NCBI GenBank assembly: GCA_031426635.1
Contig: JASJPN010000035.1
Span: 237 to 64,236 of the forward strand
Origin: Polaromonas sp.
GTDB lineage: Bacteria; Pseudomonadota; Gammaproteobacteria; Burkholderiales; Burkholderiaceae_C
Length of the DNA stretch: 64,000 bases
Direction of reading: 5' to 3'
In this document: positions 1-64,000 of the stretch, piece by piece
Position numbering within the stretch: position 1 is the first letter of the stretch
How the letters are laid out: each line of letters opens with the position of its first letter
Notes under the pieces: generated by a model
What the model was told of the DNA's origin: nothing
Seen by the model: only the letters and a program-made list of their open reading frames with translations
Databases searched by the model: none
Translations under genes and position numbers: made by a program

Positions 1-240
1 TGCATAATTGCTATTAGTCGGCATAGCACCTGCCTGACCAGCTACAAAATCAGTAGCGCCTAGAAGCCTGGCCACGGCCAGTGAATCGACGACAACAGCC
101 GGTGCTGCAGCAGAGGCAGCGCCAACTGGTTGGACCGTGACAAACTTCAAAGCCCAATATGCGCCGCACAGCACAGCAACCAGCCACACGGTCAGTGTAA
201 TAAGTCGTAACGGCCATGACGTTTGTGAGAGTGTCTTCAT
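1..240 (-). CDS. type II secretion protein GspC-like, 5' part (truncated by window edge)
   Basis: The reverse complement of 1-240 reads MKTLSQTSWPLRLITLTVWLVAVLCGAYWALKF...VARLLGATDF with no stop. It has one N-terminal TM helix and is divergent from gspG. The call rests on position and topology only. Confidence 0.45.
   Translation of the reverse strand, partial: MKTLSQTSWPLRLITLTVWLVAVLCGAYWALKFVTVQPVGAASAAAPAVVVDSLAVARLLGATDFVAGQAGAMPTNSNYA
17..57. repeat. AT-rich bipartite module copy (GTCGGC-N18-GCTA-N9-TAGC), inside gspC-like CDS
   Basis: GTCGGC at 17-22, an 18-nt spacer, and GCTAcaaaatcagTAGC at 41-57. Its reverse complement shares 32/42 nt with the metG copy. Confidence 0.7.
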
Positions 241-320
241 GAGGCGATTATGATTCAATCCACTTTCGAACCCTGCTTCGAAACAATATTCAAACCGATA
301 TTTCAAGAGGTCAGATCCAG

Positions 321-782
321 ATGAATCATCAAAAACTGCAACATTTACAGCTCCAGCACCGATTGGCACACAAAGTACAGCGCGGCTTTACATTGATTGA
401 GTTGATGGTCGTGCTCGTCATCATTGGCGTCTTGGCCGCTTTGATTGTGCCCAACTTGTTAGAGCGTGCCGACGACGCACGCGCCACGGCGGCCAAAACC
501 GATGTCAACAACGTCATGCAAGCCCTCAAACTCTACAAACTCGACAACCAGGCCTATCCCACAGCCGAGCAAGGGCTGCAAGCGCTGGTGACGCGCCCCA
601 GCAGCGGCCCCGCAGCGCCAAACTGGAAGACGTATTTAGAAAAATTGCCCAACGACCCGTGGGGCCAGCCCTACCAATACCTCAATCCCGGCATCAAAAG
701 CGAGATTGACGTGATGTCCTTCGGTGCCGATGGGCAAGCGGGTGGGGAAGGGAAAAATGCGGATATCGGCTCTTGGCAGTAA
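321..782 (+). CDS. gspG: T2SS major pseudopilin GspG
   Basis: Prepilin motif QRGFTLIELMVVLVIIGVLAALIVP and a conserved GspG C-terminus (DPWGQPYQY...SFGADGQ). AAGAGG lies upstream of ATG 321. An in-frame TTG at 363 would give a conventional short leader. Confidence 0.9.
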   Translation: MNHQKLQHLQLQHRLAHKVQRGFTLIELMVVLVIIGVLAALIVPNLLERADDARATAAKTDVNNVMQALKLYKLDNQAYPTAEQGLQALVTRPSSGPAAPNWKTYLEKLPNDPWGQPYQYLNPGIKSEIDVMSFGADGQAGGEGKNADIGSWQ

Positions 783-1306
783 GACTGTTAACCACAAGAC
801 AGCAATCAGGCAGTCTGCGCTTGCTACAACCACATCCACGCTCTAAAAGTGCCCGCGGCTTCACCCTCTTGGAGCTGCTGGTGGTGGTCGCCATCATCGC
901 CATTGCCAGTGCGGGGGTGGTTTTCGCCCTTCCTGATGCCTCGAATACGGCCTTGGAACGCGATGCGCAGCGCTTGGCAGCCTTGCTTGACTCGGCTCGA
1001 GCGCAGTCACGGGCCAGTGGCTTGGCGGTCTATTGGCATGCTACGCCGGAAGGTTTTAAGTTTGAGGGCTTGCCGCAAACCATCAATCAGGCCACGGGCG
1101 AGCTGCAAGAACTGTCCAAACTTTCTGGCAACTGGCTCAGCACAGGCACCAGCGCCGACCCCGACAGCCATTTAGCATTGGGACCAGAGCCCATCATCGC
1201 GCGGCAAGAGCTTGTTTTGCATAACGCTGGCCGCAGCCTGATGCTGACAACCGACGGCCTGAGGCCCTTTTCCATTGACCTGGCTGCCAAGGCGGATTCA
1301 CTTTGA
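773..1306 (+). CDS. gspH: T2SS minor pseudopilin GspH
   Basis: ARGFTLLELLVVVAIIAI prepilin N-terminus. The start is uncertain: TTG at 773 as in the ORF track, or in-frame TTG at 821. Confidence 0.8.
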   Translation: MAVRLLTTRQQSGSLRLLQPHPRSKSARGFTLLELLVVVAIIAIASAGVVFALPDASNTALERDAQRLAALLDSARAQSRASGLAVYWHATPEGFKFEGLPQTINQATGELQELSKLSGNWLSTGTSADPDSHLALGPEPIIARQELVLHNAGRSLMLTTDGLRPFSIDLAAKADSL

Positions 1307-1338
1307 AAATTCGCCTGAAAACCCGCCTGCACCGCAAC

Positions 1339-1704
1339 ATGAAACGCAACTTGGCGAGCTCAGGCTTTACGCTGATTGAGGTCTTGGTGGCGCTGGGCAT
1401 TGTGTCCATCGCACTGCTGGCCGGGATGCGCGCGACCACGTCTTTGGTCAACAACGCTCAGCGCTTATCAGACGTTCTTTCAGGACAAATGTGTGCTGAA
1501 AACGAGCTGATCAAGGTGCGCCTGGCTAAATCCATGCCCAATGTGGGCGACAGCACATTTGCCTGCGAACAAGCGGGGCGCAACTTGACTGGCCACCTGA
1601 CCGTGTCGTCAACGCCCAATCCAAGTTTTCGCCGCGTCGATGCACAGGTGATGGATGGTGAGTCCACCCTGCTCAAACTCTCCACCATCGTTGGGAGGTT
1701 TTGA
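1339..1704 (+). CDS. gspI: T2SS minor pseudopilin GspI
   Basis: SGFTLIEVLVALGIVSIALLA prepilin motif. ATG 1339 gives MKRNLASSGF. The ORF-track start at 1303 is TTG. Confidence 0.8.
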   Translation: MKRNLASSGFTLIEVLVALGIVSIALLAGMRATTSLVNNAQRLSDVLSGQMCAENELIKVRLAKSMPNVGDSTFACEQAGRNLTGHLTVSSTPNPSFRRVDAQVMDGESTLLKLSTIVGRF

Positions 1705-2429
1705 TGCTGCCTAAAATTGCCCGCAAAACAGGTCGTAAAAACCTGGGTTTCACGTTGATTGAACTGATGATCGCCGTCGCCGTCATGGCTTTGTTAGCCA
1801 TGCTGAGCTGGCGCGGCCTGGACGGCATGACGCGGGTGCAAAGCCAGACACAGGCTCAAACGGATGGCGTACTGGCTCTGCAAGCGGGCTTGGCACAATG
1901 GCAAACCGACCTGGACGCACTGACGCAGTTGCCGCAGGTCCCTGGTGTCAGTGCGCTGGACTACGATGGCCAGGTGCTGCGCTTGACGCGGCGCTACGTC
2001 GATCAGGGGATACCGGCTACCCCAAATAGCGGGAGCAGTAACAGCCACAGTGAAAGCATCCGCGTCGTCGCCTGGAGCCAGCGCGATGTGAACGGCCAAT
2101 CGCAGTGGCTGCGCTGGCAATCAGCGCCCCTGCAAACCCGCGCCGAGTTGCTGGCGGCTTGGCTGCAAGCCGCGCAGTGGGCCCAAAGCCCCAGTGACGC
2201 TGACAAAAAACGTGAAGTCGCCGTCGCCGCGATTGATAAGTGGCAAATTTATTACTACCGCAATGACGCCTGGAGCAACGCCTTGTCTAGCGCCGACGAA
2301 GCGCTAGGGTCGGCGCAAGCCGCACTGCCCGACGGCGTGCGCTTGGTACTGACTACGTCTGCCGGGCAAGCCTTAAGCGGCCAGATCACCCGCGACTGGG
2401 TGAGTCCGACCGTGGGGGGGGGGAAATGA
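1704..2429 (+). CDS. gspJ: T2SS minor pseudopilin GspJ
   Basis: LGFTLIELMIAVAVMALLA prepilin motif. ATG 1704 overlaps the gspI TGA (TGATG). The gene ends in a G10 tract. Confidence 0.8.
   Translation: MLPKIARKTGRKNLGFTLIELMIAVAVMALLAMLSWRGLDGMTRVQSQTQAQTDGVLALQAGLAQWQTDLDALTQLPQVPGVSALDYDGQVLRLTRRYVDQGIPATPNSGSSNSHSESIRVVAWSQRDVNGQSQWLRWQSAPLQTRAELLAAWLQAAQWAQSPSDADKKREVAVAAIDKWQIYYYRNDAWSNALSSADEALGSAQAALPDGVRLVLTTSAGQALSGQITRDWVSPTVGGGK
2414..2423. repeat. G10 homopolymer at the gspJ 3' end / gspK ribosome-binding region
   Basis: cgtGGGGGGGGGGaaATGa. It encodes the GGG of the gspJ C-terminus (..VGGGK*) and lies 2 nt before the gspK ATG. Confidence 0.9.
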
Positions 2430-3457
2430 ACCAGCCGCGTGTGAAGCTACAGCACATGACACGTCAACACGGCGCAGCCTTGCTCTCTGCCATGCTGACA
2501 GTAACCCTGGTGGCCACCTTTGCCGCCGCCGCTTTGTGGCAACAATATCGCAGCATCGAAGTTGAAACTGCCGAGCGGGCTCGGGTGCAAGTGGCGTGGC
2601 TGCTGGTCGGCGCACTGGACTGGTCACGGCTGATTTTGCGTATTGATGGCCGCGCCGGCGCCACCGACCACTTGGCAGAACCTTGGGCCGTGGCGCTGCA
2701 AGAGTCACGTTTGTCCACTTTTTTAGCCGCTGACAAGAACAATACCGGTGGCATGACGGCCGAAGAATCGCTAGATGCGTTTTTGTCCGGTCAAGTGCTG
2801 GATGCGCAAGCACGGCTGAATGTGTTCAACTTGATCGACAACGGCAAAGTGTCTGCGCCGGACGTGGCGGCGTTCACCAAACTATTTACTTTGCTTGATC
2901 TTCCCGTGCCAGAACTGGAAACCTTAGTGAACAACTTCAAGGCATCGGCTGACATCACCCCAAAAAACAGCGCCGCCAACGCCACAGCTAGCTTGATGCC
3001 GCAACGCGTGCGCCAATTGACCTGGTTGGGTGTGCGCCCAGGCACCTTGGCCAAACTCACGCCCTACATCACCTTGCTGCCAGAACGCACCCCCGTCAAT
3101 CTCAACACCGCTCCCGCAGAGGTCATTTACGCGAGTGTGCCCAAATTGGAACTGGCCGATGCCAAGCTGGCAGTCACAACGCGCGAGCGCACGCATTTTG
3201 CATCTCTCGCTGAAGTGGCCCTGGCCGTACCGGCCGTGACGGGGCAGTTGAATGCGGCCCAGCACAGCGTTGCGTCACGATTTTTTGAAGTCCGCGGCCG
3301 CTTGCGGCTGGAGCAAACCGTGGTCGAAGAGCAATCGTTGGTCAAACGCGATACCTCCAGCAATGTCAGAACACTCTGGCGTGAACGTGCGGTCGTCGCC
3401 TCGCCCGAACCATCCATGACCGCATCCACCGAAGCGCCAACGACATCCTTACAATGA
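2426..3457 (+). CDS. gspK: T2SS minor pseudopilin GspK
   Basis: N-terminal hydrophobic segment GAALLSAMLTVTLVATFAAAALW, a size of about 340 aa, its position after gspJ, and an ATGA overlap with gspJ. Confidence 0.75.
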   Translation: MNQPRVKLQHMTRQHGAALLSAMLTVTLVATFAAAALWQQYRSIEVETAERARVQVAWLLVGALDWSRLILRIDGRAGATDHLAEPWAVALQESRLSTFLAADKNNTGGMTAEESLDAFLSGQVLDAQARLNVFNLIDNGKVSAPDVAAFTKLFTLLDLPVPELETLVNNFKASADITPKNSAANATASLMPQRVRQLTWLGVRPGTLAKLTPYITLLPERTPVNLNTAPAEVIYASVPKLELADAKLAVTTRERTHFASLAEVALAVPAVTGQLNAAQHSVASRFFEVRGRLRLEQTVVEEQSLVKRDTSSNVRTLWRERAVVASPEPSMTASTEAPTTSLQ

Positions 3458-3461
3458 CCTT

Positions 3462-4742
3462 ATGAGCAAGTTGATCGTTTCCCTACCTTGGCGAGTGCCT
3501 AACGCTGGTCCCCCCCAGTCCTTTGCCACGCCCAGCACTTCAGGCGCCACAAGCTCGCCTGCCGCCAACTTGGAGTACAGCTACGCACTAGCCAATGATG
3601 CCAACAGCTTGATCAGCAGTGGCACCGCCCCCCTGAACCTGCTACCGCAGGCAGACAAAACCATTCTGGTAGCCCCCGCACGGGCACTATCGTGGCACCA
3701 AATCGACCTGCCCAAGGTGCCCAAAGCGCGTCTGCGCGCCGCACTGGACGGGTTGTTGGAAGAGCGCCTGCTGGACGACACCAGCGCCATGTCGTTTGCC
3801 CTCTCACCCGATGCCCCGGCTGGTCAGGCCACTACAGGCGTGTGGGTGGCGGCCTGCGATAAAACCTGGTTGACGGGGGCGATTCATTCCTTTGAGGCCG
3901 CTGGTTGCCGCGTGACGCAGGTTGTGCCCGAGTTTTGGCCAACCGAGGAACCTGTGGTGTGTGTCACTGGCACACCCGAAGATGCCTGGCTGACGCGCAC
4001 CGCACCCGATGGTGTGTTGACCATCCCCTTGCGAGACCATGAAATCAGCGGTTTAGTGGGGTCAGGTTCTGCGCTTTTGGCAGATTTCCCCACTGACGCC
4101 GCCGTTTTAGCCGAGCCAGCCGTGGCTGCTTTGGCTGAGCAGATCTTGGCACGTCAAGTGATGATCCGCCAAAGCGTGGCGGGTTTGCTGCAAAGCGGGC
4201 AGTCACTGTGGGAATTGGCTCAGTTTGAGCAGCGTTTGAGCGGTGACGGCGAAGGCATCAAACGCCTGCGCCGCGCTTGGCAAACCTTTTGGCAAACCTC
4301 GGCTTGGCGGCCCGCCCGTTGGGGACTGGTCGCCGTACTGCTGGCCAATATCGTCGGTTTGAACGCCTGGGCCTGGCAGCAGCGATCCGCCCTCACGGCC
4401 AAACGCGTCCAGTTGGGTGTCTTACTCACGCAAACCTTCCCCGGCGTCAAAGTGGTGGTCGATGCACCGCTACAAATGGCCAAGGAAATAGCGCTTTTAC
4501 GTCAAGCGACAGGCGCCCTTTCCGTTCAAAATTTTGAAGCAATTTTATCTTCATTTAGCACATCAGCCAGCGTAAATACTACACCTACAGCTATTGAATA
4601 TATAGCAAATACAATCCATTTGAAGGGCATTAAATTGACCGATGCGGAGTTAGCCGCGACCCAGGCCAAGCTCAGAACAGCGGGCTATTCACTTAAAATG
4701 GATGGCGACAGAGCCACGGTAAAAGCAGAGGTGCGCCCATGA
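3462..4742 (+). CDS. gspL: T2SS inner-membrane protein GspL
   Basis: 426 aa with a single central TM (WGLVAVLLANIVGLNAWAW). It sits between gspK and gspM and has an ATGA overlap with gspM. Confidence 0.75.
   Translation: MSKLIVSLPWRVPNAGPPQSFATPSTSGATSSPAANLEYSYALANDANSLISSGTAPLNLLPQADKTILVAPARALSWHQIDLPKVPKARLRAALDGLLEERLLDDTSAMSFALSPDAPAGQATTGVWVAACDKTWLTGAIHSFEAAGCRVTQVVPEFWPTEEPVVCVTGTPEDAWLTRTAPDGVLTIPLRDHEISGLVGSGSALLADFPTDAAVLAEPAVAALAEQILARQVMIRQSVAGLLQSGQSLWELAQFEQRLSGDGEGIKRLRRAWQTFWQTSAWRPARWGLVAVLLANIVGLNAWAWQQRSALTAKRVQLGVLLTQTFPGVKVVVDAPLQMAKEIALLRQATGALSVQNFEAILSSFSTSASVNTTPTAIEYIANTIHLKGIKLTDAELAATQAKLRTAGYSLKMDGDRATVKAEVRP
4566..4606. repeat. AT-rich bipartite module copy (GCCAGC-N18-GCTA-N9-TAGC), inside gspL
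   Basis: GCCAGC at 4566-4571, an 18-nt spacer, and GCTAttgaatataTAGC at 4590-4606. It sits in an AT-rich island at about 4520-4645. Confidence 0.7.
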
Positions 4743-5281
4743 GTTCAGCGTCGAACACCGCCCCAGCTTTGCCTGTGATGGAGACGCTTCAAGGCTATTG
4801 GCGACAAATGAAACCAGGCGAGAAGCGTTTGATACTCACAACCAGTGTGTTGCTGCTCATTGCCCTCATTTGGTTGCTAGCCCTGGCACCAGCGCTCAAA
4901 ACGCTGAGCCAGGCACCAGAGCAGCACCGCCGCCTGGATGCGCAGATTCAAGCCATGCAAAGCATGCGTACGGAGGCCAAGGCGCTGCAAAATCAGCCTA
5001 AACTGGGGCTGGAAGAAGCCCAAAAAGCCCTGCAAAGCTCGGTGACGCAGCGTTTCGGCCCTAGCCCGAATAGCGCTCAGCTCAACATCGCCGGTGAGCG
5101 CGCCACCCTGACCCTGAAAAATGCCCAACCAAAAGAATTGGCTGCGTGGTTGACGCAGGCACGCGTCAACGCCCGCGCCCTGCCCAGTGAAGTCAAACTC
5201 AGCCGAAGCGCGGGTGTCAGCACCAGCACCAACAGCCCCGGCTGGGATGGCAGCTTGGTCTTGAATTTACCCAGAAAATGA
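4739..5281 (+). CDS. gspM: T2SS protein GspM
   Basis: 180 aa with an N-terminal TM (LILTTSVLLLIALIWLLALAP). Called from position and ATGA overlaps on both sides. Confidence 0.7.
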   Translation: MSSASNTAPALPVMETLQGYWRQMKPGEKRLILTTSVLLLIALIWLLALAPALKTLSQAPEQHRRLDAQIQAMQSMRTEAKALQNQPKLGLEEAQKALQSSVTQRFGPSPNSAQLNIAGERATLTLKNAQPKELAAWLTQARVNARALPSEVKLSRSAGVSTSTNSPGWDGSLVLNLPRK

Positions 5282-6078
5282 TCAAAACTCGTCAAATGCA
5301 CCTCACACATCAAGCGCCTTGGCTTTGGGCTCTGCTGGGCTGCTTGTTGGGCTTGATCCTGGCAATTGGCCTGTTTGCGCCGGCTGCCTGGCTCAGCTAC
5401 GGTGTTGCCAGCGCCAGCAACGGTCACGTGGTGTTGAACGATGCACAGGGCAGTGTGTGGCAAGGCTCAGCGCAGCTGGTTCTCTCTGGCGGAGTGGGCA
5501 GCCGTGATGCCACGACACTGCCAGGACGCATTCATTGGCGTTTGCGTCCTGGTCTGCCTTTGAATCTGCAAGCCCGCCTGGAAGCTGATTGCTGCACAGC
5601 GCAAGCGGTCAACCTCCTGATCACACCGCACCTGAATGGCGCGACCACTGTGGTCCAGCCCAACCAATCAATTTGGCCAGCCACTTTGCTAGCGGGCCTG
5701 GGCGCACCGTTCAACACGATTGCCCTGCAAGCCACACTCAAACTGAGCACGCAGACGCTCACCATCACTTGGCGGGACCAGCAATTCAAGCTGGATGGCC
5801 TTGCCGAACTCGATGTCCTGGACGCTTCAACTCGGCTCTCTACCCTGCGCCCTGTGGGCAGCTATCGCGTCAGCTTGCAAGGCGGGCAAACGCCCACCTT
5901 GCGTTTGCAAACACTCAACGGCAGCCTGCAGTTGTCAGGCACGGGCCAGTTCACCCGCAACCGTTGGCGTTTCAACGGTGAAGCCAGCGCTACACCGAAT
6001 TCAGAGGCCGCGCTGAGTAATTTTTTAGACATCATTGGGCGCCGCGTTGGCCCCCGCTCCATCATTACCCTGGGCTAG
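5278..6078 (+). CDS. gspN: T2SS protein GspN
   Basis: 266 aa with an N-terminal TM, then ...VLNDAQGSVWQGSAQLVLSGG, typical of GspN. Position also fits. Confidence 0.65.
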   Translation: MIKTRQMHLTHQAPWLWALLGCLLGLILAIGLFAPAAWLSYGVASASNGHVVLNDAQGSVWQGSAQLVLSGGVGSRDATTLPGRIHWRLRPGLPLNLQARLEADCCTAQAVNLLITPHLNGATTVVQPNQSIWPATLLAGLGAPFNTIALQATLKLSTQTLTITWRDQQFKLDGLAELDVLDASTRLSTLRPVGSYRVSLQGGQTPTLRLQTLNGSLQLSGTGQFTRNRWRFNGEASATPNSEAALSNFLDIIGRRVGPRSIITLG

Positions 6079-6082
6079 TCAT

Positions 6083-8242
6083 ATGCATCATCTCGTTCAA
6101 ACCCCAAAAGTGCATCGAATCAAACGCCAGATTCGCCACAAACTTACTATAATTTTTATAGCTGCATCATCAGTATTTTCTTTGGCTCCAGCTAATTTAT
6201 ATGCTCAAAAACAGGGTGAACCGATCACCCTGAACTTTGTCAATGCTGAGGTTGAAGCCGTGGCCCGCACCATGGGTGTCATCACCGGGCGCAACATCGT
6301 GGTTGACCCGCGCGTCAAAGGCACGATGAATCTATCCAGCGAAAAAGCGCTGTCGCCTGCGGCTGCGTACAACCAATTTCTAGCCACCTTGCGCCTGCAA
6401 GGCGTGGTGGTGGTGGAGTCACAAGGCATTTCCAAAGTGGTGCCCGAGGCCGATGCCAAACTGCAAACTGGCGTGGTCTCCGTGGGTGTTGTTCCCTCTA
6501 GTGTTGCGAAAACGGGCGGCAACCAAATCGTGACGCAAATTTTCAATCTCAATTACGACTCGGCCGCTAACCTGTTGCCGATTTTGCGCCCGCTCATCAG
6601 CCCCAACAACACCATCAACGTCAATCCTGGCAACAACGCACTGGTGATCACCGATTACGCGGACAATTTACAACGCATCGCCCGCATCATCGCCGCCAGT
6701 GACGTACCCAGCGCCACCGATGTTGAAATTTTGCCGTTGAAAAATGCTTTGGCCAGTGATTTAGCACCTTTGGTCATGCGCCTGGTGGATTCCGGCTCAA
6801 GTTCATCTGCAGGTGTACCTACCGCAACGCCTGGTCAAACTGACACCTCGGTCAAAACCACGGTGATTGCCGAGCCGCGCAGCAACGCCTTGATTGTGCG
6901 CACCGCCAATACAGCGCGCATGTCTTTGGTGAAGTCTTTGGTAGCGAAATTAGACCAACCCAGCTCGCCAAGCGCAACGGGCAATGTGCATGTGGTGTTT
7001 TTGAAAAATGCTGACGCACTGAAATTGGCGGTCACGCTGAGGGCTTCGCTGGCGTCTGCGGCACCCAGCGGTACGGGTGCTGCCAGTGCCACCGGACCTG
7101 CGCCCGGCGCCTTGCCCGCCGCACCGCAAAGTGGTGCCGCCACAGGCGTGCAAACCTCAGCGCAGCCGTCTACGGGTGGTCAAATTCAGGCTGATCCAGC
7201 CACCAATTCACTCATCATCACCGCTGCAGAGCCGCAATACCGCCAATTACGCGCCGTGATTGACCAGCTCGACTCACGCCGTGCACAGGTGTTTGTGGAA
7301 TCCTTGATTGCGGAGATCAACTCCGACAAAGCCGCAGAATTTGGCATTCAATGGCAAAACGCGCTGGGCAACAAAACGGACACCACCAACGTGAGCAACC
7401 TGGGAACCAACTTTGGCTCGGGTGGAAAAAACCTGCTGTCACTGACCGCGCAAGGTAGCACGGGCACACTGGTGCCTGGCGCGGGCTTTAATGTGGCCCT
7501 GGGCACCATCATTGCAGGTAAGAACATCTTGGGCCTGCTCGCCAATTTTCTGCAAACTTCGGGTGAAGGCAATATCCTGTCCACACCCAACTTGCTCACC
7601 CTGGACAACGAAGAGGCCAAAATCATCATCGGCCAAAACGTCCCTTTTGTGACCGGACAGTACACCAACAGCGCGTCCAGCAGCGACAGCACCGGCATAG
7701 TCAATCCATTCCAAACCGTGGAGCGTAAAGACGTGGGTTTGACGCTCAAAGTCAAACCGCAGATCAGCGAAAATGGCACCATCAAGTTAGAGATCTATCA
7801 AGAAGTGAGCAGCGTGCAAGCCTCGTCGATCAACTCCACCACGGGCTTGATTACCAACAAGCGTTCGATTCAAACCAATGTTTTGGTCGAAGACGGCGGC
7901 ATTGTGGTGTTGGGCGGACTGCTGCAAGACGAATATTCTGGCAACCAGGAGAAGGTGCCGGTCCTGGGCGATATTCCCATATTTGGCAATCTGTTTAAAA
8001 ACGAATCTCGCAGCCGCAAAAAAACCAATCTGATGGTGTTCTTGCGCCCTGTCGTGGTGCGTGACAGCGCGGCCACAGAGAAACTCTCTCTGGACCGTTA
8101 CGACCTGATGCGTAGTGGTCAACAAGCCGCTCAACCCTCCTTGAACATGGTGCTGCCCATCAATGATTCAGCCATACTCCCCACGCAAGTGGCCCCTGCG
8201 CTGCGCCCCGTCAAACAGCTCCAGGATACGCCAGCGCAATGA
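6083..8242 (+). CDS. gspD: T2SS outer-membrane secretin GspD
   Basis: Secretin N-domains (ITLNFVNAEVEAVARTM...) and the C-terminal secretin signature (VPVLGDIPIFGNLFKNESRSRKKTNLMVFLRP). ATG 6083 lies just after the gspN stop. The ORF-track start at 6035 was trimmed. Confidence 0.92.
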   Translation: MHHLVQTPKVHRIKRQIRHKLTIIFIAASSVFSLAPANLYAQKQGEPITLNFVNAEVEAVARTMGVITGRNIVVDPRVKGTMNLSSEKALSPAAAYNQFLATLRLQGVVVVESQGISKVVPEADAKLQTGVVSVGVVPSSVAKTGGNQIVTQIFNLNYDSAANLLPILRPLISPNNTINVNPGNNALVITDYADNLQRIARIIAASDVPSATDVEILPLKNALASDLAPLVMRLVDSGSSSSAGVPTATPGQTDTSVKTTVIAEPRSNALIVRTANTARMSLVKSLVAKLDQPSSPSATGNVHVVFLKNADALKLAVTLRASLASAAPSGTGAASATGPAPGALPAAPQSGAATGVQTSAQPSTGGQIQADPATNSLIITAAEPQYRQLRAVIDQLDSRRAQVFVESLIAEINSDKAAEFGIQWQNALGNKTDTTNVSNLGTNFGSGGKNLLSLTAQGSTGTLVPGAGFNVALGTIIAGKNILGLLANFLQTSGEGNILSTPNLLTLDNEEAKIIIGQNVPFVTGQYTNSASSSDSTGIVNPFQTVERKDVGLTLKVKPQISENGTIKLEIYQEVSSVQASSINSTTGLITNKRSIQTNVLVEDGGIVVLGGLLQDEYSGNQEKVPVLGDIPIFGNLFKNESRSRKKTNLMVFLRPVVVRDSAATEKLSLDRYDLMRSGQQAAQPSLNMVLPINDSAILPTQVAPALRPVKQLQDTPAQ
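6146..6193. repeat. degenerate module copy inside the gspD signal-peptide region
   Basis: ACTAtaatttttaTAGC at 6146-6162 (one mismatch), then 18 nt, then tttGGCTCCAGCT. It matches the copy at 14305 at 20/24 positions. Confidence 0.5.
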
Positions 8243-9627
8243 GGTATCCGCTGCCCTACGCCTTTGCGCGCCAAAACCAGCTTTTGCTTGAAGACAACGG
8301 GCAAGATGTGGTGGCGCTTTTGCACAATGCCACCTCGCGTAATGCATTGACCGAGGTCCTGCGTAAATTCAAAGTAGCCAGCGTGCAAACAGTCGCGCAA
8401 GACGTGCTGATTCAGCGCATCAGCGAAGCCTATGCTCAGGGTGAATCCAACGCGGCCTCGGTGGTCAGCGAAGTGGAATCCGATGCCGACCTGAGCCGCA
8501 TGATGCAAGAGTTGCCTGCGGTGGAAGATTTGTTAGAGGCCGCCGACGACGCCCCCATCATCCGCATGCTCAATGCGCTGTTGACCCAAGCCGCGCGTGA
8601 TGGTGCCAGCGACATCCACATCGAACCCTACGAACGCCACTCCAGTGTACGTTTTCGGGTTGATGGCACCCTGCGCGAAGTGGTACAACCCAACCGCGCC
8701 CTGCATGCCGCTTTGATCTCGCGCCTGAAAATCATGGCCGAGCTTGATATTTCCGAGAAACGCTTGCCGCAGGACGGGCGTATCAGCCTGCGCATCGGCA
8801 CCCGTGCGGTAGATGTGCGCGTCAGTACCCTGCCCAGTGCCCACGGCGAGCGCGCCGTGCTGCGTTTGCTCGACAAGTCCGAGGGCAAACTCAGCCTGGA
8901 AGCCGTCGGCATGGCTGGCGACACCTTGAAGCGCTTTACGGACCTGCTGGCGCAGCCACACGGCATTATCTTGGTCACGGGTCCCACGGGTTCGGGCAAA
9001 ACCACCACACTTTACGCCGCCCTGCACCGACTTGATGCCAGCAGCCAAAACATCATGACGGTGGAAGACCCGATTGAGTACGAATTGCCTGGCGTGGGTC
9101 AAACTCAGGTCAATGCCAAAATCGATTTGACCTTCGCCAAAGCCTTGCGCGCCATCCTGCGCCAAGACCCCGATGTGATCATGATTGGCGAAATCCGCGA
9201 CTTTGAAACCGCGCAGATCGCCATCCAGGCCTCCCTGACAGGCCACTTGGTGCTGGCCACATTGCACACCAATGACTCAGCCAGCGCTGTGACCCGATTA
9301 ACTGACATGGGCATTGAGCCGTTTTTGCTGAGTTCAAGCTTGCTGGGCGTACTGGCGCAGCGTCTGGTACGCAAAATATGCACCCACTGCGCGGGCGCGG
9401 GCTGCAAACAGTGCGCCCAAACCGGCTACCAGGGCCGCACGGGTATTTATGAGCTATTGGTCACCACCGACGCCATTCGTGCGCAAATCCACAACCACAC
9501 CAGCGAAGCCGACATACGTGCGGCAGCCTTGGCCTCGGGCATGACACTGATGCGTGATGACGGCGAACGTTTGGTACAGTCAGGCGTGACCTCACGCGAA
9601 GAGCTGCTCAGAGTGACACGCGATTAA
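8239..9627 (+). CDS. gspE: T2SS ATPase GspE
   Basis: Walker A VTGPTGSGKTTTLYA, the Asp/His boxes and a tetracysteine motif (CTHCAGAGCKQC). ATGA overlap with gspD. Confidence 0.95.
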   Translation: MRYPLPYAFARQNQLLLEDNGQDVVALLHNATSRNALTEVLRKFKVASVQTVAQDVLIQRISEAYAQGESNAASVVSEVESDADLSRMMQELPAVEDLLEAADDAPIIRMLNALLTQAARDGASDIHIEPYERHSSVRFRVDGTLREVVQPNRALHAALISRLKIMAELDISEKRLPQDGRISLRIGTRAVDVRVSTLPSAHGERAVLRLLDKSEGKLSLEAVGMAGDTLKRFTDLLAQPHGIILVTGPTGSGKTTTLYAALHRLDASSQNIMTVEDPIEYELPGVGQTQVNAKIDLTFAKALRAILRQDPDVIMIGEIRDFETAQIAIQASLTGHLVLATLHTNDSASAVTRLTDMGIEPFLLSSSLLGVLAQRLVRKICTHCAGAGCKQCAQTGYQGRTGIYELLVTTDAIRAQIHNHTSEADIRAAALASGMTLMRDDGERLVQSGVTSREELLRVTRD

Positions 9628-9639
9628 CCGGTTTGCACT

Positions 9640-10872
9640 ATGCCCGCCTATACATTTGAAGCCCTGGACGCCCAAGGCAGCACCCGCAAAGGGGTGATGG
9701 AAGGCGACACGGCGCGTGCGGTGCGCAGCATGTTGCGTACCCAAGCCCTGGTACCCTTGTCCGTTGAGCCGGTCAGTGGAGCCGCCTCGAACGGTCCAAC
9801 CAGCGGCGGACTGAACATCACCCTGTTTACCAGCCGCATATTTAATGCCACGGGGCTGGCCATTTGGACACGGCAAATCGCCGGTTTGGTATCTTCTGGC
9901 TTGCCGCTTGAGCGCGCCTTGACCGCATTAACCGACGAGTCTGAGGATGAGCGGCAACGCAATTTACTCGCCAGCTTGCGTGCCGAGGTCAATGCCGGCA
10001 GCACCTTTGCCAAGGCCTTGTCGCAGCATCCGCGCGAATTTTCCAGCATTTACACCGCCGTGATTGGTGCGGGTGAGCAAAGCGGCAGCCTGGGGCAGGT
10101 GCTGGAACGTTTGGCTGACGACTTGGAAGAGCAACAGGCGTTAAAGTCGAAATTGATAGGCGCGGCGCTGTATCCAGCCATTGTGACCCTGGTTGCCATT
10201 GTCATTGTGTTGTTTTTGGTGGGCTACGTGGTGCCCCAAGTCGCCAATGTGTTTGCGGGAACCAAGCGCGCCCTGCCCTTTCTGACGGTAGCGATGCTGG
10301 CCATCAGCGACTTTGTACGCAGTTACGGCTGGCTGGTGCTGATGGCACTTATTTTGATGGCCATTGGCGGAAAATTGGCACTTCGACGAGACGCATTTCG
10401 AGAGAAATTTGACGCGGCCTGGCTGAATATTCCCTTGGTTGGCAAACTCGCACGTGGCTACAACGCCGCGCGTTTTTCCAGCACACTGGCCATGCTGGCG
10501 ACGGCTGGCGTGCCAATTCTCAAAAGCCTGCAAACCGCCGCCCAAACCTTGAACAACCGCGCCATGCGTGCCGATGCGCTGGATGCGCTGGTACTGGTGC
10601 GCGAAGGCGCCCCCCTGGCTTCAGCGCTGGCGCAGAAAAAGCGCTTTCCCGGCATCGTCAGCATGTTTGCACGGCTGGGAGAACAAACCGGTCAATTGCC
10701 ACTGATGCTGTCTCGCGCGGCCAAGCAGCTCAGCACAGAAGTGCAACGCAGGGCGATGCACCTGGCAACTATATTAGAGCCACTGCTCATCGTGGCGATG
10801 GGTTTGGTCGTCATGCTGATCGTGCTGGCGGTACTGCTGCCCATCATTCAGCTCAATCAATTGGTTCGATAA
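9640..10872 (+). CDS. gspF: T2SS inner-membrane platform protein GspF
   Basis: 410 aa with duplicated GspF domains and 3 TM segments. The C-terminus ILEPLLIVAMGLVVMLIVLAVLLPI is typical. Confidence 0.9.
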   Translation: MPAYTFEALDAQGSTRKGVMEGDTARAVRSMLRTQALVPLSVEPVSGAASNGPTSGGLNITLFTSRIFNATGLAIWTRQIAGLVSSGLPLERALTALTDESEDERQRNLLASLRAEVNAGSTFAKALSQHPREFSSIYTAVIGAGEQSGSLGQVLERLADDLEEQQALKSKLIGAALYPAIVTLVAIVIVLFLVGYVVPQVANVFAGTKRALPFLTVAMLAISDFVRSYGWLVLMALILMAIGGKLALRRDAFREKFDAAWLNIPLVGKLARGYNAARFSSTLAMLATAGVPILKSLQTAAQTLNNRAMRADALDALVLVREGAPLASALAQKKRFPGIVSMFARLGEQTGQLPLMLSRAAKQLSTEVQRRAMHLATILEPLLIVAMGLVVMLIVLAVLLPIIQLNQLVR

Positions 10873-10912
10873 TTAATTCCCCGGTTTTTTTTCACTTTAA
10901 CCACACCCTGCC

Positions 10913-11689
10913 ATGACACACCCACTCATCACCGTCAGCACCCAAGCTCGCGTAGGCATCATCACACTCAATCGCCCCAAACAGCTCAATGCCTTGAACG
11001 ACCAACTCATGGACGAATTAGGCGCCGCGCTTAAAGCCTTTGATGCGAACGAAGCCATTGGCTGCATGATCATTACCGGCAGTGAAAAAGCCTTTGCTGC
11101 GGGAGCCGACATTGGCGCCATGGCCAGCTACAGCTTTGCCGATGTGTACAAAGGCGACTACATCACCCGTAACTGGGAGCAAATTCGCAGCATCCGCAAA
11201 CCGGTGATTGCAGCCGTGAGCGGTTTTGCTTTGGGTGGTGGTTGCGAGTTGGCGATGATGTGCGACTTCATCATCGCCGCCGACAATGCCAAATTTGGGC
11301 AACCTGAAATCAAGCTGGGCATCATCCCCGGTGCAGGCGGTACGCAGCGCCTGCCACGCGCGGTGGGCAAAGCCAAGGCCATGGACATGGCTTTGACAGG
11401 ACGCATGATGGATGCGGTTGAAGCCGAGCGTGCAGGCCTCGTCAGCCGTGTGGTGCCACTGGATCAACTGATGGAAGAGACTCTGGGTGCCGCTTTGATG
11501 ATTTGCGACTTCTCACAAATGGCCGTGATGGCGGCGAAAGAATCCGTCAACCGGGCGTTTGAAGGTGGTTTGGCCGATGGCATCATGTTTGAGCGGCGCA
11601 TGTTCCACGCGCTTTTTGCCACAGCCGACCAAAAAGAAGGTATGGATGCCTTTGTGAACAAGCGCAAAGCTGTCTTTACCCATTCTTAG
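10913..11689 (+). CDS. enoyl-CoA hydratase (crotonase family)
   Basis: [13 protein letters not shown]...[14 protein letters not shown]...[15 protein letters not shown] crotonase signatures. 258 aa. Confidence 0.9.
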
Positions 11690-11763
11690 CCCGAACAGGT
11701 TGATTTGTACCCGTCATTTACCTAAAATGAATGCGTTGTAACCCGTCACTTCAAGGTAGCAGG

Positions 11764-12225
11764 GTGTATAAAATTCCAGAATCCGTGCTGGTTGTGATTC
11801 ATACCCCAGCGCTCGACGTGCTGCTGGTTCGGCGCGCGGACGTGGATGAACCGCCTTTCTGGCAGTCAGTCACTGGCAGCAAGAACACGCCTGATGAGTT
11901 CATCGAAGACACCGCCGTACGCGAAGTGCAGGAGGAAACCGGCATTGATGCCAGACAGGACAACTGTGTGTTACGCGACTGGCAGCTACAAAACATTTAC
12001 GACATTTACCCCAGGTGGCGCCATCGCTACGCGCCGGGTGTCACGCGTAATACGGAGCATTTGTTTGGTTTGTGTGTCCCGGCTGGCGTAACCGTGAAAC
12101 TCAATCCGCGTGAGCATACGGCTTACCAATGGTTGCCTTACCGCGAGGCGGCCGATCGGTGCTTTTCCCCTTCCAACGCTGAAGCTTGTTTGCAGTTAGC
12201 ACGGTTTTCTTTATGCCAAAACTGA
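11764..12225 (+). CDS. nudB: Nudix hydrolase, dihydroneopterin triphosphate diphosphatase-like
   Basis: Nudix box TAVREVQEETGID and an N-terminus YKIPESVLVVIH typical of NudB. GTG 11764 is preferred; the ORF-track ATG is at 11731. Confidence 0.7.
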   Translation: MYKIPESVLVVIHTPALDVLLVRRADVDEPPFWQSVTGSKNTPDEFIEDTAVREVQEETGIDARQDNCVLRDWQLQNIYDIYPRWRHRYAPGVTRNTEHLFGLCVPAGVTVKLNPREHTAYQWLPYREAADRCFSPSNAEACLQLARFSLCQN

Positions 12226-13061
12226 ACAATTCACTCAGCCGCCCCTTGGCCAATCAGGCAGCGCACCCTATTCGAGTGGCAACTTGGAATATTCACAAAG
12301 GGGTAAATGGTCTGGGCCCGCGCCGACGTTTGGAAATTCACAACATTGGCTTGGCCATTGATCAGTTCGATGCAGACATTGTGTGCTTGCAAGAGGTACG
12401 CAAGTCGCATCGTGGCGAAGCCAAGCGCTTTGCACACTGGCCTGAACAGGAACAAGCCGATTTTTTGGCACCTTTAGGCTACACAGCCATTTATCAAACC
12501 AATGCCATCACCAAACAAGGTGAGCACGGCAATGCGCTGCTGACACGCTGGCCAGTGGTGCGGCATCAGCACGAAGACATGTCCGACCACCGTTTTGAAC
12601 AACGCGGCTTGCTGCATGTCGAGGTGCTGGTCCACGGACATTCGGTACACGTCATTGTGGTTCATTTGGGACTCATCAAAGCCAGCCGACGCAGACAAAT
12701 TGAACAGATCGCCACCTTTATCGAACGTGAGGTTCCAGACCAGGCTTCCCTGCTTGTTGCCGGCGACTTTAATGACTGGGGATCCACCAGCATGTCTGCA
12801 TTGAGGGCCCTCAAGCTACATGCCTTCAACACCAGAACTGCCACGGATAACCGGCTCTACACTTTCCCTGCAAGGTTGCCCTTGGTGCAACTCGATTACG
12901 TCTACGCGCGGCACCTCACACCAACGCATGCGCAGGTCCCGCATGGACAAGTCTGGGCACGGATGTCAGACCATTTGCCCTTGATCACCGATTTTGTAGC
13001 CCATGTCGAAACCGATGTTGTTGTCGATTCAAGCGTAGATTCTGTATCGAATGCTGACTAA
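12213..13061 (+). CDS. endonuclease/exonuclease/phosphatase family protein (YbhP-like)
   Basis: IRVATWNIHKG...DIVCLQEV...SDHLPL EEP motifs. It lies immediately upstream of clsB, as ybhP does in the E. coli ybhP-clsB operon. Confidence 0.8.
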   Translation: MPKLNNSLSRPLANQAAHPIRVATWNIHKGVNGLGPRRRLEIHNIGLAIDQFDADIVCLQEVRKSHRGEAKRFAHWPEQEQADFLAPLGYTAIYQTNAITKQGEHGNALLTRWPVVRHQHEDMSDHRFEQRGLLHVEVLVHGHSVHVIVVHLGLIKASRRRQIEQIATFIEREVPDQASLLVAGDFNDWGSTSMSALRALKLHAFNTRTATDNRLYTFPARLPLVQLDYVYARHLTPTHAQVPHGQVWARMSDHLPLITDFVAHVETDVVVDSSVDSVSNAD

Positions 13062-13064
13062 TAC

Positions 13065-14276
13065 ATGCCGTCAAGCACCCACAAGCCTCAGAATGCAGAT
13101 TTTTCGCTGAAGCTGCTGGAGGGTAGCATTCAGTTTTTTCCCGCTTTGGTCGCCAGTCTGGATGCCGCACGGCGTACCGTTCAGATGGAAACCTATATTT
13201 TTAACCTGACAGCCAGCGGTGCCGATGTGGCGCAGGCGCTGGAGCGAGCGGCGCAACGCGGTGTGCTGGTTCGTGTCATGGTTGACGGTTTCGGCACACC
13301 CTCTTTACCAGCGGAGTGGGTACAGCGTTTCAAAACCGCTGGTGTGCAAACGTTGGTCTTTGAGCCTATTGTCACATTGGGATTTTTCATTCCCAGCCAG
13401 TGGCGACGCCTGCATCGCAAGTTGTGCGTCATTGATGGTGAGGTGGCGTATTGTGGTGGGATCAACGTATTGGATGATTTTTATGATCCCACTTACGGCA
13501 CCTTGACAGCTCCCCGTTTTGATTTCTGCGTACGCACCACGGGCGCTTTGGCACTCACCATGCATGCGATCACTTGCCAACTCTGGGAACGCATGGAATC
13601 GGGCACACTGGGCTCTGCCAATAAAGTCATGACCGCGATTGATTTTTTGTCAGGCCAACCGCGCAAGCATCTCTTCAAGAAAAAGCAGTTGCAAGCGCTG
13701 CAACCCAAAGCTTACCTGGTGCTGCGTGATAACCTGACCAATCGCACGAAGATTGAACGCGCCTACCTCAAAGCCATTGGCGAGTCGCGCCAGGAAATCA
13801 TCATTGCGAATGCCTACTTTTTGCCTGGTACCAAACTGCGAAAAGCATTGATCCATGCTGCAGGGCGCGGCGTTAAAGTGCAGCTGTTATTACAAGGAAA
13901 ATATGAGTATTTCATGCAGTACCATGCGGCTCGCCCGGTGTATGGTTCCTTGCTGGCTGCAGGTATCGAGATTCATGAATATGCGCCCAGCTACCTGCAT
14001 GCCAAAGTCGCGGTGATTGATGGCGTCTGGGCAACCGTGGGTTCATCTAACCTTGACCCCTTGAGTTTATTGCTCGCACGCGAGGCAAATATTATTGTGC
14101 AGGATGCCGCCTTTGCCAACAACTTGCGGGAGCGTTTATTGCAGGCCATGCAAACCGAAGGGCAACGTCTGGAAGCCGAAGAGTTTGCGCACCGACCCCT
14201 GGCGCAACGCATTCGCGACGCAATAGCTTTCGCTTTGATGCGAACGGGCCTGTGGATTTTTGGTCAACGGTACTGA
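13065..14276 (+). CDS. clsB: cardiolipin synthase ClsB-type (phospholipase D family)
   Basis: Two HKD motifs (HRKLCVIDG..., HAKVAVIDGVWATVGSSNLD). 403 aa with no N-terminal TM segments. Confidence 0.85.
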   Translation: MPSSTHKPQNADFSLKLLEGSIQFFPALVASLDAARRTVQMETYIFNLTASGADVAQALERAAQRGVLVRVMVDGFGTPSLPAEWVQRFKTAGVQTLVFEPIVTLGFFIPSQWRRLHRKLCVIDGEVAYCGGINVLDDFYDPTYGTLTAPRFDFCVRTTGALALTMHAITCQLWERMESGTLGSANKVMTAIDFLSGQPRKHLFKKKQLQALQPKAYLVLRDNLTNRTKIERAYLKAIGESRQEIIIANAYFLPGTKLRKALIHAAGRGVKVQLLLQGKYEYFMQYHAARPVYGSLLAAGIEIHEYAPSYLHAKVAVIDGVWATVGSSNLDPLSLLLAREANIIVQDAAFANNLRERLLQAMQTEGQRLEAEEFAHRPLAQRIRDAIAFALMRTGLWIFGQRY

Positions 14277-14277
14277 G

Positions 14278-14799
14278 ATGCCACTTCCCAAATTTGCCTT
14301 ATTCGCTATTATTTTTACAGCTACATCAGCTTGTTCTTCGACCCAATGGCAGGGTATCGTGACCCGTGTGACAGATGGCGATACGCTATGGGTGAGGCCC
14401 GGTGGGACAACATCAAATGGCACATTAGCCAGCCGTGAACCGCGCAAAATCAGGATTGCAGGGATTGATGCGCCAGAGAGTTGCCAACGCTATGGACGCC
14501 AATCCACGGCTGCGCTCAAGGCATTTATCGCACGGCAAACCGTCACGGTGACGACGCGACGCACGGACGATTACGGACGAGAGGTAGCGAAAATGACCTA
14601 TGACGATATGGACGTTGGTGCATGGATGGTCAGCCACGGCCATGCCTGGTCATACCACTACCGACACAACTCGGGCCCTTACGCTATGCAAGAGGAAACG
14701 GCTCAATTGGCACGTCGCGGCTTATTCGCGGACGCCTCACCCACCCAGCCCAGGGTGTTTAGACGTGCGCATGGCCCTTGCCACACACGACACAATTGA
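14278..14799 (+). CDS. secreted thermonuclease (SNase-like) family protein
   Basis: GIVTRVTDGDTLWV...IRIAGIDAPE SNase motifs and a signal or lipoprotein-like N-terminus MPLPKFALFAIIFTATSAC. The 3' end overlaps convergent moeB by 41 nt. Confidence 0.8.
   Translation: MPLPKFALFAIIFTATSACSSTQWQGIVTRVTDGDTLWVRPGGTTSNGTLASREPRKIRIAGIDAPESCQRYGRQSTAALKAFIARQTVTVTTRRTDDYGREVAKMTYDDMDVGAWMVSHGHAWSYHYRHNSGPYAMQEETAQLARRGLFADASPTQPRVFRRAHGPCHTRHN
14305..14321. repeat. degenerate module core inside the nuclease signal-peptide region
   Basis: GCTAttatttttaCAGC (one mismatch). Rare ATT/TTT/ACA codons in a GC-rich genome. Confidence 0.4.
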
Positions 14800-15520
14800 C
14801 ATCGCGTTTAAACCTAACCTCATTCCAAGCCATATCGCGCCCATCAAGCATCAAAAGTCGGCCGATCAATGGCTTTCCAACTTCGCTGATGATCTTCAAA
14901 GCCTCTGCAGCCTGCATGGAGCCAATGATGCCAACCAAAGGCGCAAAAACCCCCATGGTGGCACAGCGCGTTTCTTCCAAGTCAGCATCCGGTGGAAAAA
15001 TGCACGCGTAGCAAGGCGCTGATGCATGGCGACTGTCGTAGACGGCTATTTGACCGTCAAAGCGTATGGCCGCACCCGAAACCAACGGTTTGCGGTGGTT
15101 GACACAAGCTGTATTGATGGCATGGCGGGTAGCAAAGTTATCGCAACAATCCAGTACCACGTCGGCGTCAGCAACCAGCTTATCGAGCAACGCTGCGTCT
15201 GCCCGCTCAAGAACAGGGATCACTTGCACATCGGGATTGATATTTGCTATTTTATTCATAGCAGACTGCGCTTTATATTCACCGATATCAGTCATATTGT
15301 GGGCTATTTGACGCTGTAGATTCGTGAGATCCACCACATCATCATCCACCAAGGTGATGCGACCCACCCCCGCTGTGGCCAGATACAAAACCACCGGAGA
15401 GCCCAAACCGCCCGCGCCGATGACCAGTACACGGGCTTGCAAAATTTTCTCCTGACCTTCGACTCCCACCTCGTTGAGAAGAAGATGACGAGAGTAACGC
15501 AGTAGCTGATCGTCAGTCAT
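14759..15520 (-). CDS. moeB: molybdopterin-synthase adenylyltransferase (ThiF/MoeB family)
   Basis: LRYSRHLLL...VLVIGAGGLGSP dinucleotide fold and CxxC pairs (CYACIF, CVVCG). Confidence 0.85.
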   Translation of the reverse strand: MTDDQLLRYSRHLLLNEVGVEGQEKILQARVLVIGAGGLGSPVVLYLATAGVGRITLVDDDVVDLTNLQRQIAHNMTDIGEYKAQSAMNKIANINPDVQVIPVLERADAALLDKLVADADVVLDCCDNFATRHAINTACVNHRKPLVSGAAIRFDGQIAVYDSRHASAPCYACIFPPDADLEETRCATMGVFAPLVGIIGSMQAAEALKIISEVGKPLIGRLLMLDGRDMAWNEVRFKRDVNCVVCGKGHAHV

Positions 15521-15601
15521 TCTGCTTTCGAGTCAGAATTGCACAGGATTTGCATATGCGTTGCCCGGTTATGGCGCAGAGTTGGCGCTTGGCAAAACGG
15601 C

Positions 15602-17050
15602 TCAATTGTCTTTTTTCTCTTCTTTGCGTTCCACCATGGTTTTACTCACCAACACGGGACGCCCTTTGAGTTGGTTGATGGCCTGCGCCAATTGGAAATC
15701 CTTGTCCGTGCCGAACTCTGGAATTTTGCGCTCTTGCACAGGTTTTTTAGCTTCCTCTTCTAACCTCTTGAGTGCCATGTCTCGTTCTTTTTCACGTACT
15801 TCCTTTTTCACGGGGTCTTCAGCAGCACCGCCTTGGCCACTTTCCAAGTGCTTTTCCAAATCGGCTTCGCGGGTGCGCAACACCGCAAACGGGCTGCCTT
15901 CTGCCGTCTCGTCGACCATGACATCGGGCACAATGCCTTTGGCCTGAATGGATTTACCGCTAGGCGTGTAATAGCGCGCCGTGGTCAGCTTGATACCGGT
16001 GTCTGGCCCCAAGGGACGCACGGTTTGGACCGAGCCCTTGCCAAAGGTTTGACTACCCAAAATAGTGGCGCGCTTGTAGTCTTGCAATGCCCCAGCAACA
16101 ATTTCACTGGCAGAAGCAGAACCTTCATTAACCAATACCACCAAAGGCACACTTTTAAGTGCGGCAGGCAAGCGCTTCAAGGGGTCCGTACCGCCACGGC
16201 GCAAATAAAACTCAGGCGCAGCTTTGTAGCTGAACTTGCTGTCTGCCAATTGGCCGTTGGTAGATACCACAGCCACGTTTTCTGGCAAAAAGGCCGCAGA
16301 AACCGCCACCGCTGCATCCAGCAAGCCACCCGGATCGTTGCGCAAATCAAGCACCAAGCCTTTGAGGCTGGGTTCTTGTTTATAGATTTCCTCTATCTTT
16401 TTCACAAAATCATCGACCGTGCGATCCTGGAATTGCGTCAAGCGAATCCAACCGTAACCAGGCTCAACAACCTTACCTCGCACCGACTGCGTTTTGATCT
16501 CTTCACGCACGATGGTGACGGGGAAGGTTCGGTTTTCTTCTTTACGAAACACCGTCAAAATGACCTTGGTATTGGGCTCGCCGCGCATGCGTTTGACCGC
16601 CTCGTTGAGAGTCAGTCCACGCACGGCGGTGGTGTCAATTTTGGTAATCAAGTCATTGGATTTGAGTCCTGCACGGAAGGCGGGTGAACCTTCAATCGGC
16701 GACACGACTTTGACCAAACCATCTTCAAAGCTGATCTCAATCCCCACGCCGACAAACCTGCCGGAGGTACCTTCGCGGAATTCTTTGTACGATTTTTTAT
16801 CGAAGTACTGAGAGTGCGGGTCCAGACTGGCCACCATGCCTGAAATAGCATCAGAAATCAGCTTTTTCTCGTCCACAGGCTCAACGTAATCGCTTTTGAT
16901 CAAGCCAAACACATTGGCCAGCTGCTGCAGCTCTTCCAGGGGCATAGGCGCGAGGGCGCCGCGCGCTACCGTTTGCAGCGACACCGTGGTCAGCGCACCG
17001 GCCAATGCACCAACAGAAATCCAACCAGCGATTTTGAGTTTATGACCCAT
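15602..17050 (-). CDS. ctpA: carboxy-terminal processing protease (S41 family)
   Basis: PDZ region, S41 catalytic region (LVNEGSASASEIVAGALQD, GKGSVQT) and an N-terminal signal anchor. Confidence 0.9.
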   Translation of the reverse strand: MGHKLKIAGWISVGALAGALTTVSLQTVARGALAPMPLEELQQLANVFGLIKSDYVEPVDEKKLISDAISGMVASLDPHSQYFDKKSYKEFREGTSGRFVGVGIEISFEDGLVKVVSPIEGSPAFRAGLKSNDLITKIDTTAVRGLTLNEAVKRMRGEPNTKVILTVFRKEENRTFPVTIVREEIKTQSVRGKVVEPGYGWIRLTQFQDRTVDDFVKKIEEIYKQEPSLKGLVLDLRNDPGGLLDAAVAVSAAFLPENVAVVSTNGQLADSKFSYKAAPEFYLRRGGTDPLKRLPAALKSVPLVVLVNEGSASASEIVAGALQDYKRATILGSQTFGKGSVQTVRPLGPDTGIKLTTARYYTPSGKSIQAKGIVPDVMVDETAEGSPFAVLRTREADLEKHLESGQGGAAEDPVKKEVREKERDMALKRLEEEAKKPVQERKIPEFGTDKDFQLAQAINQLKGRPVLVSKTMVERKEEKKDN

Positions 17051-17244
17051 CTTTATGACCTACTTATATGATTCAGCACTTTGATTCAACTTGAACGAAC
17101 AACACCCAGCATCCAGCACCCAAGTCTAATATACACCTTGGAGAACTTGTTCGCTTCCAAGTTCACTGTTTAGGCCAACTTTGGACAAACTCTGGTCAGA
17201 TTTGAACCCGCCCGGCAGGGCCAGCAGCCTGTGCCGCCGGCTTT

Positions 17245-17949
17245 TCAGGTTGATCTTTCGTCACCCAAGTAGTAGTGACGGATGGGTTTGAGGTCCTTAT
17301 CGAGTTCATAGACCAGCGGAATGCCATTGGGAATGTTCAACCCCACAATGTCAGCGTCCGAGATGCCGTCAAGGTGTTTCACCAGCGCACGAATCGAGTT
17401 GCCATGCGCTACGACCAAGGTGCGTTTTCCCGCCCGCATGGCAGGCGCCAAAGACTCGTCCCAAAACGGCATCATCCGAACAACCGTGTCCTTCAGACAT
17501 TCGGTCAGGGGAATTTGCTCAACTTGTAACTTTGCGTAACGAAGGTCACCACGCTCACAGCGCGGGTCGTTGGCCTCCAGGGCTGGCGGCGGTACGTCGT
17601 AACTGCGACGCCACAGCAACACCTGCGCGTCGCCGTATTTTTTAGCCGTATCCGCCTTGTTCAAACCTTGCAAAGCCCCGTAATGGCGTTCATTCAAACG
17701 CCAGCTGTGAACCACCGGCAACCACGTGCGATCCATCGCATCCAGGCAGTGCCACAAGGTGTGCGTGGCCCGCTTCAAGACGCTGGTGTAAGTGAGATCG
17801 AACTCATAGCCCTGGTCTTTGAGCAACAGCCCCGCTTGCTTGGCCTGTGCAACGCCCAGCTCGGTCAAATCCACATCGGTCCAGCCGGTGAACCGGTTCT
17901 CTAAGTTCCAGGTCGATTCGCCGTGCCGGACCAAGACTAATTTGTGCAT
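17245..17949 (-). CDS. gpmA: 2,3-bisphosphoglycerate-dependent phosphoglycerate mutase
   Basis: [28 protein letters not shown] and the HGNS motif. ATG at 17949; the ORF-track start at 17955 is GTG. Confidence 0.95.
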
Positions 17950-18016
17950 ATTCACCTTAATTTTAAAAATACAAAGTCACCTATTCTAAAATGCATCTCT
18001 TTATAGAAAGTTCATC

Positions 18017-18424
18017 GTGAAATTTATTATTGACAATTGGATGTTATTTACTGTGGCGATCGGCTCTGCGGGTATGCTTTTTTGGCCACAAATACAAGGC
18101 GCTTCAGGCGGTAGCCTGACAGCGGCGGGCGCTGTGCAGCTGATTAACCGCGAAAAAGCGGTGATCATTGATGTCTGCGAGCCCAATGAATTCGCCAAAG
18201 AACACCTCAAAGGCGCCAAAAACCTGCCTCTCTCTCAGTTGGAGGAGAAACTCGCCGCTTTGGTTAAAAACAAAGAACTACCCTTGATTTTGGTTTGCAC
18301 CAGCGGTTTGCGCTCCAAACGGGCCGTGGCGGTCGCTAAAAAACTCGGGTATGTCAATGCACAAAACATGGTCGGCGGGAACAGGGCTTGGAAAGAGGCC
18401 AATTTGCCGCTTGAAAAAGCCTGA
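18017..18424 (+). CDS. rhodanese-like domain protein with N-terminal TM (YibN-like)
   Basis: The active-site loop LVCTSGLRS is in a rhodanese context. It sits upstream of grxC as yibN does in E. coli. GTG start. Confidence 0.8.
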   Translation: MKFIIDNWMLFTVAIGSAGMLFWPQIQGASGGSLTAAGAVQLINREKAVIIDVCEPNEFAKEHLKGAKNLPLSQLEEKLAALVKNKELPLILVCTSGLRSKRAVAVAKKLGYVNAQNMVGGNRAWKEANLPLEKA

Positions 18425-18452
18425 ACAGGTCTGAAAGCTTCTGGAAAACTTT

Positions 18453-18719
18453 ATGCAAACCGTCAAGATGTACACCACCGCCTTCTGCCCTTATTGCATA
18501 CGCGCCAAGCAGATACTCAAGTCCAAAGGGGTCGCGCAAATTGAGGAAATTAGCATTGACAACGATCCGGCTATGCGAAGTAGCATGATGCAGATCACTG
18601 GGCGACGCACCGTGCCCCAAATTTTTATTGGGGACACACATATTGGAGGTTGCGACGATTTGGAGGCACTGGACAAAGCGAGCGGGTTGCTACCGCTCTT
18701 GACAAAGCAGGGACGCTAA
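18453..18719 (+). CDS. grxC: glutaredoxin 3
   Basis: Active site CPYC (YTTAFCPYCIRAK), TVPQIFI and GGCDDL motifs. 88 aa. Confidence 0.95.
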   Translation: MQTVKMYTTAFCPYCIRAKQILKSKGVAQIEEISIDNDPAMRSSMMQITGRRTVPQIFIGDTHIGGCDDLEALDKASGLLPLLTKQGR

Positions 18720-18778
18720 GCTGTGGTGACCCGGCCTTCTAACAGGTCAACATCACTCGGCAGTCCGTCATTGTCGAT

Positions 18779-19201
18779 TCAAGCACGGCCAATGATGCAG
18801 GCGGTGGCCATCAACTCCTCTAGCAAAGCCATGGACACCACACCCGACGTGCTGTAGGGATCCAGCTCGGGCTTTTCAGCGTATTTCAGCAAAATAGACG
18901 AATTTATTTTTTCCGTGTTGACCTGTCCCATGGTCCAGCCGCTGAAACGGCGTTCGGATATTTCTTCGTAATGCAAGAGCACCACATCTTTGTGACGGCC
19001 GTCTTTTTGAATATGCCCGTACAACTCGCTGATGGCATGGCGGCCCCCTTCAAGGACCTGCAAAAAGATACCTCCACCATAGCAAAGAATACCCGTGATA
19101 CCGCTGACTGGGTTGAATTGACGCGACTGCGCCAGAATAGTTTCAATCGCTTCGGGCTGCATGTCAACAGCGCGGCTGGTGTAAAGTAGGCGAACCAACA
19201 T
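18779..19201 (-). CDS. short stand-alone BLUF (blue-light FAD) photoreceptor protein
   Basis: LLYTS (conserved Tyr), GILCYGGGIFLQVLEG (conserved Gln) and FSGWTMG (Trp/Met) BLUF hallmarks. 140 aa, 23 nt downstream of folE on the same strand. Confidence 0.85.
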   Translation of the reverse strand: MLVRLLYTSRAVDMQPEAIETILAQSRQFNPVSGITGILCYGGGIFLQVLEGGRHAISELYGHIQKDGRHKDVVLLHYEEISERRFSGWTMGQVNTEKINSSILLKYAEKPELDPYSTSGVVSMALLEELMATACIIGRA

Positions 19202-19224
19202 GATGTGTGTCCTGTTTTTCTGGG

Positions 19225-19953
19225 TTATTTTGGAATCAGGGCTAGAAATTCACGCCGCAAGTTCATGTCTTTCAAAAACACGCCGCGCATGACCGAGTTG
19301 ATCATTTTGCTATCCATGTCTTTCACCCCGCGCCAGCTCATACAAAAGTGGGTCGCTTCCATCACAATCGCCAAGCCATCGGGTTGCGTTTTGGTTTGAA
19401 TCAAATCTGCCAACTGCAACACGGCTTCTTCCTGAATTTGCGGCCTGCCCATCACCCACTCCGCCAGGCGGGCGTATTTACTCAGGCCAATCACATTGGT
19501 GTGCTCGTTGGGCATCACGCCAATCCACACCTTGCCAATGACAGGACAAAAATGGTGCGAGCACGCACTGCGTACCGTGATGGGGCCCACAATCATCAGC
19601 TCGTTCAAATGCCCGACGTTGGGGAACTCGGTGAGTGTCGGCGCTGGCACATAGCGGCCTTTGAAGACCTCGTTGATGTACATCTTGGCGACGCGGCGCG
19701 CGGTGTTGTGGGTGTTATGGTCACGCTCGGTGTCAATCACCATGCTGTCTAGCACGCCCTGCATTTTGATTTCCACCTCATCGAGGAGTTTTTCCAAATC
19801 ACCGGGCTCGACAAAGTCGCTGATATTGTCATTGGCGTGGAAGCGTTTTTTGGCGGCAGTGACGCGTTCGCGAATGACGACAGACATCGGGCGTCCCTCA
19901 TCTGTTGGCTTGAGCGGGTCAGCAGGCATAGATTCTGTTTTTGTCATGAGCAT
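19225..19953 (-). CDS. folE: GTP cyclohydrolase I
   Basis: FolE-type core (...RSACSHHFCPV..., HFCMSWRGV). The N-terminal start choice (19953 or 19947) is uncertain. Confidence 0.85.
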   Translation of the reverse strand: MLMTKTESMPADPLKPTDEGRPMSVVIRERVTAAKKRFHANDNISDFVEPGDLEKLLDEVEIKMQGVLDSMVIDTERDHNTHNTARRVAKMYINEVFKGRYVPAPTLTEFPNVGHLNELMIVGPITVRSACSHHFCPVIGKVWIGVMPNEHTNVIGLSKYARLAEWVMGRPQIQEEAVLQLADLIQTKTQPDGLAIVMEATHFCMSWRGVKDMDSKMINSVMRGVFLKDMNLRREFLALIPK

Positions 19954-20012
19954 GCAAAGATGTTATCAGCGAAAGCTTGTCTCTCATTTTGAGGGTCTAT
20001 TCCAGGAACCAC

Positions 20013-20879
20013 CTAGAACGTGGCTTTCACGGCCTGTAGCAGCTCCGCCGTCACCTCAGGCATCACCCCAAACCAGCTCTTGAAGGCCGGCCGAGCCTGG
20101 TTCAGCAGCATCCCTAAACCGCCAGCGACCGGGTTGCCACGCGCCCTGGCTGCAGCCAACAGCGGCGTTTCTAGCGGGATGTAAATCACATCGGACACCA
20201 GGGCTGTCACCGGCAGGCGCGCCAGGCTCAGGTCGAGTGCAGGGTTGCTGCCCATGCCTTGACTGGTGGTGTTGACCAAAAGGGCGATGCCTTCGACCGC
20301 TTCGTGGCGCTTCGACCAGGGAACGGCGGTGACTTTGGTGCCTGAATTTCGAGCAAAGTCGGCGCTAAATTCAGTCGCCAAGTCCTGCGCCAAGCTATCG
20401 GTGCGGTTACAAACGCGAATGTCTTGGGCACCGCACTCAGCCAAGCTGACGATCACGGCCCTGGCTGCGCCGCCTGCACCCATGACGAGGGCGGGGCCGG
20501 CATCGGCACGCCAGTCAGGTTGCGCGTCCAGAAGGCTTTGGATGTAACCAAAACCGTCGGTGTTGAAGCCGCTCAAACTACCATCAAGCTCGACCACGAT
20601 GGTGTTGATGGCACCGATGCGCCGTGCGGTCTCGTCCACGCGGTCAACCAGCGGCAAGGCCATGACTTTGTGTGGAATGGTGAGGTTGCAGCCCGCAAAA
20701 CCAAGGGCGGACAGGCCTTTGAGGGCGTCTTTCAGGTTGACTGGATCCACCGATAACAGAACATAAGCGCCGTTGAGGCCATGTTGTTTGATCCAGTAGT
20801 TGTGGATGCTGGGCGAGCGTGAATGGGCGATGGGCCAGCCCATGACGCCAGCGAGTTTGAAGGGTTGGGAAATACGCAT
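20013..20879 (-). CDS. aroE: shikimate dehydrogenase
   Basis: GWPIAHSRSPSIHN, NLTIPHK, GFNTDG and MGAGGAARA motifs. ATG 20879 (MRISQPFKLAGV) is preferred over the ORF-track start at 20906. Confidence 0.9.
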   Translation of the reverse strand: MRISQPFKLAGVMGWPIAHSRSPSIHNYWIKQHGLNGAYVLLSVDPVNLKDALKGLSALGFAGCNLTIPHKVMALPLVDRVDETARRIGAINTIVVELDGSLSGFNTDGFGYIQSLLDAQPDWRADAGPALVMGAGGAARAVIVSLAECGAQDIRVCNRTDSLAQDLATEFSADFARNSGTKVTAVPWSKRHEAVEGIALLVNTTSQGMGSNPALDLSLARLPVTALVSDVIYIPLETPLLAAARARGNPVAGGLGMLLNQARPAFKSWFGVMPEVTAELLQAVKATF

Positions 20880-21009
20880 GAGATTGAGGTTATACACCAA
20901 CGCCAAATCGGTTTGTAACGTCTGAGATAATGAGCCTTGTACTGTTACCAGTCACCACGTCCATCGGCGTGATGGCGGGTAGATTTTTAGAACCCTCGAA
21001 AGACCTCAG

Positions 21010-21471
21010 ATGGCTGATACACACATCGATTCCGGAACCAACCCCATTTTTCAAATCCAGCGCGTTTACCTCAAAGAAGCGTCGCTCGAGCAACCCAACT
21101 CACCCGCCATTTTGCTCGAGCAAGAGCAACCCACGGTAGACATTCAGTTGGGCGTGGATGCCACACCCATCGCTGAAGGCCTGTTTGAAATCACAGTCAC
21201 GGCGACCGTGCAAACCAAAATCGGTGAAAAAACGGTGTTTTTGATGGAAGCCAAACAAGCCGGTATTTTTGAATTGCGCAACCTGCCGCAAGACCAAATG
21301 AACTCCATCATGGGCATTGCCTGCCCACAAATTGTGTACCCTTACCTGCGCGGCAATGTGGCCGACATCATCTCGCGCGCTGGCTTCCCGCCTGTGCACC
21401 TGGCTGAAATCAACTTCCAGGCCATGTATGAGCAGCAGCAAACCGAGGCCAGCGCGACCAGCCTGCAATAA
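21010..21471 (+). CDS. secB: protein-export chaperone SecB
   Basis: [19 protein letters not shown]...[32 protein letters not shown], which is near-canonical SecB. Confidence 0.95.
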
Positions 21472-21483
21472 GGAAACCCGTAT

Positions 21484-21524
21484 GCCGGCTACGAAATAAA
21501 TACTTATGCTATTAATTTTATAGC
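21484..21524. repeat. AT-rich bipartite module copy (GCCGGC-N18-GCTA-N9-TAGC), intergenic secB-gpsA
   Basis: GCCGGC at 21484-21489, an 18-nt spacer, and tGCTAttaattttaTAGCa at 21508-21524 (perfect 5-bp arms). A further TATAGCCAGC lies at 21548-21557, and a one-mismatch core lies at 21576-21592 over the gpsA start. Confidence 0.7.
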
Positions 21525-21578
21525 AAATTTATCATGCCATTTCACCATATAGCCAGCATATAACATGCCTACCTTGCT

Positions 21579-22616
21579 ATGAAAATCATAGTATTTGGAG
21601 CCGGCGCATGGGGCACAGCCTTGGCCATCAGTGCCAGCAACAATGCCCCTGCGAAGCATCAGGTCACCCTCTGGGCACGTGATGCCAGGCAGGCTGCGTT
21701 GATGCAGGTGCATCGCGAAAATCAGCGCTATTTGCCCGGTGTGGCGTTACCAGCATCGCTGAGCATCAGCAGCGACGCTGTGGATCAACTCGCACAAACA
21801 GCTGATGTATGCATCATTGCCACGCCCATGTCGGGGCTGCGCGGGATGCTGACACAGCTGCGCGATGCGCCTTGTCCAGTCGCTTGGCTGTGCAAGGGCT
21901 TTGAAGCAGGCGTTGGCTCTAAAAACGGGCTGCTAGGCCATGAAATATATGCCCAAACAACGGCCCTGATACAAGCCAGGCAGCCTTTGAATCAACAGAC
22001 AATGCAATGCGGCGTATTAAGTGGCCCGAGTTTTGCGCTAGAAGTGGCACGCGGCCAGCCCACCGCCCTGGTCGCTGCCAGTGAACATGCCCGCGTGCGC
22101 GATGCCCTGGTCGAAGCCTTTCACAGCCCGGTGCTGCGTGTTTACGCCAGCGAGGACGTGGTAGGCGTTGAAGTCGGCGGTGCGGTGAAAAACGTCCTGG
22201 CGATTGCAACTGGTTTGTGCGATGGCCTGGGTTTGGGCTTGAATGCACGCGCTGCCCTCATCACCCGTGGTTTGGCCGAGATGACACGCTTGGGGCTGGC
22301 TTTGGGTGCCAAACTCGAGACTTTCATGGGACTGTCGGGTCTGGGCGACCTGGTGCTCACGGCCACCGGCGACTTGAGCCGTAATCGCAAAGTGGGTTTG
22401 CTGTTGGCGCAAGGGAACACGTTGCAACAAGCCGTCGAGTCGTTGGGACATGTGGCTGAAGGGGTGTATTGCGCCAGAACGGTCAGCCAGCGGGCGCTGT
22501 CACTGGGGGTGGACATGCCGATCACACAATGCGTGGTACAGGTTCTGGATGGCCGCATGAGCCCGATTCAAGCGGTCGCGCTATTGATGGGACGCGACGC
22601 AACTGAAGAAATTTAG
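21579..22616 (+). CDS. gpsA: NAD(P)H-dependent glycerol-3-phosphate dehydrogenase
   Basis: [16 protein letters not shown] Rossmann start, [12 protein letters not shown] and the LSRNR motif. Confidence 0.95.
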
Positions 22617-23476
22617 AACTCTAAATTGTCAATCAAACGGGTGTTGCCCAATTTGGCAGCCCCTAAAACCACCAATTCGTCAGCGCTCTGCCCGCCCCGC
22701 GAGACCCCGCTTTGCGGCACTTGCAAGTCTGAGCGGCGGCGCACACACAGATAATCCGGTTTCCAGCCGCGTTTTGCCAGGTGGTCCATCGCTTGTGTTT
22801 CCAGAGCTTCCAAGTTGTTTGCATCCGCACGGTACGAACTTGCGAGATGCTTCAATGCGAGGGACAGTTGCACCGCCTCGGCGCGCTCGTCTGCACTCAA
22901 ATACCCATTGCGTGAACTCAACGCCAGGCCGTCATCAGCGCGCTGGGTTTCACCACCCATGATGTCAATCGGCAGGGCAAACTGCTGCACCATACGCTTG
23001 ATCACCATCAACTGTTGGTAATCTTTTTTGCCAAACAGCGCGGTACGTGTGCCCTGCGCTTCCGAGAAAACACAGGTGAACAGCTTCATCACCACCGTGC
23101 TGACCCCGACAAAAAAACCAGGGCGGAAATGCCCTTCCAGAATATCGGCAACTTCCGGCGGTGGCTGTACCTTAAAAGTCTGCGGCTCGGGATACAGTTC
23201 TTTTTCAGTGGGTGCAAACAGCACATCGCAACCCGCGGCTGCTAATTTTGCGCAATCGACCTCCAGCGTGCGCGGATAGGTATCAAAATCTTCATGCGGC
23301 GCAAATTGCAAGCGGTTCACGAAAATGCTGGAGACGGTGACATCCCCCAGCGGTTTGGCCTGCTTGATCAGCGCCAAATGACCCGCATGCAAATTGCCCA
23401 TGGTCGGCACGAACGCAGGGTGCTGGTATTGCCGCAGATGCTGGCGCAGGTCTTGCAGAGTGTGTGCAATGTGCAT
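22613..23476 (-). CDS. panC: pantoate--beta-alanine ligase
   Basis: [20 protein letters not shown]-like motif. 287 aa. Its stop overlaps the convergent gpsA stop (TTAG). Confidence 0.95.
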
Positions 23477-23493
23477 GATCTTTGCAGCCCTGT

Positions 23494-24369
23494 TTACCAG
23501 GCATGCACCGCATTGTCGGGGAAGCTACCGTCTTTGACCGCTTTCACATAACTCTCCATCGCCGCTTGCACACCGCCCGCATTTTGCATGAAATTACGCA
23601 CAAATTTGGCATTCTTGCCCAAATTGACTCCCAGCATGTCGTGCAGCACCAGCACCTGCCCGGCCGTGCCATTGCCCGCGCCGATGCCAATCGTGTGGCA
23701 GCGCGTTAATTCAGTGGTCAGGCTGGCCGACAAGGCCGCCGGCACCATCTCCAGCACCAGCATCGTGGCACCAGCGTCTTGCAACTCATGGGCATGACGT
23801 TTGAGCCTGGCGGCTGACTCGTCAGACTTGCCCTGCACCCGATAACCACCCAAGGCATGGACGGTTTGCGGCGTCAGCCCCAAATGGGCGCACACCGGAA
23901 TACCCCGATCAACCAAAAAACGCACCGTCTCCGTTGTCCAGCCGCCGCCCTCTAACTTGACCATGTGCGCACCTGCCTGCATTAATACGCTGGCGCTGCG
24001 CAGGGCTTGCTCTTTGCTCTCGTGATACGTACCAAAGGGTAAATCGCCAATCAACCAAGCCGTTCCTTGCGCGCGATGTAGGCCGCGTGTGACGCATTCG
24101 GTGTGGTAACGCATCGTCTCCAAACTCACGCCCACGGTGCTGCCGAGTCCTTGACAGACCATGCCCAAGGAGTCGCCCACCAAAATGCACTCCACGCCCG
24201 CAGCATCGGCGACAGCGGCAAAAGTGGCGTCGTAGGCGGTCAGCATGGTGATTTTCTCGCCGCGATCGCGCATTTCCTGCAAACGCGGCAAACTCACGGG
24301 CCGACGCGTCGCCGGTGTCGAAGCAGCAGGCAAGGTGCCATAAGGTGTCACTTGGGTTGATATGCTCAT
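23494..24369 (-). CDS. panB: 3-methyl-2-oxobutanoate hydroxymethyltransferase
   Basis: KITMLTAYD...[10 protein letters not shown]...VKLEGG motifs. ATG 24369 is preferred; the ORF-track start is at 24405. Confidence 0.93.
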
Positions 24370-24508
24370 GGTGCGCCTTTGTCCCGTGGTTTCCAATTGT
24401 TTCAATAAGTCGAATAAGCTGCGAAAATGGGAAGTCTATTCGATAATGACAGGCATAGCGTAAGCTTGCGTATGACTACTTTCATCTATCCATCACAGAC
24501 CTGATCCA

Positions 24509-25387
24509 ATGAGCACTTTATCAACCACCGTTTTGCCAAATTTCAGTGCCGACTTTGTCGCCAAATTGGCCAAAGACGACGTGGCGCGGGCGTTGGCAGA
24601 AGACGTCGGTACGGGTGACCTGACGGCTTCCTTGATTGACCCCAAGCAGCGCACGCGCGCGCACATCTTGGCGCGAGAAAGCGCCATCATCTGTGGCGCG
24701 GCATGGGTAGAGGCGGCCATTTTAGGACTCGACCCGTCAGCTAAATTTAATTGGCTGGTAGCTGAAGGCGAGCCCTGTCAAGCTGACGACGTTGTTTTAG
24801 AAATAGAAGGCCTGGCTGCTCAACTTTTAAGCGCCGAGCGCACCGCTTTGAATTTTTTACAGCTTTTAAGCGCCGTAGCGACCAAAACAGCGCGGTATGT
24901 GGACATCGTGCAGGGAACCAGCGCCAAAATCGTCGATACCCGCAAAACCCTGCCTGGGCTGCGTTTGGCCCAAAAGTACGCCGTCGCTTGCGGTGGCGGA
25001 ACCAACCACCGCATTGGCTTGTATGACGCGGTGCTCATCAAAGAAAATCACATTGCAGCCGCCGGTGGTATCCGGGAAGTCTTGACACGGGCGAAAGAGT
25101 TAGCGCCCAGTGCCAAATTCATAGAAATCGAGGTGGAGACCCTGGTGCAACTGTCGGAAGCCCTGGATGCCGGTGCCACCATGGTATTACTCGACAACAT
25201 GAGCGTACCCACCCTGCTCAAAGCTGTGCTGATCAACGACGGGCGCGCTATTTTAGAAATTTCTGGCGGCGTGACGCTCGATGGCTTGCGCATCCTTGCA
25301 GAAACAGGGGTTGACCGCATCTCCATTGGCACACTGACCAAAGATGTGAAGGCCATTGATTTTTCTATGCGGTTTGAGCCCTCTTGA
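24509..25387 (+). CDS. nadC: nicotinate-nucleotide diphosphorylase (carboxylating)
   Basis: [19 protein letters not shown] and IKENH motifs typical of QPRTase. Confidence 0.93.
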
Positions 25388-26535
25388 TGCATGCTGAGCC
25401 CATGACGACATTTATGAACACTTCTGCAAACACCCCCATGAAGAATCAAATCCAGGTTGAATACGAGCAACCCGCCTGCCCAACACGCAAGGTGTGGGTG
25501 CGCGTGCCGGTCGAACCTGCGCCCGCTGAGCGTCTAGCGCTCAAAGAACGCATTCGTCGCCTGCTCAAAGAACACAACGCGGTGATGGTCTCGCATTACT
25601 ACGTTCACCCCGACTTGCAGGACCTGGCTGAAGAAACCGGCGGTATCGTCAGCGATTCCTTAGAGATGGCGCGTTTTGGTCGTGACCACCCCGCCACGAC
25701 GCTGGTGGTGTCTGGGGTGCGCTTTATGGGTGAAACGGCCAAAATTTTATCGCCCGAAAAGCGTGTATTGATGCCCGATTTAGAAGCCACCTGCTCGCTT
25801 GACTTGGGTTGTCCCATCGACACATTCAGCGCATTTTGTGATGCACACCCTGACCGCACGGTGGTGGTTTATGCCAACACCAGTGCTGCCGTGAAGGCGC
25901 GGGCCGACTGGCTGGTGACATCAAGCTGTGCGCTGGACATCGTGCGCGCCTTGAAAGACAAAGGGCAAAAAATCCTGTGGGCACCCGACAAACACCTGGG
26001 CGGCTACATTCAGCGGGAAACGGGTGCCGACATGGTGCTGTGGAACGGCTCGTGCATCGTGCACGACGAGTTCAAAGCGCTTGAATTGCAAGCCTTGATG
26101 CTTGAACACCCCCAAGCCAAGGTCCTGGTGCATCCTGAATCGCCTGCCGACGTCATTGCTTTGGCTGATGTGGTGGGCTCGACTTCGGCCATTTTGAAGG
26201 CAGCGCGCGAGATGGACGCGCCCGAGTTCATCGTGGCCACCGACAAGGGCATGATGCACAAGCTGCGCACGCAAAACCCCCATAAGCTGTTCATGGAAGC
26301 GCCCACAGCGGGCGACAGCGCCACCTGCAAAAGCTGCGCCCACTGCCCGTGGATGGCGATGAATAGCTTGGCTGGTGTGGCGCATGTCTTGGAAACCGGG
26401 GTGAACGAGGTGCAGGTGGACCCCGCCTTGGGTCTACGCGCCAGGCTGCCGATAGACCGCATGTTGGCATTTACACAAGCGCTGCATTCAGGACAAGATG
26501 TGAGTCATTTGGTGCCGCACATCGGAGCTGCATGA
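25387..26535 (+). CDS. nadA: quinolinate synthase
   Basis: VSHYYV...[14 protein letters not shown]...C(x)CPWM NadA motifs. ATG 25387 overlaps the nadC stop (TGATG). Confidence 0.93.
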
Positions 26536-27185
26536 CTTATCAGGTTAAAGAAATTTTCTACACCTTGCAGGGCGAAGGTGCCAATGCGGGCCGCCCTGCC
26601 GTGTTTTGTCGCTTTGCCGGCTGCAATTTGTGGAGCGGGCGTGAGCAAGACCGTCTAAGTGCCGTTTGCCAGTTTTGCGACACTGACTTTGTCGGCACCG
26701 ACGGCACCTTGGGCGGCAAATACCGCACGGCCGAGGAACTGGCTGCGCAAATTGCAGCGCAATGGCCTACCGGGGATCGCGCCAACCGCCTGACCGTGCT
26801 CACAGGCGGCGAGCCGTTGCTGCAAGTCGATGGCGCACTGATTGACGCACTGCACGCGCAGGGTTTCACCATCGCGGTGGAAAGCAATGGCACCGTCAAA
26901 GCGCCTGCGGGCATTGACTGGCTATGTATCAGCCCCAAAGCAGGGGTCACGGGTGCATCGGGTGTGGATTGGGTACAAAAGAGCGGTCAGGAGCTCAAAG
27001 TCGTCTGGCCGCAAGCTGGGATGGATCTGGCCCAACTAGGTCAGTTGGACTTCCCCAACAAATACCTGCAACCGATGGATAATGGGCTGACCAACAGCAA
27101 CACCCAAGCCTGCATTGCCGAATGCTTGAGAGACCCAAGGTGGCGGCTGAGCTTGCAAACCCACAAAATCACAGGTATCCGATGA
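26532..27185 (+). CDS. queE: 7-carboxy-7-deazaguanine synthase (radical SAM)
   Basis: [30 protein letters not shown], the variant radical-SAM cluster motif of QueE. ATGA overlap with nadA. Confidence 0.9.
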
Positions 27186-27562
27186 GTTCTGAACCGACTT
27201 TCGAAGTCTGCCAACGCTTCTACTTTGACGCTGCGCACCATCTCAACCGCAAGATTGAAACCGAAGGCAGCCGCCGCATCCATGGCCACACCTACCACGC
27301 GGAAGTGGCGGTGCGCGGGCCAGTTGACCGTGAATCTGGCATGGTGATGGACATCGGGCTGATCCGCGTCGAGATCGCCAAAGTACGTGAACTGCTTGAT
27401 CACCACTTTCTGGACGAAGTGCCCGGCCTGGGCATCCCGACGATTGAGAACCTGTGTGCTTTTATTGAAAAAACCATGCGCATCAATGGTTTAACCCTCT
27501 CTCGCGTGTCGGTCTGGCGCGATGCATTGGGCGACCGCTGCGATATGCGCTTGCTACGCTAA
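27182..27562 (+). CDS. queD: 6-carboxy-5,6,7,8-tetrahydropterin synthase
   Basis: FYFDAAHHL...HGHTYH PTPS/QueD zinc-ligand motifs. ATG 27182 overlaps the queE stop (ATGA). Confidence 0.9.
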   Translation: MSSEPTFEVCQRFYFDAAHHLNRKIETEGSRRIHGHTYHAEVAVRGPVDRESGMVMDIGLIRVEIAKVRELLDHHFLDEVPGLGIPTIENLCAFIEKTMRINGLTLSRVSVWRDALGDRCDMRLLR

Positions 27563-27567
27563 CTGCG

Positions 27568-27948
27568 TCATTTCAACTGCAAAGGCACATTTGACCGACC
27601 TGCTGTTTGGCAATTTGCATCATCTACAAACACCAGTTTGGGTTGATGCCCGCTCACCCGATCGTCATGCACCTGCGCAAACGCCGCAATGATGATGAGA
27701 TCGCCGACACTGGCACGGCGCGCTGCCGAGCCGTTGAGGGAGATCATGCCGGAGCCACGTTCGCCACGGATGGCGTAGGTAATGAAGCGCTCGCCATTGT
27801 TGATGTTCCAGACGTGTATTTGCTCATTCTCGGCAATATTCGCCGCTTCCAGCAGGTTCTCGTCAATCGCGCAGGAACCCTCATAGTGCAGCTCACAATG
27901 CGTCACGGCAACGCGGTGGATTTTAGATTTCAGTAAAGTGCGAAACAT
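27568..27948 (-). CDS. panD: aspartate 1-decarboxylase
   Basis: [30 protein letters not shown] (the GS self-cleavage site). 126 aa. Confidence 0.95.
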
Positions 27949-27983
27949 TATTTTCCAGAATCAGTGAGCGTGGAGCATAAAAA

Positions 27984-29438
27984 TTACAACCACCCCAGTA
28001 TTTTAAATAGTATCCGCCCTTTGGCATAGGTTTCTTCCAACTCAGCAGCAGGCACAGAATCGGCCACTATAGCGCCTCCCACCTGAACCATGACACGCCC
28101 TTGCTCAACAATCGCCGTTCGAATGATCACCGATAAGTCCATGTCCCCACTGACATCAAAATAACCGATGGATCCGGCATAAGCCCCTCTTCGAACTGGC
28201 TCGATGGTGTCGATAATTTCCATTGCCCGTACTTTGGGTGCGCCCGTCATAGAGCCCGGTGGCCAGCAGGCTCGGAGCAAATCAGCCGTATCAGCGTCAT
28301 CGCGCAAATGCGCCGTAATCGTTGAAACCATTTGCCACACACTAGGATGCGGCTCGAGCTCAAACAAGGCGCTCACTTGCACACTGCCCAGCCTGGCGAC
28401 TCGCCCAAGATCGTTGCGCATCAGATCCACGATCATGACATTTTCAGCACGGTCTTTCAAACTCGCCTGCAGCGCAGCGCGCAAAGACTCGTCCTGCTCT
28501 TTGTTCGCCCCGCGCGCGCGCGTACCCTTGATGGGTCTGGCTCGCACCTGCCGTTCAGTGACCTTCAAAAATCGCTCGGGTGACACGCTTGCGATAGCGA
28601 AATGATGACCCACGACATACGCAGAAAATGCTGCAGGGTTGGCGCAGGTTAACTGCTTGTACAAACCAAAGGCTGAACCCTCAAAGCTTGCCTCCAGGCG
28701 ATGCGATAAATTGGCCTGAAGAATATCGCCAGCCTCGACAAATTCGAGAACTTTGGAAACTTGTTCTAAGTATTGTTGCGCAGGCGTTTTGCAATGCATG
28801 GGGCCGACGTTAAATGTCTGAACGGATAGCGTGTCATGACCTGTCCCGTTCTGCGCTTGTTCTAGTGAATGTTGCCAAACCTTGGCACGCAGAGTGTCAG
28901 AAATACCAGGCAAGTATGTGGTGCAAAAAAACCACCGTTGCGTCACATGTTCATAAGCCAATACGTGGTCGCAGACCTGCAAATGCATGTCAGGCAAAAC
29001 TGTATCAGCCTGCGCAACGACGGGCAGCCGCTCCACATAACGAGCCAGGTCATAACCTAAAAATCCGACCAGGCCTGATATAAAACTTAAACCGTTTGGC
29101 CTTGGCGCGGTGCTGCCTCCTGCGCTGGCCAAGCCATTCAGAGTCTCGCGCAGCGCCACAAACGGATCGGACCACTCGTGCAGTTGTCGCACCGGCGCTG
29201 TAGTGGTAAAAAGCGTTGTTGCACCGCCTTGCGTCTGAAGCGTAGCAACTGATGGACACGCAATGTATGACCAGCAAGGTTCACTTACCACGGCCTGCGT
29301 GACCTGCATACTTTCTAACAGCGTCATATCGCGACTGTCTTTGAACCGCGCAAAAACTTCTTGTGGACTACCCTCAATGAGGGTGGCTACGATCTTAGAA
29401 TTCAACTCAACTCCAACACTAGATAAATGAATATGCAT
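27984..29438 (-). CDS. pabB: aminodeoxychorismate synthase component I (chorismate-utilising, TrpE/PabB family)
   Basis: C-terminal core SPERFL...RPIKGT...AENVMIVDLMRNDLGRV...GSMTGAPKVRAMEII aligns along its length with my recollection of E. coli PabB. The start is uncertain: ATG 29438, or TTG 29405 preceded by GGAG. Confidence 0.8.
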   Translation of the reverse strand: MHIHLSSVGVELNSKIVATLIEGSPQEVFARFKDSRDMTLLESMQVTQAVVSEPCWSYIACPSVATLQTQGGATTLFTTTAPVRQLHEWSDPFVALRETLNGLASAGGSTAPRPNGLSFISGLVGFLGYDLARYVERLPVVAQADTVLPDMHLQVCDHVLAYEHVTQRWFFCTTYLPGISDTLRAKVWQHSLEQAQNGTGHDTLSVQTFNVGPMHCKTPAQQYLEQVSKVLEFVEAGDILQANLSHRLEASFEGSAFGLYKQLTCANPAAFSAYVVGHHFAIASVSPERFLKVTERQVRARPIKGTRARGANKEQDESLRAALQASLKDRAENVMIVDLMRNDLGRVARLGSVQVSALFELEPHPSVWQMVSTITAHLRDDADTADLLRACWPPGSMTGAPKVRAMEIIDTIEPVRRGAYAGSIGYFDVSGDMDLSVIIRTAIVEQGRVMVQVGGAIVADSVPAAELEETYAKGRILFKILGWL

Positions 29439-29969
29439 TTTGATCGCAAAAACTTCACAACTGATCCACGTCATGCACCACTGCTGCGCATGCTGTTGAC
29501 GCACGATGGATCCACAACACGGCTATGCCAGGCGCTCACAGGTGCACCCGTCGGCGTATACCTTCATCACCAACACCGTACCACCGAAGTCCCAACCGAG
29601 GTGCGCGACCTGTTGGCAGGAGAAGTCGGTGAGATCTGGCTACAACGCGTCACCAGCTTATACAACACCAGCGGAGAAGTGCTGATGGACAACTTGAGTT
29701 TTACGAGACTTAATTCAGTTCCGGACTGGTTCATACAAGGGCTAGATGAGGGGCAAGCACCGATTGGCCACCTGCTTGATCAACTATTTGTGAAACGAAA
29801 AGCCGTCACAACAAGCAGCGCGGTACAAAATTTGTTATGGGACACCGTCGGGAAAACGGATGCCCTGGCAAGTCGCAGCTACCAAATAGCAACATCAGAT
29901 CACGCATTCATGCTGATTTTTGAGGTCTTCCGAGGAGCCTTGACACCGCAAGAAACCATGCGCACCTGA
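29427..29969 (+). CDS. chorismate pyruvate-lyase fold (UbiC/DUF98-like) protein
   Basis: LLTHDGSTTRLCQAL and APIGHLLDQL resemble the conserved blocks of chorismate lyase-family proteins. It is divergent from pabB and overlaps its start. No clear SD. Confidence 0.55.
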   Translation: MNMHFDRKNFTTDPRHAPLLRMLLTHDGSTTRLCQALTGAPVGVYLHHQHRTTEVPTEVRDLLAGEVGEIWLQRVTSLYNTSGEVLMDNLSFTRLNSVPDWFIQGLDEGQAPIGHLLDQLFVKRKAVTTSSAVQNLLWDTVGKTDALASRSYQIATSDHAFMLIFEVFRGALTPQETMRT

Positions 29970-30013
29970 CACATCAGGCTGCAAGATTGGACAACTTTCG
30001 TTGTTCAACATTC

Positions 30014-31228
30014 TCACGCGCACGCCTCTTGCAACGCCGAGTGCACCTCGCCAAGCGCTTGCAATAATTGGTCAATGTCTTGCTCAGTGTGTGCCGCCGA
30101 CAGCGCGATACGCATGCGTGCCGTGCCCTGTGCAACGGTAGGTGGACGAATAGCTGGCACCCAAATACCGCGCTGCCTCAAGCCCTCCATCACAGCCAGT
30201 GCATCCTCATTTGAACCAATCAATAAAGGTTGAATGGGTGTGTTTGATGGCAATATTTGCCACGAAGAATCACCCAGCATGTCCGTCAAACCCTGACGCA
30301 ACCGTGCAATCAATCCCATCAAGTGATCACGTCTCCATTGCTCTTGCTCTATCACCTTCAAACTGACGCGCAACGCACTAGCCAGCATAGGCGGCGCAGC
30401 GGTTGCAAAGATGTAGCTGCGCGTTGATTGCATCAGCCATTCAATCAACGATTCATCGCCCGCCACAAACGCGCCAGCGACCCCGGCCGCCTTGCCCAAA
30501 GTTGCCATATAAAGTATGCGTCGTTTGGCTTGGTCTCCATTCAATCCAACTTGCGCCAGACTCCCGTTTCCTATCGGACCAAGCACGCCAAAACCATGTG
30601 CGTCATCCAATAGCAGCAACGCATCATGCTGCTCGCATAATCGGTGCAGCGCAGCTATATCTGCGACATCGCCATCCATGCTGAATACCGCGTCGCTCAT
30701 CACCAGTTTTCGTTTTGCAGTGCTCTGTGACATGGCCGCTTCAAGCCCGTCAAGATGCTGATGCGTGTAGCGATGAATACTGGCTTTCGACAAACGTGCA
30801 CCATCAATCAGGCAAGCATGGTTCAAAGTGTCAGAAAAAATAGCGTCGCCAGTACCCACCAAAGCGGGCACGATACCCATATTGGCGGCATAGCCTGCGT
30901 AAAAATAAAGTGCGCGTGGCAACTGCACAAATTCGGCAAGCTCGCGTTCCAGGCCATCATTCTCGGCACTGTGCCCCGTGACCAGGGGCGACGCTGATGC
31001 ACCTACTCCACTCTTTCTGGCACCCGCGCATGCTGCTTCAATTAATGCCGGGTGCCTGGCAAGTCCAAGGTAGTCATTGCTACAAAACGCCAATAAATTC
31101 TGTCCATCCACATGGAGGTACGCGCCTTGACTGGGCACAACCATTCTTCGCTTGCGGCGCAAGTGCACCTCGTCCAGATGTGTCAGCTTCTCGGCAAACT
31201 CATCAATCCAGGAATTTTTTATAACCAT
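30014..31228 (-). CDS. bioF: 8-amino-7-oxononanoate synthase
   Basis: PLP enzyme of the AONS family (FCSNDYLGL, SDTLNHACLIDG, DDAHGFGVLG, TLGKAAG). Overlaps the bioD stop by 10 nt. Confidence 0.9.
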   Translation of the reverse strand: MVIKNSWIDEFAEKLTHLDEVHLRRKRRMVVPSQGAYLHVDGQNLLAFCSNDYLGLARHPALIEAACAGARKSGVGASASPLVTGHSAENDGLERELAEFVQLPRALYFYAGYAANMGIVPALVGTGDAIFSDTLNHACLIDGARLSKASIHRYTHQHLDGLEAAMSQSTAKRKLVMSDAVFSMDGDVADIAALHRLCEQHDALLLLDDAHGFGVLGPIGNGSLAQVGLNGDQAKRRILYMATLGKAAGVAGAFVAGDESLIEWLMQSTRSYIFATAAPPMLASALRVSLKVIEQEQWRRDHLMGLIARLRQGLTDMLGDSSWQILPSNTPIQPLLIGSNEDALAVMEGLRQRGIWVPAIRPPTVAQGTARMRIALSAAHTEQDIDQLLQALGEVHSALQEACA

Positions 31229-31929
31229 AAATTTGAAATATCGATGTTGACAGCACGCCCATCATCCTGTGGTTGATGGGGCATGTGCGCCAACATCGGC
31301 GTTTGCAAGCGTTTTTGTAAAAAAATGATGTTGTCGCTCTGCGCATCCATGTGAGCCTCTACTTCGTTGGCGACCCAACCCGCTAGCACCAAGCCCCGGC
31401 TGCGTATGGCTTCAGCCGTCAGTAAGGCGTGGTTTAAACAGCCAAGCCGAAGTCCCACCACCAGTATCACCGGCAAACCAAGCGCACAGGCCAAATCGGC
31501 TCCCGTCAGTTCGTCAGACAAGGGCACATGAAAACCGCCAGCCCCCTCGACCACCACCACATCGGCCTGCTGCATCAGCTGCCTGTGGCAAGCCACCAAA
31601 TGGGCTATGTCGATATCAACACCAGCACGTTGCGCCGCGATATGCGGCGACAAAGCGTCATGCAAGAGCAAGGGATTATCCAACTCAGGGGGGGCCACCC
31701 AGTTTGATGCGGCACGCAATAACAACACATCGTCGTTGTCGTGTGTGTCGTTGATCAATTGGCTGCCCGCTGCGACGGGTTTCATACCCACAATACGCTT
31801 ATCCTGGTAATCAGGATGGCGTGACAAACTGCTTAGCAAGCTGGTTGTGAAACGTGTTTTTCCTACCCCTGTATCAGTACCTGTGACAAAACAAGAGCGT
31901 CGTGTTTGCTCAGTGTGAAAGGGGGGCAT
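31219..31929 (-). CDS. bioD: dethiobiotin synthase
   Basis: CFVTGTDTGVGKT P-loop. ATG 31929 is preceded by GAGGAG. The ORF-track start at 31980 was trimmed. Confidence 0.88.
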   Translation of the reverse strand: MPPFHTEQTRRSCFVTGTDTGVGKTRFTTSLLSSLSRHPDYQDKRIVGMKPVAAGSQLINDTHDNDDVLLLRAASNWVAPPELDNPLLLHDALSPHIAAQRAGVDIDIAHLVACHRQLMQQADVVVVEGAGGFHVPLSDELTGADLACALGLPVILVVGLRLGCLNHALLTAEAIRSRGLVLAGWVANEVEAHMDAQSDNIIFLQKRLQTPMLAHMPHQPQDDGRAVNIDISNLWL

Positions 31930-31935
31930 GGCTTG

Positions 31936-31959
31936 ACTCCTCTCTGTACTCCTCTCTGT
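31936..31959. repeat. perfect 12-bp tandem duplication in the bioA-bioD spacer
   Basis: ACTCCTCTCTGT x2 (31936-31947 and 31948-31959). On the coding (minus) strand this is ACAGAGAGGAGT x2, which duplicates a GAGGAG Shine-Dalgarno-like element upstream of bioD. Confidence 0.9.
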
Positions 31960-31969
31960 ATGCATCTCT

Positions 31970-33286
31970 CTACTCTTCATTCAGCGTGGCCTCTAGCGCT
32001 GTGAGTGCGCCAGCACCGAGGTGGTATGCGGCCTCAAGATCAATCACGTAAGGCGGCATGAAATAAAGCGTATTACCAATCGGGCGTAGCAGCAAACCTT
32101 GCGCCAAAGCATGGCAATAATAGCGAGAAGAAAAATCAATCAATGTTGTCTCAACATCCCAAGCCCAAATCATGCCTAAGCGCCGCGCATGGCGCACGCG
32201 GGGATGCTGTGTGATGGCCGTAAAAACAGTGTCTAACTGGGTCGCCAAAACTTCGTTTGTGGCGAGTTGCTTGTCTTGTTCAAACAACGCTAGCGTGGCA
32301 AGCGCCGCGCGGCAAGCCAGTGGGTTGCCGGTGTAAGAATGGGAATGCAAAAAACCACGTGCTACCTCATCGCCGTAAAACGCTTGGTAAATGCCATCAC
32401 GGGTCAAGACAGCAGACAAAGGCAAGGTTCCGCCCGTCAAACCTTTTGACAGGCAAATAAAGTCTGGCGTGATGCCGGCATGCTGATGGGCAAACATCTT
32501 GCCCGTCCGCCCAAATCCAGTGGCAATTTCGTCGACCACCAGGTGAACGTCGTAACGGTCACAGGCAGCGCGCGCAAGCTGCAGGTATCCGGCATCAAAC
32601 ATCGCCATCCCTGCAGCACATTGCACCATGGGCTCAAGAATCAAGGCCGCCGTTTCGTGGTGGTTCTCTATCAACCACGCTTCCAAGGCTTGAGCACACC
32701 TGTGCGCAACATCGGCAGCAGTTTCACCATCAACTGCATGGCGCGCATCAGGGCTCGGGACGGTTGCTGCCAGACGCACCAGCGGGGCATAAGCCTGGCG
32801 GAATATGTCCATGTCCGTCACAGCAAGCGCGCCGACTGTTTCCCCATGGTAACCACCTGCAAGCCCAACAAAACGGTTTTTTTCGGGCCGTCCTTGATTG
32901 CGCCAGTAATGCGCGCTCATCTTCAACGCAATTTCAGTGGCTGATGAGCCATCACTGCCGTAAAAAGCGTGCCCTAGTCCCGTTAACTCTGCTAATTTTT
33001 CTGATAAATCCACCACTGGCTGATGCGTTAAGCCTGCCAGCATCACGTGATCTACGCGATCTAACTGATCAATCAATGCCGCCTTGATGGCTGGGTGGTT
33101 ATGACCAAACAAATTCACCCACCAAGAGCTGATGCCATCCAGGTAACGATTGCCCTCAAAATCAAACAACCAAACACCTTCCGCGCGCGCTATGGCGACC
33201 AAGGGTTGCGTCTCGTGCCGTTTCATCTGGGTACAGGGGTGCCAGACATGGCGCAAACTGCGCGCAATGAGTGTGTTGTTGTCCAT
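31970..33286 (-). CDS. bioA: adenosylmethionine-8-amino-7-oxononanoate aminotransferase
   Basis: Starts MDNNTLIARSLRHVWHPCTQM, with class-III aminotransferase motifs (DEIATGFGRTGKMFA, LSKGLTGG). ATG 33286 lies 7 nt after the thiDE stop. The ORF-track start at 33472 was trimmed. Confidence 0.9.
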   Translation of the reverse strand: MDNNTLIARSLRHVWHPCTQMKRHETQPLVAIARAEGVWLFDFEGNRYLDGISSWWVNLFGHNHPAIKAALIDQLDRVDHVMLAGLTHQPVVDLSEKLAELTGLGHAFYGSDGSSATEIALKMSAHYWRNQGRPEKNRFVGLAGGYHGETVGALAVTDMDIFRQAYAPLVRLAATVPSPDARHAVDGETAADVAHRCAQALEAWLIENHHETAALILEPMVQCAAGMAMFDAGYLQLARAACDRYDVHLVVDEIATGFGRTGKMFAHQHAGITPDFICLSKGLTGGTLPLSAVLTRDGIYQAFYGDEVARGFLHSHSYTGNPLACRAALATLALFEQDKQLATNEVLATQLDTVFTAITQHPRVRHARRLGMIWAWDVETTLIDFSSRYYCHALAQGLLLRPIGNTLYFMPPYVIDLEAAYHLGAGALTALEATLNEE

Positions 33287-33293
33287 ACGGAGT

Positions 33294-34928
33294 TTAATAA
33301 CTGAGCGTCGCCTGAGCCAGCAAGGGCATGGCAACGCGCTCTTGCCGAGGGTCCAACAGGGTCGCTTGCTGCAATGCCTCAATAGCCAACTCGGGCGACT
33401 CTGCCGAACAAATGGCGCTGATGAAAGCAACCCCAGACGCGCCACACTGCATGGCTTGCTGCGCACGTTCACCCGTCATGCCACCAATGGCTACCACGGG
33501 CAATGGCAACAGCGCACTCCAGTACGCCAGGTTCCGGTTGGTTTGCGCCCTCCAAGGCATGTCTTTGGCACGGGTGGGATGGATGGGACCGCAAGCAATA
33601 TAACTTGGCTGAAGCTGCCAGGCACGGCACACTTCCCAATAACAATGTGTACTGATGCCCAGTCGCAACCCCGCTTGAGCAATCGCATTCAAATCAGCAC
33701 TTTGCAAATCTTCTTGCCCTAAATGAATGCCGTAGGCGCCCTCTTCAATGGCAATTTTCCAGTGGTCATTGATAAACAACTGCGCACTTGCCATGCGCGC
33801 ATAGGCAATTGATCGCCGCACTTCTTGCCTGATGTGATCTTGTTCTTTTGTCGCATCAAGACGCCCGTCCGTATCCTCATCGTGAGCGGCATGCTTGATG
33901 CGCAACTGTACGGTTCGCACGCCGGCATCCAGTACCCGCTGCACCCAGTCGGCACTGTCAACCACAGCATACAGGCCCATCGAGGGCTCGCTCAAAGCCG
34001 CAAAAGCCAATGGGCTGGCCACATGCGATAAACCAGGTAAGCTGGGTAAGCTAAAACCAGGCAAATTGTCAATGTGTTGGGAGAAATCGAACCGTGGGCG
34101 TACCGGGCCTGCGCCCTGTCCTGCCTGATAGCCCTGCCGCAGCGCATGCGTGGTCGCCATTTTGGCCAAAACAAGGGCCTCCATGCTAACGAAACCACGC
34201 GCCATGGCCGCCGCCACGCTGGCTGCAAAGACGCAGCCGGTGCCATGATGATTGGCCGTATTGACGCGCGGCAAACTCAGCCACCCTTGGGTATGCGGGC
34301 TGATGACATAGTCTTCACTGCGTGTGCCCTGTGCATCCCCGCCGGTGATGATCACCGCTTTGCAACCTAAAACGACCAGTGACTCGGCGGCATCTTTGAC
34401 CGCCAACGCATCGATCAAGGGGGGGTGCAGAAGCAGCATCGCCGCTTCAGCACGATTCGGTGTGATCACATCGGCACGTGGCAGCAACTCTTCGCGATAC
34501 GCTTGAATCAAATCTGCCTGCGCGAAAGCGACACCTGTGGTGGCGCTGAGCACAGGGTCCACCACGACGACCAGATGCGGGTTTTGCAGACGCAAGCGGT
34601 CAATCCATTGCACCAATACACGCAGGTTGTCCACGCTGCCAATCATGCCAACCTTGATGGACGCAGGCGGCATATCCTCTGCCAACGCAGCCAGTTGCGC
34701 ATCAAGTACCGTGGCAAGAACAGGCGAGATAAGCTGAACGCTCAGCGAGTTTTGTGCCGTGATAGCCGCCACGACGGTGCAGCCATGCACCTCCATCGCC
34801 TCAAAGGCGCGTACATCGGCTTGCAAGCCAGCGCCAGCACCGGAGTCTGACCCAGCCACAGACCAAACAATGGGTGGACGCTCCGAGGTAAGCGCAGGTT
34901 GCGACCTTGCTGAAGTGGCTCTACTCAT
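33294..34928 (-). CDS. thiDE: bifunctional HMP/HMP-P kinase (ThiD) - thiamine-phosphate synthase (ThiE) fusion
   Basis: The N-terminal half is [22 protein letters not shown]...[15 protein letters not shown] (ThiD). The C-terminal half is GLYAVVDS...VQLRIKH...FINDHW...GISTH...VVAIGG (ThiE). It is a single 544-aa ORF. Confidence 0.85.
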
Positions 34929-35716
34929 ACAAAGGGTCTTCCCGTCACCGGCGTGGTCGCCACGGCCATGTCTTGCGTCGCCATGATGCCTGCCTCATAA
35001 GCCAAACGGCCGGCTTCAATGCCCAACTTGAAGGCCGCAGCCATTTGCACGGGTTGGTGCGCCAAGGCCACGGCAGAATTGAGCAACACCGCGTCAAAAC
35101 CCAACTCCATGGCAAGCGCAGCGTCCGAGGGGCAACCGATGCCAGCATCGACAATCAGGGGCACATCTGGCAAGCGGGCACGCAGTGTACGCAGGGCATA
35201 GGGGTTAAGCAGCCCTTGGCCTGAGCCTATCGGTGCGCCCCAAGGCATCAAAATGCGGCAACCTGCATCCAGCAAACGCCGACAACTGACCAAATCATCC
35301 GTGCAATAGGGGAACACCTCAAAACCCGCGCGCACCAACTCGGTGGTGGCCAGCAACAACTCGAACGGGTCGGGTTGCAAGGTGTGCTCATCGCCCACGA
35401 CTTCCAGCTTGATCCAATGCGTGCCAAACAGCTCTCGTGCCATGTGCGCCAGCGTCACCGCCTCACGCGCGGTGCGGCAACCCGCCGTATTCGGCAACAA
35501 ACGCGCGCCACTTTGGCGAATCAGCTGGTAAAAGTCGTTTTGCGTTGCCTGCCCTGTGGGGGTGTTGGCACCCGCTAACTGACGTTTCAAACCGACCGTC
35601 ACAACCTGCGCGCCAGATGCGGCAATCGCCTGTTGCAATACCTGGGGGGACGGATAGCTAGAGGTTCCCAAAAAAAAACGGCTGCTCAGCTCAACCCCTG
35701 CAATACGAAAACTCAT
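34925..35716 (-). CDS. thiG: thiazole synthase
   Basis: [23 protein letters not shown]...IKLEV...PWGAPIGSG...VDAGIG ThiG motifs. ATG 35716; the ORF-track start at 35812 was trimmed. Confidence 0.93.
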
Positions 35717-35720
35717 GGCC

Positions 35721-35930
35721 TTAGCCTCCTGTGATGGCTTGAAAAGTAAACACAGCATCACCCGCCACCAACACACGAGCAAATCGGTCGCAGCGGGCAA
35801 CAAATTCTCCATTCACGGCGGTCGCTACAGCTTCTGCCGATTGCCCCGATCGGGCAATGACGTCTGCCAAACTCGTGCCTATGGGGATAGGTTGCGCCTC
35901 TCCATTCAAGGTGATGATGATGTTCTTCAT
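35721..35930 (-). CDS. thiS: sulfur-carrier protein ThiS
   Basis: 69 aa ending in GG (FQAITGG) with a ubiquitin-like ThiS pattern INGE....... ATGA overlap with thiO. Confidence 0.9.
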
Positions 35931-37039
35931 CGTGTCTGTAAAGGTTGCCGCATCTTGGCCATGGCCTGCTCGACCAGTGCCGGTGCGATCAACCAGCCAT
36001 GCCGAAACAGACCGTTGATGCGCGTCATGCCTGGCGTACTTTCAAGACGCGGCAAATTATCAGGCAGCGCTGGACGCAGATTGGATTCGCTATGGATGAT
36101 GCGGGCTTCCGCCAGCTCAGGCAGAATGCTGTGCGCGGCTGACAGCAACTCCAGGGTACTGCGCAGCGACACGGGGGAGCGGTCTTCGCTTTCAATCTCG
36201 CTGGCACCGACCACAATTTGTCCGCCTTGGCGTGGCACGACATACACACGGTGACGAGGGTGCAACAAACGCACCGGACGATGCAACACCACGCTGGGCG
36301 CATCGAGCCAGAAAATCTCGCCCCTCACGCCTCGAACCTGAGGCGTGAACCCGACATCTTCGCCTTGATGCCATGCAGCGCCTGGCCGAGCCCCCGTCCC
36401 ACGCACATCAAACACCCAGTCAAAACCACGTTCGCCATTGACCGTGTGCAACACGCCAGGACTCACGCGTTGCACGGACTCCCCCCAATGCCACTGCGCG
36501 CCAAGCCTCAAAGCCACACTGTGCAAAGCCGCCATGGCTTGCAACGTGTGAATTTGCCCCTCGCCAGGCAGCAACCAGGCATGCGCACAGCCGTGAATCG
36601 AAGGCTCCAGCACTTGCAACTCAGGGATAGCCAGCGCTTGCGGGGCAAACTCCGACGGTGCTTTGTGCTTGAGTAAATCAACCACGCGCCGCGCCGCGCC
36701 TTCGTCGCCACGGTGCGCTACCAGCAAACTGCCACGCTGATGAAATTCAACCGGTGCGGATGACTCACCCAGCGCCCCCAACGCTTCCAAGAGCTGCGGC
36801 CAACGAACCAGCGAACGCAACCCCATGGCAAACACAGCGGCGTCAGCACCTTCCAGCTCAGCCACCGGGCTAAGCATGCCCGCAGCGGTCCAACCCGCAG
36901 CACCGCGCGCCTGAGCATCGGGTGCGGGGTCGTACACATCAACGCAGTGACCAGCTTGCGCCAATTCAAACGCCAGCAAACGCCCAAGCAAACCCGCACC
37001 GGCAATACCAATGTGCAGCTTCACGCCTGCATTCTGCAT
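35927..37039 (-). CDS. thiO: FAD-dependent glycine oxidase
   Basis: N-terminal GIAGAGLLGRLLAFELAQAG dinucleotide fold. 370 aa, between thiC and thiS. Confidence 0.8.
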   Translation of the reverse strand: MQNAGVKLHIGIAGAGLLGRLLAFELAQAGHCVDVYDPAPDAQARGAAGWTAAGMLSPVAELEGADAAVFAMGLRSLVRWPQLLEALGALGESSAPVEFHQRGSLLVAHRGDEGAARRVVDLLKHKAPSEFAPQALAIPELQVLEPSIHGCAHAWLLPGEGQIHTLQAMAALHSVALRLGAQWHWGESVQRVSPGVLHTVNGERGFDWVFDVRGTGARPGAAWHQGEDVGFTPQVRGVRGEIFWLDAPSVVLHRPVRLLHPRHRVYVVPRQGGQIVVGASEIESEDRSPVSLRSTLELLSAAHSILPELAEARIIHSESNLRPALPDNLPRLESTPGMTRINGLFRHGWLIAPALVEQAMAKMRQPLQTR

Positions 37040-37044
37040 CTACA

Positions 37045-39166
<2,122 letters not shown>

Positions 39167-39213
39167 TGACTGTAACAGATTTATGCTTCTGCGTGCTTGA
39201 CTGTCGCAGTTGC

Positions 39214-40854
39214 TTACGAATTTGCCGACGCGTTTGCTGGCGAATTCAGGGGCTGCGGATCCAATATCGTCGGCACCGCCTGCGCCGCCAGCTCCGGGTA
39301 GTCGCGACTAAAGTGCAACCCACGGCTCTCGTGACGTAGCATGGCCGATTGCACGATCAAATCGGCCACTTGCACCAAGTTGCGCAGCTCGAGCAAGTCG
39401 CGGGTGACGTGAAAGCGAGCGTAAAACTCCTGGATTTCGGCTTTGAGCAAATCAATGCGGTGCGCCGCACGCTCCAGGCGTTTGTTGGTGCGCACAATGC
39501 CCACATAGTCCCACATGAAACGGCGCAGCTCGGCCCAGTTGTGAGAAATCACCACCAGCTCATCAGCGTCAGTCACGCGGCTGTCATCCCAGTCGGGCAG
39601 TTTCAAGGCGGTGGTTTTAGCGCTGGCTTGGATCAGCGCTGAGGCTGCGCGGGCAAACACCATGCATTCGACCAAGGAGTTGCTGGCCAAACGATTCGCG
39701 CCGTGCAGGCCGGTGTAGGTGGTCTCGCCGACGGCAAGCAGGCCCGCCAGGTCGGTCTGACCATCCAAATCGGTCATCACGCCGCCGCAGGTGTAATGCG
39801 CTGCGGGCACCACGGGAATCGGCTCTTTGGTGATGTCAATACCCAACTCCAGGCAACGCGCCAGGATGTTGGGGAAGTGTTCATGCAAGAATTCGGGTGA
39901 TTTGTGCGAAATATCGAGATAGACGCAGTCCACCCCGTGCTTTTTCATCTCGAAGTCAATCGCCCGGGCCACCACGTCGCGCGGTGCCAATTCGGCTCGT
40001 TCGTCGTGCTCGGGCATGAAGCGCTTGCCGCCCGCCGATGGCGGAAGAAGTAAGCGCCCACCCTCGCCGCGTACCGCTTCAGTGATCAAAAAGCTCTTGG
40101 CGTGCGGGTGGTACAAACAAGTCGGATGGAACTGGATGAACTCCATATTGGCGACGCGGCAGCCGGCGCGCCAGGCGGCGGCAATGCCGTCGCCAGTGGC
40201 GGTGTCTGGGTTGGTGGTGTACAAATACACCTTGCCTGCGCCACCGGTGGCCAAAATGGTGTACGGGGCGGAGAACGCAACCACTTCGTCACTCACCTGG
40301 TTCAGTGCGTACGCGCCCAAACAGCGCTTTTCAGCACGATGTGCAGCGCTTGGGTCATTTTTCACCTTGCTGGTGATCAAATCGACCAGCATGTGCTGCT
40401 CAAAAACGGTCACATTAGGCGTTTCTCGGACGCGCTGCGCCAGCACGCGCTGCACCGCCGCACCCGTGGCGTCGGTGACGTGAACAATGCGGCGCTGGCT
40501 GTGACCGCCTTCTCGGGTGAGGTGAAGTTGCCCATTTTCTTGCGAAAACGCCACCCCCAGCGACTGTAGCCAAGCAATGGTCTCGGGTGCGTGTTCGATG
40601 GTGAATTGCGTCGCAGGCAAGTCGCACAACCCCGCACCAGCGACCAAAGTATCGTCAACGTGCGACTTAAAGCTGTCATCTTTGCTTAAAACGGCTGCAA
40701 TACCGCCCTGCGCCCAAGCGCTTGAACCATCGCCCAAAGCGTTTTTGGTTAATATGGCTACGCGGTGCGTGGCGGCCAGGTGCAGGGCAGCGGTCAAACC
40801 GGCCAGACCGCTGCCGACGATGACAACATCGAACTGATGGGTGGTGGATGTCAT
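39214..40854 (-). CDS. nadB: L-aspartate oxidase
   Basis: DVVIVGSGLAGLTAAL FAD fold and succinate-DH/fumarate-reductase flavoprotein blocks (HYTCGGV, GLHGANRLASNSL). Confidence 0.93.
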   Translation of the reverse strand: MTSTTHQFDVVIVGSGLAGLTAALHLAATHRVAILTKNALGDGSSAWAQGGIAAVLSKDDSFKSHVDDTLVAGAGLCDLPATQFTIEHAPETIAWLQSLGVAFSQENGQLHLTREGGHSQRRIVHVTDATGAAVQRVLAQRVRETPNVTVFEQHMLVDLITSKVKNDPSAAHRAEKRCLGAYALNQVSDEVVAFSAPYTILATGGAGKVYLYTTNPDTATGDGIAAAWRAGCRVANMEFIQFHPTCLYHPHAKSFLITEAVRGEGGRLLLPPSAGGKRFMPEHDERAELAPRDVVARAIDFEMKKHGVDCVYLDISHKSPEFLHEHFPNILARCLELGIDITKEPIPVVPAAHYTCGGVMTDLDGQTDLAGLLAVGETTYTGLHGANRLASNSLVECMVFARAASALIQASAKTTALKLPDWDDSRVTDADELVVISHNWAELRRFMWDYVGIVRTNKRLERAAHRIDLLKAEIQEFYARFHVTRDLLELRNLVQVADLIVQSAMLRHESRGLHFSRDYPELAAQAVPTILDPQPLNSPANASANS

Positions 40855-40871
40855 AAAAAATTAACTGGGTG

Positions 40872-41732
40872 TCAGTTCGGCGTATAAGCTAGACGCACAT
40901 AAATCGGCGCAAAGGCTTCGGCTTGGGTAATGTCAATCAAGGTCTCTTTGGCCAGCTCGAGCATGGCAATAAAAGTCACGACCAACACGGGAATGCCCTT
41001 GGCGGGGTCGAAGAGTTTTTCAAATTCAACAAAATGCTTGCCCTGCAACTTGCGCAGCACAATACTCATGTGCTCGCGCACCGACAGCTCTTCACGGCTG
41101 ATGGTGTGGTGTTGCACCAGTTTGGCACGCTTCATGATGTCGCGCCAAGCCGCCTGCAAATCCAGTGCATCGACATCAGGAAAACGCGGCTGTAGCGATT
41201 GCTCGATGTACACCTGCGCCCGCAGCACGTCGCGGCCCAACTGCGGTAAGTTGTTGATTTTCATGGCGGCGAGCTTCATTTGCTCGTACTCCATCAGGCG
41301 ACGCACCAGTTCGGCGCGCGGGTCTTCGGGCTCTATACCCTCCGCCGTCTTTTTCGGCGGCAGCAACATGCGTGATTTGATCTCAATCAGCATCGCCGCC
41401 ATCAAGAGGTATTCAGCCGCCAACTCCAGGTTGTGGCTACGAATTTCCTCCACATAACTCAGGTATTGGCGCGTCAGCCCCGCCATCGGGATGTCCAAAA
41501 TATTGAAATTTTGTTTGCGAATCAGGTACAGCAGCAGGTCCAGCGGCCCTTCAAACGCCTCTAAAAACACCTCCAGCGCGTCGGGTGGGATGTACAAATC
41601 GTGCGGCAGGTTGAACAAAGGCTCGCCATACAGGCGTGCCAACGCGACCTGGTCAACCACCCGTGGCATCGCCAACAGGCTGGCCTGCTCCGTCAGCCCA
41701 GGCGTGGTGTTTGATTCCCCGGATTCAATCAT
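40872..41732 (-). CDS. scpA: segregation and condensation protein A
   Basis: FEGPLDLLLYLIRKQNFNILDIPMA kleisin N-terminal motif. The start is uncertain because there is no SD before ATG 41732. An internal M at MPRVVDQ is possible. Confidence 0.85.
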   Translation of the reverse strand: MIESGESNTTPGLTEQASLLAMPRVVDQVALARLYGEPLFNLPHDLYIPPDALEVFLEAFEGPLDLLLYLIRKQNFNILDIPMAGLTRQYLSYVEEIRSHNLELAAEYLLMAAMLIEIKSRMLLPPKKTAEGIEPEDPRAELVRRLMEYEQMKLAAMKINNLPQLGRDVLRAQVYIEQSLQPRFPDVDALDLQAAWRDIMKRAKLVQHHTISREELSVREHMSIVLRKLQGKHFVEFEKLFDPAKGIPVLVVTFIAMLELAKETLIDITQAEAFAPIYVRLAYTPN

Positions 41733-41773
41733 GCTATATTTTTAATAGCAACAAATGCATTAAATACGCTGGC
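41733..41773. repeat. AT-rich bipartite module copy (GCTA-N9-TAGC-N18-GCTGGC), intergenic and abutting the scpA start codon
   Basis: tGCTAtatttttaaTAGCa at 41733-41749, an 18-nt spacer, and GCTGGC at 41768-41773, followed by the palindrome GGCTATAGCC. Confidence 0.7.
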
Positions 41774-41821
41774 TATAGCCATATTCATCCAATATTTCAA
41801 ACAAAATAACACCCCTCAAAC

Positions 41822-42028
41822 TCAGCTCGGCTCAGTTTGATAAACGTAGGGGTTTTGTGCCACCGCACCGTCTCGGTACTCGGCTTGCAGACCACGATCG
41901 ACATTTTTGTCCCACAACAAGGCGCGGCCCGCGCGCTGTTCAGCCTCCAAGCCGGGTTTGTCAGTTTTCAGCTTTTCAATAAACAAAGTCACATCTGACT
42001 GGTAGTCGGGGCGGCGAAAGATGGTCAT
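41822..42028 (-). CDS. small conserved protein (DUF3460-like)
   Basis: 68 aa, MTIFRRPDYQSDVTLFIEKLK...LLWDK. By recollection it matches the small DUF3460 family found next to scpA in Burkholderiales. Confidence 0.55.
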   Translation of the reverse strand: MTIFRRPDYQSDVTLFIEKLKTDKPGLEAEQRAGRALLWDKNVDRGLQAEYRDGAVAQNPYVYQTEPS

Positions 42029-42095
42029 ACTGAGATTCCTATTCGTTCTTATGTAACTGTCATTTACTTTTTACAACAATCTTTGATTTTACGAG

Positions 42096-42659
42096 GTGTC
42101 TCACTTGACAACTTTCCCAACCGCTTTTAGTCTGCCTTTTAACTCACGTGTGGGCAGCACGATTCGCTCGCTGAGCTTCATTTTCACATTAGTTGGCCTG
42201 GTGCTGGTTTTACCCGCTTGCGACAACCAGCGCATCGCTGAACTGGAAGAAGGTGTTGCCTCCGAGAGCGATGTACGCCTCAAATTTGGCGAGCCCGAGA
42301 AAATTTGGGATGGCGCGGGCGGTGCCAGGGTATTTGAGTACAACCGCCAACCCGCTGGTGCCCGAAATTACATGATCACCATTGGCACGGATGGCAAAAT
42401 GAGCGCACTCAAACAAGTGCTGACGCCCCAGAATTTCGCCAAAATTGAGTCCGGCATGTCGATGGAAACGGTTCGAAAAATGCTCGGAAAACCCATGAAA
42501 ATCACGCCTTACGAACTCAAAAAGACCTGGCACTACGACTGGCGCTATATAGACGGCCCCAACGATTCGGACAAAAAGATATTCACCGTGGTGTTTAACA
42601 GCGACCTGCGGGTGCTATCGACCGGCTCGATGGAAGATCCAGCGCTCTATTCCAACTGA
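42096..42659 (+). CDS. lipoprotein with SmpA/OmlA (BamE-like) repeats
   Basis: Lipobox LVLPAC, then two G.s...V....G.P-type segments (SESDVRLKFGEPEKIW; MSMETVRKMLGKPMKI). The start is uncertain (GTG 42096 or GTG 42150). Confidence 0.5.
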   Translation: MSHLTTFPTAFSLPFNSRVGSTIRSLSFIFTLVGLVLVLPACDNQRIAELEEGVASESDVRLKFGEPEKIWDGAGGARVFEYNRQPAGARNYMITIGTDGKMSALKQVLTPQNFAKIESGMSMETVRKMLGKPMKITPYELKKTWHYDWRYIDGPNDSDKKIFTVVFNSDLRVLSTGSMEDPALYSN

Positions 42660-42694
42660 GCCACAACACTGAACTTGGCAGCGCTGCGCGGCAA

Positions 42695-44392
42695 CTACTG
42701 TAGCGCCATCGCCAAGCCACTGGCCAAATCAGGGCACAGGTCGCCAGCGGCGATTAATTTATCGAAACCGCTGCGCTGGGCCATTTCCTGCGGCTGATAC
42801 GCCAAACCGCAGATCACCAGCCGGGTGTGTGACTTGCGACATTTACGCGCCAGACCGGCCAAGGCATCTGCGCCCGAGGCATCGAGATAAATCACATTTT
42901 TCAGATCCAACACCAGCGCCTTGGTTGGCAGATGCTCTTCCATCGCCTCCAGCAGCTTGACCGCGCCAAAAAACAGCGCGCCATAGAGGCGGTAAGCATC
43001 GACTTGGCCGCTCAAGTTCTGTAGCAGGGGTTGATCCATCGCACTCACCGCCTCTGAGCGCGACAGACTTGAAATTCGGTAAATAAAGGTCACGCAAGCC
43101 GCAATCAGCCCGACTTCAACCGCCACGGTCAAATCAAACATCACCGTCAAGAAAAACACCGCGAGCATGGTGATTCGGTAAGTCATGCGAAACTGCCGCA
43201 GGTGCAAAAACTTACGCCATTCGCCCATATTCCACGCCACAAACATCAAAATCGCCGACAGCGTCGCCAACGGCACATGGCTGGCCAGGGGCGCTGCCAC
43301 CAGCACGATCAGCAAGAGCATCAACGCGTGTACCATGCCGGCAATCGGGCTGACCGCACCACTTTTGATGTTGGTCATGGTGCGCGCAATGGTGCCGGTG
43401 GCGGGCATACCACCAAAAAACGGCGTGACAAAATTGGCAATGCCCTGCGCCATCAGCTCTTGGTTGGGGTCGTGGCGTTCATCCATCAAACCATCGGCCA
43501 CCCGAGCACACAAAAGCGACTCAATCGCCCCAAGCAGAGCCAGGGTGAGGGTCGGAATGAGTAAAAACCGCGCCGATTCCCAACTAAACGCGGGCCACGC
43601 AAACGCCGGCAGGGTCGCCGCAATGCCGCCAAAGCGGCTACCGATGGTGTCGACCTTCAAACCCAGCACACTCACCGACACCGTGGCCACCACCAAGGCC
43701 ACGATCGCCCCGGGGATGATGGCAGCCATACCTGTTAACCTGTTGTTCAAACGGGGTTGGTGGATAAATCCAGGCATCACAACTTGCCACGACACGATGA
43801 TCGCCAGCGAACCGAGGGCGACCGCCAGCGCCTGTGGGTTCCAACTGTGCAAAGCGCCCGCCAAGGTTTGCAACATGCCAAAAAAGTTAGCTGGCATGGT
43901 GCTCACCTGTAGCCCAAAAAAGTCTTTGATCTGCGACAAACCAACTAAAACAGCGATGCCATTGGTAAAGCCAATCACCACCGCAATCGGGATAAAACGC
44001 ACCAAGGTGCCCAGCTTGAATAACCCCATGAAAAACAGCAGCACCCCCGACAGGGCCGTGGCGATGATCAAATTGCCCAAGCCATAGCGCTCAACAATGC
44101 CGTACACAATGACGATGAACGCGCCCGCCGGGCCGCCAATTTGGACTTTACTCCCCCCCAACGCCGAGATTAAAAAGCCTGCGATGATGGCGGTCCATAG
44201 TCCCGCCGACGGGGACAGCCCCGAGGCAATGGCAAATGCCATGGCCAGTGGCAAGGCCACCACGCCCACGGTCATGCCGGCACCCACATCTGCAAACAAC
44301 TGCTCTTTTTTATAGCCCCGCAAGGCAGAAACGAGCCGAGGAGAAAAACCAGATACGTTCACACCGAAAACTTGCATGGTCAAATGTCGCAC
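42695..44392 (-). CDS. SulP-family anion permease with C-terminal STAS domain
   Basis: Multi-TM core (GMTVGVVALPLAMAFAIASG..., IGFTNGIA) and a STAS tail (LVLDLKNVIYLDASGADAL). Confidence 0.88.
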   Translation of the reverse strand: MRHLTMQVFGVNVSGFSPRLVSALRGYKKEQLFADVGAGMTVGVVALPLAMAFAIASGLSPSAGLWTAIIAGFLISALGGSKVQIGGPAGAFIVIVYGIVERYGLGNLIIATALSGVLLFFMGLFKLGTLVRFIPIAVVIGFTNGIAVLVGLSQIKDFFGLQVSTMPANFFGMLQTLAGALHSWNPQALAVALGSLAIIVSWQVVMPGFIHQPRLNNRLTGMAAIIPGAIVALVVATVSVSVLGLKVDTIGSRFGGIAATLPAFAWPAFSWESARFLLIPTLTLALLGAIESLLCARVADGLMDERHDPNQELMAQGIANFVTPFFGGMPATGTIARTMTNIKSGAVSPIAGMVHALMLLLIVLVAAPLASHVPLATLSAILMFVAWNMGEWRKFLHLRQFRMTYRITMLAVFFLTVMFDLTVAVEVGLIAACVTFIYRISSLSRSEAVSAMDQPLLQNLSGQVDAYRLYGALFFGAVKLLEAMEEHLPTKALVLDLKNVIYLDASGADALAGLARKCRKSHTRLVICGLAYQPQEMAQRSGFDKLIAAGDLCPDLASGLAMALQ

Positions 44393-44408
44393 GAAGTAGC
44401 GCGGCCTG

Positions 44409-45152
44409 TCAAATGCGTTGCCTCACATCTGCCACTAGCGGCCCTATCGTTGGCAACAGCACCAACACGGCCAAAGGCAAGGTCATGGTATAGCCCCAAT
44501 GCTTGAAAGCCAGCGCCCCGATCAGACCCCCGAGCGTAAAGCCGCCAATCAGCAACAGCAAAGTGCGCAACTTAGGGCGACTGGCCAGGACTTTGACGGG
44601 TCCAGCACTATAGTTGACGTAGAAAAGCTTGCCCAGTTCAATGCCGAGATCGGTAATCAGTCCGGTCACGTGCGTGGTGCGGATTTCAGCCTTGGAAATT
44701 TTGGTGATGACGGCGTTCTGTAGCCCCATGATGAAACACAAAATCAGAACCGTCATCGGGGCTAATAGAGTGGAAACCTCTTTAATCGAGGCGCCAAAAA
44801 CACCAAATACCAGCAACATGAAGGATTCCAGCAACAGCGGCAGACAATAGGCGCTGTGCAAGTTTCTGCGCAAGGCCCAATTGATCAGCCAGGCGGTGGT
44901 CATGGCACCCAACAGGAACGCAAGGATGGCAGCGACCGCCCCGGTGGCCACGAGGAAATTGCCCAAAATCAAGTTGTCAGCAATGGACGACAACATGCCC
45001 GTCATGTGCGAGGTATACAGCCCGACCGCCAAAAACCCACCGGCATTGGTGGCGCCGGCCACAAAACTCAGGATCACCCCCAGCCGCAGATTGCTTTCAG
45101 CGGTGCGCTCCAGCCCTGCCCAGATTCGCAAAGCTTCAAAAAAGTGAATCAT
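44409..45152 (-). CDS. DUF1275/YoaK-family membrane protein
   Basis: 247 aa with about 6 TM segments. FVAGATNAGGFLAVGLYTSHMTG is typical of the family. Confidence 0.65.
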   Translation of the reverse strand: MIHFFEALRIWAGLERTAESNLRLGVILSFVAGATNAGGFLAVGLYTSHMTGMLSSIADNLILGNFLVATGAVAAILAFLLGAMTTAWLINWALRRNLHSAYCLPLLLESFMLLVFGVFGASIKEVSTLLAPMTVLILCFIMGLQNAVITKISKAEIRTTHVTGLITDLGIELGKLFYVNYSAGPVKVLASRPKLRTLLLLIGGFTLGGLIGALAFKHWGYTMTLPLAVLVLLPTIGPLVADVRQRI

Positions 45153-45183
45153 TGGGTCAGGGCGTCAACTGGATGGGTAGGAA

Positions 45184-47409
45184 TTATTTCACCCGCATGC
45201 CGGGCTGAGCACCGGGCAGGGGTTCCAAGATGTAAATCCCCGGTTGCGTTTTCTCGTCAGCGGCGCTGGCAGCCAACACCATGCCCTCGGACATGCCAAA
45301 CTTCATCTTGCGCGGTGCCAGGTTAGCCACCATGACGGTGTGTTTGCCAATCAAGTCGGCAGGCTGGTAACTTGAGGCGATGCCGCTGAAGACGTTGCGC
45401 GTTTTGGGCAAGCCAGCCTCGTCCGTTTCGCCCACGTCCAAGGTCAGGCGCAGCAACTTGGTCGAGCCTTCTACCTCCTCACAGTTGACGATTTTGGCAA
45501 TCCGCAGGTCGATTTTGGCAAAGTCGTCGATGCTGATGACTTCTGATGCAGCTTCTGCACTGTTTTTTTGAATAGCTTTTGAGGCCGTTTTAGCTACTGA
45601 TTTAATAGCTGGTAAGGCAATATCTGCGCCGGCTGGAGCTTCAAATAGGGCCTCCAATTGCTCAACTGTAACGCGTTGCATCAAATGTTTGTATTCGCCC
45701 ACCTGATGCCCGAGAGGCAGTACTGTTCCTACGTCTGCAAAAGTCAGCGGACTTGCAACTTGAAGGAAAATTTCCGATTGTTTTGCGAGCTCTGGCAGGA
45801 TTGGCTTTAAGTGAAGCGTGAGCAGCCTGAAGGACTCAATCACGACAGAGCAAATTCGATGTAACCAAGCAGGATCAGACGGGTTTTCAGGATTTTCAAA
45901 CTTTTTCGACAACACCCAGGGTTTGACTGAGTCCCAAAATTCATTGGTTTCATCAGCAAGTTTCATTATCAATCTAGTAGCTAAACTGAACTCTCGCTTT
46001 TCATAACAGTCGATGATTGAAGTGCTGGTACGTCTAATGCTTTCAAGAACAACGTCGTAGTAAGGGCCAACTACTGCATTGTTGGCATAAACATTACCAA
46101 GCTTAAGATCACCGATACGTCCATCGAAATGCTTATGTAGAAATCCCGCTGCACGGCTCGCAATATTCACAAATTTGCCAATCAAGTCCGAGTTCACGCG
46201 CAGCATGAAATCCTCAGCATTAAAGTCGATATCTTCATTTTTCGCCGACAGCTTGGCCGCCAGGTAGTAGCGCAACCATTCGGGGTTCATTCCGAGGCTC
46301 AGGTACTTGAGCGGGTCCAGGCCCGTACCACGGCTCTTGCTCATCTTCTCGCCGTTGTTCACCGTCAAAAAGCCGTGCACGAACACGTTGTTTGGCGTTT
46401 TGCGACCGCTGAAGTGCAGCATGGCGGGCCAAAACAGGGTGTGGAAGGTGACAATGTCTTTGCCGATGAAGTGGTACTGCTCCAGCGCGGGGTTGGCCAT
46501 GTAGGCGGCGTAGTCCTGGCCACGCTTGTCCAGCAGGTTTTTGAGGGACGCCAGATAGCCAACGGGCGCGTCCAGCCACACATAGAAGTACTTGCCGGGT
46601 GCATCTGGAATCTCGATACCAAAATAGGGCGCGTCACGAGAAATATCCCAGTCGCCCAAGCCTTCGCTGGTGCTGCCATCAGGATGGGTACGGACTGAAA
46701 ACCACTCTTTGACCTTGTTGGCCACCTCGGGTTGCAGTCGTGGCTTGCCATTTTCATCGGACTCTTGTGTCCATTTTTGCAAAAACTCAACGCAGCGCGG
46801 GTCAGAGAGTTTGAAGAAAAAGTGCTCTGAACTCTTGAGTTCAGGCTTGGCACCCGACAAGGCGGAGTAGGGATTGATCAAGTCGGTGGGGGCGTACACG
46901 GCCCCGCAGTTTTCGCAGTTATCGCCGTACTGGTCTTTGGCATGGCACTTGGGGCACTCGCCCTTGATGAAGCGGTCGGGCAGGAACATGTTCTTCTGCG
47001 GGTCGAAAAACTGCTCGATGGTTTTGCTCTCAATCAGCGATCCGTCTTGGCGATCGCGCAGGTCGCGGTAAATCTGGCGGGCCAGCTCGTGGTTTTCTGG
47101 CGCGTCGGTCGAGTGCCAGTTGTCAAAACTGATATGAAAACCATCCAGGTAGGGCTTGCGACCGCTAGCAATATCAGCCACAAACTGCTGCGGCGTTTTG
47201 CCTGCCTTCTCGGCGGCAATCATGATGGGCGCGCCGTGGGTGTCGTCTGCGCCTACAAAATTGACGTCATGACCCTGCATCCTTTGAAAACGCACCCAAA
47301 TATCGGCCTGGATGTACTCCATGATGTGGCCAATGTGAAAGTTACCATTGGCGTAAGGCAGCGCGGTGGTGACGAAAAGCTGACGAGGAGCAGTCTGAAT
47401 GGCAGTCAT
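45184..47409 (-). CDS. metG: methionine--tRNA ligase with C-terminal tRNA-binding (Trbp111-like) domain
   Basis: HIGH ([11 protein letters not shown]), KMSKS, a zinc knuckle (CPKC...CENCG) and a C-terminal [13 protein letters not shown]...[21 protein letters not shown]. 741 aa. Confidence 0.96.
45593..45633. repeat. AT-rich bipartite module copy (GCTA-N9-TAGC-N18-GCCGGC), inside the metG linker
   Basis: aGCTActgatttaaTAGCt at 45593-45609, an 18-nt spacer, and GCCGGC at 45628-45633. On the coding strand it reads [14 protein letters not shown]. Confidence 0.7.
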
Positions 47410-47519
47410 AGAAATCTCAGGGGTTCTTGTAGGGCTAATCGGCTATTTTATAAGTTGTCGCTACACTTCCAGACAATTAATAACTTAACATCCCCCAGCA
47501 ATTCACACAACAACGCATC

Positions 47520-48632
47520 ATGCTCACACCAAAACCGCAGCAAGAACAACTCCAGCAACAGCTTCTCCAAGCCCTTCAGGCCGTGATTGACCCCAATACG
47601 GGCAAGGATTTTGTATCCAGCAAAGCCATCAAAAACCTCAGCGTGACCGACGGCGACGTGGCGTTTGAAGTGGAACTGGGTTATCCGGCCAAGAGCCAGA
47701 TCCCAGGGTTTCGCAAGGCCTTGATCGCCGCGGCCAGGAGCGTAGCCGGTGTGCAAAACGTTTCTGTCAACGTGAGCACCAGGATCACGGCCCATGCCGT
47801 GCAGCGCGGCGTGGCCCTGCTGCCCAGTGTGAAGAACATCGTGGCGGTGGCCTCGGGCAAAGGCGGCGTTGGCAAGAGCACCACAGCTGTCAACCTGGCG
47901 CTGGCACTCGCCGCCGAAGGCGCCACCGTTGGCCTGCTGGACGCTGACATCTACGGCCCCAGCCTGCCCATGATGATGGGAATCACCGGCAAGCCAGAAA
48001 GCCTGGATGGCACCCATATGGAACCGATGGAGAACTACGGCGTGCAGGTCATGTCGATCGGCTTTCTGGTCGCACAGGACGAGGCCATGATCTGGCGTGG
48101 CCCCATGGCCACGCAAGCGCTGGAGCAACTGCTGCGCCAGACCAACTGGAAAGACCTGGACTATCTGATCGTGGACATGCCCCCCGGTACCGGTGACATC
48201 CAGTTGACCCTGTCCCAGCGTGTGCCGATGACCGGTGCCGTGGTGGTGACCACGCCGCAGGACATTGCGCTGCTGGATGCCAGAAAAGGCATCAAGATGT
48301 TCGAGAAGGTGGGTGTGCCCATCTTGGGCATTGTCGAAAATATGGCCGTACACGTGTGCAGCCAATGCGGCCACGTGGAGCACATCTTTGGCGCTGATGG
48401 CGGCAAGAAGATGGCCGCCGAGTACAACATGGACTACCTGGGCGCCCTGCCGCTGAACATGCAAATACGCCTGCAAGCCGACAGCGGAAAACCCACCGTG
48501 GTGGCCGACCCCGAGAGCGAATTGGCGGGCATCTACAAAGCCGTGGCGCGCCAGGTGGCCGTGTCCATTGCTGCCAAGAACAAGGACTTTTCATCCAAGT
48601 TTCCGTCGATCAAGATCTCCAAGAACACCTGA
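47520..48632 (+). CDS. apbC: Fe-S cluster carrier ATPase (Mrp/ApbC/NBP35 family)
   Basis: Deviant Walker A VASGKGGVGKSTTAVNLA, a CxxC (CSQCGH) and an N-terminal DUF59-like domain. It is divergent from metG as in E. coli. Confidence 0.92.
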   Translation: MLTPKPQQEQLQQQLLQALQAVIDPNTGKDFVSSKAIKNLSVTDGDVAFEVELGYPAKSQIPGFRKALIAAARSVAGVQNVSVNVSTRITAHAVQRGVALLPSVKNIVAVASGKGGVGKSTTAVNLALALAAEGATVGLLDADIYGPSLPMMMGITGKPESLDGTHMEPMENYGVQVMSIGFLVAQDEAMIWRGPMATQALEQLLRQTNWKDLDYLIVDMPPGTGDIQLTLSQRVPMTGAVVVTTPQDIALLDARKGIKMFEKVGVPILGIVENMAVHVCSQCGHVEHIFGADGGKKMAAEYNMDYLGALPLNMQIRLQADSGKPTVVADPESELAGIYKAVARQVAVSIAAKNKDFSSKFPSIKISKNT

Positions 48633-48672
48633 TTAAACACATCATTTTTCGCTCCGTTGCACCAAACGTCAG

Positions 48673-49665
48673 ATGAACCTACTCGCTTCACTGCGGTACT
48701 TGGTCGCTTTAGACGAGCACAAACATTTTGCGCGGGCGGCCCAAGCCTGTCACGTCACGCAGCCCGCTTTGTCCAACGCGCTACGGGCGTTGGAACAAGA
48801 GTTTGGTACCACCATCATCAACCGGGGACGGGTTTTTGTGGGCTTGACGCCCGAAGGCGAGCGCGTTCTGGCCAGCGCCCAGCGCATGCTGCAAGAACGC
48901 GAGATGCTGCAGCAAGAGTTGAAGAGCGTTGCCAACCAGCCCGTCGGCAACATCGTGATTGGTGCCGTGCCCACTGCCGTGTCGATTGCTGGACGCTTTG
49001 CCGCCAGACTACAAGCTCTTCACCCTGGCATTTCGCCGACGGTGCTATCCATGACCTCAAACGAAATTGAAAAAGGTCTGGAAAAGTTATCATTGGACCT
49101 GGGTCTGGGCTACACCGACAGGCTGCCGCTGCGGCAATCTCGCTTGCGAAGCATTGCGCAGTACACCGAGCACTATTTTTTAGTACGCAAAGTATCGCCC
49201 CCCGACAACATGCGCGCGACAGTTGATGCAAGTAAGGGGCTAAAAAAACAATCGCCGCCAAGATTGCACATCGCCGAAAAAATTTCCTGGAAGCAAGCCG
49301 CCGCCCTGCCGCTGTGCTTGCTCACACCCGACATGCACAACCGCACCATTGTGGATGCCGCGTTTTTCAAAGCAGGGGTGACGGTTAAACCGATCATTGA
49401 AACCAACTCGATTTTGACACTGGCTTTATCTGTGGTGGCAGGTGAAGTCTGTAGCATCTTGCCTGGCGCACTGGTCGATACTGTGCGGGGCTACACTGAA
49501 CTGGAAGCCTTGCCGCTGATCAGTCCCGAAGTTCTCACCCCGATTGGTTTCATGATGCCGCACAGTGAGCGCACCTCGCGCACACAGCAAGCCGCGGCCA
49601 CACTCGCGCAAGATGTGACCTGGCTGCGCCATGCCGCTGCGCACAGCGGTTTGCTGTCGGCTTAA
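48673..49665 (+). CDS. LysR-family transcriptional regulator
   Basis: N-terminal wHTH LRYLVALDEHKHFARAAQACHVTQPALSNALRALEQEFG. 330 aa. Confidence 0.9.
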   Translation: MNLLASLRYLVALDEHKHFARAAQACHVTQPALSNALRALEQEFGTTIINRGRVFVGLTPEGERVLASAQRMLQEREMLQQELKSVANQPVGNIVIGAVPTAVSIAGRFAARLQALHPGISPTVLSMTSNEIEKGLEKLSLDLGLGYTDRLPLRQSRLRSIAQYTEHYFLVRKVSPPDNMRATVDASKGLKKQSPPRLHIAEKISWKQAAALPLCLLTPDMHNRTIVDAAFFKAGVTVKPIIETNSILTLALSVVAGEVCSILPGALVDTVRGYTELEALPLISPEVLTPIGFMMPHSERTSRTQQAAATLAQDVTWLRHAAAHSGLLSA

Positions 49666-49749
49666 CTGCGACTGCCGCAACGCCTTTTGGCAGCGGTGGT
49701 AGCCGCGTCGCCGTTTCCTTCATGCCTTTGATCACACCTTCGTCATACG

Positions 49750-49776
49750 AATGATGCACCGCATCATTTATTTTTT
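49750..49776 (+). terminator. hairpin plus T-tract (possible terminator or attenuator between the LysR gene and the transporter)
   Basis: Perfect 8-bp stem AATGATGC-acc-GCATCATT (49750-49768) followed by TATTTTTT. The stem is AT-rich and therefore weak. Confidence 0.35.
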
Positions 49777-49880
49777 GAATGAGTGCATATTTCGATTTAA
49801 CTTGACCCACAATGCCTTTGAGCCGGACACTGTTCGAGCTTAAACATCGAGTTAAGTTTAATTACAACAAGGAGACAAAT

Positions 49881-51509
49881 ATGTCAGGATTTCTCGACAA
49901 GGAGCGCATCATCGCGGGACCGGGCTTTAACCGCTGGTTGGTACCGCCTGCTGCTTTGGCCATCCACCTGTGTATTGGTATGGCCTACGGTTTTTCGGTC
50001 TTTTGGCTACCCCTATCCAAAGCTTTGGGCATCAAAGAGGCCATCAAGTGCGGGCCTGAAGTTGGATTTTTAGCCCAACTGTTCACCACCACCTGCGATT
50101 GGCAAATCTCTACGCTGGGCTGGATGTACACGCTGTTTTTCGTGCTCCTGGGCTCATCGGCAGCTCTGTGGGGAGGCTGGCTAGAACGCGCTGGTCCCCG
50201 TAAAGCGGGCGTGGTATCGGCCCTGTGCTGGTGCGGCGGCATGTTGATTTCTGCCTTTGGTGTCTATACCCACCAGTTCTGGCTGATGATCCTGGGTTCT
50301 GGCGTGATTGGCGGTATTGGCCTCGGCTTGGGCTACATCTCCCCTGTGTCAACCTTGATCAAATGGTTCCCAGACCGTCGCGGCATGGCCACCGGCATGG
50401 CCATCATGGGCTTTGGCGGCGGCGCGATGATTGGCTCGCCCCTTGCCGCTGAGTTGATGAAAAACTTTGCGACCCCTACCAGTGTGGGCGTCACAGAGAC
50501 TTTCGTTGTGATGGCACTGGTTTACTTCGTCTTCATGATGGCAGGCGCGTTGGGTTACCGTGTGCCACCGACCGGCTGGAAGCCTGAAGGTTGGACGCCA
50601 CCGGCTGCGCAAACCAACAACGCCATGATCACGCAGCGTCATGTGCACGTGAAAAAAGTATGGGGAATTCCGCAATTTTGGTTAATTTGGATGGTTCTGT
50701 GCATGAACGTGAGCGCTGGTATTGGCGTGATCGGTATGGCATCGCCCATGTTGCAAGAGGTATTTGGCGGCGGCCTGATTGGCGTGGCCAAGAAGTTTGG
50801 TGAACTCGATAAAGTGCAACTCACCGCCATTGCTGGTGCTGCCGCTGGCTTTACCGCACTACTGAGCCTTTTCAACATTGGTGGCCGCTTCTTCTGGGCC
50901 AGTTTGTCTGACAAATTAGGTCGCAAAGTGACTTATGTGATTTTCTTCGTTTTGGGCGCAGCCTTGTATTTTTCAGTACCCACCAGCGCACGTGCCGGTA
51001 GCATCTCTTTGTTTGTGGCCGCGTTTTGTATCATTTTGAGCATGTATGGCGGTGGTTTTGCCACGGTACCCGCGTATTTGGCGGATTTGTTTGGCACGCA
51101 AATGGTCGGTGCGATTCATGGTCGCTTGCTGACCGCTTGGGCGACTGCCGGTATTTTGGGCCCGGTGGTGGTGAACTACATGCGTGACTACCAGCTGGGC
51201 TTGGGCATTCCGCGCGAGCAGGTGTACAACCAAACCATGTACATCCTGACCGGCATGTTGGTCATTGGCTTGATTTGTAATCTGCTGGTCAAACCCCTGG
51301 CAGACAAATGGTTCATGAGCGATGCCGAGCTGGCTGAAGAACGCCGTTTGGCACACGACAAAGCGGTTGCCTCTGAAGTGGGTACAGGCTCGGGCGTGGG
51401 CCGGGCGGTGAACCCAGCTTTTGTCTATCTAGCGTGGGCAGCCGTGGGGATTCCACTGGCTTGGGGCGTTTACAGAACCCTGCTCAGCGTGTCTAAATTT
51501 TTGAATTAA
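49881..51509 (+). CDS. MFS transporter, oxalate/formate antiporter (OFA) family
   Basis: MSGFLDKERIIAGPGFNRWLVPPAALAIHLCIGMAYGFSVFWLPL is typical of the OFA family, with about 12 TM segments. AAGGAG lies 7 nt before ATG 49881. The ORF-track start at 49812 was trimmed. Confidence 0.8.
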   Translation: MSGFLDKERIIAGPGFNRWLVPPAALAIHLCIGMAYGFSVFWLPLSKALGIKEAIKCGPEVGFLAQLFTTTCDWQISTLGWMYTLFFVLLGSSAALWGGWLERAGPRKAGVVSALCWCGGMLISAFGVYTHQFWLMILGSGVIGGIGLGLGYISPVSTLIKWFPDRRGMATGMAIMGFGGGAMIGSPLAAELMKNFATPTSVGVTETFVVMALVYFVFMMAGALGYRVPPTGWKPEGWTPPAAQTNNAMITQRHVHVKKVWGIPQFWLIWMVLCMNVSAGIGVIGMASPMLQEVFGGGLIGVAKKFGELDKVQLTAIAGAAAGFTALLSLFNIGGRFFWASLSDKLGRKVTYVIFFVLGAALYFSVPTSARAGSISLFVAAFCIILSMYGGGFATVPAYLADLFGTQMVGAIHGRLLTAWATAGILGPVVVNYMRDYQLGLGIPREQVYNQTMYILTGMLVIGLICNLLVKPLADKWFMSDAELAEERRLAHDKAVASEVGTGSGVGRAVNPAFVYLAWAAVGIPLAWGVYRTLLSVSKFLN

Positions 51510-51525
51510 TTTAAAATTAAATCGC

Positions 51526-53382
51526 ATGAAATCAGTTCCTTCCATCGTTCTTGCAACCCCTGACCAACTGCGCGAACGTATTCGCCAGAAAAGCAAACTC
51601 AAGGGGCGGCAAGCTGATGATTTATCACGCAGTGAAGTGGTGAATCTGATTGGCGCACGACCGATGGAAGGTTACCGACGCGATTTGTTGATTGAAAACT
51701 TGCACTTATTGAATGATACCTACCGCTGCCTGCATGAGCGGCATTTGGTCGCCTTGGCCAAAGAGATGAACATCCCCATGACCGAGGTGTACGAGGTGGC
51801 GACCTTTTATCACCACTTTGAGGTGGTGCGTGGCCAAAAAGAGGGCGATATAACCATCGATGGCGCCGCGCCCGCGTTAACCATCCGCGTGTGTGACGGT
51901 TTGTCGTGCGAGCTGGCGGGGGCGCAAGATTTGCTCAAACGTCTACCCGCCATCTTAGGCAGCGCAGAGATTCGCGTGATTCCAGCGCCTTGTATTGGAC
52001 GCTGCGAACAAGCCCCAGCGGTGGCGGTGCATCAAACACCCGTACCTTACGCAAGCATTGAAAGTATTAAATCGACAGTAAATTTAATACTAAACTCGAC
52101 AGAAGCCGGCGAATATATTGACTATAAAGCTACTAATTTTATAGCAAGCAACTTCACGGAAAAGAGTGTGTCCCCGCATCCGGGTGAGCCCCATGCAGGT
52201 CGCACCCCTGCTTACACCGACTACAGCACGTACGTAGCAAACGGTGGCTATGCCTTGCCAGGCAACATCGTCACTGGTAGCCAGGATGTAGAGCCCATCC
52301 TGAAAGCGCTGGAAGACTCGGGTGTGCGTGGCCTGGGCGGCGCGGGCTTCCCTGTGGGGCGAAAATGGCGCATCGTGCGTGACCAGATCGCCCCCAAACT
52401 CATGACCGTCAACATCGACGAAGGCGAGCCCGGCACCTTCAAAGACCGCACCTACCTAGAGCGCGACCCGCACCGGTTTTTAGAGGGTATGCTGGTGGCC
52501 GCACTGGTGGTGGGCATAGACGCGTGTTACATCTACCTGCGGGACGAATACCACGATTGCAGACGTCTGCTAACGGCAGAACTTGCCAAATTACAAGCCC
52601 ATCCTCCCCCTGCGCTGGTTGGCAAACTACCTCACATTGAGCTCAGGCGCGGTGCGGGTGCCTATATTTGCGGTGAAGAGTCCGCCCTGATTGAAAGCAT
52701 TGAAGGCAAACGCGGTGAGCCCCGCATGCGCCCGCCTTACATCGCGCAGGTTGGCTTGTTTGGCAGGCCAACGCTGGCACACAATTTTGAGACGCTGTAC
52801 TGGGTGCGCGACATTGTGCAGTTGGGTCCCCAGTGGTTCAGTGGGTTTGGTCGCCATGGCCGCAAAGGTTTGCGCAGCTTCAGCGTCAGTGGCCGCGTCC
52901 AGCACCCGGGCGTCAAATTGGCCCCGGCGGGCATCACGGTGCAAGAGCTGATTGCCGAGTATTGCGGCGGCATGTTGGATGGCCACCAGTTGTATGCCTA
53001 TTTGCCAGGCGGTGCGTCGGGCGGAATTTTTCCGGCCAGTTTGGGTAACGTTCCGATGGATTTTGATGTTTTGCAGGCCCATGGTGGCTTTATTGGATCG
53101 GCGGCGGTGATTGTGCTGAGCCAGCACGACAAAGCACGCGATGCGGCTTTGAACATGATGCGATTCTTTGAGCACGAGAGCTGCGGTCAGTGCACACCGT
53201 GTCGCGTCGGGACGGCCAAAGCAGCGCGCTTGATGGAAGCGCCAGTTTGGGACAACGCCACGCTAGAGGATTTGAATGTGGTGATGACGGATGCCTCTAT
53301 CTGCGGTTTAGGTCAAGCGGCACCCAACCCTGTACGCAGCATTCAAAAATACTTTTCCCATGAAATCGGAGGTGCCGTATGA
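51526..53382 (+). CDS. fdsB: NAD-dependent formate dehydrogenase diaphorase subunit (fused NuoE-like + NuoF-like modules)
   Basis: The N-terminus has the 2Fe-2S thioredoxin-like module (VCDGLSCELAG...CIGRCEQAP). The C-terminus has the NuoF-like FMN/NADH and 4Fe-4S module (GLGGAGFP.GRKW, YICGEESALIES, ESCGQCTPCR). ATGA overlap with fdsA. Confidence 0.88.
   Translation: MKSVPSIVLATPDQLRERIRQKSKLKGRQADDLSRSEVVNLIGARPMEGYRRDLLIENLHLLNDTYRCLHERHLVALAKEMNIPMTEVYEVATFYHHFEVVRGQKEGDITIDGAAPALTIRVCDGLSCELAGAQDLLKRLPAILGSAEIRVIPAPCIGRCEQAPAVAVHQTPVPYASIESIKSTVNLILNSTEAGEYIDYKATNFIASNFTEKSVSPHPGEPHAGRTPAYTDYSTYVANGGYALPGNIVTGSQDVEPILKALEDSGVRGLGGAGFPVGRKWRIVRDQIAPKLMTVNIDEGEPGTFKDRTYLERDPHRFLEGMLVAALVVGIDACYIYLRDEYHDCRRLLTAELAKLQAHPPPALVGKLPHIELRRGAGAYICGEESALIESIEGKRGEPRMRPPYIAQVGLFGRPTLAHNFETLYWVRDIVQLGPQWFSGFGRHGRKGLRSFSVSGRVQHPGVKLAPAGITVQELIAEYCGGMLDGHQLYAYLPGGASGGIFPASLGNVPMDFDVLQAHGGFIGSAAVIVLSQHDKARDAALNMMRFFEHESCGQCTPCRVGTAKAARLMEAPVWDNATLEDLNVVMTDASICGLGQAAPNPVRSIQKYFSHEIGGAV
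52105..52145. repeat. AT-rich bipartite module copy (GCCGGC-N18-GCTA-N9-TAGC), inside the fdsB inter-module linker
   Basis: GCCGGC at 52105-52110, an 18-nt spacer, and GCTActaattttaTAGC at 52129-52145. It reads AGEYIDYKATNFIA. Confidence 0.7.
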
Positions 53383-56264
53383 ACGCGCCCACTAAACTCG
53401 TAGAAATCATGCCCGCTTTGGTGAGTTTCAAGCTCAATGGTGTGGGGATGGACGCTTTTGAAGGCGAAACGATCATTGAAGCGGCCAAACGCCACGGCAC
53501 AGATATCCCGCATCTTTGCTACAAACCGGGCTACCGCGCCGATGGCAACTGCCGCGCCTGCGTGGTGGAAATCAACGGTGAGCGCACCTTGGCTCCCAGC
53601 TGCTGCCGCAGCGTGACCGCTGACATGGAGGTCCAATCGACCAGCGAACGCGCCGTGAAAAGCCAAAAAATGATCCTGGAAATGCTGCTGAGCGACATGC
53701 CGGATGTGGGCTACAAGTGGAACGATGCAGACCACATCCCAGATCGCCCACCAAAACGTGACACAGGCCAGCACGGTGAGCTCAGTGCCTGGGCTGACCA
53801 GATGGACGTTACCGTACGCCCCGAACTCAAAGCTTTGCGCCGCGAGCAACCCAAGTCAGACTTCTCACACCCCGCCATGGCGGTGAACATGGATGCCTGC
53901 ATCCAGTGCAAACGCTGCGTGCGCGCCTGCCGCGAAGAGCAAGTCAACGATGTCATTGGCTACGCCATGCGTGGCTCGCACAGCGCCATCGTGTTTGATC
54001 TTGACGACAACATGGGGGACAGCACTTGTGTCGCTTGCGGCGAATGTGTGCAGGCCTGCCCCACGGGGGCGCTGATGCCCAAAACGCAGGTAGGCTCGCA
54101 AATCATCGATAAAAAGGTCGATTCGGTGTGCCCCTTCTGCGGCGTCGGTTGTTTGCTGACCTACAACGTCAAAGACAACACCATTGTGAGTGTGGATGGG
54201 CGCGACGGCCCGGCCAACCACAGCCGCTTGTGCGTCAAAGGCCGCTTCGGCTTTGACTACGCACACCACGACCAGCGCTTGACCAAGCCCTTGATTCGCA
54301 AAGCGGGCGTTACAAAAGACCAGTTTTCCGCGCCCAACCCAGCCGACTGGAGCGAGGTATTCCGTGAAGCGACGTGGGAAGAAGCCCTGGCACTCACATC
54401 CAGCAAACTGAAGAACTTGCGCGACACCCATGGCAAAAAATCCTTGGCTGGTTTTGGCTCCGCCAAAGGCAGCAACGAAGAAGCCTATTTGTTCCAAAAA
54501 CTGGTGCGCACCGGTTTTGGCAGCAACAATGTCGACCATTGCACCCGGCTGTGTCATGCGTCCAGTGTGGCAGCGCTACTGGAAGGCGTGGGCTCTGGCG
54601 CGGTGAGCAACCAAGTCAGCGACGTGGCGCACGCGGGGCTGATTTTGGTGATTGGCTCGAACCCTACGTCGAACCACCCTGTCGCGGCGACGTGGATGAA
54701 AAACGCAGCCAAGAACGGCACTAAAATTGTCTTGGCTGACCCGCGCCGCACTGACATCAGCAAACATGCCTGGCGCACCTTGCAGTTCAAACCCGATACC
54801 GATGTGGCGATGCTCAATGCCTTGATCCACACGGTGATTGAAGAAGGTTTGACAGACGTTGAGTTCATCCGCACCCGCGCCAGCAATTTTGAGGCACTGC
54901 GTGACAACGTCAAAGGTTACAGCCCAGAAGCCATGGCACCGATTTGCGGCGTACCAGCCGAGACGCTGCGAGAAGTGGCGCGCGAATTTGCCAAAGCCAA
55001 AGGCGCGATGATTTTATGGGGCATGGGCGTGAGCCAGCACATTCACGGCACGGACAATGCCCGCTGCTTGATTGCTTTGGTCACGGTGACGGGACAAATT
55101 GGCAAGCCGGGCTCGGGTTTGCACCCGCTGCGTGGGCAAAACAATGTGCAGGGCGCGAGTGACGCGGGTTTGATCCCCATGATGTTCCCCAACTACCAGC
55201 GTGTCACCAACCCCGAGGTTCATGCCTGGTTTGAAGATTTTTGGCAGATGCCGCTGGATGATCAACCCGGCTACACCGTGGTTGAAATCATGCACAAAGC
55301 CTTGGCGCCTGACAGCGACCCACACAAGATTCGCGGCATGTACATCATGGGCGAAAACCCCGCCATGAGCGACCCTGACCTGAACCACGCCCGCCATGCC
55401 CTGGCCAGCCTGGAGCATTTGGTGGTGCAAGATATTTTCATGACCGAGACCGCTTGGCTAGCCGACGTCGTACTGCCAGCGACCGCGTGGCCAGAAAAGA
55501 CGGGCACCGTCAGCAACACCGACCGTATGGTGCAGATAGGCAAACAGGCAATTAACCCACCGGGTGAGGCCAAGCCTGACCTGTGGATCATCCAGCAAAT
55601 CGCCAACCGCATGGGTTTGTCGTGGAACTACCAGGGCGCGCATTCGGGCGTGGCTGCGGTGTATGACGAAATGCGCCGTGCCATGCATGCCGCCATTGCC
55701 GGCATCACCTGGGAACGCCTGGAGCGCGAGTCCAGCGTGACCTACCCTTGCCTGAGTGCCCAAGACCCCGGTCAGCCCACCGTGTTTATCAACAGCTTCC
55801 CAACTGCCGATGGTCGTGTGCAGCTGGTACCGGCAGACATCATCCCAGCTGCTGAACGACCCGATGCACAGTACCCGTTTGTCTTGATCACCGGCCGCCA
55901 GTTAGAGCATTGGCATACCGGCAGCATGACACGCCGCGCTACCGTGCTGGATGCGCTGGAACCGATGGCGACGGCATCGCTGTGCGGTGCAGACATGCAA
56001 GAAATGGGTTTGCAGGCGGGTGACGTGATCACCGTGCAATCGCGTCGTGGCGAGGTCGCCATCCATATCCGGCGCGACGATGGCACGCCACGTGGCGCCG
56101 TGTTTGTCCCGTTTGCGTACTATGAAGCAGCGGCCAATATGATGACGAATGCGGCACTTGATCCATTTGGCAAGATTCCAGAGTTCAAGTACTGCGCCGT
56201 CGCGATTCGCTCTGGGGGGGTGCCGCGTCCGGCGGCGGGCTATGGATCGGGCAGCACGGCTTGA
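53379..56264 (+). CDS. fdsA: NAD-dependent formate dehydrogenase catalytic subunit (NuoG-like Fe-S N-terminus + Mo/W-bis-PGD domain)
   Basis: 2Fe-2S (CYKPGYRADGNCRACVVEI), 4Fe-4S motifs (CIQCKRCVRAC, CVACGECVQACP, CPFCGVGC) and a Cys-type active site (HCTRLCHASSV). 961 aa with no Tat signal. Confidence 0.92.
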   Translation: MNAPTKLVEIMPALVSFKLNGVGMDAFEGETIIEAAKRHGTDIPHLCYKPGYRADGNCRACVVEINGERTLAPSCCRSVTADMEVQSTSERAVKSQKMILEMLLSDMPDVGYKWNDADHIPDRPPKRDTGQHGELSAWADQMDVTVRPELKALRREQPKSDFSHPAMAVNMDACIQCKRCVRACREEQVNDVIGYAMRGSHSAIVFDLDDNMGDSTCVACGECVQACPTGALMPKTQVGSQIIDKKVDSVCPFCGVGCLLTYNVKDNTIVSVDGRDGPANHSRLCVKGRFGFDYAHHDQRLTKPLIRKAGVTKDQFSAPNPADWSEVFREATWEEALALTSSKLKNLRDTHGKKSLAGFGSAKGSNEEAYLFQKLVRTGFGSNNVDHCTRLCHASSVAALLEGVGSGAVSNQVSDVAHAGLILVIGSNPTSNHPVAATWMKNAAKNGTKIVLADPRRTDISKHAWRTLQFKPDTDVAMLNALIHTVIEEGLTDVEFIRTRASNFEALRDNVKGYSPEAMAPICGVPAETLREVAREFAKAKGAMILWGMGVSQHIHGTDNARCLIALVTVTGQIGKPGSGLHPLRGQNNVQGASDAGLIPMMFPNYQRVTNPEVHAWFEDFWQMPLDDQPGYTVVEIMHKALAPDSDPHKIRGMYIMGENPAMSDPDLNHARHALASLEHLVVQDIFMTETAWLADVVLPATAWPEKTGTVSNTDRMVQIGKQAINPPGEAKPDLWIIQQIANRMGLSWNYQGAHSGVAAVYDEMRRAMHAAIAGITWERLERESSVTYPCLSAQDPGQPTVFINSFPTADGRVQLVPADIIPAAERPDAQYPFVLITGRQLEHWHTGSMTRRATVLDALEPMATASLCGADMQEMGLQAGDVITVQSRRGEVAIHIRRDDGTPRGAVFVPFAYYEAAANMMTNAALDPFGKIPEFKYCAVAIRSGGVPRPAAGYGSGSTA

Positions 56265-56316
56265 AACGACGTACCGATTTGGGTGGGATAGCCAATCCGT
56301 TATATTAGCGCCAGTT

Positions 56317-56874
56317 ATGTCCACCTTACGACCTGCCCTAGAAGTTGCCGTCATCATGCGCCATGAGCGTATTCAGGGTCCTATGAGCCAATGGCAGACA
56401 TGGCGCTGGGTGTTGGTTGATGTCATGCCGCAAGAGAACAGTTTTGGCGTCGTACCGCGTTTGCTGTTTAAGAATGAGGACGAAGAACGCTGGCTGCATC
56501 CCGGCTATCCGGTGGAATTATTCACGGATGATGCCGAGGGCTACTACCTCAACGCGAGCACGTCGGCACCATGCTGGTTTGTGTTGTGGCGCATGGAAGA
56601 AGAGGCGGGCATGGCGAAAGAGCCCATTGCCAAACCTGCGATGGTGAGCTTGAGCTACCACGATGCAGGCCGCTGGCTGGACGCGCAGGAAACGGTCGAG
56701 CAGGTAGCGGCTCCCGCGCCTGTCGTTGAATGGCTACAGGCTTTTGTGGACGAACACCACGTGATTGAGCCCAAACGTCGCAAACGTCCGGAAAGCTTTC
56801 GGTCATTAACCGACCGGTTCGGCAATCCAGTATCGATCAGCACCGAGAAAAAATCAGGAGGCGTCCATGGCTGA
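56317..56874 (+). CDS. conserved hypothetical protein (DUF3305-like by recollection)
   Basis: 185 aa starting MSTLRPALEVAVIMRHERIQG.MSQWQTWRW. There are no cofactor motifs. The ORF-track start at 56149 lies inside fdsA and was trimmed. Confidence 0.5.
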   Translation: MSTLRPALEVAVIMRHERIQGPMSQWQTWRWVLVDVMPQENSFGVVPRLLFKNEDEERWLHPGYPVELFTDDAEGYYLNASTSAPCWFVLWRMEEEAGMAKEPIAKPAMVSLSYHDAGRWLDAQETVEQVAAPAPVVEWLQAFVDEHHVIEPKRRKRPESFRSLTDRFGNPVSISTEKKSGGVHG

Positions 56875-57556
56875 CAGTTTTCTAGGTCGATGGTCGCAAC
56901 GCAAGCAGACCGAGCGCGCGGGTAAAACGCTGGATGAACCAGCCAGCAAGCCCACTTCTGTTGTTATTGATGCGTCGGCAACTAGTAACACAGCGCGTTC
57001 TGTTCGCACGGAGTTGGACGAAAGCTTTGGAGATGTCAACCAGCTTATGCAAGACCGTAGTGCGAGTGGTGACGCGCTCAATCATCCGGCCAAGGCTGCA
57101 CCACTGTCGCTGGACGACGTAAAAAATCTCACAGCGCAATCCGATTTCGCACCCTTCGTGGCGCGTGATGTTGCACCCGAAATTCGCAACTCAGCGATGA
57201 AAAAGCTGTTCACAGACCCTCGCTATAACGTGATGGACGGCCTGGACATTTACATTGACGATTATTCCAAGCCTGACCCGCTGCCTGAATCCATGTTGCG
57301 GCAAATGGTCAGCGCCAAGTTTCTCAAGCTGTTTGAGGACGAGGAAAAAGACCCGTCCGGAAGCGGTGTGCGGGATGATGCTAATACCCTTGTTGTCCAT
57401 TCCGTGGCACAGTCCGAACAGCCGCCATTGACCGGCGCTGATTCCATTACAGAGAACACACCCCAGGTACTGGGAACAAACGATGACAACACTGATTTGC
57501 GATTGCAACAAAACCATGCCGCTGGACTCCAGGGGCCTGGGTGCAGCACTGAATGA
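56867..57556 (+). CDS. conserved hypothetical protein (DUF3306-like by recollection)
   Basis: 229 aa starting MADSFLGRWSQRK. It is largely low-complexity and acidic, overlaps the previous gene by 8 nt and the next by 74 nt. Confidence 0.5.
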   Translation: MADSFLGRWSQRKQTERAGKTLDEPASKPTSVVIDASATSNTARSVRTELDESFGDVNQLMQDRSASGDALNHPAKAAPLSLDDVKNLTAQSDFAPFVARDVAPEIRNSAMKKLFTDPRYNVMDGLDIYIDDYSKPDPLPESMLRQMVSAKFLKLFEDEEKDPSGSGVRDDANTLVVHSVAQSEQPPLTGADSITENTPQVLGTNDDNTDLRLQQNHAAGLQGPGCSTE

Positions 57557-59567
57557 AAGCCTGACGCTTCACTCCACCTTGTGCCGCCGCGAGGCTGGCG
57601 CCTTCATCAAGGCCATCCAGACAGGCGAGGACGTGGTGGTCGCCTGCACTCAGGAAAAGCGGCTGTTTGCCGAACTGGCAGAGCAGACCGTTGGAGCCGT
57701 CTCGCCTATTCGTTTCGTGAATATTCGAGAAACCGGTGGCTGGAGCAAAGATGCCCACAAGGCCAGCCCTAAAATTGCCGCCCTGCTGGCGGCTGCCCAT
57801 CTACCCGAGCCTGAACCCGTCGCCACGGTCACCTACAAAAGCGCTGGACGGCTGCTGATTATTGGTGAACTGGGGGCTGCCGAGCGTGCAGCCAATCTAT
57901 TGGGTGAAGATCTCGACGTCACCTTGTTCACGCAAGGCTCGGGAGACCTGGGTGCGATGCAGGAGCGGCGTTATCCGATACTGGGTGGGCAGATTCAGGC
58001 GCTAACCGGATGGCTGGGTGCCTTTGAACTCAAGTGGCTGCGTAACAACCCGATTGATCTGGACTTATGCACGCGTTGCAACGCTTGTTTAGCTGTGTGC
58101 CCCGAAGATGCCATCGGTTTTGATTATCAAATTGACATGGCGCTTTGCAAATCTCACCGCACCTGCGTCAAGGCGTGCCAAGTAGCTGGCGCGATTGACT
58201 TCAGCCGGGAACCAGAGGCGTTGAGTGAAAAGTTTGACCTGATCCTTGATCTACGAGCCACGCCCGCTTTCACGCAGCATGCCCTGCCCCAAGGCTACCT
58301 GCGCTGGGATGGTCTTGACCCCAAGCCCTTGATTACGGTGCGTGCGCTGGTAGGCGAATTTGAAAAGCCCAAGTTCTTTGTTTATAAACAAAAACTCTGT
58401 GCGCACAGCCGCAACGAAAAAATTGGCTGCAATGCCTGCATCGACGTGTGCTCCGCATCCGCTATCAGCAGCGAACGTGATCGTCAACAAATCAAAGTCA
58501 ATCCCAGTCTGTGTGTGGGGTGCGGCACCTGCACCACCGTCTGTCCCAGCGGTGCCTTGACCTATGCCTATCCGCGTGCGAGCGATCAAGGACTGAAGAT
58601 CAAGACCATGCTCAGTACTTTCGCCCTGAGCGGCGGCAAGAATGCTGCTCTACTGCTACACAGTCAAGAAAGCGGCACACGCCTGGTGGGCGATTTGGGT
58701 CGTGCAGCCCAGCTGGACAAAGCAACACATGGCGTGCCTGCTCGCGTGCTGCCCATTGCACTTTGGCACACCTCGTCGATCGGGCTGGAGGTCTGGCTGA
58801 CAGCGATAGCCTATGGTGCCTCACAGGTCTGGGTGCTCATGACTGACGAGGAGGCGCCGCAATACCATGAGGCGATTCGCAGCCAGATGGCCGTGGCACA
58901 AACGATTCTGACGGGGTTAGGCTACCAAGGCGAACATTTCCGCATTCTGCATGCCAGGGACGCACGCGATCTGGCGGCGCTGGACCGCGATTTGCAGGCT
59001 GCTCCCGCCCAATGCGTCAGCCGCGGTGCCAGCTTTGCAGTGCAGTCCGACAAACGAACTACACTGGAATTGGCTCTGGATCATCTGGCGGAGTACGCTC
59101 CTTTAAAACCGGAGGTCATTGCGCTGCCCGCCACGGGTTCGCCGCTGGGTTCGCTCAAGCTCAACAAAGATGCCTGCACCTTGTGCCTGAGCTGTATCAA
59201 TGCCTGCCCGGCCAGTGCCCTGCAAGACAACCAGGAGTCGCCCCAGCTCAAATTTATCGAGAAAAACTGTGTTCAATGTGGTTTGTGCGTCAAAACCTGT
59301 CCAGAAAAAGCGCTCTCCCTGGTGCCGCAACTGAACCTGACACCTCAACGCAAAGAAGCAATCGTGATGAATGCGATGGCACCTTACGCTTGTGTGCGCT
59401 GTAGCAAACCCTTCGGCACGCTCAAAGCCATCGAATCCATGCTGGGCAAATTGGCTGGACATAGCATGTTTCAGGGCGTCGCGTTGGAACGCCTGAAAAT
59501 GTGCAGTGACTGCCGGGTGATCGATATTTACTCGGCACAGAATGAAGCAAAAATAACGGATATCTGA
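57483..59567 (+). CDS. large multi-cluster 4Fe-4S ferredoxin-domain protein
   Basis: 694 aa. The N-terminus is MTTLICDCNKTMPLD. There are at least four CxxCxxCxxxCP motifs (CTRCNACLAVCP, CVGCGTCTTVCP, CTLCLSCINACP, CVQCGLCVKTCP) plus extra Cys pairs. Confidence 0.75.
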   Translation: MTTLICDCNKTMPLDSRGLGAALNESLTLHSTLCRREAGAFIKAIQTGEDVVVACTQEKRLFAELAEQTVGAVSPIRFVNIRETGGWSKDAHKASPKIAALLAAAHLPEPEPVATVTYKSAGRLLIIGELGAAERAANLLGEDLDVTLFTQGSGDLGAMQERRYPILGGQIQALTGWLGAFELKWLRNNPIDLDLCTRCNACLAVCPEDAIGFDYQIDMALCKSHRTCVKACQVAGAIDFSREPEALSEKFDLILDLRATPAFTQHALPQGYLRWDGLDPKPLITVRALVGEFEKPKFFVYKQKLCAHSRNEKIGCNACIDVCSASAISSERDRQQIKVNPSLCVGCGTCTTVCPSGALTYAYPRASDQGLKIKTMLSTFALSGGKNAALLLHSQESGTRLVGDLGRAAQLDKATHGVPARVLPIALWHTSSIGLEVWLTAIAYGASQVWVLMTDEEAPQYHEAIRSQMAVAQTILTGLGYQGEHFRILHARDARDLAALDRDLQAAPAQCVSRGASFAVQSDKRTTLELALDHLAEYAPLKPEVIALPATGSPLGSLKLNKDACTLCLSCINACPASALQDNQESPQLKFIEKNCVQCGLCVKTCPEKALSLVPQLNLTPQRKEAIVMNAMAPYACVRCSKPFGTLKAIESMLGKLAGHSMFQGVALERLKMCSDCRVIDIYSAQNEAKITDI

Positions 59568-59572
59568 ACATC

Positions 59573-60193
59573 ATGCTCGCTCCCAACTCAATGCAAACCA
59601 GTGCCCTTGACGAGGAAACCGCCCGTTCAGAGCTTTACGGTCTCCTGGCCCATTTATTTTATGCGCCACCAGCTACTGAATTAATAGCGCAACTGCGTGT
59701 GGCAGTCACCGACACACCCGCCGCCGGTGCCTTTCTGGAAGAACCTTGGCGCTCCTTGGTGGGCGTCTCCCGTGCGATGACTGACCAAGCTATTCAAAAC
59801 GAATACAACGACTTGTTCGGCGGGGTGGGCAAGCCGGAGGTCTACCTATACGGATCTCACTTCCTAAGTGGCTTTCTCAACGAAAAGCCGCTGGCCAGGC
59901 TACGCACCGAGCTGGCCAACCTGGGTTTGGAGCGCGATAAGAACATGCACGAAACTGAAGACCATGTTGCCTATCTGTGTGAAGTCATGCGCTACCTGAT
60001 CGCCGGTGACGATGTGGCCGTGGCCAACCTCACGCGTCAGCGAGAGTTCTTCTCGGTCCACATGCAGCCCTGGATGATGACGATGTGCGATGACCTACAA
60101 AAGCACCCCAGAGCCCGGTTTTACGCCGCTTTGGCCGAACTCACCCGCGCCTTTATGGGAGTTGAAGCCCAAGGTTTTGATATGCTGACTTGA
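59573..60193 (+). CDS. TorD/DmsD-family redox-enzyme maturation chaperone
   Basis: 206 aa with the family-typical pattern ARSELYGLLAHLFYAPP...EYNDLFGG...YLYGSHF...EDHVAYLCEVM. Confidence 0.75.
   Translation: MLAPNSMQTSALDEETARSELYGLLAHLFYAPPATELIAQLRVAVTDTPAAGAFLEEPWRSLVGVSRAMTDQAIQNEYNDLFGGVGKPEVYLYGSHFLSGFLNEKPLARLRTELANLGLERDKNMHETEDHVAYLCEVMRYLIAGDDVAVANLTRQREFFSVHMQPWMMTMCDDLQKHPRARFYAALAELTRAFMGVEAQGFDMLT
59672..59688. repeat. module core only (GCTA-N9-TAGC), inside the torD-like gene
   Basis: aGCTActgaattaaTAGCg, read as ATELIA. There is no flanking hexamer at 18 nt, so it could be a chance or eroded copy. Confidence 0.35.
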
Positions 60194-60228
60194 CGCGCCG
60201 AATGCGCATCGTCAATCCGTATTTTTTT

Positions 60229-60268
60229 GGGAAAACTCGCGTTTTCCCTAAGTCGAAATTTTTTTTTT
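60229..60268 (+). terminator. perfect hairpin with a nearby T10 tract (terminator-like or regulatory)
   Basis: GGGAAAAC-tcgc-GTTTTCCC (60229-60248). It is preceded by T7 and followed after 10 nt by T10 (60259-60268). It lies between the torD-like gene and the Tat-FDH genes. Confidence 0.35.
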
Positions 60269-60356
60269 ACATTAACATAGACAGCTGTACCGAAGAATAC
60301 TAATTTTTGCGTGAAATATGTCATTTCATCGCAGCCAGCCTCTTCTGGAGACCATC

Positions 60357-60560
60357 ATGCAAGATAGCCAACCCAAAGCCTCGCGTCGCGGCTTTTTTCT
60401 TTCTGCATCCGTGGCAGGTGCGGTCGTCGCTTCAGCCAGCTTGGTGAAGCTGCAGGCGCCAGCGCCAGTAGCTATGTCGCTCAAGCCTGCGCCCGAAAAA
60501 GGCGGTGGGTATACCTTAAGTGATCACGTTAAACAGTACTACAAGACGACCCTCGTCTGA
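60357..60560 (+). CDS. small twin-arginine signal protein of the formate-dehydrogenase region
   Basis: MQDSQPKASRRGFFLSASVAGAVVASASL Tat motif. About 67 aa, immediately upstream of the FDH alpha gene. The ORF-track start is at 60318. Confidence 0.65.
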   Translation: MQDSQPKASRRGFFLSASVAGAVVASASLVKLQAPAPVAMSLKPAPEKGGGYTLSDHVKQYYKTTLV

Positions 60561-60613
60561 TTTCCCATCATCGTGCCGGCCTACGGCGACTCACGCAGAC
60601 TTTGGAGAGTTCC

Positions 60614-63577
60614 ATGCTATTGACCAAAAAATCAGGTTTATCAGACAGCACCTCTGTCCGTTCCCCATTTATACATAGCCTGCGCCGTGGTTTATCCCAA
60701 GCTTTGCCCACCATGGACCGTCGTGCATTTTTACGTCGCTCCGGCTTGGGTGTAGGTGTAGGCATAGCGGCATCCCAGTTGACGCTGGTCAAGAAGGCGA
60801 GTGCAGTACAAGGTGCTGCGGCAGTGGGTGAAGGAAAAATAGAAATCAAACGTACCGTATGCACCCATTGCTCCGTTGGTTGCGCGGTAGATGCGGTGGT
60901 GGAAAATGGCGTCTGGGTGCGCCAGGAGCCAGTGTTCGATTCGCCCATCAACCTAGGCTCATATTGCGCCAAAGGTGCAGCGCTTCGCGAGCATGGCCAC
61001 GGCGAGTTCCGCCTGCGCTACCCCATGAAGCTGGTCAACGGTAAGTACGAGCGTATCAGCTGGGATACGGCCTTGAACGAAATCAGCGCCAAACTGCTGG
61101 ATTTGCGCAAAGCCAGCGGACAGGATTCCATTTATTGGGTGGGCTCCTCCAAACACAATAACGAACAGGCCTACCTGTTACGCAAGTTCGTCAGTTTCTG
61201 GGGTAGCAACAACTGTGACCACCAGGCTCGCATTTGCCACTCCACCACGGTGGCCGGTGTCGCCAATACATGGGGTTATGGTGCCATGACCAACTCCTAC
61301 AACGACATGCAAAACAGCAAGTGCGCGTTGTATATTGGGTCGAATGCAGCCGAAGCGCATCCGGTGAGTATGCTGCACATGCTGCACGCGAAGGAAACCG
61401 GCACCAAGATGATCGTGGTCGATCCGCGCTTTACCCGCACGGCGGCCAAGGCCGATGAGTTCGTTCGCATCCGCTCAGGCTCGGACATCCCGTTCCTTTT
61501 TGGTGTGCTCTACCATATATTCAAGAACGACTGGGAAGATAAAAAATACATCAATGACCGTGTTTACGGCATGGAGAAAGTCAAGGAAGAAGTCCTTGCC
61601 AAATGGACACCCGACAAGGTCGAAGAGGCTTGCGGCGTAAAGGCAGATCAAGTTCTGCGCGTAGCCACCATGATGAGCGAGAACAGGCCCAGTACCCTGG
61701 TTTGGTGTATGGGTCAGACCCAGCACACCATCGGCAACGCCATGGTGCGGGCTTCGTGTATCTTGCAACTAGCTTTAGGCAACGTCGGCAAGTCTGGTGG
61801 CGGCACCAACATTTTCCGAGGCCATGACAACGTGCAAGGCGCCACCGACATCGGCCCCAATCCCGACTCACTGCCGGGTTACTACGGCATTGTGGAGGGC
61901 TCGTGGAAGCACTTCGCCAAGGTGTGGGGTGTGGATTTTGAATGGATGAAGAAGCAGTTTTCCGCTCCCGCCATGATGAGCAAGCCCGGCATGACCGTGT
62001 CGCGCTGGATTGACGGTGTGCTGGAAAAGAACGAGTTGATTGATCAGGACTCCAATTTGCGCGGCGTGTTCTTCTGGGGTCATGCACCAAACTCGCAAAC
62101 GCGTGGTTTGGAAATGAAACGCGCCATGGACAAACTGGACTTGCTGGTAGTGGTGGATCCCTACCCGTCTGCGACCGCTGCCATGGCGGCCATGCCCGGC
62201 AAACCCGAAGACCTGAACCCGAATCGCGCCGTATATTTATTACCGGCGGCCACGCAGTTCGAGACCAGTGGCTCTGTGACGGCTTCGAACCGCTCCATTC
62301 AATGGCGTGAAAAAGTGATCGAACCCTTGTGGGAGAGCCGCAGCGACCACATGATCATGCAGCAGTTCGCCGACAAGCTTGGCTTTGGCAAAGAACTGTC
62401 CAAAAACTACAAGATGCAAAAAGTGGGCGGCATGGATGAGCCCGTGCCAGAGGACATCCTGCGTGAAATCAACAAGGGGGTTTGGACCATTGGCTACACT
62501 GGCCAAAGCCCGGAACGCCTGAAAGCCCACATGCGCAACATGCACTTGTTCGACGTGAAAACGCTCAAGGCCAAGGGCGGCAAGGACAAAGAGAGTGGCT
62601 ATGACTTCACTGGCGACTACTTTGGCTTGCCCTGGCCCTGTTACGGCAATGCTTCGATCAAGCATCCGGGTTCTCCCAACCTGTACGACACGTCCAAGCA
62701 TGTCATGGAGGGCGGTGGTAACTTCCGCGCCAATTTCGGGGTGGAGCGTGAAGGCAAGAATCTGCTGGCCGAGGACGGCTCGCACTCCAAAGGCGCAGAC
62801 ATCACCACCGGCTATCCTGAATTTGACCACGTGCTGATGAAGAAGCTGGGCTGGTGGGACGACCTCACCGACACGGAAAAAGCCGCTGCCGAAGGCAAAA
62901 ACTGGAAGACTGATCTATCGGGAGGCATCCAGCGCGTGGTGTTGCAGGTGCATGGCTGCCATCCGTTCGGTAACGCCAAGGCACGTGCCGTCGTGTGGAA
63001 CTTCCCCGACGCGATTCCGCAGCATCGCGAACCGCTTTACGGTATCCGTCCCGATCTGGTGGCGAAGTACCCCACGCACGACGACAAGAAGGCGTTCTGG
63101 CGTCTGCCCACGCTGTACAAGACGATTCAGCAGAAAAACATCGCCGACAAAGTCCACGAGAAGTTCCCGTTCATCATGACCTCGGGGCGTCTGGTGGAGT
63201 ACGAAGGTGGTGGCGAAGAAACCCGTTCCAACCCGTGGCTGGCCGAGTTACAGCAGGAAATGTTCATCGAGATCAATCCCAAGGTGGCGGCTGACAAGGG
63301 CATTCGCAATGGCGAGCGGGCTTGGGTCTCGACACCTACGGGCGCGCGCCTCAATGTGCAGGCGCTCGTGACCGAGCGTGTTGGAGCAGACACGGTGTTC
63401 ATGCCTTTCCACTTCTCGGGTCGCTGGCAAGGCGCTGACATGCTCGCCTATTACCCCAACGGTGCGGCTCCGATCGTCCGTGGCGAGGCCATCAACACGG
63501 CAACCACCTATGGTTATGACAGCGTGACCATGATGCAAGAAACCAAAACGACGATCTGCAACGTCGAAAAAGCCTAA
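60614..63577 (+). CDS. Tat-dependent formate dehydrogenase alpha subunit (Mo/W-bis-PGD, Cys-type)
   Basis: Tat motif DRRAFLRRSGLGVGV, a 4Fe-4S site (CTHCSVGCAV), the active-site block ARICHSTTV (Cys where FdnG has Sec) and no in-frame TGA. GGAGAG precedes ATG 60614. An alternative start is ATG 60713. Confidence 0.9.
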   Translation: MLLTKKSGLSDSTSVRSPFIHSLRRGLSQALPTMDRRAFLRRSGLGVGVGIAASQLTLVKKASAVQGAAAVGEGKIEIKRTVCTHCSVGCAVDAVVENGVWVRQEPVFDSPINLGSYCAKGAALREHGHGEFRLRYPMKLVNGKYERISWDTALNEISAKLLDLRKASGQDSIYWVGSSKHNNEQAYLLRKFVSFWGSNNCDHQARICHSTTVAGVANTWGYGAMTNSYNDMQNSKCALYIGSNAAEAHPVSMLHMLHAKETGTKMIVVDPRFTRTAAKADEFVRIRSGSDIPFLFGVLYHIFKNDWEDKKYINDRVYGMEKVKEEVLAKWTPDKVEEACGVKADQVLRVATMMSENRPSTLVWCMGQTQHTIGNAMVRASCILQLALGNVGKSGGGTNIFRGHDNVQGATDIGPNPDSLPGYYGIVEGSWKHFAKVWGVDFEWMKKQFSAPAMMSKPGMTVSRWIDGVLEKNELIDQDSNLRGVFFWGHAPNSQTRGLEMKRAMDKLDLLVVVDPYPSATAAMAAMPGKPEDLNPNRAVYLLPAATQFETSGSVTASNRSIQWREKVIEPLWESRSDHMIMQQFADKLGFGKELSKNYKMQKVGGMDEPVPEDILREINKGVWTIGYTGQSPERLKAHMRNMHLFDVKTLKAKGGKDKESGYDFTGDYFGLPWPCYGNASIKHPGSPNLYDTSKHVMEGGGNFRANFGVEREGKNLLAEDGSHSKGADITTGYPEFDHVLMKKLGWWDDLTDTEKAAAEGKNWKTDLSGGIQRVVLQVHGCHPFGNAKARAVVWNFPDAIPQHREPLYGIRPDLVAKYPTHDDKKAFWRLPTLYKTIQQKNIADKVHEKFPFIMTSGRLVEYEGGGEETRSNPWLAELQQEMFIEINPKVAADKGIRNGERAWVSTPTGARLNVQALVTERVGADTVFMPFHFSGRWQGADMLAYYPNGAAPIVRGEAINTATTYGYDSVTMMQETKTTICNVEKA

Positions 63578-63587
63578 GGAGTCAGAC

Positions 63588-64000
63588 ATGGCACGCATGA
63601 AATTTGTTTGTGACGCAGAACGCTGCATTGAGTGCAACGGCTGCGTGACGGCCTGCAAAAACGAGAATGAGGTGCCTTGGGGCGTGAATCGCCGCCGTGT
63701 GGTCACGCTCAACGACGGTGTCCCTGGCGAAAGGTCCATTTCGGTAGCCTGCATGCATTGCAGTGACGCACCCTGCATGGCCGTGTGCCCGGTGAACTGC
63801 TTTTACCGCACGGATGAAGGTGTGGTGCTGCATGACAAGGACGTGTGCATTGGCTGCGGCTACTGCTCTTACGCCTGCCCCTTTGGCGCGCCTCAGTTCC
63901 CCTCGCAAGGTACCTTTGGCGTGCGTGGCAAGATGGACAAATGCACCTTTTGCGCCGGTGGTCCGGAAGCCAATGGCAGCCAGGCCGAATTCGAGAAATA
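63588..64000 (+). CDS. formate dehydrogenase iron-sulfur (beta) subunit, 5' part (runs off the window)
   Basis: My own translation is MARMKFVCDAERCIECNGCVTACKNEN...CMHCSDAPCMAVCP...CIGCGYCSYACPFGAP...CTFC. AGGAG lies 6 nt upstream. No stop occurs before 64000. Confidence 0.85.
   Translation, partial: MARMKFVCDAERCIECNGCVTACKNENEVPWGVNRRRVVTLNDGVPGERSISVACMHCSDAPCMAVCPVNCFYRTDEGVVLHDKDVCIGCGYCSYACPFGAPQFPSQGTFGVRGKMDKCTFCAGGPEANGSQAEFEK

Follow-up and report, generated by a model that had tools for sequence, protein, structure and literature searches.

We found that the dyad GCTA-N9-TAGC and the GC-rich hexamer 18 nt from it form the conserved 3′ portion of an interspersed repeat, a mosaic of ~64 nt that is confined to the Comamonadaceae and belongs to the same class as the REP/BIME and ERIC elements. 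The repeat is found in the window (the whole 64,000-nt stretch of Polaromonas DNA analysed here), in related genomes, in an unbiased metagenome scan and in an annotated Rhodoferax antarcticus record. Our best reading, to which we give a probability of roughly 0.45, is that of a REP/BIME-class repeat that would be recognised as double-stranded DNA.

In the window, the dyad occurs nine times compared to 0.28 expected from dinucleotide shuffles, and the composite GYCRGC-N18-GCTA-N9-TAGC is found six times exactly and a seventh time with one mismatch (21552-21592), compared to 0.04 expected. The original prediction had claimed such an excess, and its seven exact dyads and six GC hexamers at exactly N18 are all present, although it overlooked two dyads (15246-15262 in the ThiF/MoeB gene and 15959-15975). 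Of its three one-mismatch copies, 21576-21592 has the left box, whereas those at 6146 and 14305 are without it, match the family profile with E values of only 0.4 and 9, and fall within hydrophobic signal peptides (TIIFIAASS and AIIFTATSA). As a class, one-mismatch dyads are at chance level (15 versus ~13 expected). The similarity reported between the first copy and the metG copy holds, with 31 of 41 nt common to 17-57 and metG. The copies are as follows.

4-57, plus strand: module copy preceding gspG (321-782) by 264 nt; left box GTCGGC 17-22, dyad 41-57; exact composite match, family profile E 0.025.
4552-4608, plus strand: copy within gspL (3462-4742), in its reading frame; left box 4566-4571, dyad 4590-4606; composite match, family profile E 5e-7.
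15244-15284, minus strand: doubtful copy, within the conserved domain of the ThiF/MoeB gene (14759-15520); only the dyad, 15246-15262; E 0.033.
15959-15975, no strand assigned: exact dyad in an S41 peptidase gene; GC-rich spacer, other reading phase; no match to the family profile or the independent profile.
21477-21526, plus strand: module copy in the spacer between secB and gpsA; left box 21484-21489, dyad 21508-21524; family profile and composite pattern.
21536-21593, plus strand: second secB-gpsA copy, tandem to that at 21477-21526; left box 21552-21557, dyad 21576-21592; composite with one mismatch.
41732-41785, minus strand: module copy flanked by the DUF3460 gene (41822-42028) and scpA; left box 41768-41773, dyad 41733-41749; profile and composite.
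45591-45647, minus strand: copy within the metG linker, sense to the gene and in frame; left box 45628-45633, dyad 45593-45609; independent profile E 7e-4.
52091-52147, plus strand: module copy in frame in a linker (about residues 189-207) of the fdsB-like gene (51526-53382), which encodes a NuoE/NuoF-like formate dehydrogenase beta subunit; left box 52105-52110, dyad 52129-52145; profile matches.
59632-59688, plus strand: module-like segment in a TorD/NarJ-type chaperone gene (59573-60193), residues 20-39; left box GCCCAT (family type), dyad 59672-59688.

As had been proposed, the copies lie in permissive segments, linkers and intergenic spacers among them. The metG copy (about residues 588-606) falls in the linker joining the catalytic core to the tRNA-binding domain, the gspL copy (about residues 364-382) covers the tail of the GspL_C domain match (Pfam domains) and just beyond, and the conserved ScpA start is ~60 nt downstream of the copy at 41732-41785. 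The dyad GCTATGAAAATCATAGT of the second secB-gpsA copy holds the gpsA start codon at 21579, and the TorD-like copy is the top window match of the independent metagenome profile (E 3e-6). For the doubtful ThiF/MoeB copy, the orthologue L031 has no indel and encodes another peptide.

The coding context otherwise differs from the earlier description. The exact dyads do not include seven genic copies, since two of them, 21508 (secB/gpsA) and 41733 (DUF3460/scpA), are intergenic, and the gspC label of the first copy could not be verified, since the copy precedes gspG and, read in the GCT phase, follows an in-frame TGA at a distance of 6 nt. The constant GCT phase carries no information, because both other frames of the consensus dyad contain stops and any copy within an ORF must therefore use this one. 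Both orientations are present relative to the window strands; however, when the GC box sets the orientation, all 6-7 bipartite copies are sense to the local gene, including the supposedly antisense copy of metG, a gene on the minus strand.

The module has the order AAAT, GGCC, TCTAGC(C), a variable middle, GCGC, AGCAGCTA, an AT-rich 9-mer and TAGC, so that the 41 nt first described as a self-contained palindromic element represent the 3′ two-thirds of the repeat. In an unbiased metagenome scan with a dyad-only pattern, we found the same upstream part in the same register, including the N18 spacing, for ~60 of 67 dyads in GC-rich metagenome contigs, with conservation over ~64 nt. Relative to this arm, the spacer has a T-run in 33 and an A-run in 13 of the classified copies, and some dyads (L142, L088) have module-like sequence on both sides. 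AT patches are phased at ~10.7 bp, and dyad positions 5 and 13 show no covariation (Fisher p = 0.8). The middle hairpin is perfect in one dialect and missing from the commonest one; Type I copies, along with some of those from R. antarcticus, fold into good hairpins whose arms are compensated, and in Type I copies a (C/A/G)TAG tag adjoins the hairpin. Fold energies are close to those of shuffles (window z -0.1 to -2.4; metagenome copies -8.8 vs -7.3 kcal/mol). A stable RNA hairpin, a classical terminator and a sigma-70 promoter were each rejected as the identity of the module.

The likeness between copies is at the level of nucleotides rather than protein, as originally claimed, with the metG dyad holding rare codons throughout. 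GCT and ATA/GTA are found there in 13 of 13 taxa, while outside the dyad the same genes use GCT for 1-24% and ATA/GTA for 0-16% of synonymous codons (at most 11% and 6%, respectively, in 9 of the 10 relatives above 55% GC). At orthologous sites, as in the fdsB-like comparison, peptides vary and the DNA boxes persist. Non-coding scpA copies are 52% alike between orthologues and 51% between paralogues, compared to 27% for random 62-mers; with orthologues no more alike than paralogues, and both far above random, retention is limited to consensus positions.

The proposed in-frame insertion is borne out at some sites and not at others. At the DUF3460-scpA junction, the module is present in at least eight genera-level lineages and absent from Caenimonas, Variovorax OV329 and others, the junction of V. 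paradoxus being ~60 nt longer than that of OV329. The full module is at the same place of the fdsB-like gene in L005 and L013, where Caenimonas lacks 23 codons, and metG gains 10-12 codons relative to some orthologues. Nevertheless, a pure in-frame-insertion reading is incomplete, because the TorD-like gene and the gpsA start show no insertion relative to orthologues. A distant TorD-like orthologue has no indel, a different peptide and ordinary codons, and for gpsA, L019 has the same dyad over the start while the spacers of module-less orthologues are of similar length. Comparing the occupied with the empty scpA junction (L035 vs L031), we found neither terminal inverted repeats nor a target-site duplication.

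All 45 profile matches are in Comamonadaceae-type loci; 0.76 Mb of other Burkholderiales gave none. The preferred sites are 3′ ends of genes and spacers between convergent genes: based on crude GC3-based gene calls, 8 contexts are convergent, 13 tandem (7 sense and 6 antisense) and 2 divergent. Published annotated counts agree, with 44 convergent, 4 divergent and 59 co-oriented motif sites in Acidovorax ebreus and 101 intergenic, 18 genic and 6 overlapping sites in Polaromonas naphthalenivorans (PMC5217627). The conjugative Polaromonas plasmid pPNAP01 has only 2 sites in 150 kb, the module being ~10-fold rarer there. R. antarcticus has 10 copies in 32 kb, both coding orientations among them; this region is rich in IS and toxin-antitoxin genes.

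The signal had already been flagged in Polaromonas and Acidovorax by a survey of spaced motifs, which reported ATAGCT(N)22CAAAAG and GCTAT(N)6TATAG in P. naphthalenivorans CJ2 and GCTTAT(N)5AAGCG in A. ebreus TPSY as isolated pentamer pairs, listed as "potential novel motifs" with no explanation given (Tong et al. 2017, BMC Genomics 18:27; PMC5217627). The first pair has the register of CTCTAG-N22-AGCTAT on the other strand, the second corresponds to GCTA-N9-TAG and the third to the Type I middle hairpin. These motifs are placed like the module, mostly intergenic, many between convergent genes and 14-37% in genes, but the survey did not join the pairs into one ~64-nt module, nor did it cover family distribution, orthologous conservation, coding-frame behaviour or mechanism.

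Among known systems, the REP/BIME elements of Enterobacteriaceae and Pseudomonas, which are RAYT-associated, resemble the module in their hundreds of short and mainly extragenic copies, at gene 3′ ends and in convergent spacers, rarely in divergent spacers or on plasmids, with orthologous positions conserved across genera. BIMEs are likewise mosaics of boxes, and Type I copies share with REPs an imperfect palindrome beside an xTAG tag. Unlike in REP/BIME, the best-conserved part of the module is the AT-rich 17-bp dyad rather than a GC-rich hairpin, which the commonest dialect nearly lacks, the tag is (C/A/G)TAGC rather than GTAG, and an appreciable share of copies is in frame within genes. The suggested kinship with Rickettsia RPEs does not extend to size and structure. 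Both are short and in frame in permissive segments of unrelated proteins, with nucleotide-level similarity, but RPEs are palindromes of 100-150 bp, are restricted to Rickettsia and always add residues, whereas the module is ~64 nt, weakly palindromic and mostly intergenic, with two genic or start-codon copies that leave the length unchanged. The Betaproteobacterial repeat element (BRE) of Bordetella, which Hot et al. 2011 (PMC3110155) also report from Polaromonas, Rhodoferax, Delftia and Acidovorax, is mostly intergenic with some copies within genes, but was rejected as the identity of the module, its sequence being unrelated (TTTTTTTGGCCGCGGGCCGCCCAAGGCAAAAAAGCCCCC..., ~90 bp, 69% GC, in tandem arrays).

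We propose that the repeat most likely acts as double-stranded DNA. The 17-bp dyad, with its 4-bp arms GCTA/TAGC and the AT-rich 9-mer between them, would be a putative site for a symmetric, probably dimeric, protein, and the upstream GC boxes (TCTAGCC, GCGC, AGCAGC), with AT patches between them every ~10.7 bp, may form an accessory arm that bends or wraps; we infer both the periodicity and the dimer site from sequence. Recognition of the double strand rather than of a folded strand is suggested by the lack of covariation at positions 5 and 13, the T- or A-run spacers, the two-sided dyads, the middle hairpin missing from the commonest dialect, the fold energies and the phasing. Either purifying selection or some continuing homogenisation would keep the consensus positions, locus by locus, and let the remainder drift. 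Copies would persist where they are least harmful, after stop codons and in convergent and intercistronic spacers; within genes, they would be confined to the one open frame and to permissive stretches, for example linkers. On the other side, the compensated Type I and R. antarcticus hairpins fit single-strand recognition (RAYT/REP) or an RNA role, and module-sized presence and absence fits insertion by a mobile mechanism.

Such insertion is at the centre of an unlikely alternative, a mobile element of the REP/REPIN or MITE type, entirely selfish and non-autonomous, that a transposase encoded elsewhere would copy and whose insertions would be neutral, tolerated in spacers and linkers, and free of any sequence-specific host function. 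It would explain the presence and absence at the fdsB, scpA and metG sites, the tandem secB-gpsA copies, the high copy number with a 3′-end bias typical of REPs and the tag by the Type I hairpin. However, neutral insertions would lose the consensus, whereas orthologous sites in different genera keep it, as do synonymous codon positions, and the missing terminal repeats and duplication, the two sites of unchanged length and the strong depletion on a plasmid of the same host also argue against it, as does, in a weak test, the failure to find a RAYT gene.

The earlier suggestion of an uptake signal, or of a protein-binding site purged from constrained positions, is viable and if anything strengthened, yet we regard uptake as quite unlikely. 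Here, the module would be a signal for DNA uptake or self-recognition: the competence machinery of the Comamonadaceae would prefer to bind module DNA, and uptake bias with recombination would spread and maintain the motif, in dialects and also within genes. The module resembles the Neisseria DUS and Pasteurellaceae USS in being family-specific, with dialects, in both orientations, enriched in permissive coding positions and near gene ends, retained in situ at synonymous sites and depleted on foreign DNA such as the conjugative plasmid. In the extended Haemophilus USS, as in the module, a GC core adjoins phased AT tracts. That the module appears with no indel both over a start codon and in a coding segment that is conserved, and that it has no preferred orientation relative to transcription, also favour uptake. 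Conversely, its density is 3-10 times lower (~1 per 3-10 kb vs ~1 per kb), it is long and mosaic instead of a 9-12-bp core, the compensated hairpins would be needless for a receptor of double-stranded DNA, module-sized indels suggest insertion and the R. antarcticus cluster lies among IS and toxin-antitoxin genes. In support of uptake, the family members V. eiseniae, A. temperans and A. facilis are reported to be naturally transformed via type IV pili with apparent DNA selectivity, no uptake sequence having been identified (PMC4212676).

An RNA-level element, with a stem-loop at 3′ ends or between cistrons that works as terminator, attenuator or barrier to exonucleases, seems improbable. Copies are close to gene 3′ ends, and in high-GC relatives some fold into a GC stem that has AYYRATTTTT after it and an A-tract before it; but RNAalifold returns only the pre-selected dyad, fold energies stay near shuffles, the commonest dialect has no middle hairpin, an A-run replaces the T-run in about one third of copies, sense and antisense tandem contexts are nearly equal, a terminator scan leaves the module sites unflagged and copies lie within essential genes. 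No Rfam family matches the module.

An explanation by chance, by an artefact of codon usage or by conservation of the peptide motif A-[IT]-x-x-[IV]-A has a negligible probability overall and is refuted for the eight main copies by the enrichment far beyond shuffles, the same module in intergenic copies, the fixed rare codons of the dyad, and orthologous peptides that differ (the distant TorD-like one in ordinary codons) where DNA boxes persist, although hydrophobic or AT-rich coding segments that lack the upstream arm account for 6146, 14305 and perhaps 15246, and one-mismatch dyads are no more frequent than chance predicts. The exact dyad at 15959-15975 is probably a chance occurrence outside the repeat family.

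Nine copies of the palindromic dyad GCTA-N9-TAGC are present in the 64-kb window, compared to 0.28 expected from dinucleotide-preserving shuffles. The seven exact dyads of the original prediction are all among these nine; the two that it overlooked lie at 15246-15262 and 15959-15975, the latter having a GC-rich spacer and being probably a chance occurrence. The composite GYCRGC-N18-GCTA-N9-TAGC, which adds the GC-rich left box, is found in six exact copies and one copy with a single mismatch (21552-21592), for 0.04 expected in the window. One-mismatch dyads, some of which had also been counted as copies, are as a class at chance level (15 versus about 13 expected). The GC content of the window is 52-59%, and the module signal in it is real and non-random.

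Table. Copies in the window, by dyad start, and their gene context
41: upstream of gspG, at a distance of 264 nt
4590: gspL, at the end of the GspL_C match and just beyond
15246: within a ThiF domain
21508: spacer between secB and gpsA
21576: start of gpsA, the ATG being inside the dyad
41733: between the DUF3460 gene and scpA, about 60 nt short of the conserved ScpA start
45593: linker of metG
52129: linker in the NuoE/NuoF-like beta subunit of a formate dehydrogenase
59672: N-terminal region of a TorD/NarJ-type chaperone

When oriented by the GC box, all bipartite copies in the window are sense to the local gene. This includes the metG copy, which had been described as antisense, but metG is encoded on the minus strand. 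The “gspC” label given to copy 41 is unverified because an in-frame TGA is found 6 nt upstream in the GCT phase, and the argument that genic copies are phased to read GCT as a codon is uninformative because the consensus dyad has stops in both other frames. Overall, the original prediction was right that the element is real and conserved at the DNA level, but wrong on orientation, phasing, gene labels and one-mismatch copies.

Two or three copies are located inside or beside a complete type II secretion operon (window 321-10872, plus strand; gspG-H-I-J-K-L-M-N-D-E-F), for which G, L, N and D were called by Pfam and the other genes inferred from size and order. At the scpA junction (window 41730-41750 region), the sequence ATGATTGAATCCGG directly follows the dyad and is also found in Caenimonas soli (locus L029), where the DUF3460 gene and the scpA reading frame overlap in the tetranucleotide ATGA, with ATGATCGAATCCGG coming next. 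The DUF3460 reading frame of the window continues across the module, past two stops, to this same TGA.

Copies between genes in the relatives follow the common pattern (t)cAAAT-n-GGCCTCyAGCSC...GCGC-n-AGCA-GCTAY-N7-RTAGC. We scanned metagenome contigs with a dyad-only pattern (GCTAYTAWTTTTRTAGC), so that the flanks were not pre-selected, and found that, where the contig GC fraction was at least 0.5, about 60 of the 67 dyads carry this upstream arm on one side and in a fixed register. The fixed N18-type register described for the window therefore recurs outside it, but the real unit is longer than the 41 nt proposed, spanning about 64 nt by information content in the metagenome copies, and the GC hexamer is the window version of a TAGCCC/TAGCGC box. 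As conserved tags, the module carries TCTAGC(C) on its left side and GCTA/TAGC within the dyad; GTAG is no more than one variant of RTAGC. The middle part exists in two dialects: Type I forms a perfect hairpin (AGCGCTTG...CAAGCGC), and the commonest Type II (TAGCCCCCGTnnAATATGCGC) is essentially without one. Stems of 6-10 bp are formed by Type I and by some Rhodoferax antarcticus copies. Of the copies classified by their dyad spacer, 33 have a T-run and 13 an A-run relative to the arm.

In the metagenome alignment (L083-L200, index 20-90), AT-rich patches recur every ~10.7 bp, with centres near 25, 35, 45, 57, 66, 78 and 89. Such AT patches separated by GC boxes look like a DNA-bending or wrapping signature. 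Two metagenome dyads (L142 at 4181 and L088 at 7037) have module-like GCGC-n-RGCA on both sides, placing the dyad at the centre of a larger palindrome. Another contig (L112) contains two dyads, at 1734-1750 (plus strand) and 4106-4122 (minus strand), whose flanks are identical over more than 60 nt; they are inverted, about 2.3 kb apart and without the family arm, and have the appearance of terminal inverted repeats belonging to an unrelated transposable element.

Comparison of orthologous sites indicates that the similarity resides in the DNA and not in the peptide, as had been proposed, since rare codons are fixed in metG and the fdsB peptides diverge. In metG, the dyad is found at the same position in at least 13 lineages. 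Its codons are GCT and ATA/GTA in 13 of 13 taxa, while elsewhere in the same genes GCT accounts for 1-24% and ATA/GTA for 0-16% of synonymous codons (no more than 11% and 6%, respectively, in nine of the ten relatives above 55% GC). In fdsB, recognisably the same module DNA is translated into quite different peptides in three genera. Orthologous non-coding copies are 52% identical, paralogues 51% and random sequences 27%; that orthologous copies keep the family consensus alone argues for continuing constraint or homogenisation. Strong within-genome homogenisation was rejected given that the excess is small, with 50.7% identity within and 47.1% between genomes.

The evidence on in-frame insertion differs between sites. 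Module-sized length differences between orthologues are found at the scpA junction and in the fdsB and metG linkers: metG orthologues with the module have 10-12 extra linker codons together with a CCAGC left box, the others having neither, and Caenimonas fdsB is missing 23 codons at the module site. No indel accompanies the copies in the ThiF gene or in the TorD-like gene, where the copy occupies a conserved helix (ELYGLLSRLWLAAPDVALLDQFRVAV versus ELYGLLAHLFYAPPATELIAQLRVAV in the Piscinibacter orthologue), and in locus L019 the spacer holding the copy at the gpsA start is no longer than in module-less orthologues. Residues gained relative to orthologues, as in Rickettsia-type in-frame palindromic elements (RPE), are seen in the metG and fdsB linkers and not in the TorD-like gene, ThiF or at the gpsA start. 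Furthermore, the hallmarks of a MITE, which are terminal inverted repeats and a target-site duplication, are absent: the two ends of the module (AAAT... and ...TAGC) do not form an inverted repeat, and at the scpA junction the occupied site of Variovorax paradoxus (L035) has about 60 extra nt relative to the empty site of Variovorax OV329 (L031) without any target-site duplication. In the fdsB linker of Simplicispira metamorpha (L013, ~6900-7000), about nine tandem GATGCCGCC units (ADAADAADAA...) lie just 3′ of the in-frame module and are not found in other orthologues.

The module family appears to be confined to the Comamonadaceae. No protein on record is identical to the MetG of the window. 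A MetG genome scan placed the closest relatives in this family, in Polaromonas and Rhodoferax (72-77% identity), the best match, with 77% identical amino acids, being in a Polaromonas MAG. The profile derived from the copies of these relatives gave 45 matches, all in Comamonadaceae-type loci, and an independent profile built from metagenome copies gave 20 matches in such loci and no match in the 0.76 Mb examined from other Burkholderiales. The latter profile also recognised window copies at 59631, 45646, 52090 and 41789. In chromosomal loci the density is about one module per 3-10 kb, in both orientations. Using crude gene calls, metagenome copies were placed in 8 convergent, 13 tandem (7 sense, 6 antisense) and 2 divergent contexts. 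The annotated Rhodoferax antarcticus record NZ_CP019241.1 contains ten copies in 32 kb, of which one lies in a divergent, one in a convergent and four in tandem spacers; others are sense in the pabB linker and both sense and antisense in an FtsX-like gene, and therefore both coding orientations exist in the family. This record (L201) is listed as linear ‘plasmid unnamed1’ of 31.9 kb and carries pabB, ABC transporter genes, toxin-antitoxin pairs and two IS1634; without listed replication genes, it looks like an unplaced chromosomal fragment and not a plasmid. A consensus BLAST against all PLSDB plasmids matched two records. The conjugative plasmid pPNAP01 of P. naphthalenivorans has only two module sites in 150 kb; these are sense copies in consecutive intercistronic spacers of a BREX-2 operon (pglW / ATPase / pglX), at 36077-36130 and 37433-37487 of locus L203 (186-187.5 kb of the plasmid). 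Where copies persist, it is at the ends of genes or in permissive stretches of coding sequence.

Parts of this element have been seen before. A statistical survey by Tong et al. (2017, PMC5217627) picked out ATAGCT(N)22CAAAAG and GCTAT(N)6TATAG in the genome of P. naphthalenivorans as well as GCTTAT(N)5AAGCG in that of A. ebreus, and listed the pairs as “potential novel motifs” of unknown function. Judging from their sequence and identical register, these pairs are pieces of the module, and our gene-context counts agree with theirs. The statistical footprint was accordingly published already; the present analysis defines the module over its entire length, the family in which it occurs and how it behaves inside genes.

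Taken together, these data place the module, as a repeat specific to one family, among the interspersed mosaic repeats of the REP/BIME/ERIC class. In our own context counts and in published whole-genome counts it shares with REP/BIME a high copy number, a largely extragenic location, a preference for gene 3′ ends and rarity in divergent spacers. It differs in its conserved tags, which are not the GTAG (or CGTC) found at one end of the REP palindrome. As to the 20-40-nt imperfect palindrome with a stable stem-loop, Type I copies and some R. antarcticus copies form stems, and the commonest dialect, Type II, does not. The module-bearing genera do not appear in REP surveys, and the ~90-bp BRE of Hot et al. 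(2011) was rejected as its supplement sequences (PMC3110155) are unrelated to the module. Because it is found every few kb and is kept even at synonymous positions in essential genes, metG among them, the module must affect genome biology, be it chromosome structure, gene-end processing, recombination or DNA exchange, in bacteria (Polaromonas, Rhodoferax, Acidovorax, Variovorax, Comamonas, Delftia) of major importance in freshwater, soil and wastewater. The defined module is a concrete probe for pull-down, ChIP and uptake work. For annotation, short AT-rich patches of rare codons in linkers of these genomes are to be read as repeat copies and not as sequencing or assembly artefacts.

The sequence features favour recognition of the module as double-stranded DNA, since the dyad is symmetric with 4-bp arms, the spacer can face either way, arms occur on either or both sides of the dyad and the AT patches are phased at ~10.7 bp. 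We would rank a site for a nucleoid or topology protein first, followed by the substrate of a RAYT-like enzyme and then by an uptake signal. For a cognate RAYT (Y1 transposase) gene, a tblastn search with an E. coli YafM sequence, limited to 2.2 Mb of DNA without a complete Comamonadaceae chromosome, returned no match.

An uptake signal would have the module, or the dyad with its GC-box core, serve as the DNA uptake or self-recognition sequence of the Comamonadaceae. Natural transformation with apparent DNA selectivity is described in V. eiseniae and Acidovorax spp. of this family, for which no uptake sequence has been identified (PMC4212676). If true, such a signal would explain the species-restricted transformation in Acidovorax and Verminephrobacter, the genome-specific dialects, the persistence at synonymous intragenic sites and the scarcity on conjugative plasmids, and it would be a third independent system after Neisseriaceae and Pasteurellaceae. 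Known DUS/USS nevertheless have a 9-12-bp core at about one per kb on both strands, whereas the module spans ~64 nt at one per 3-10 kb, also in both orientations, and we hold this role to be improbable.

A folded RNA is less likely as the recognised form. RNAalifold on module copies recovered the pre-selected dyad alone, with no consensus structure upstream; an extended hairpin in the dyad was rejected for lack of covariation between positions 5 and 13 (p = 0.8), and mean fold energies are similar to those of shuffles. A Rho-independent terminator was likewise rejected: the terminator and promoter scan did not flag module sites, an A-run replaces the T-run in about one third of copies, and antisense, divergent and intragenic copies occur. 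A sigma-70 promoter was rejected as well: the dyad contains a -10-like TAYTAT, but no -35 element is found at any regular distance from it, and spacers between convergent genes often hold copies. An apparent start codon 2-5 nt after the module is an ORF-calling artefact resulting from the richness of the dyad in stop codons. To our knowledge, the sites of sigma-54, IHF, Fis, Lrp, CIRCE and KorA/KorB are unlike the module in half-site order or spacing. No Rfam family, tRNA or tmRNA matched at module sites, including those of locus L013 at E values up to 5. The sole Rfam 15 match in the window, at another position, is a TPP riboswitch (RF00059, 56.3 bits; 39055-39168, minus strand) upstream of a 663-aa gene (37045-39036) that is presumably thiC.
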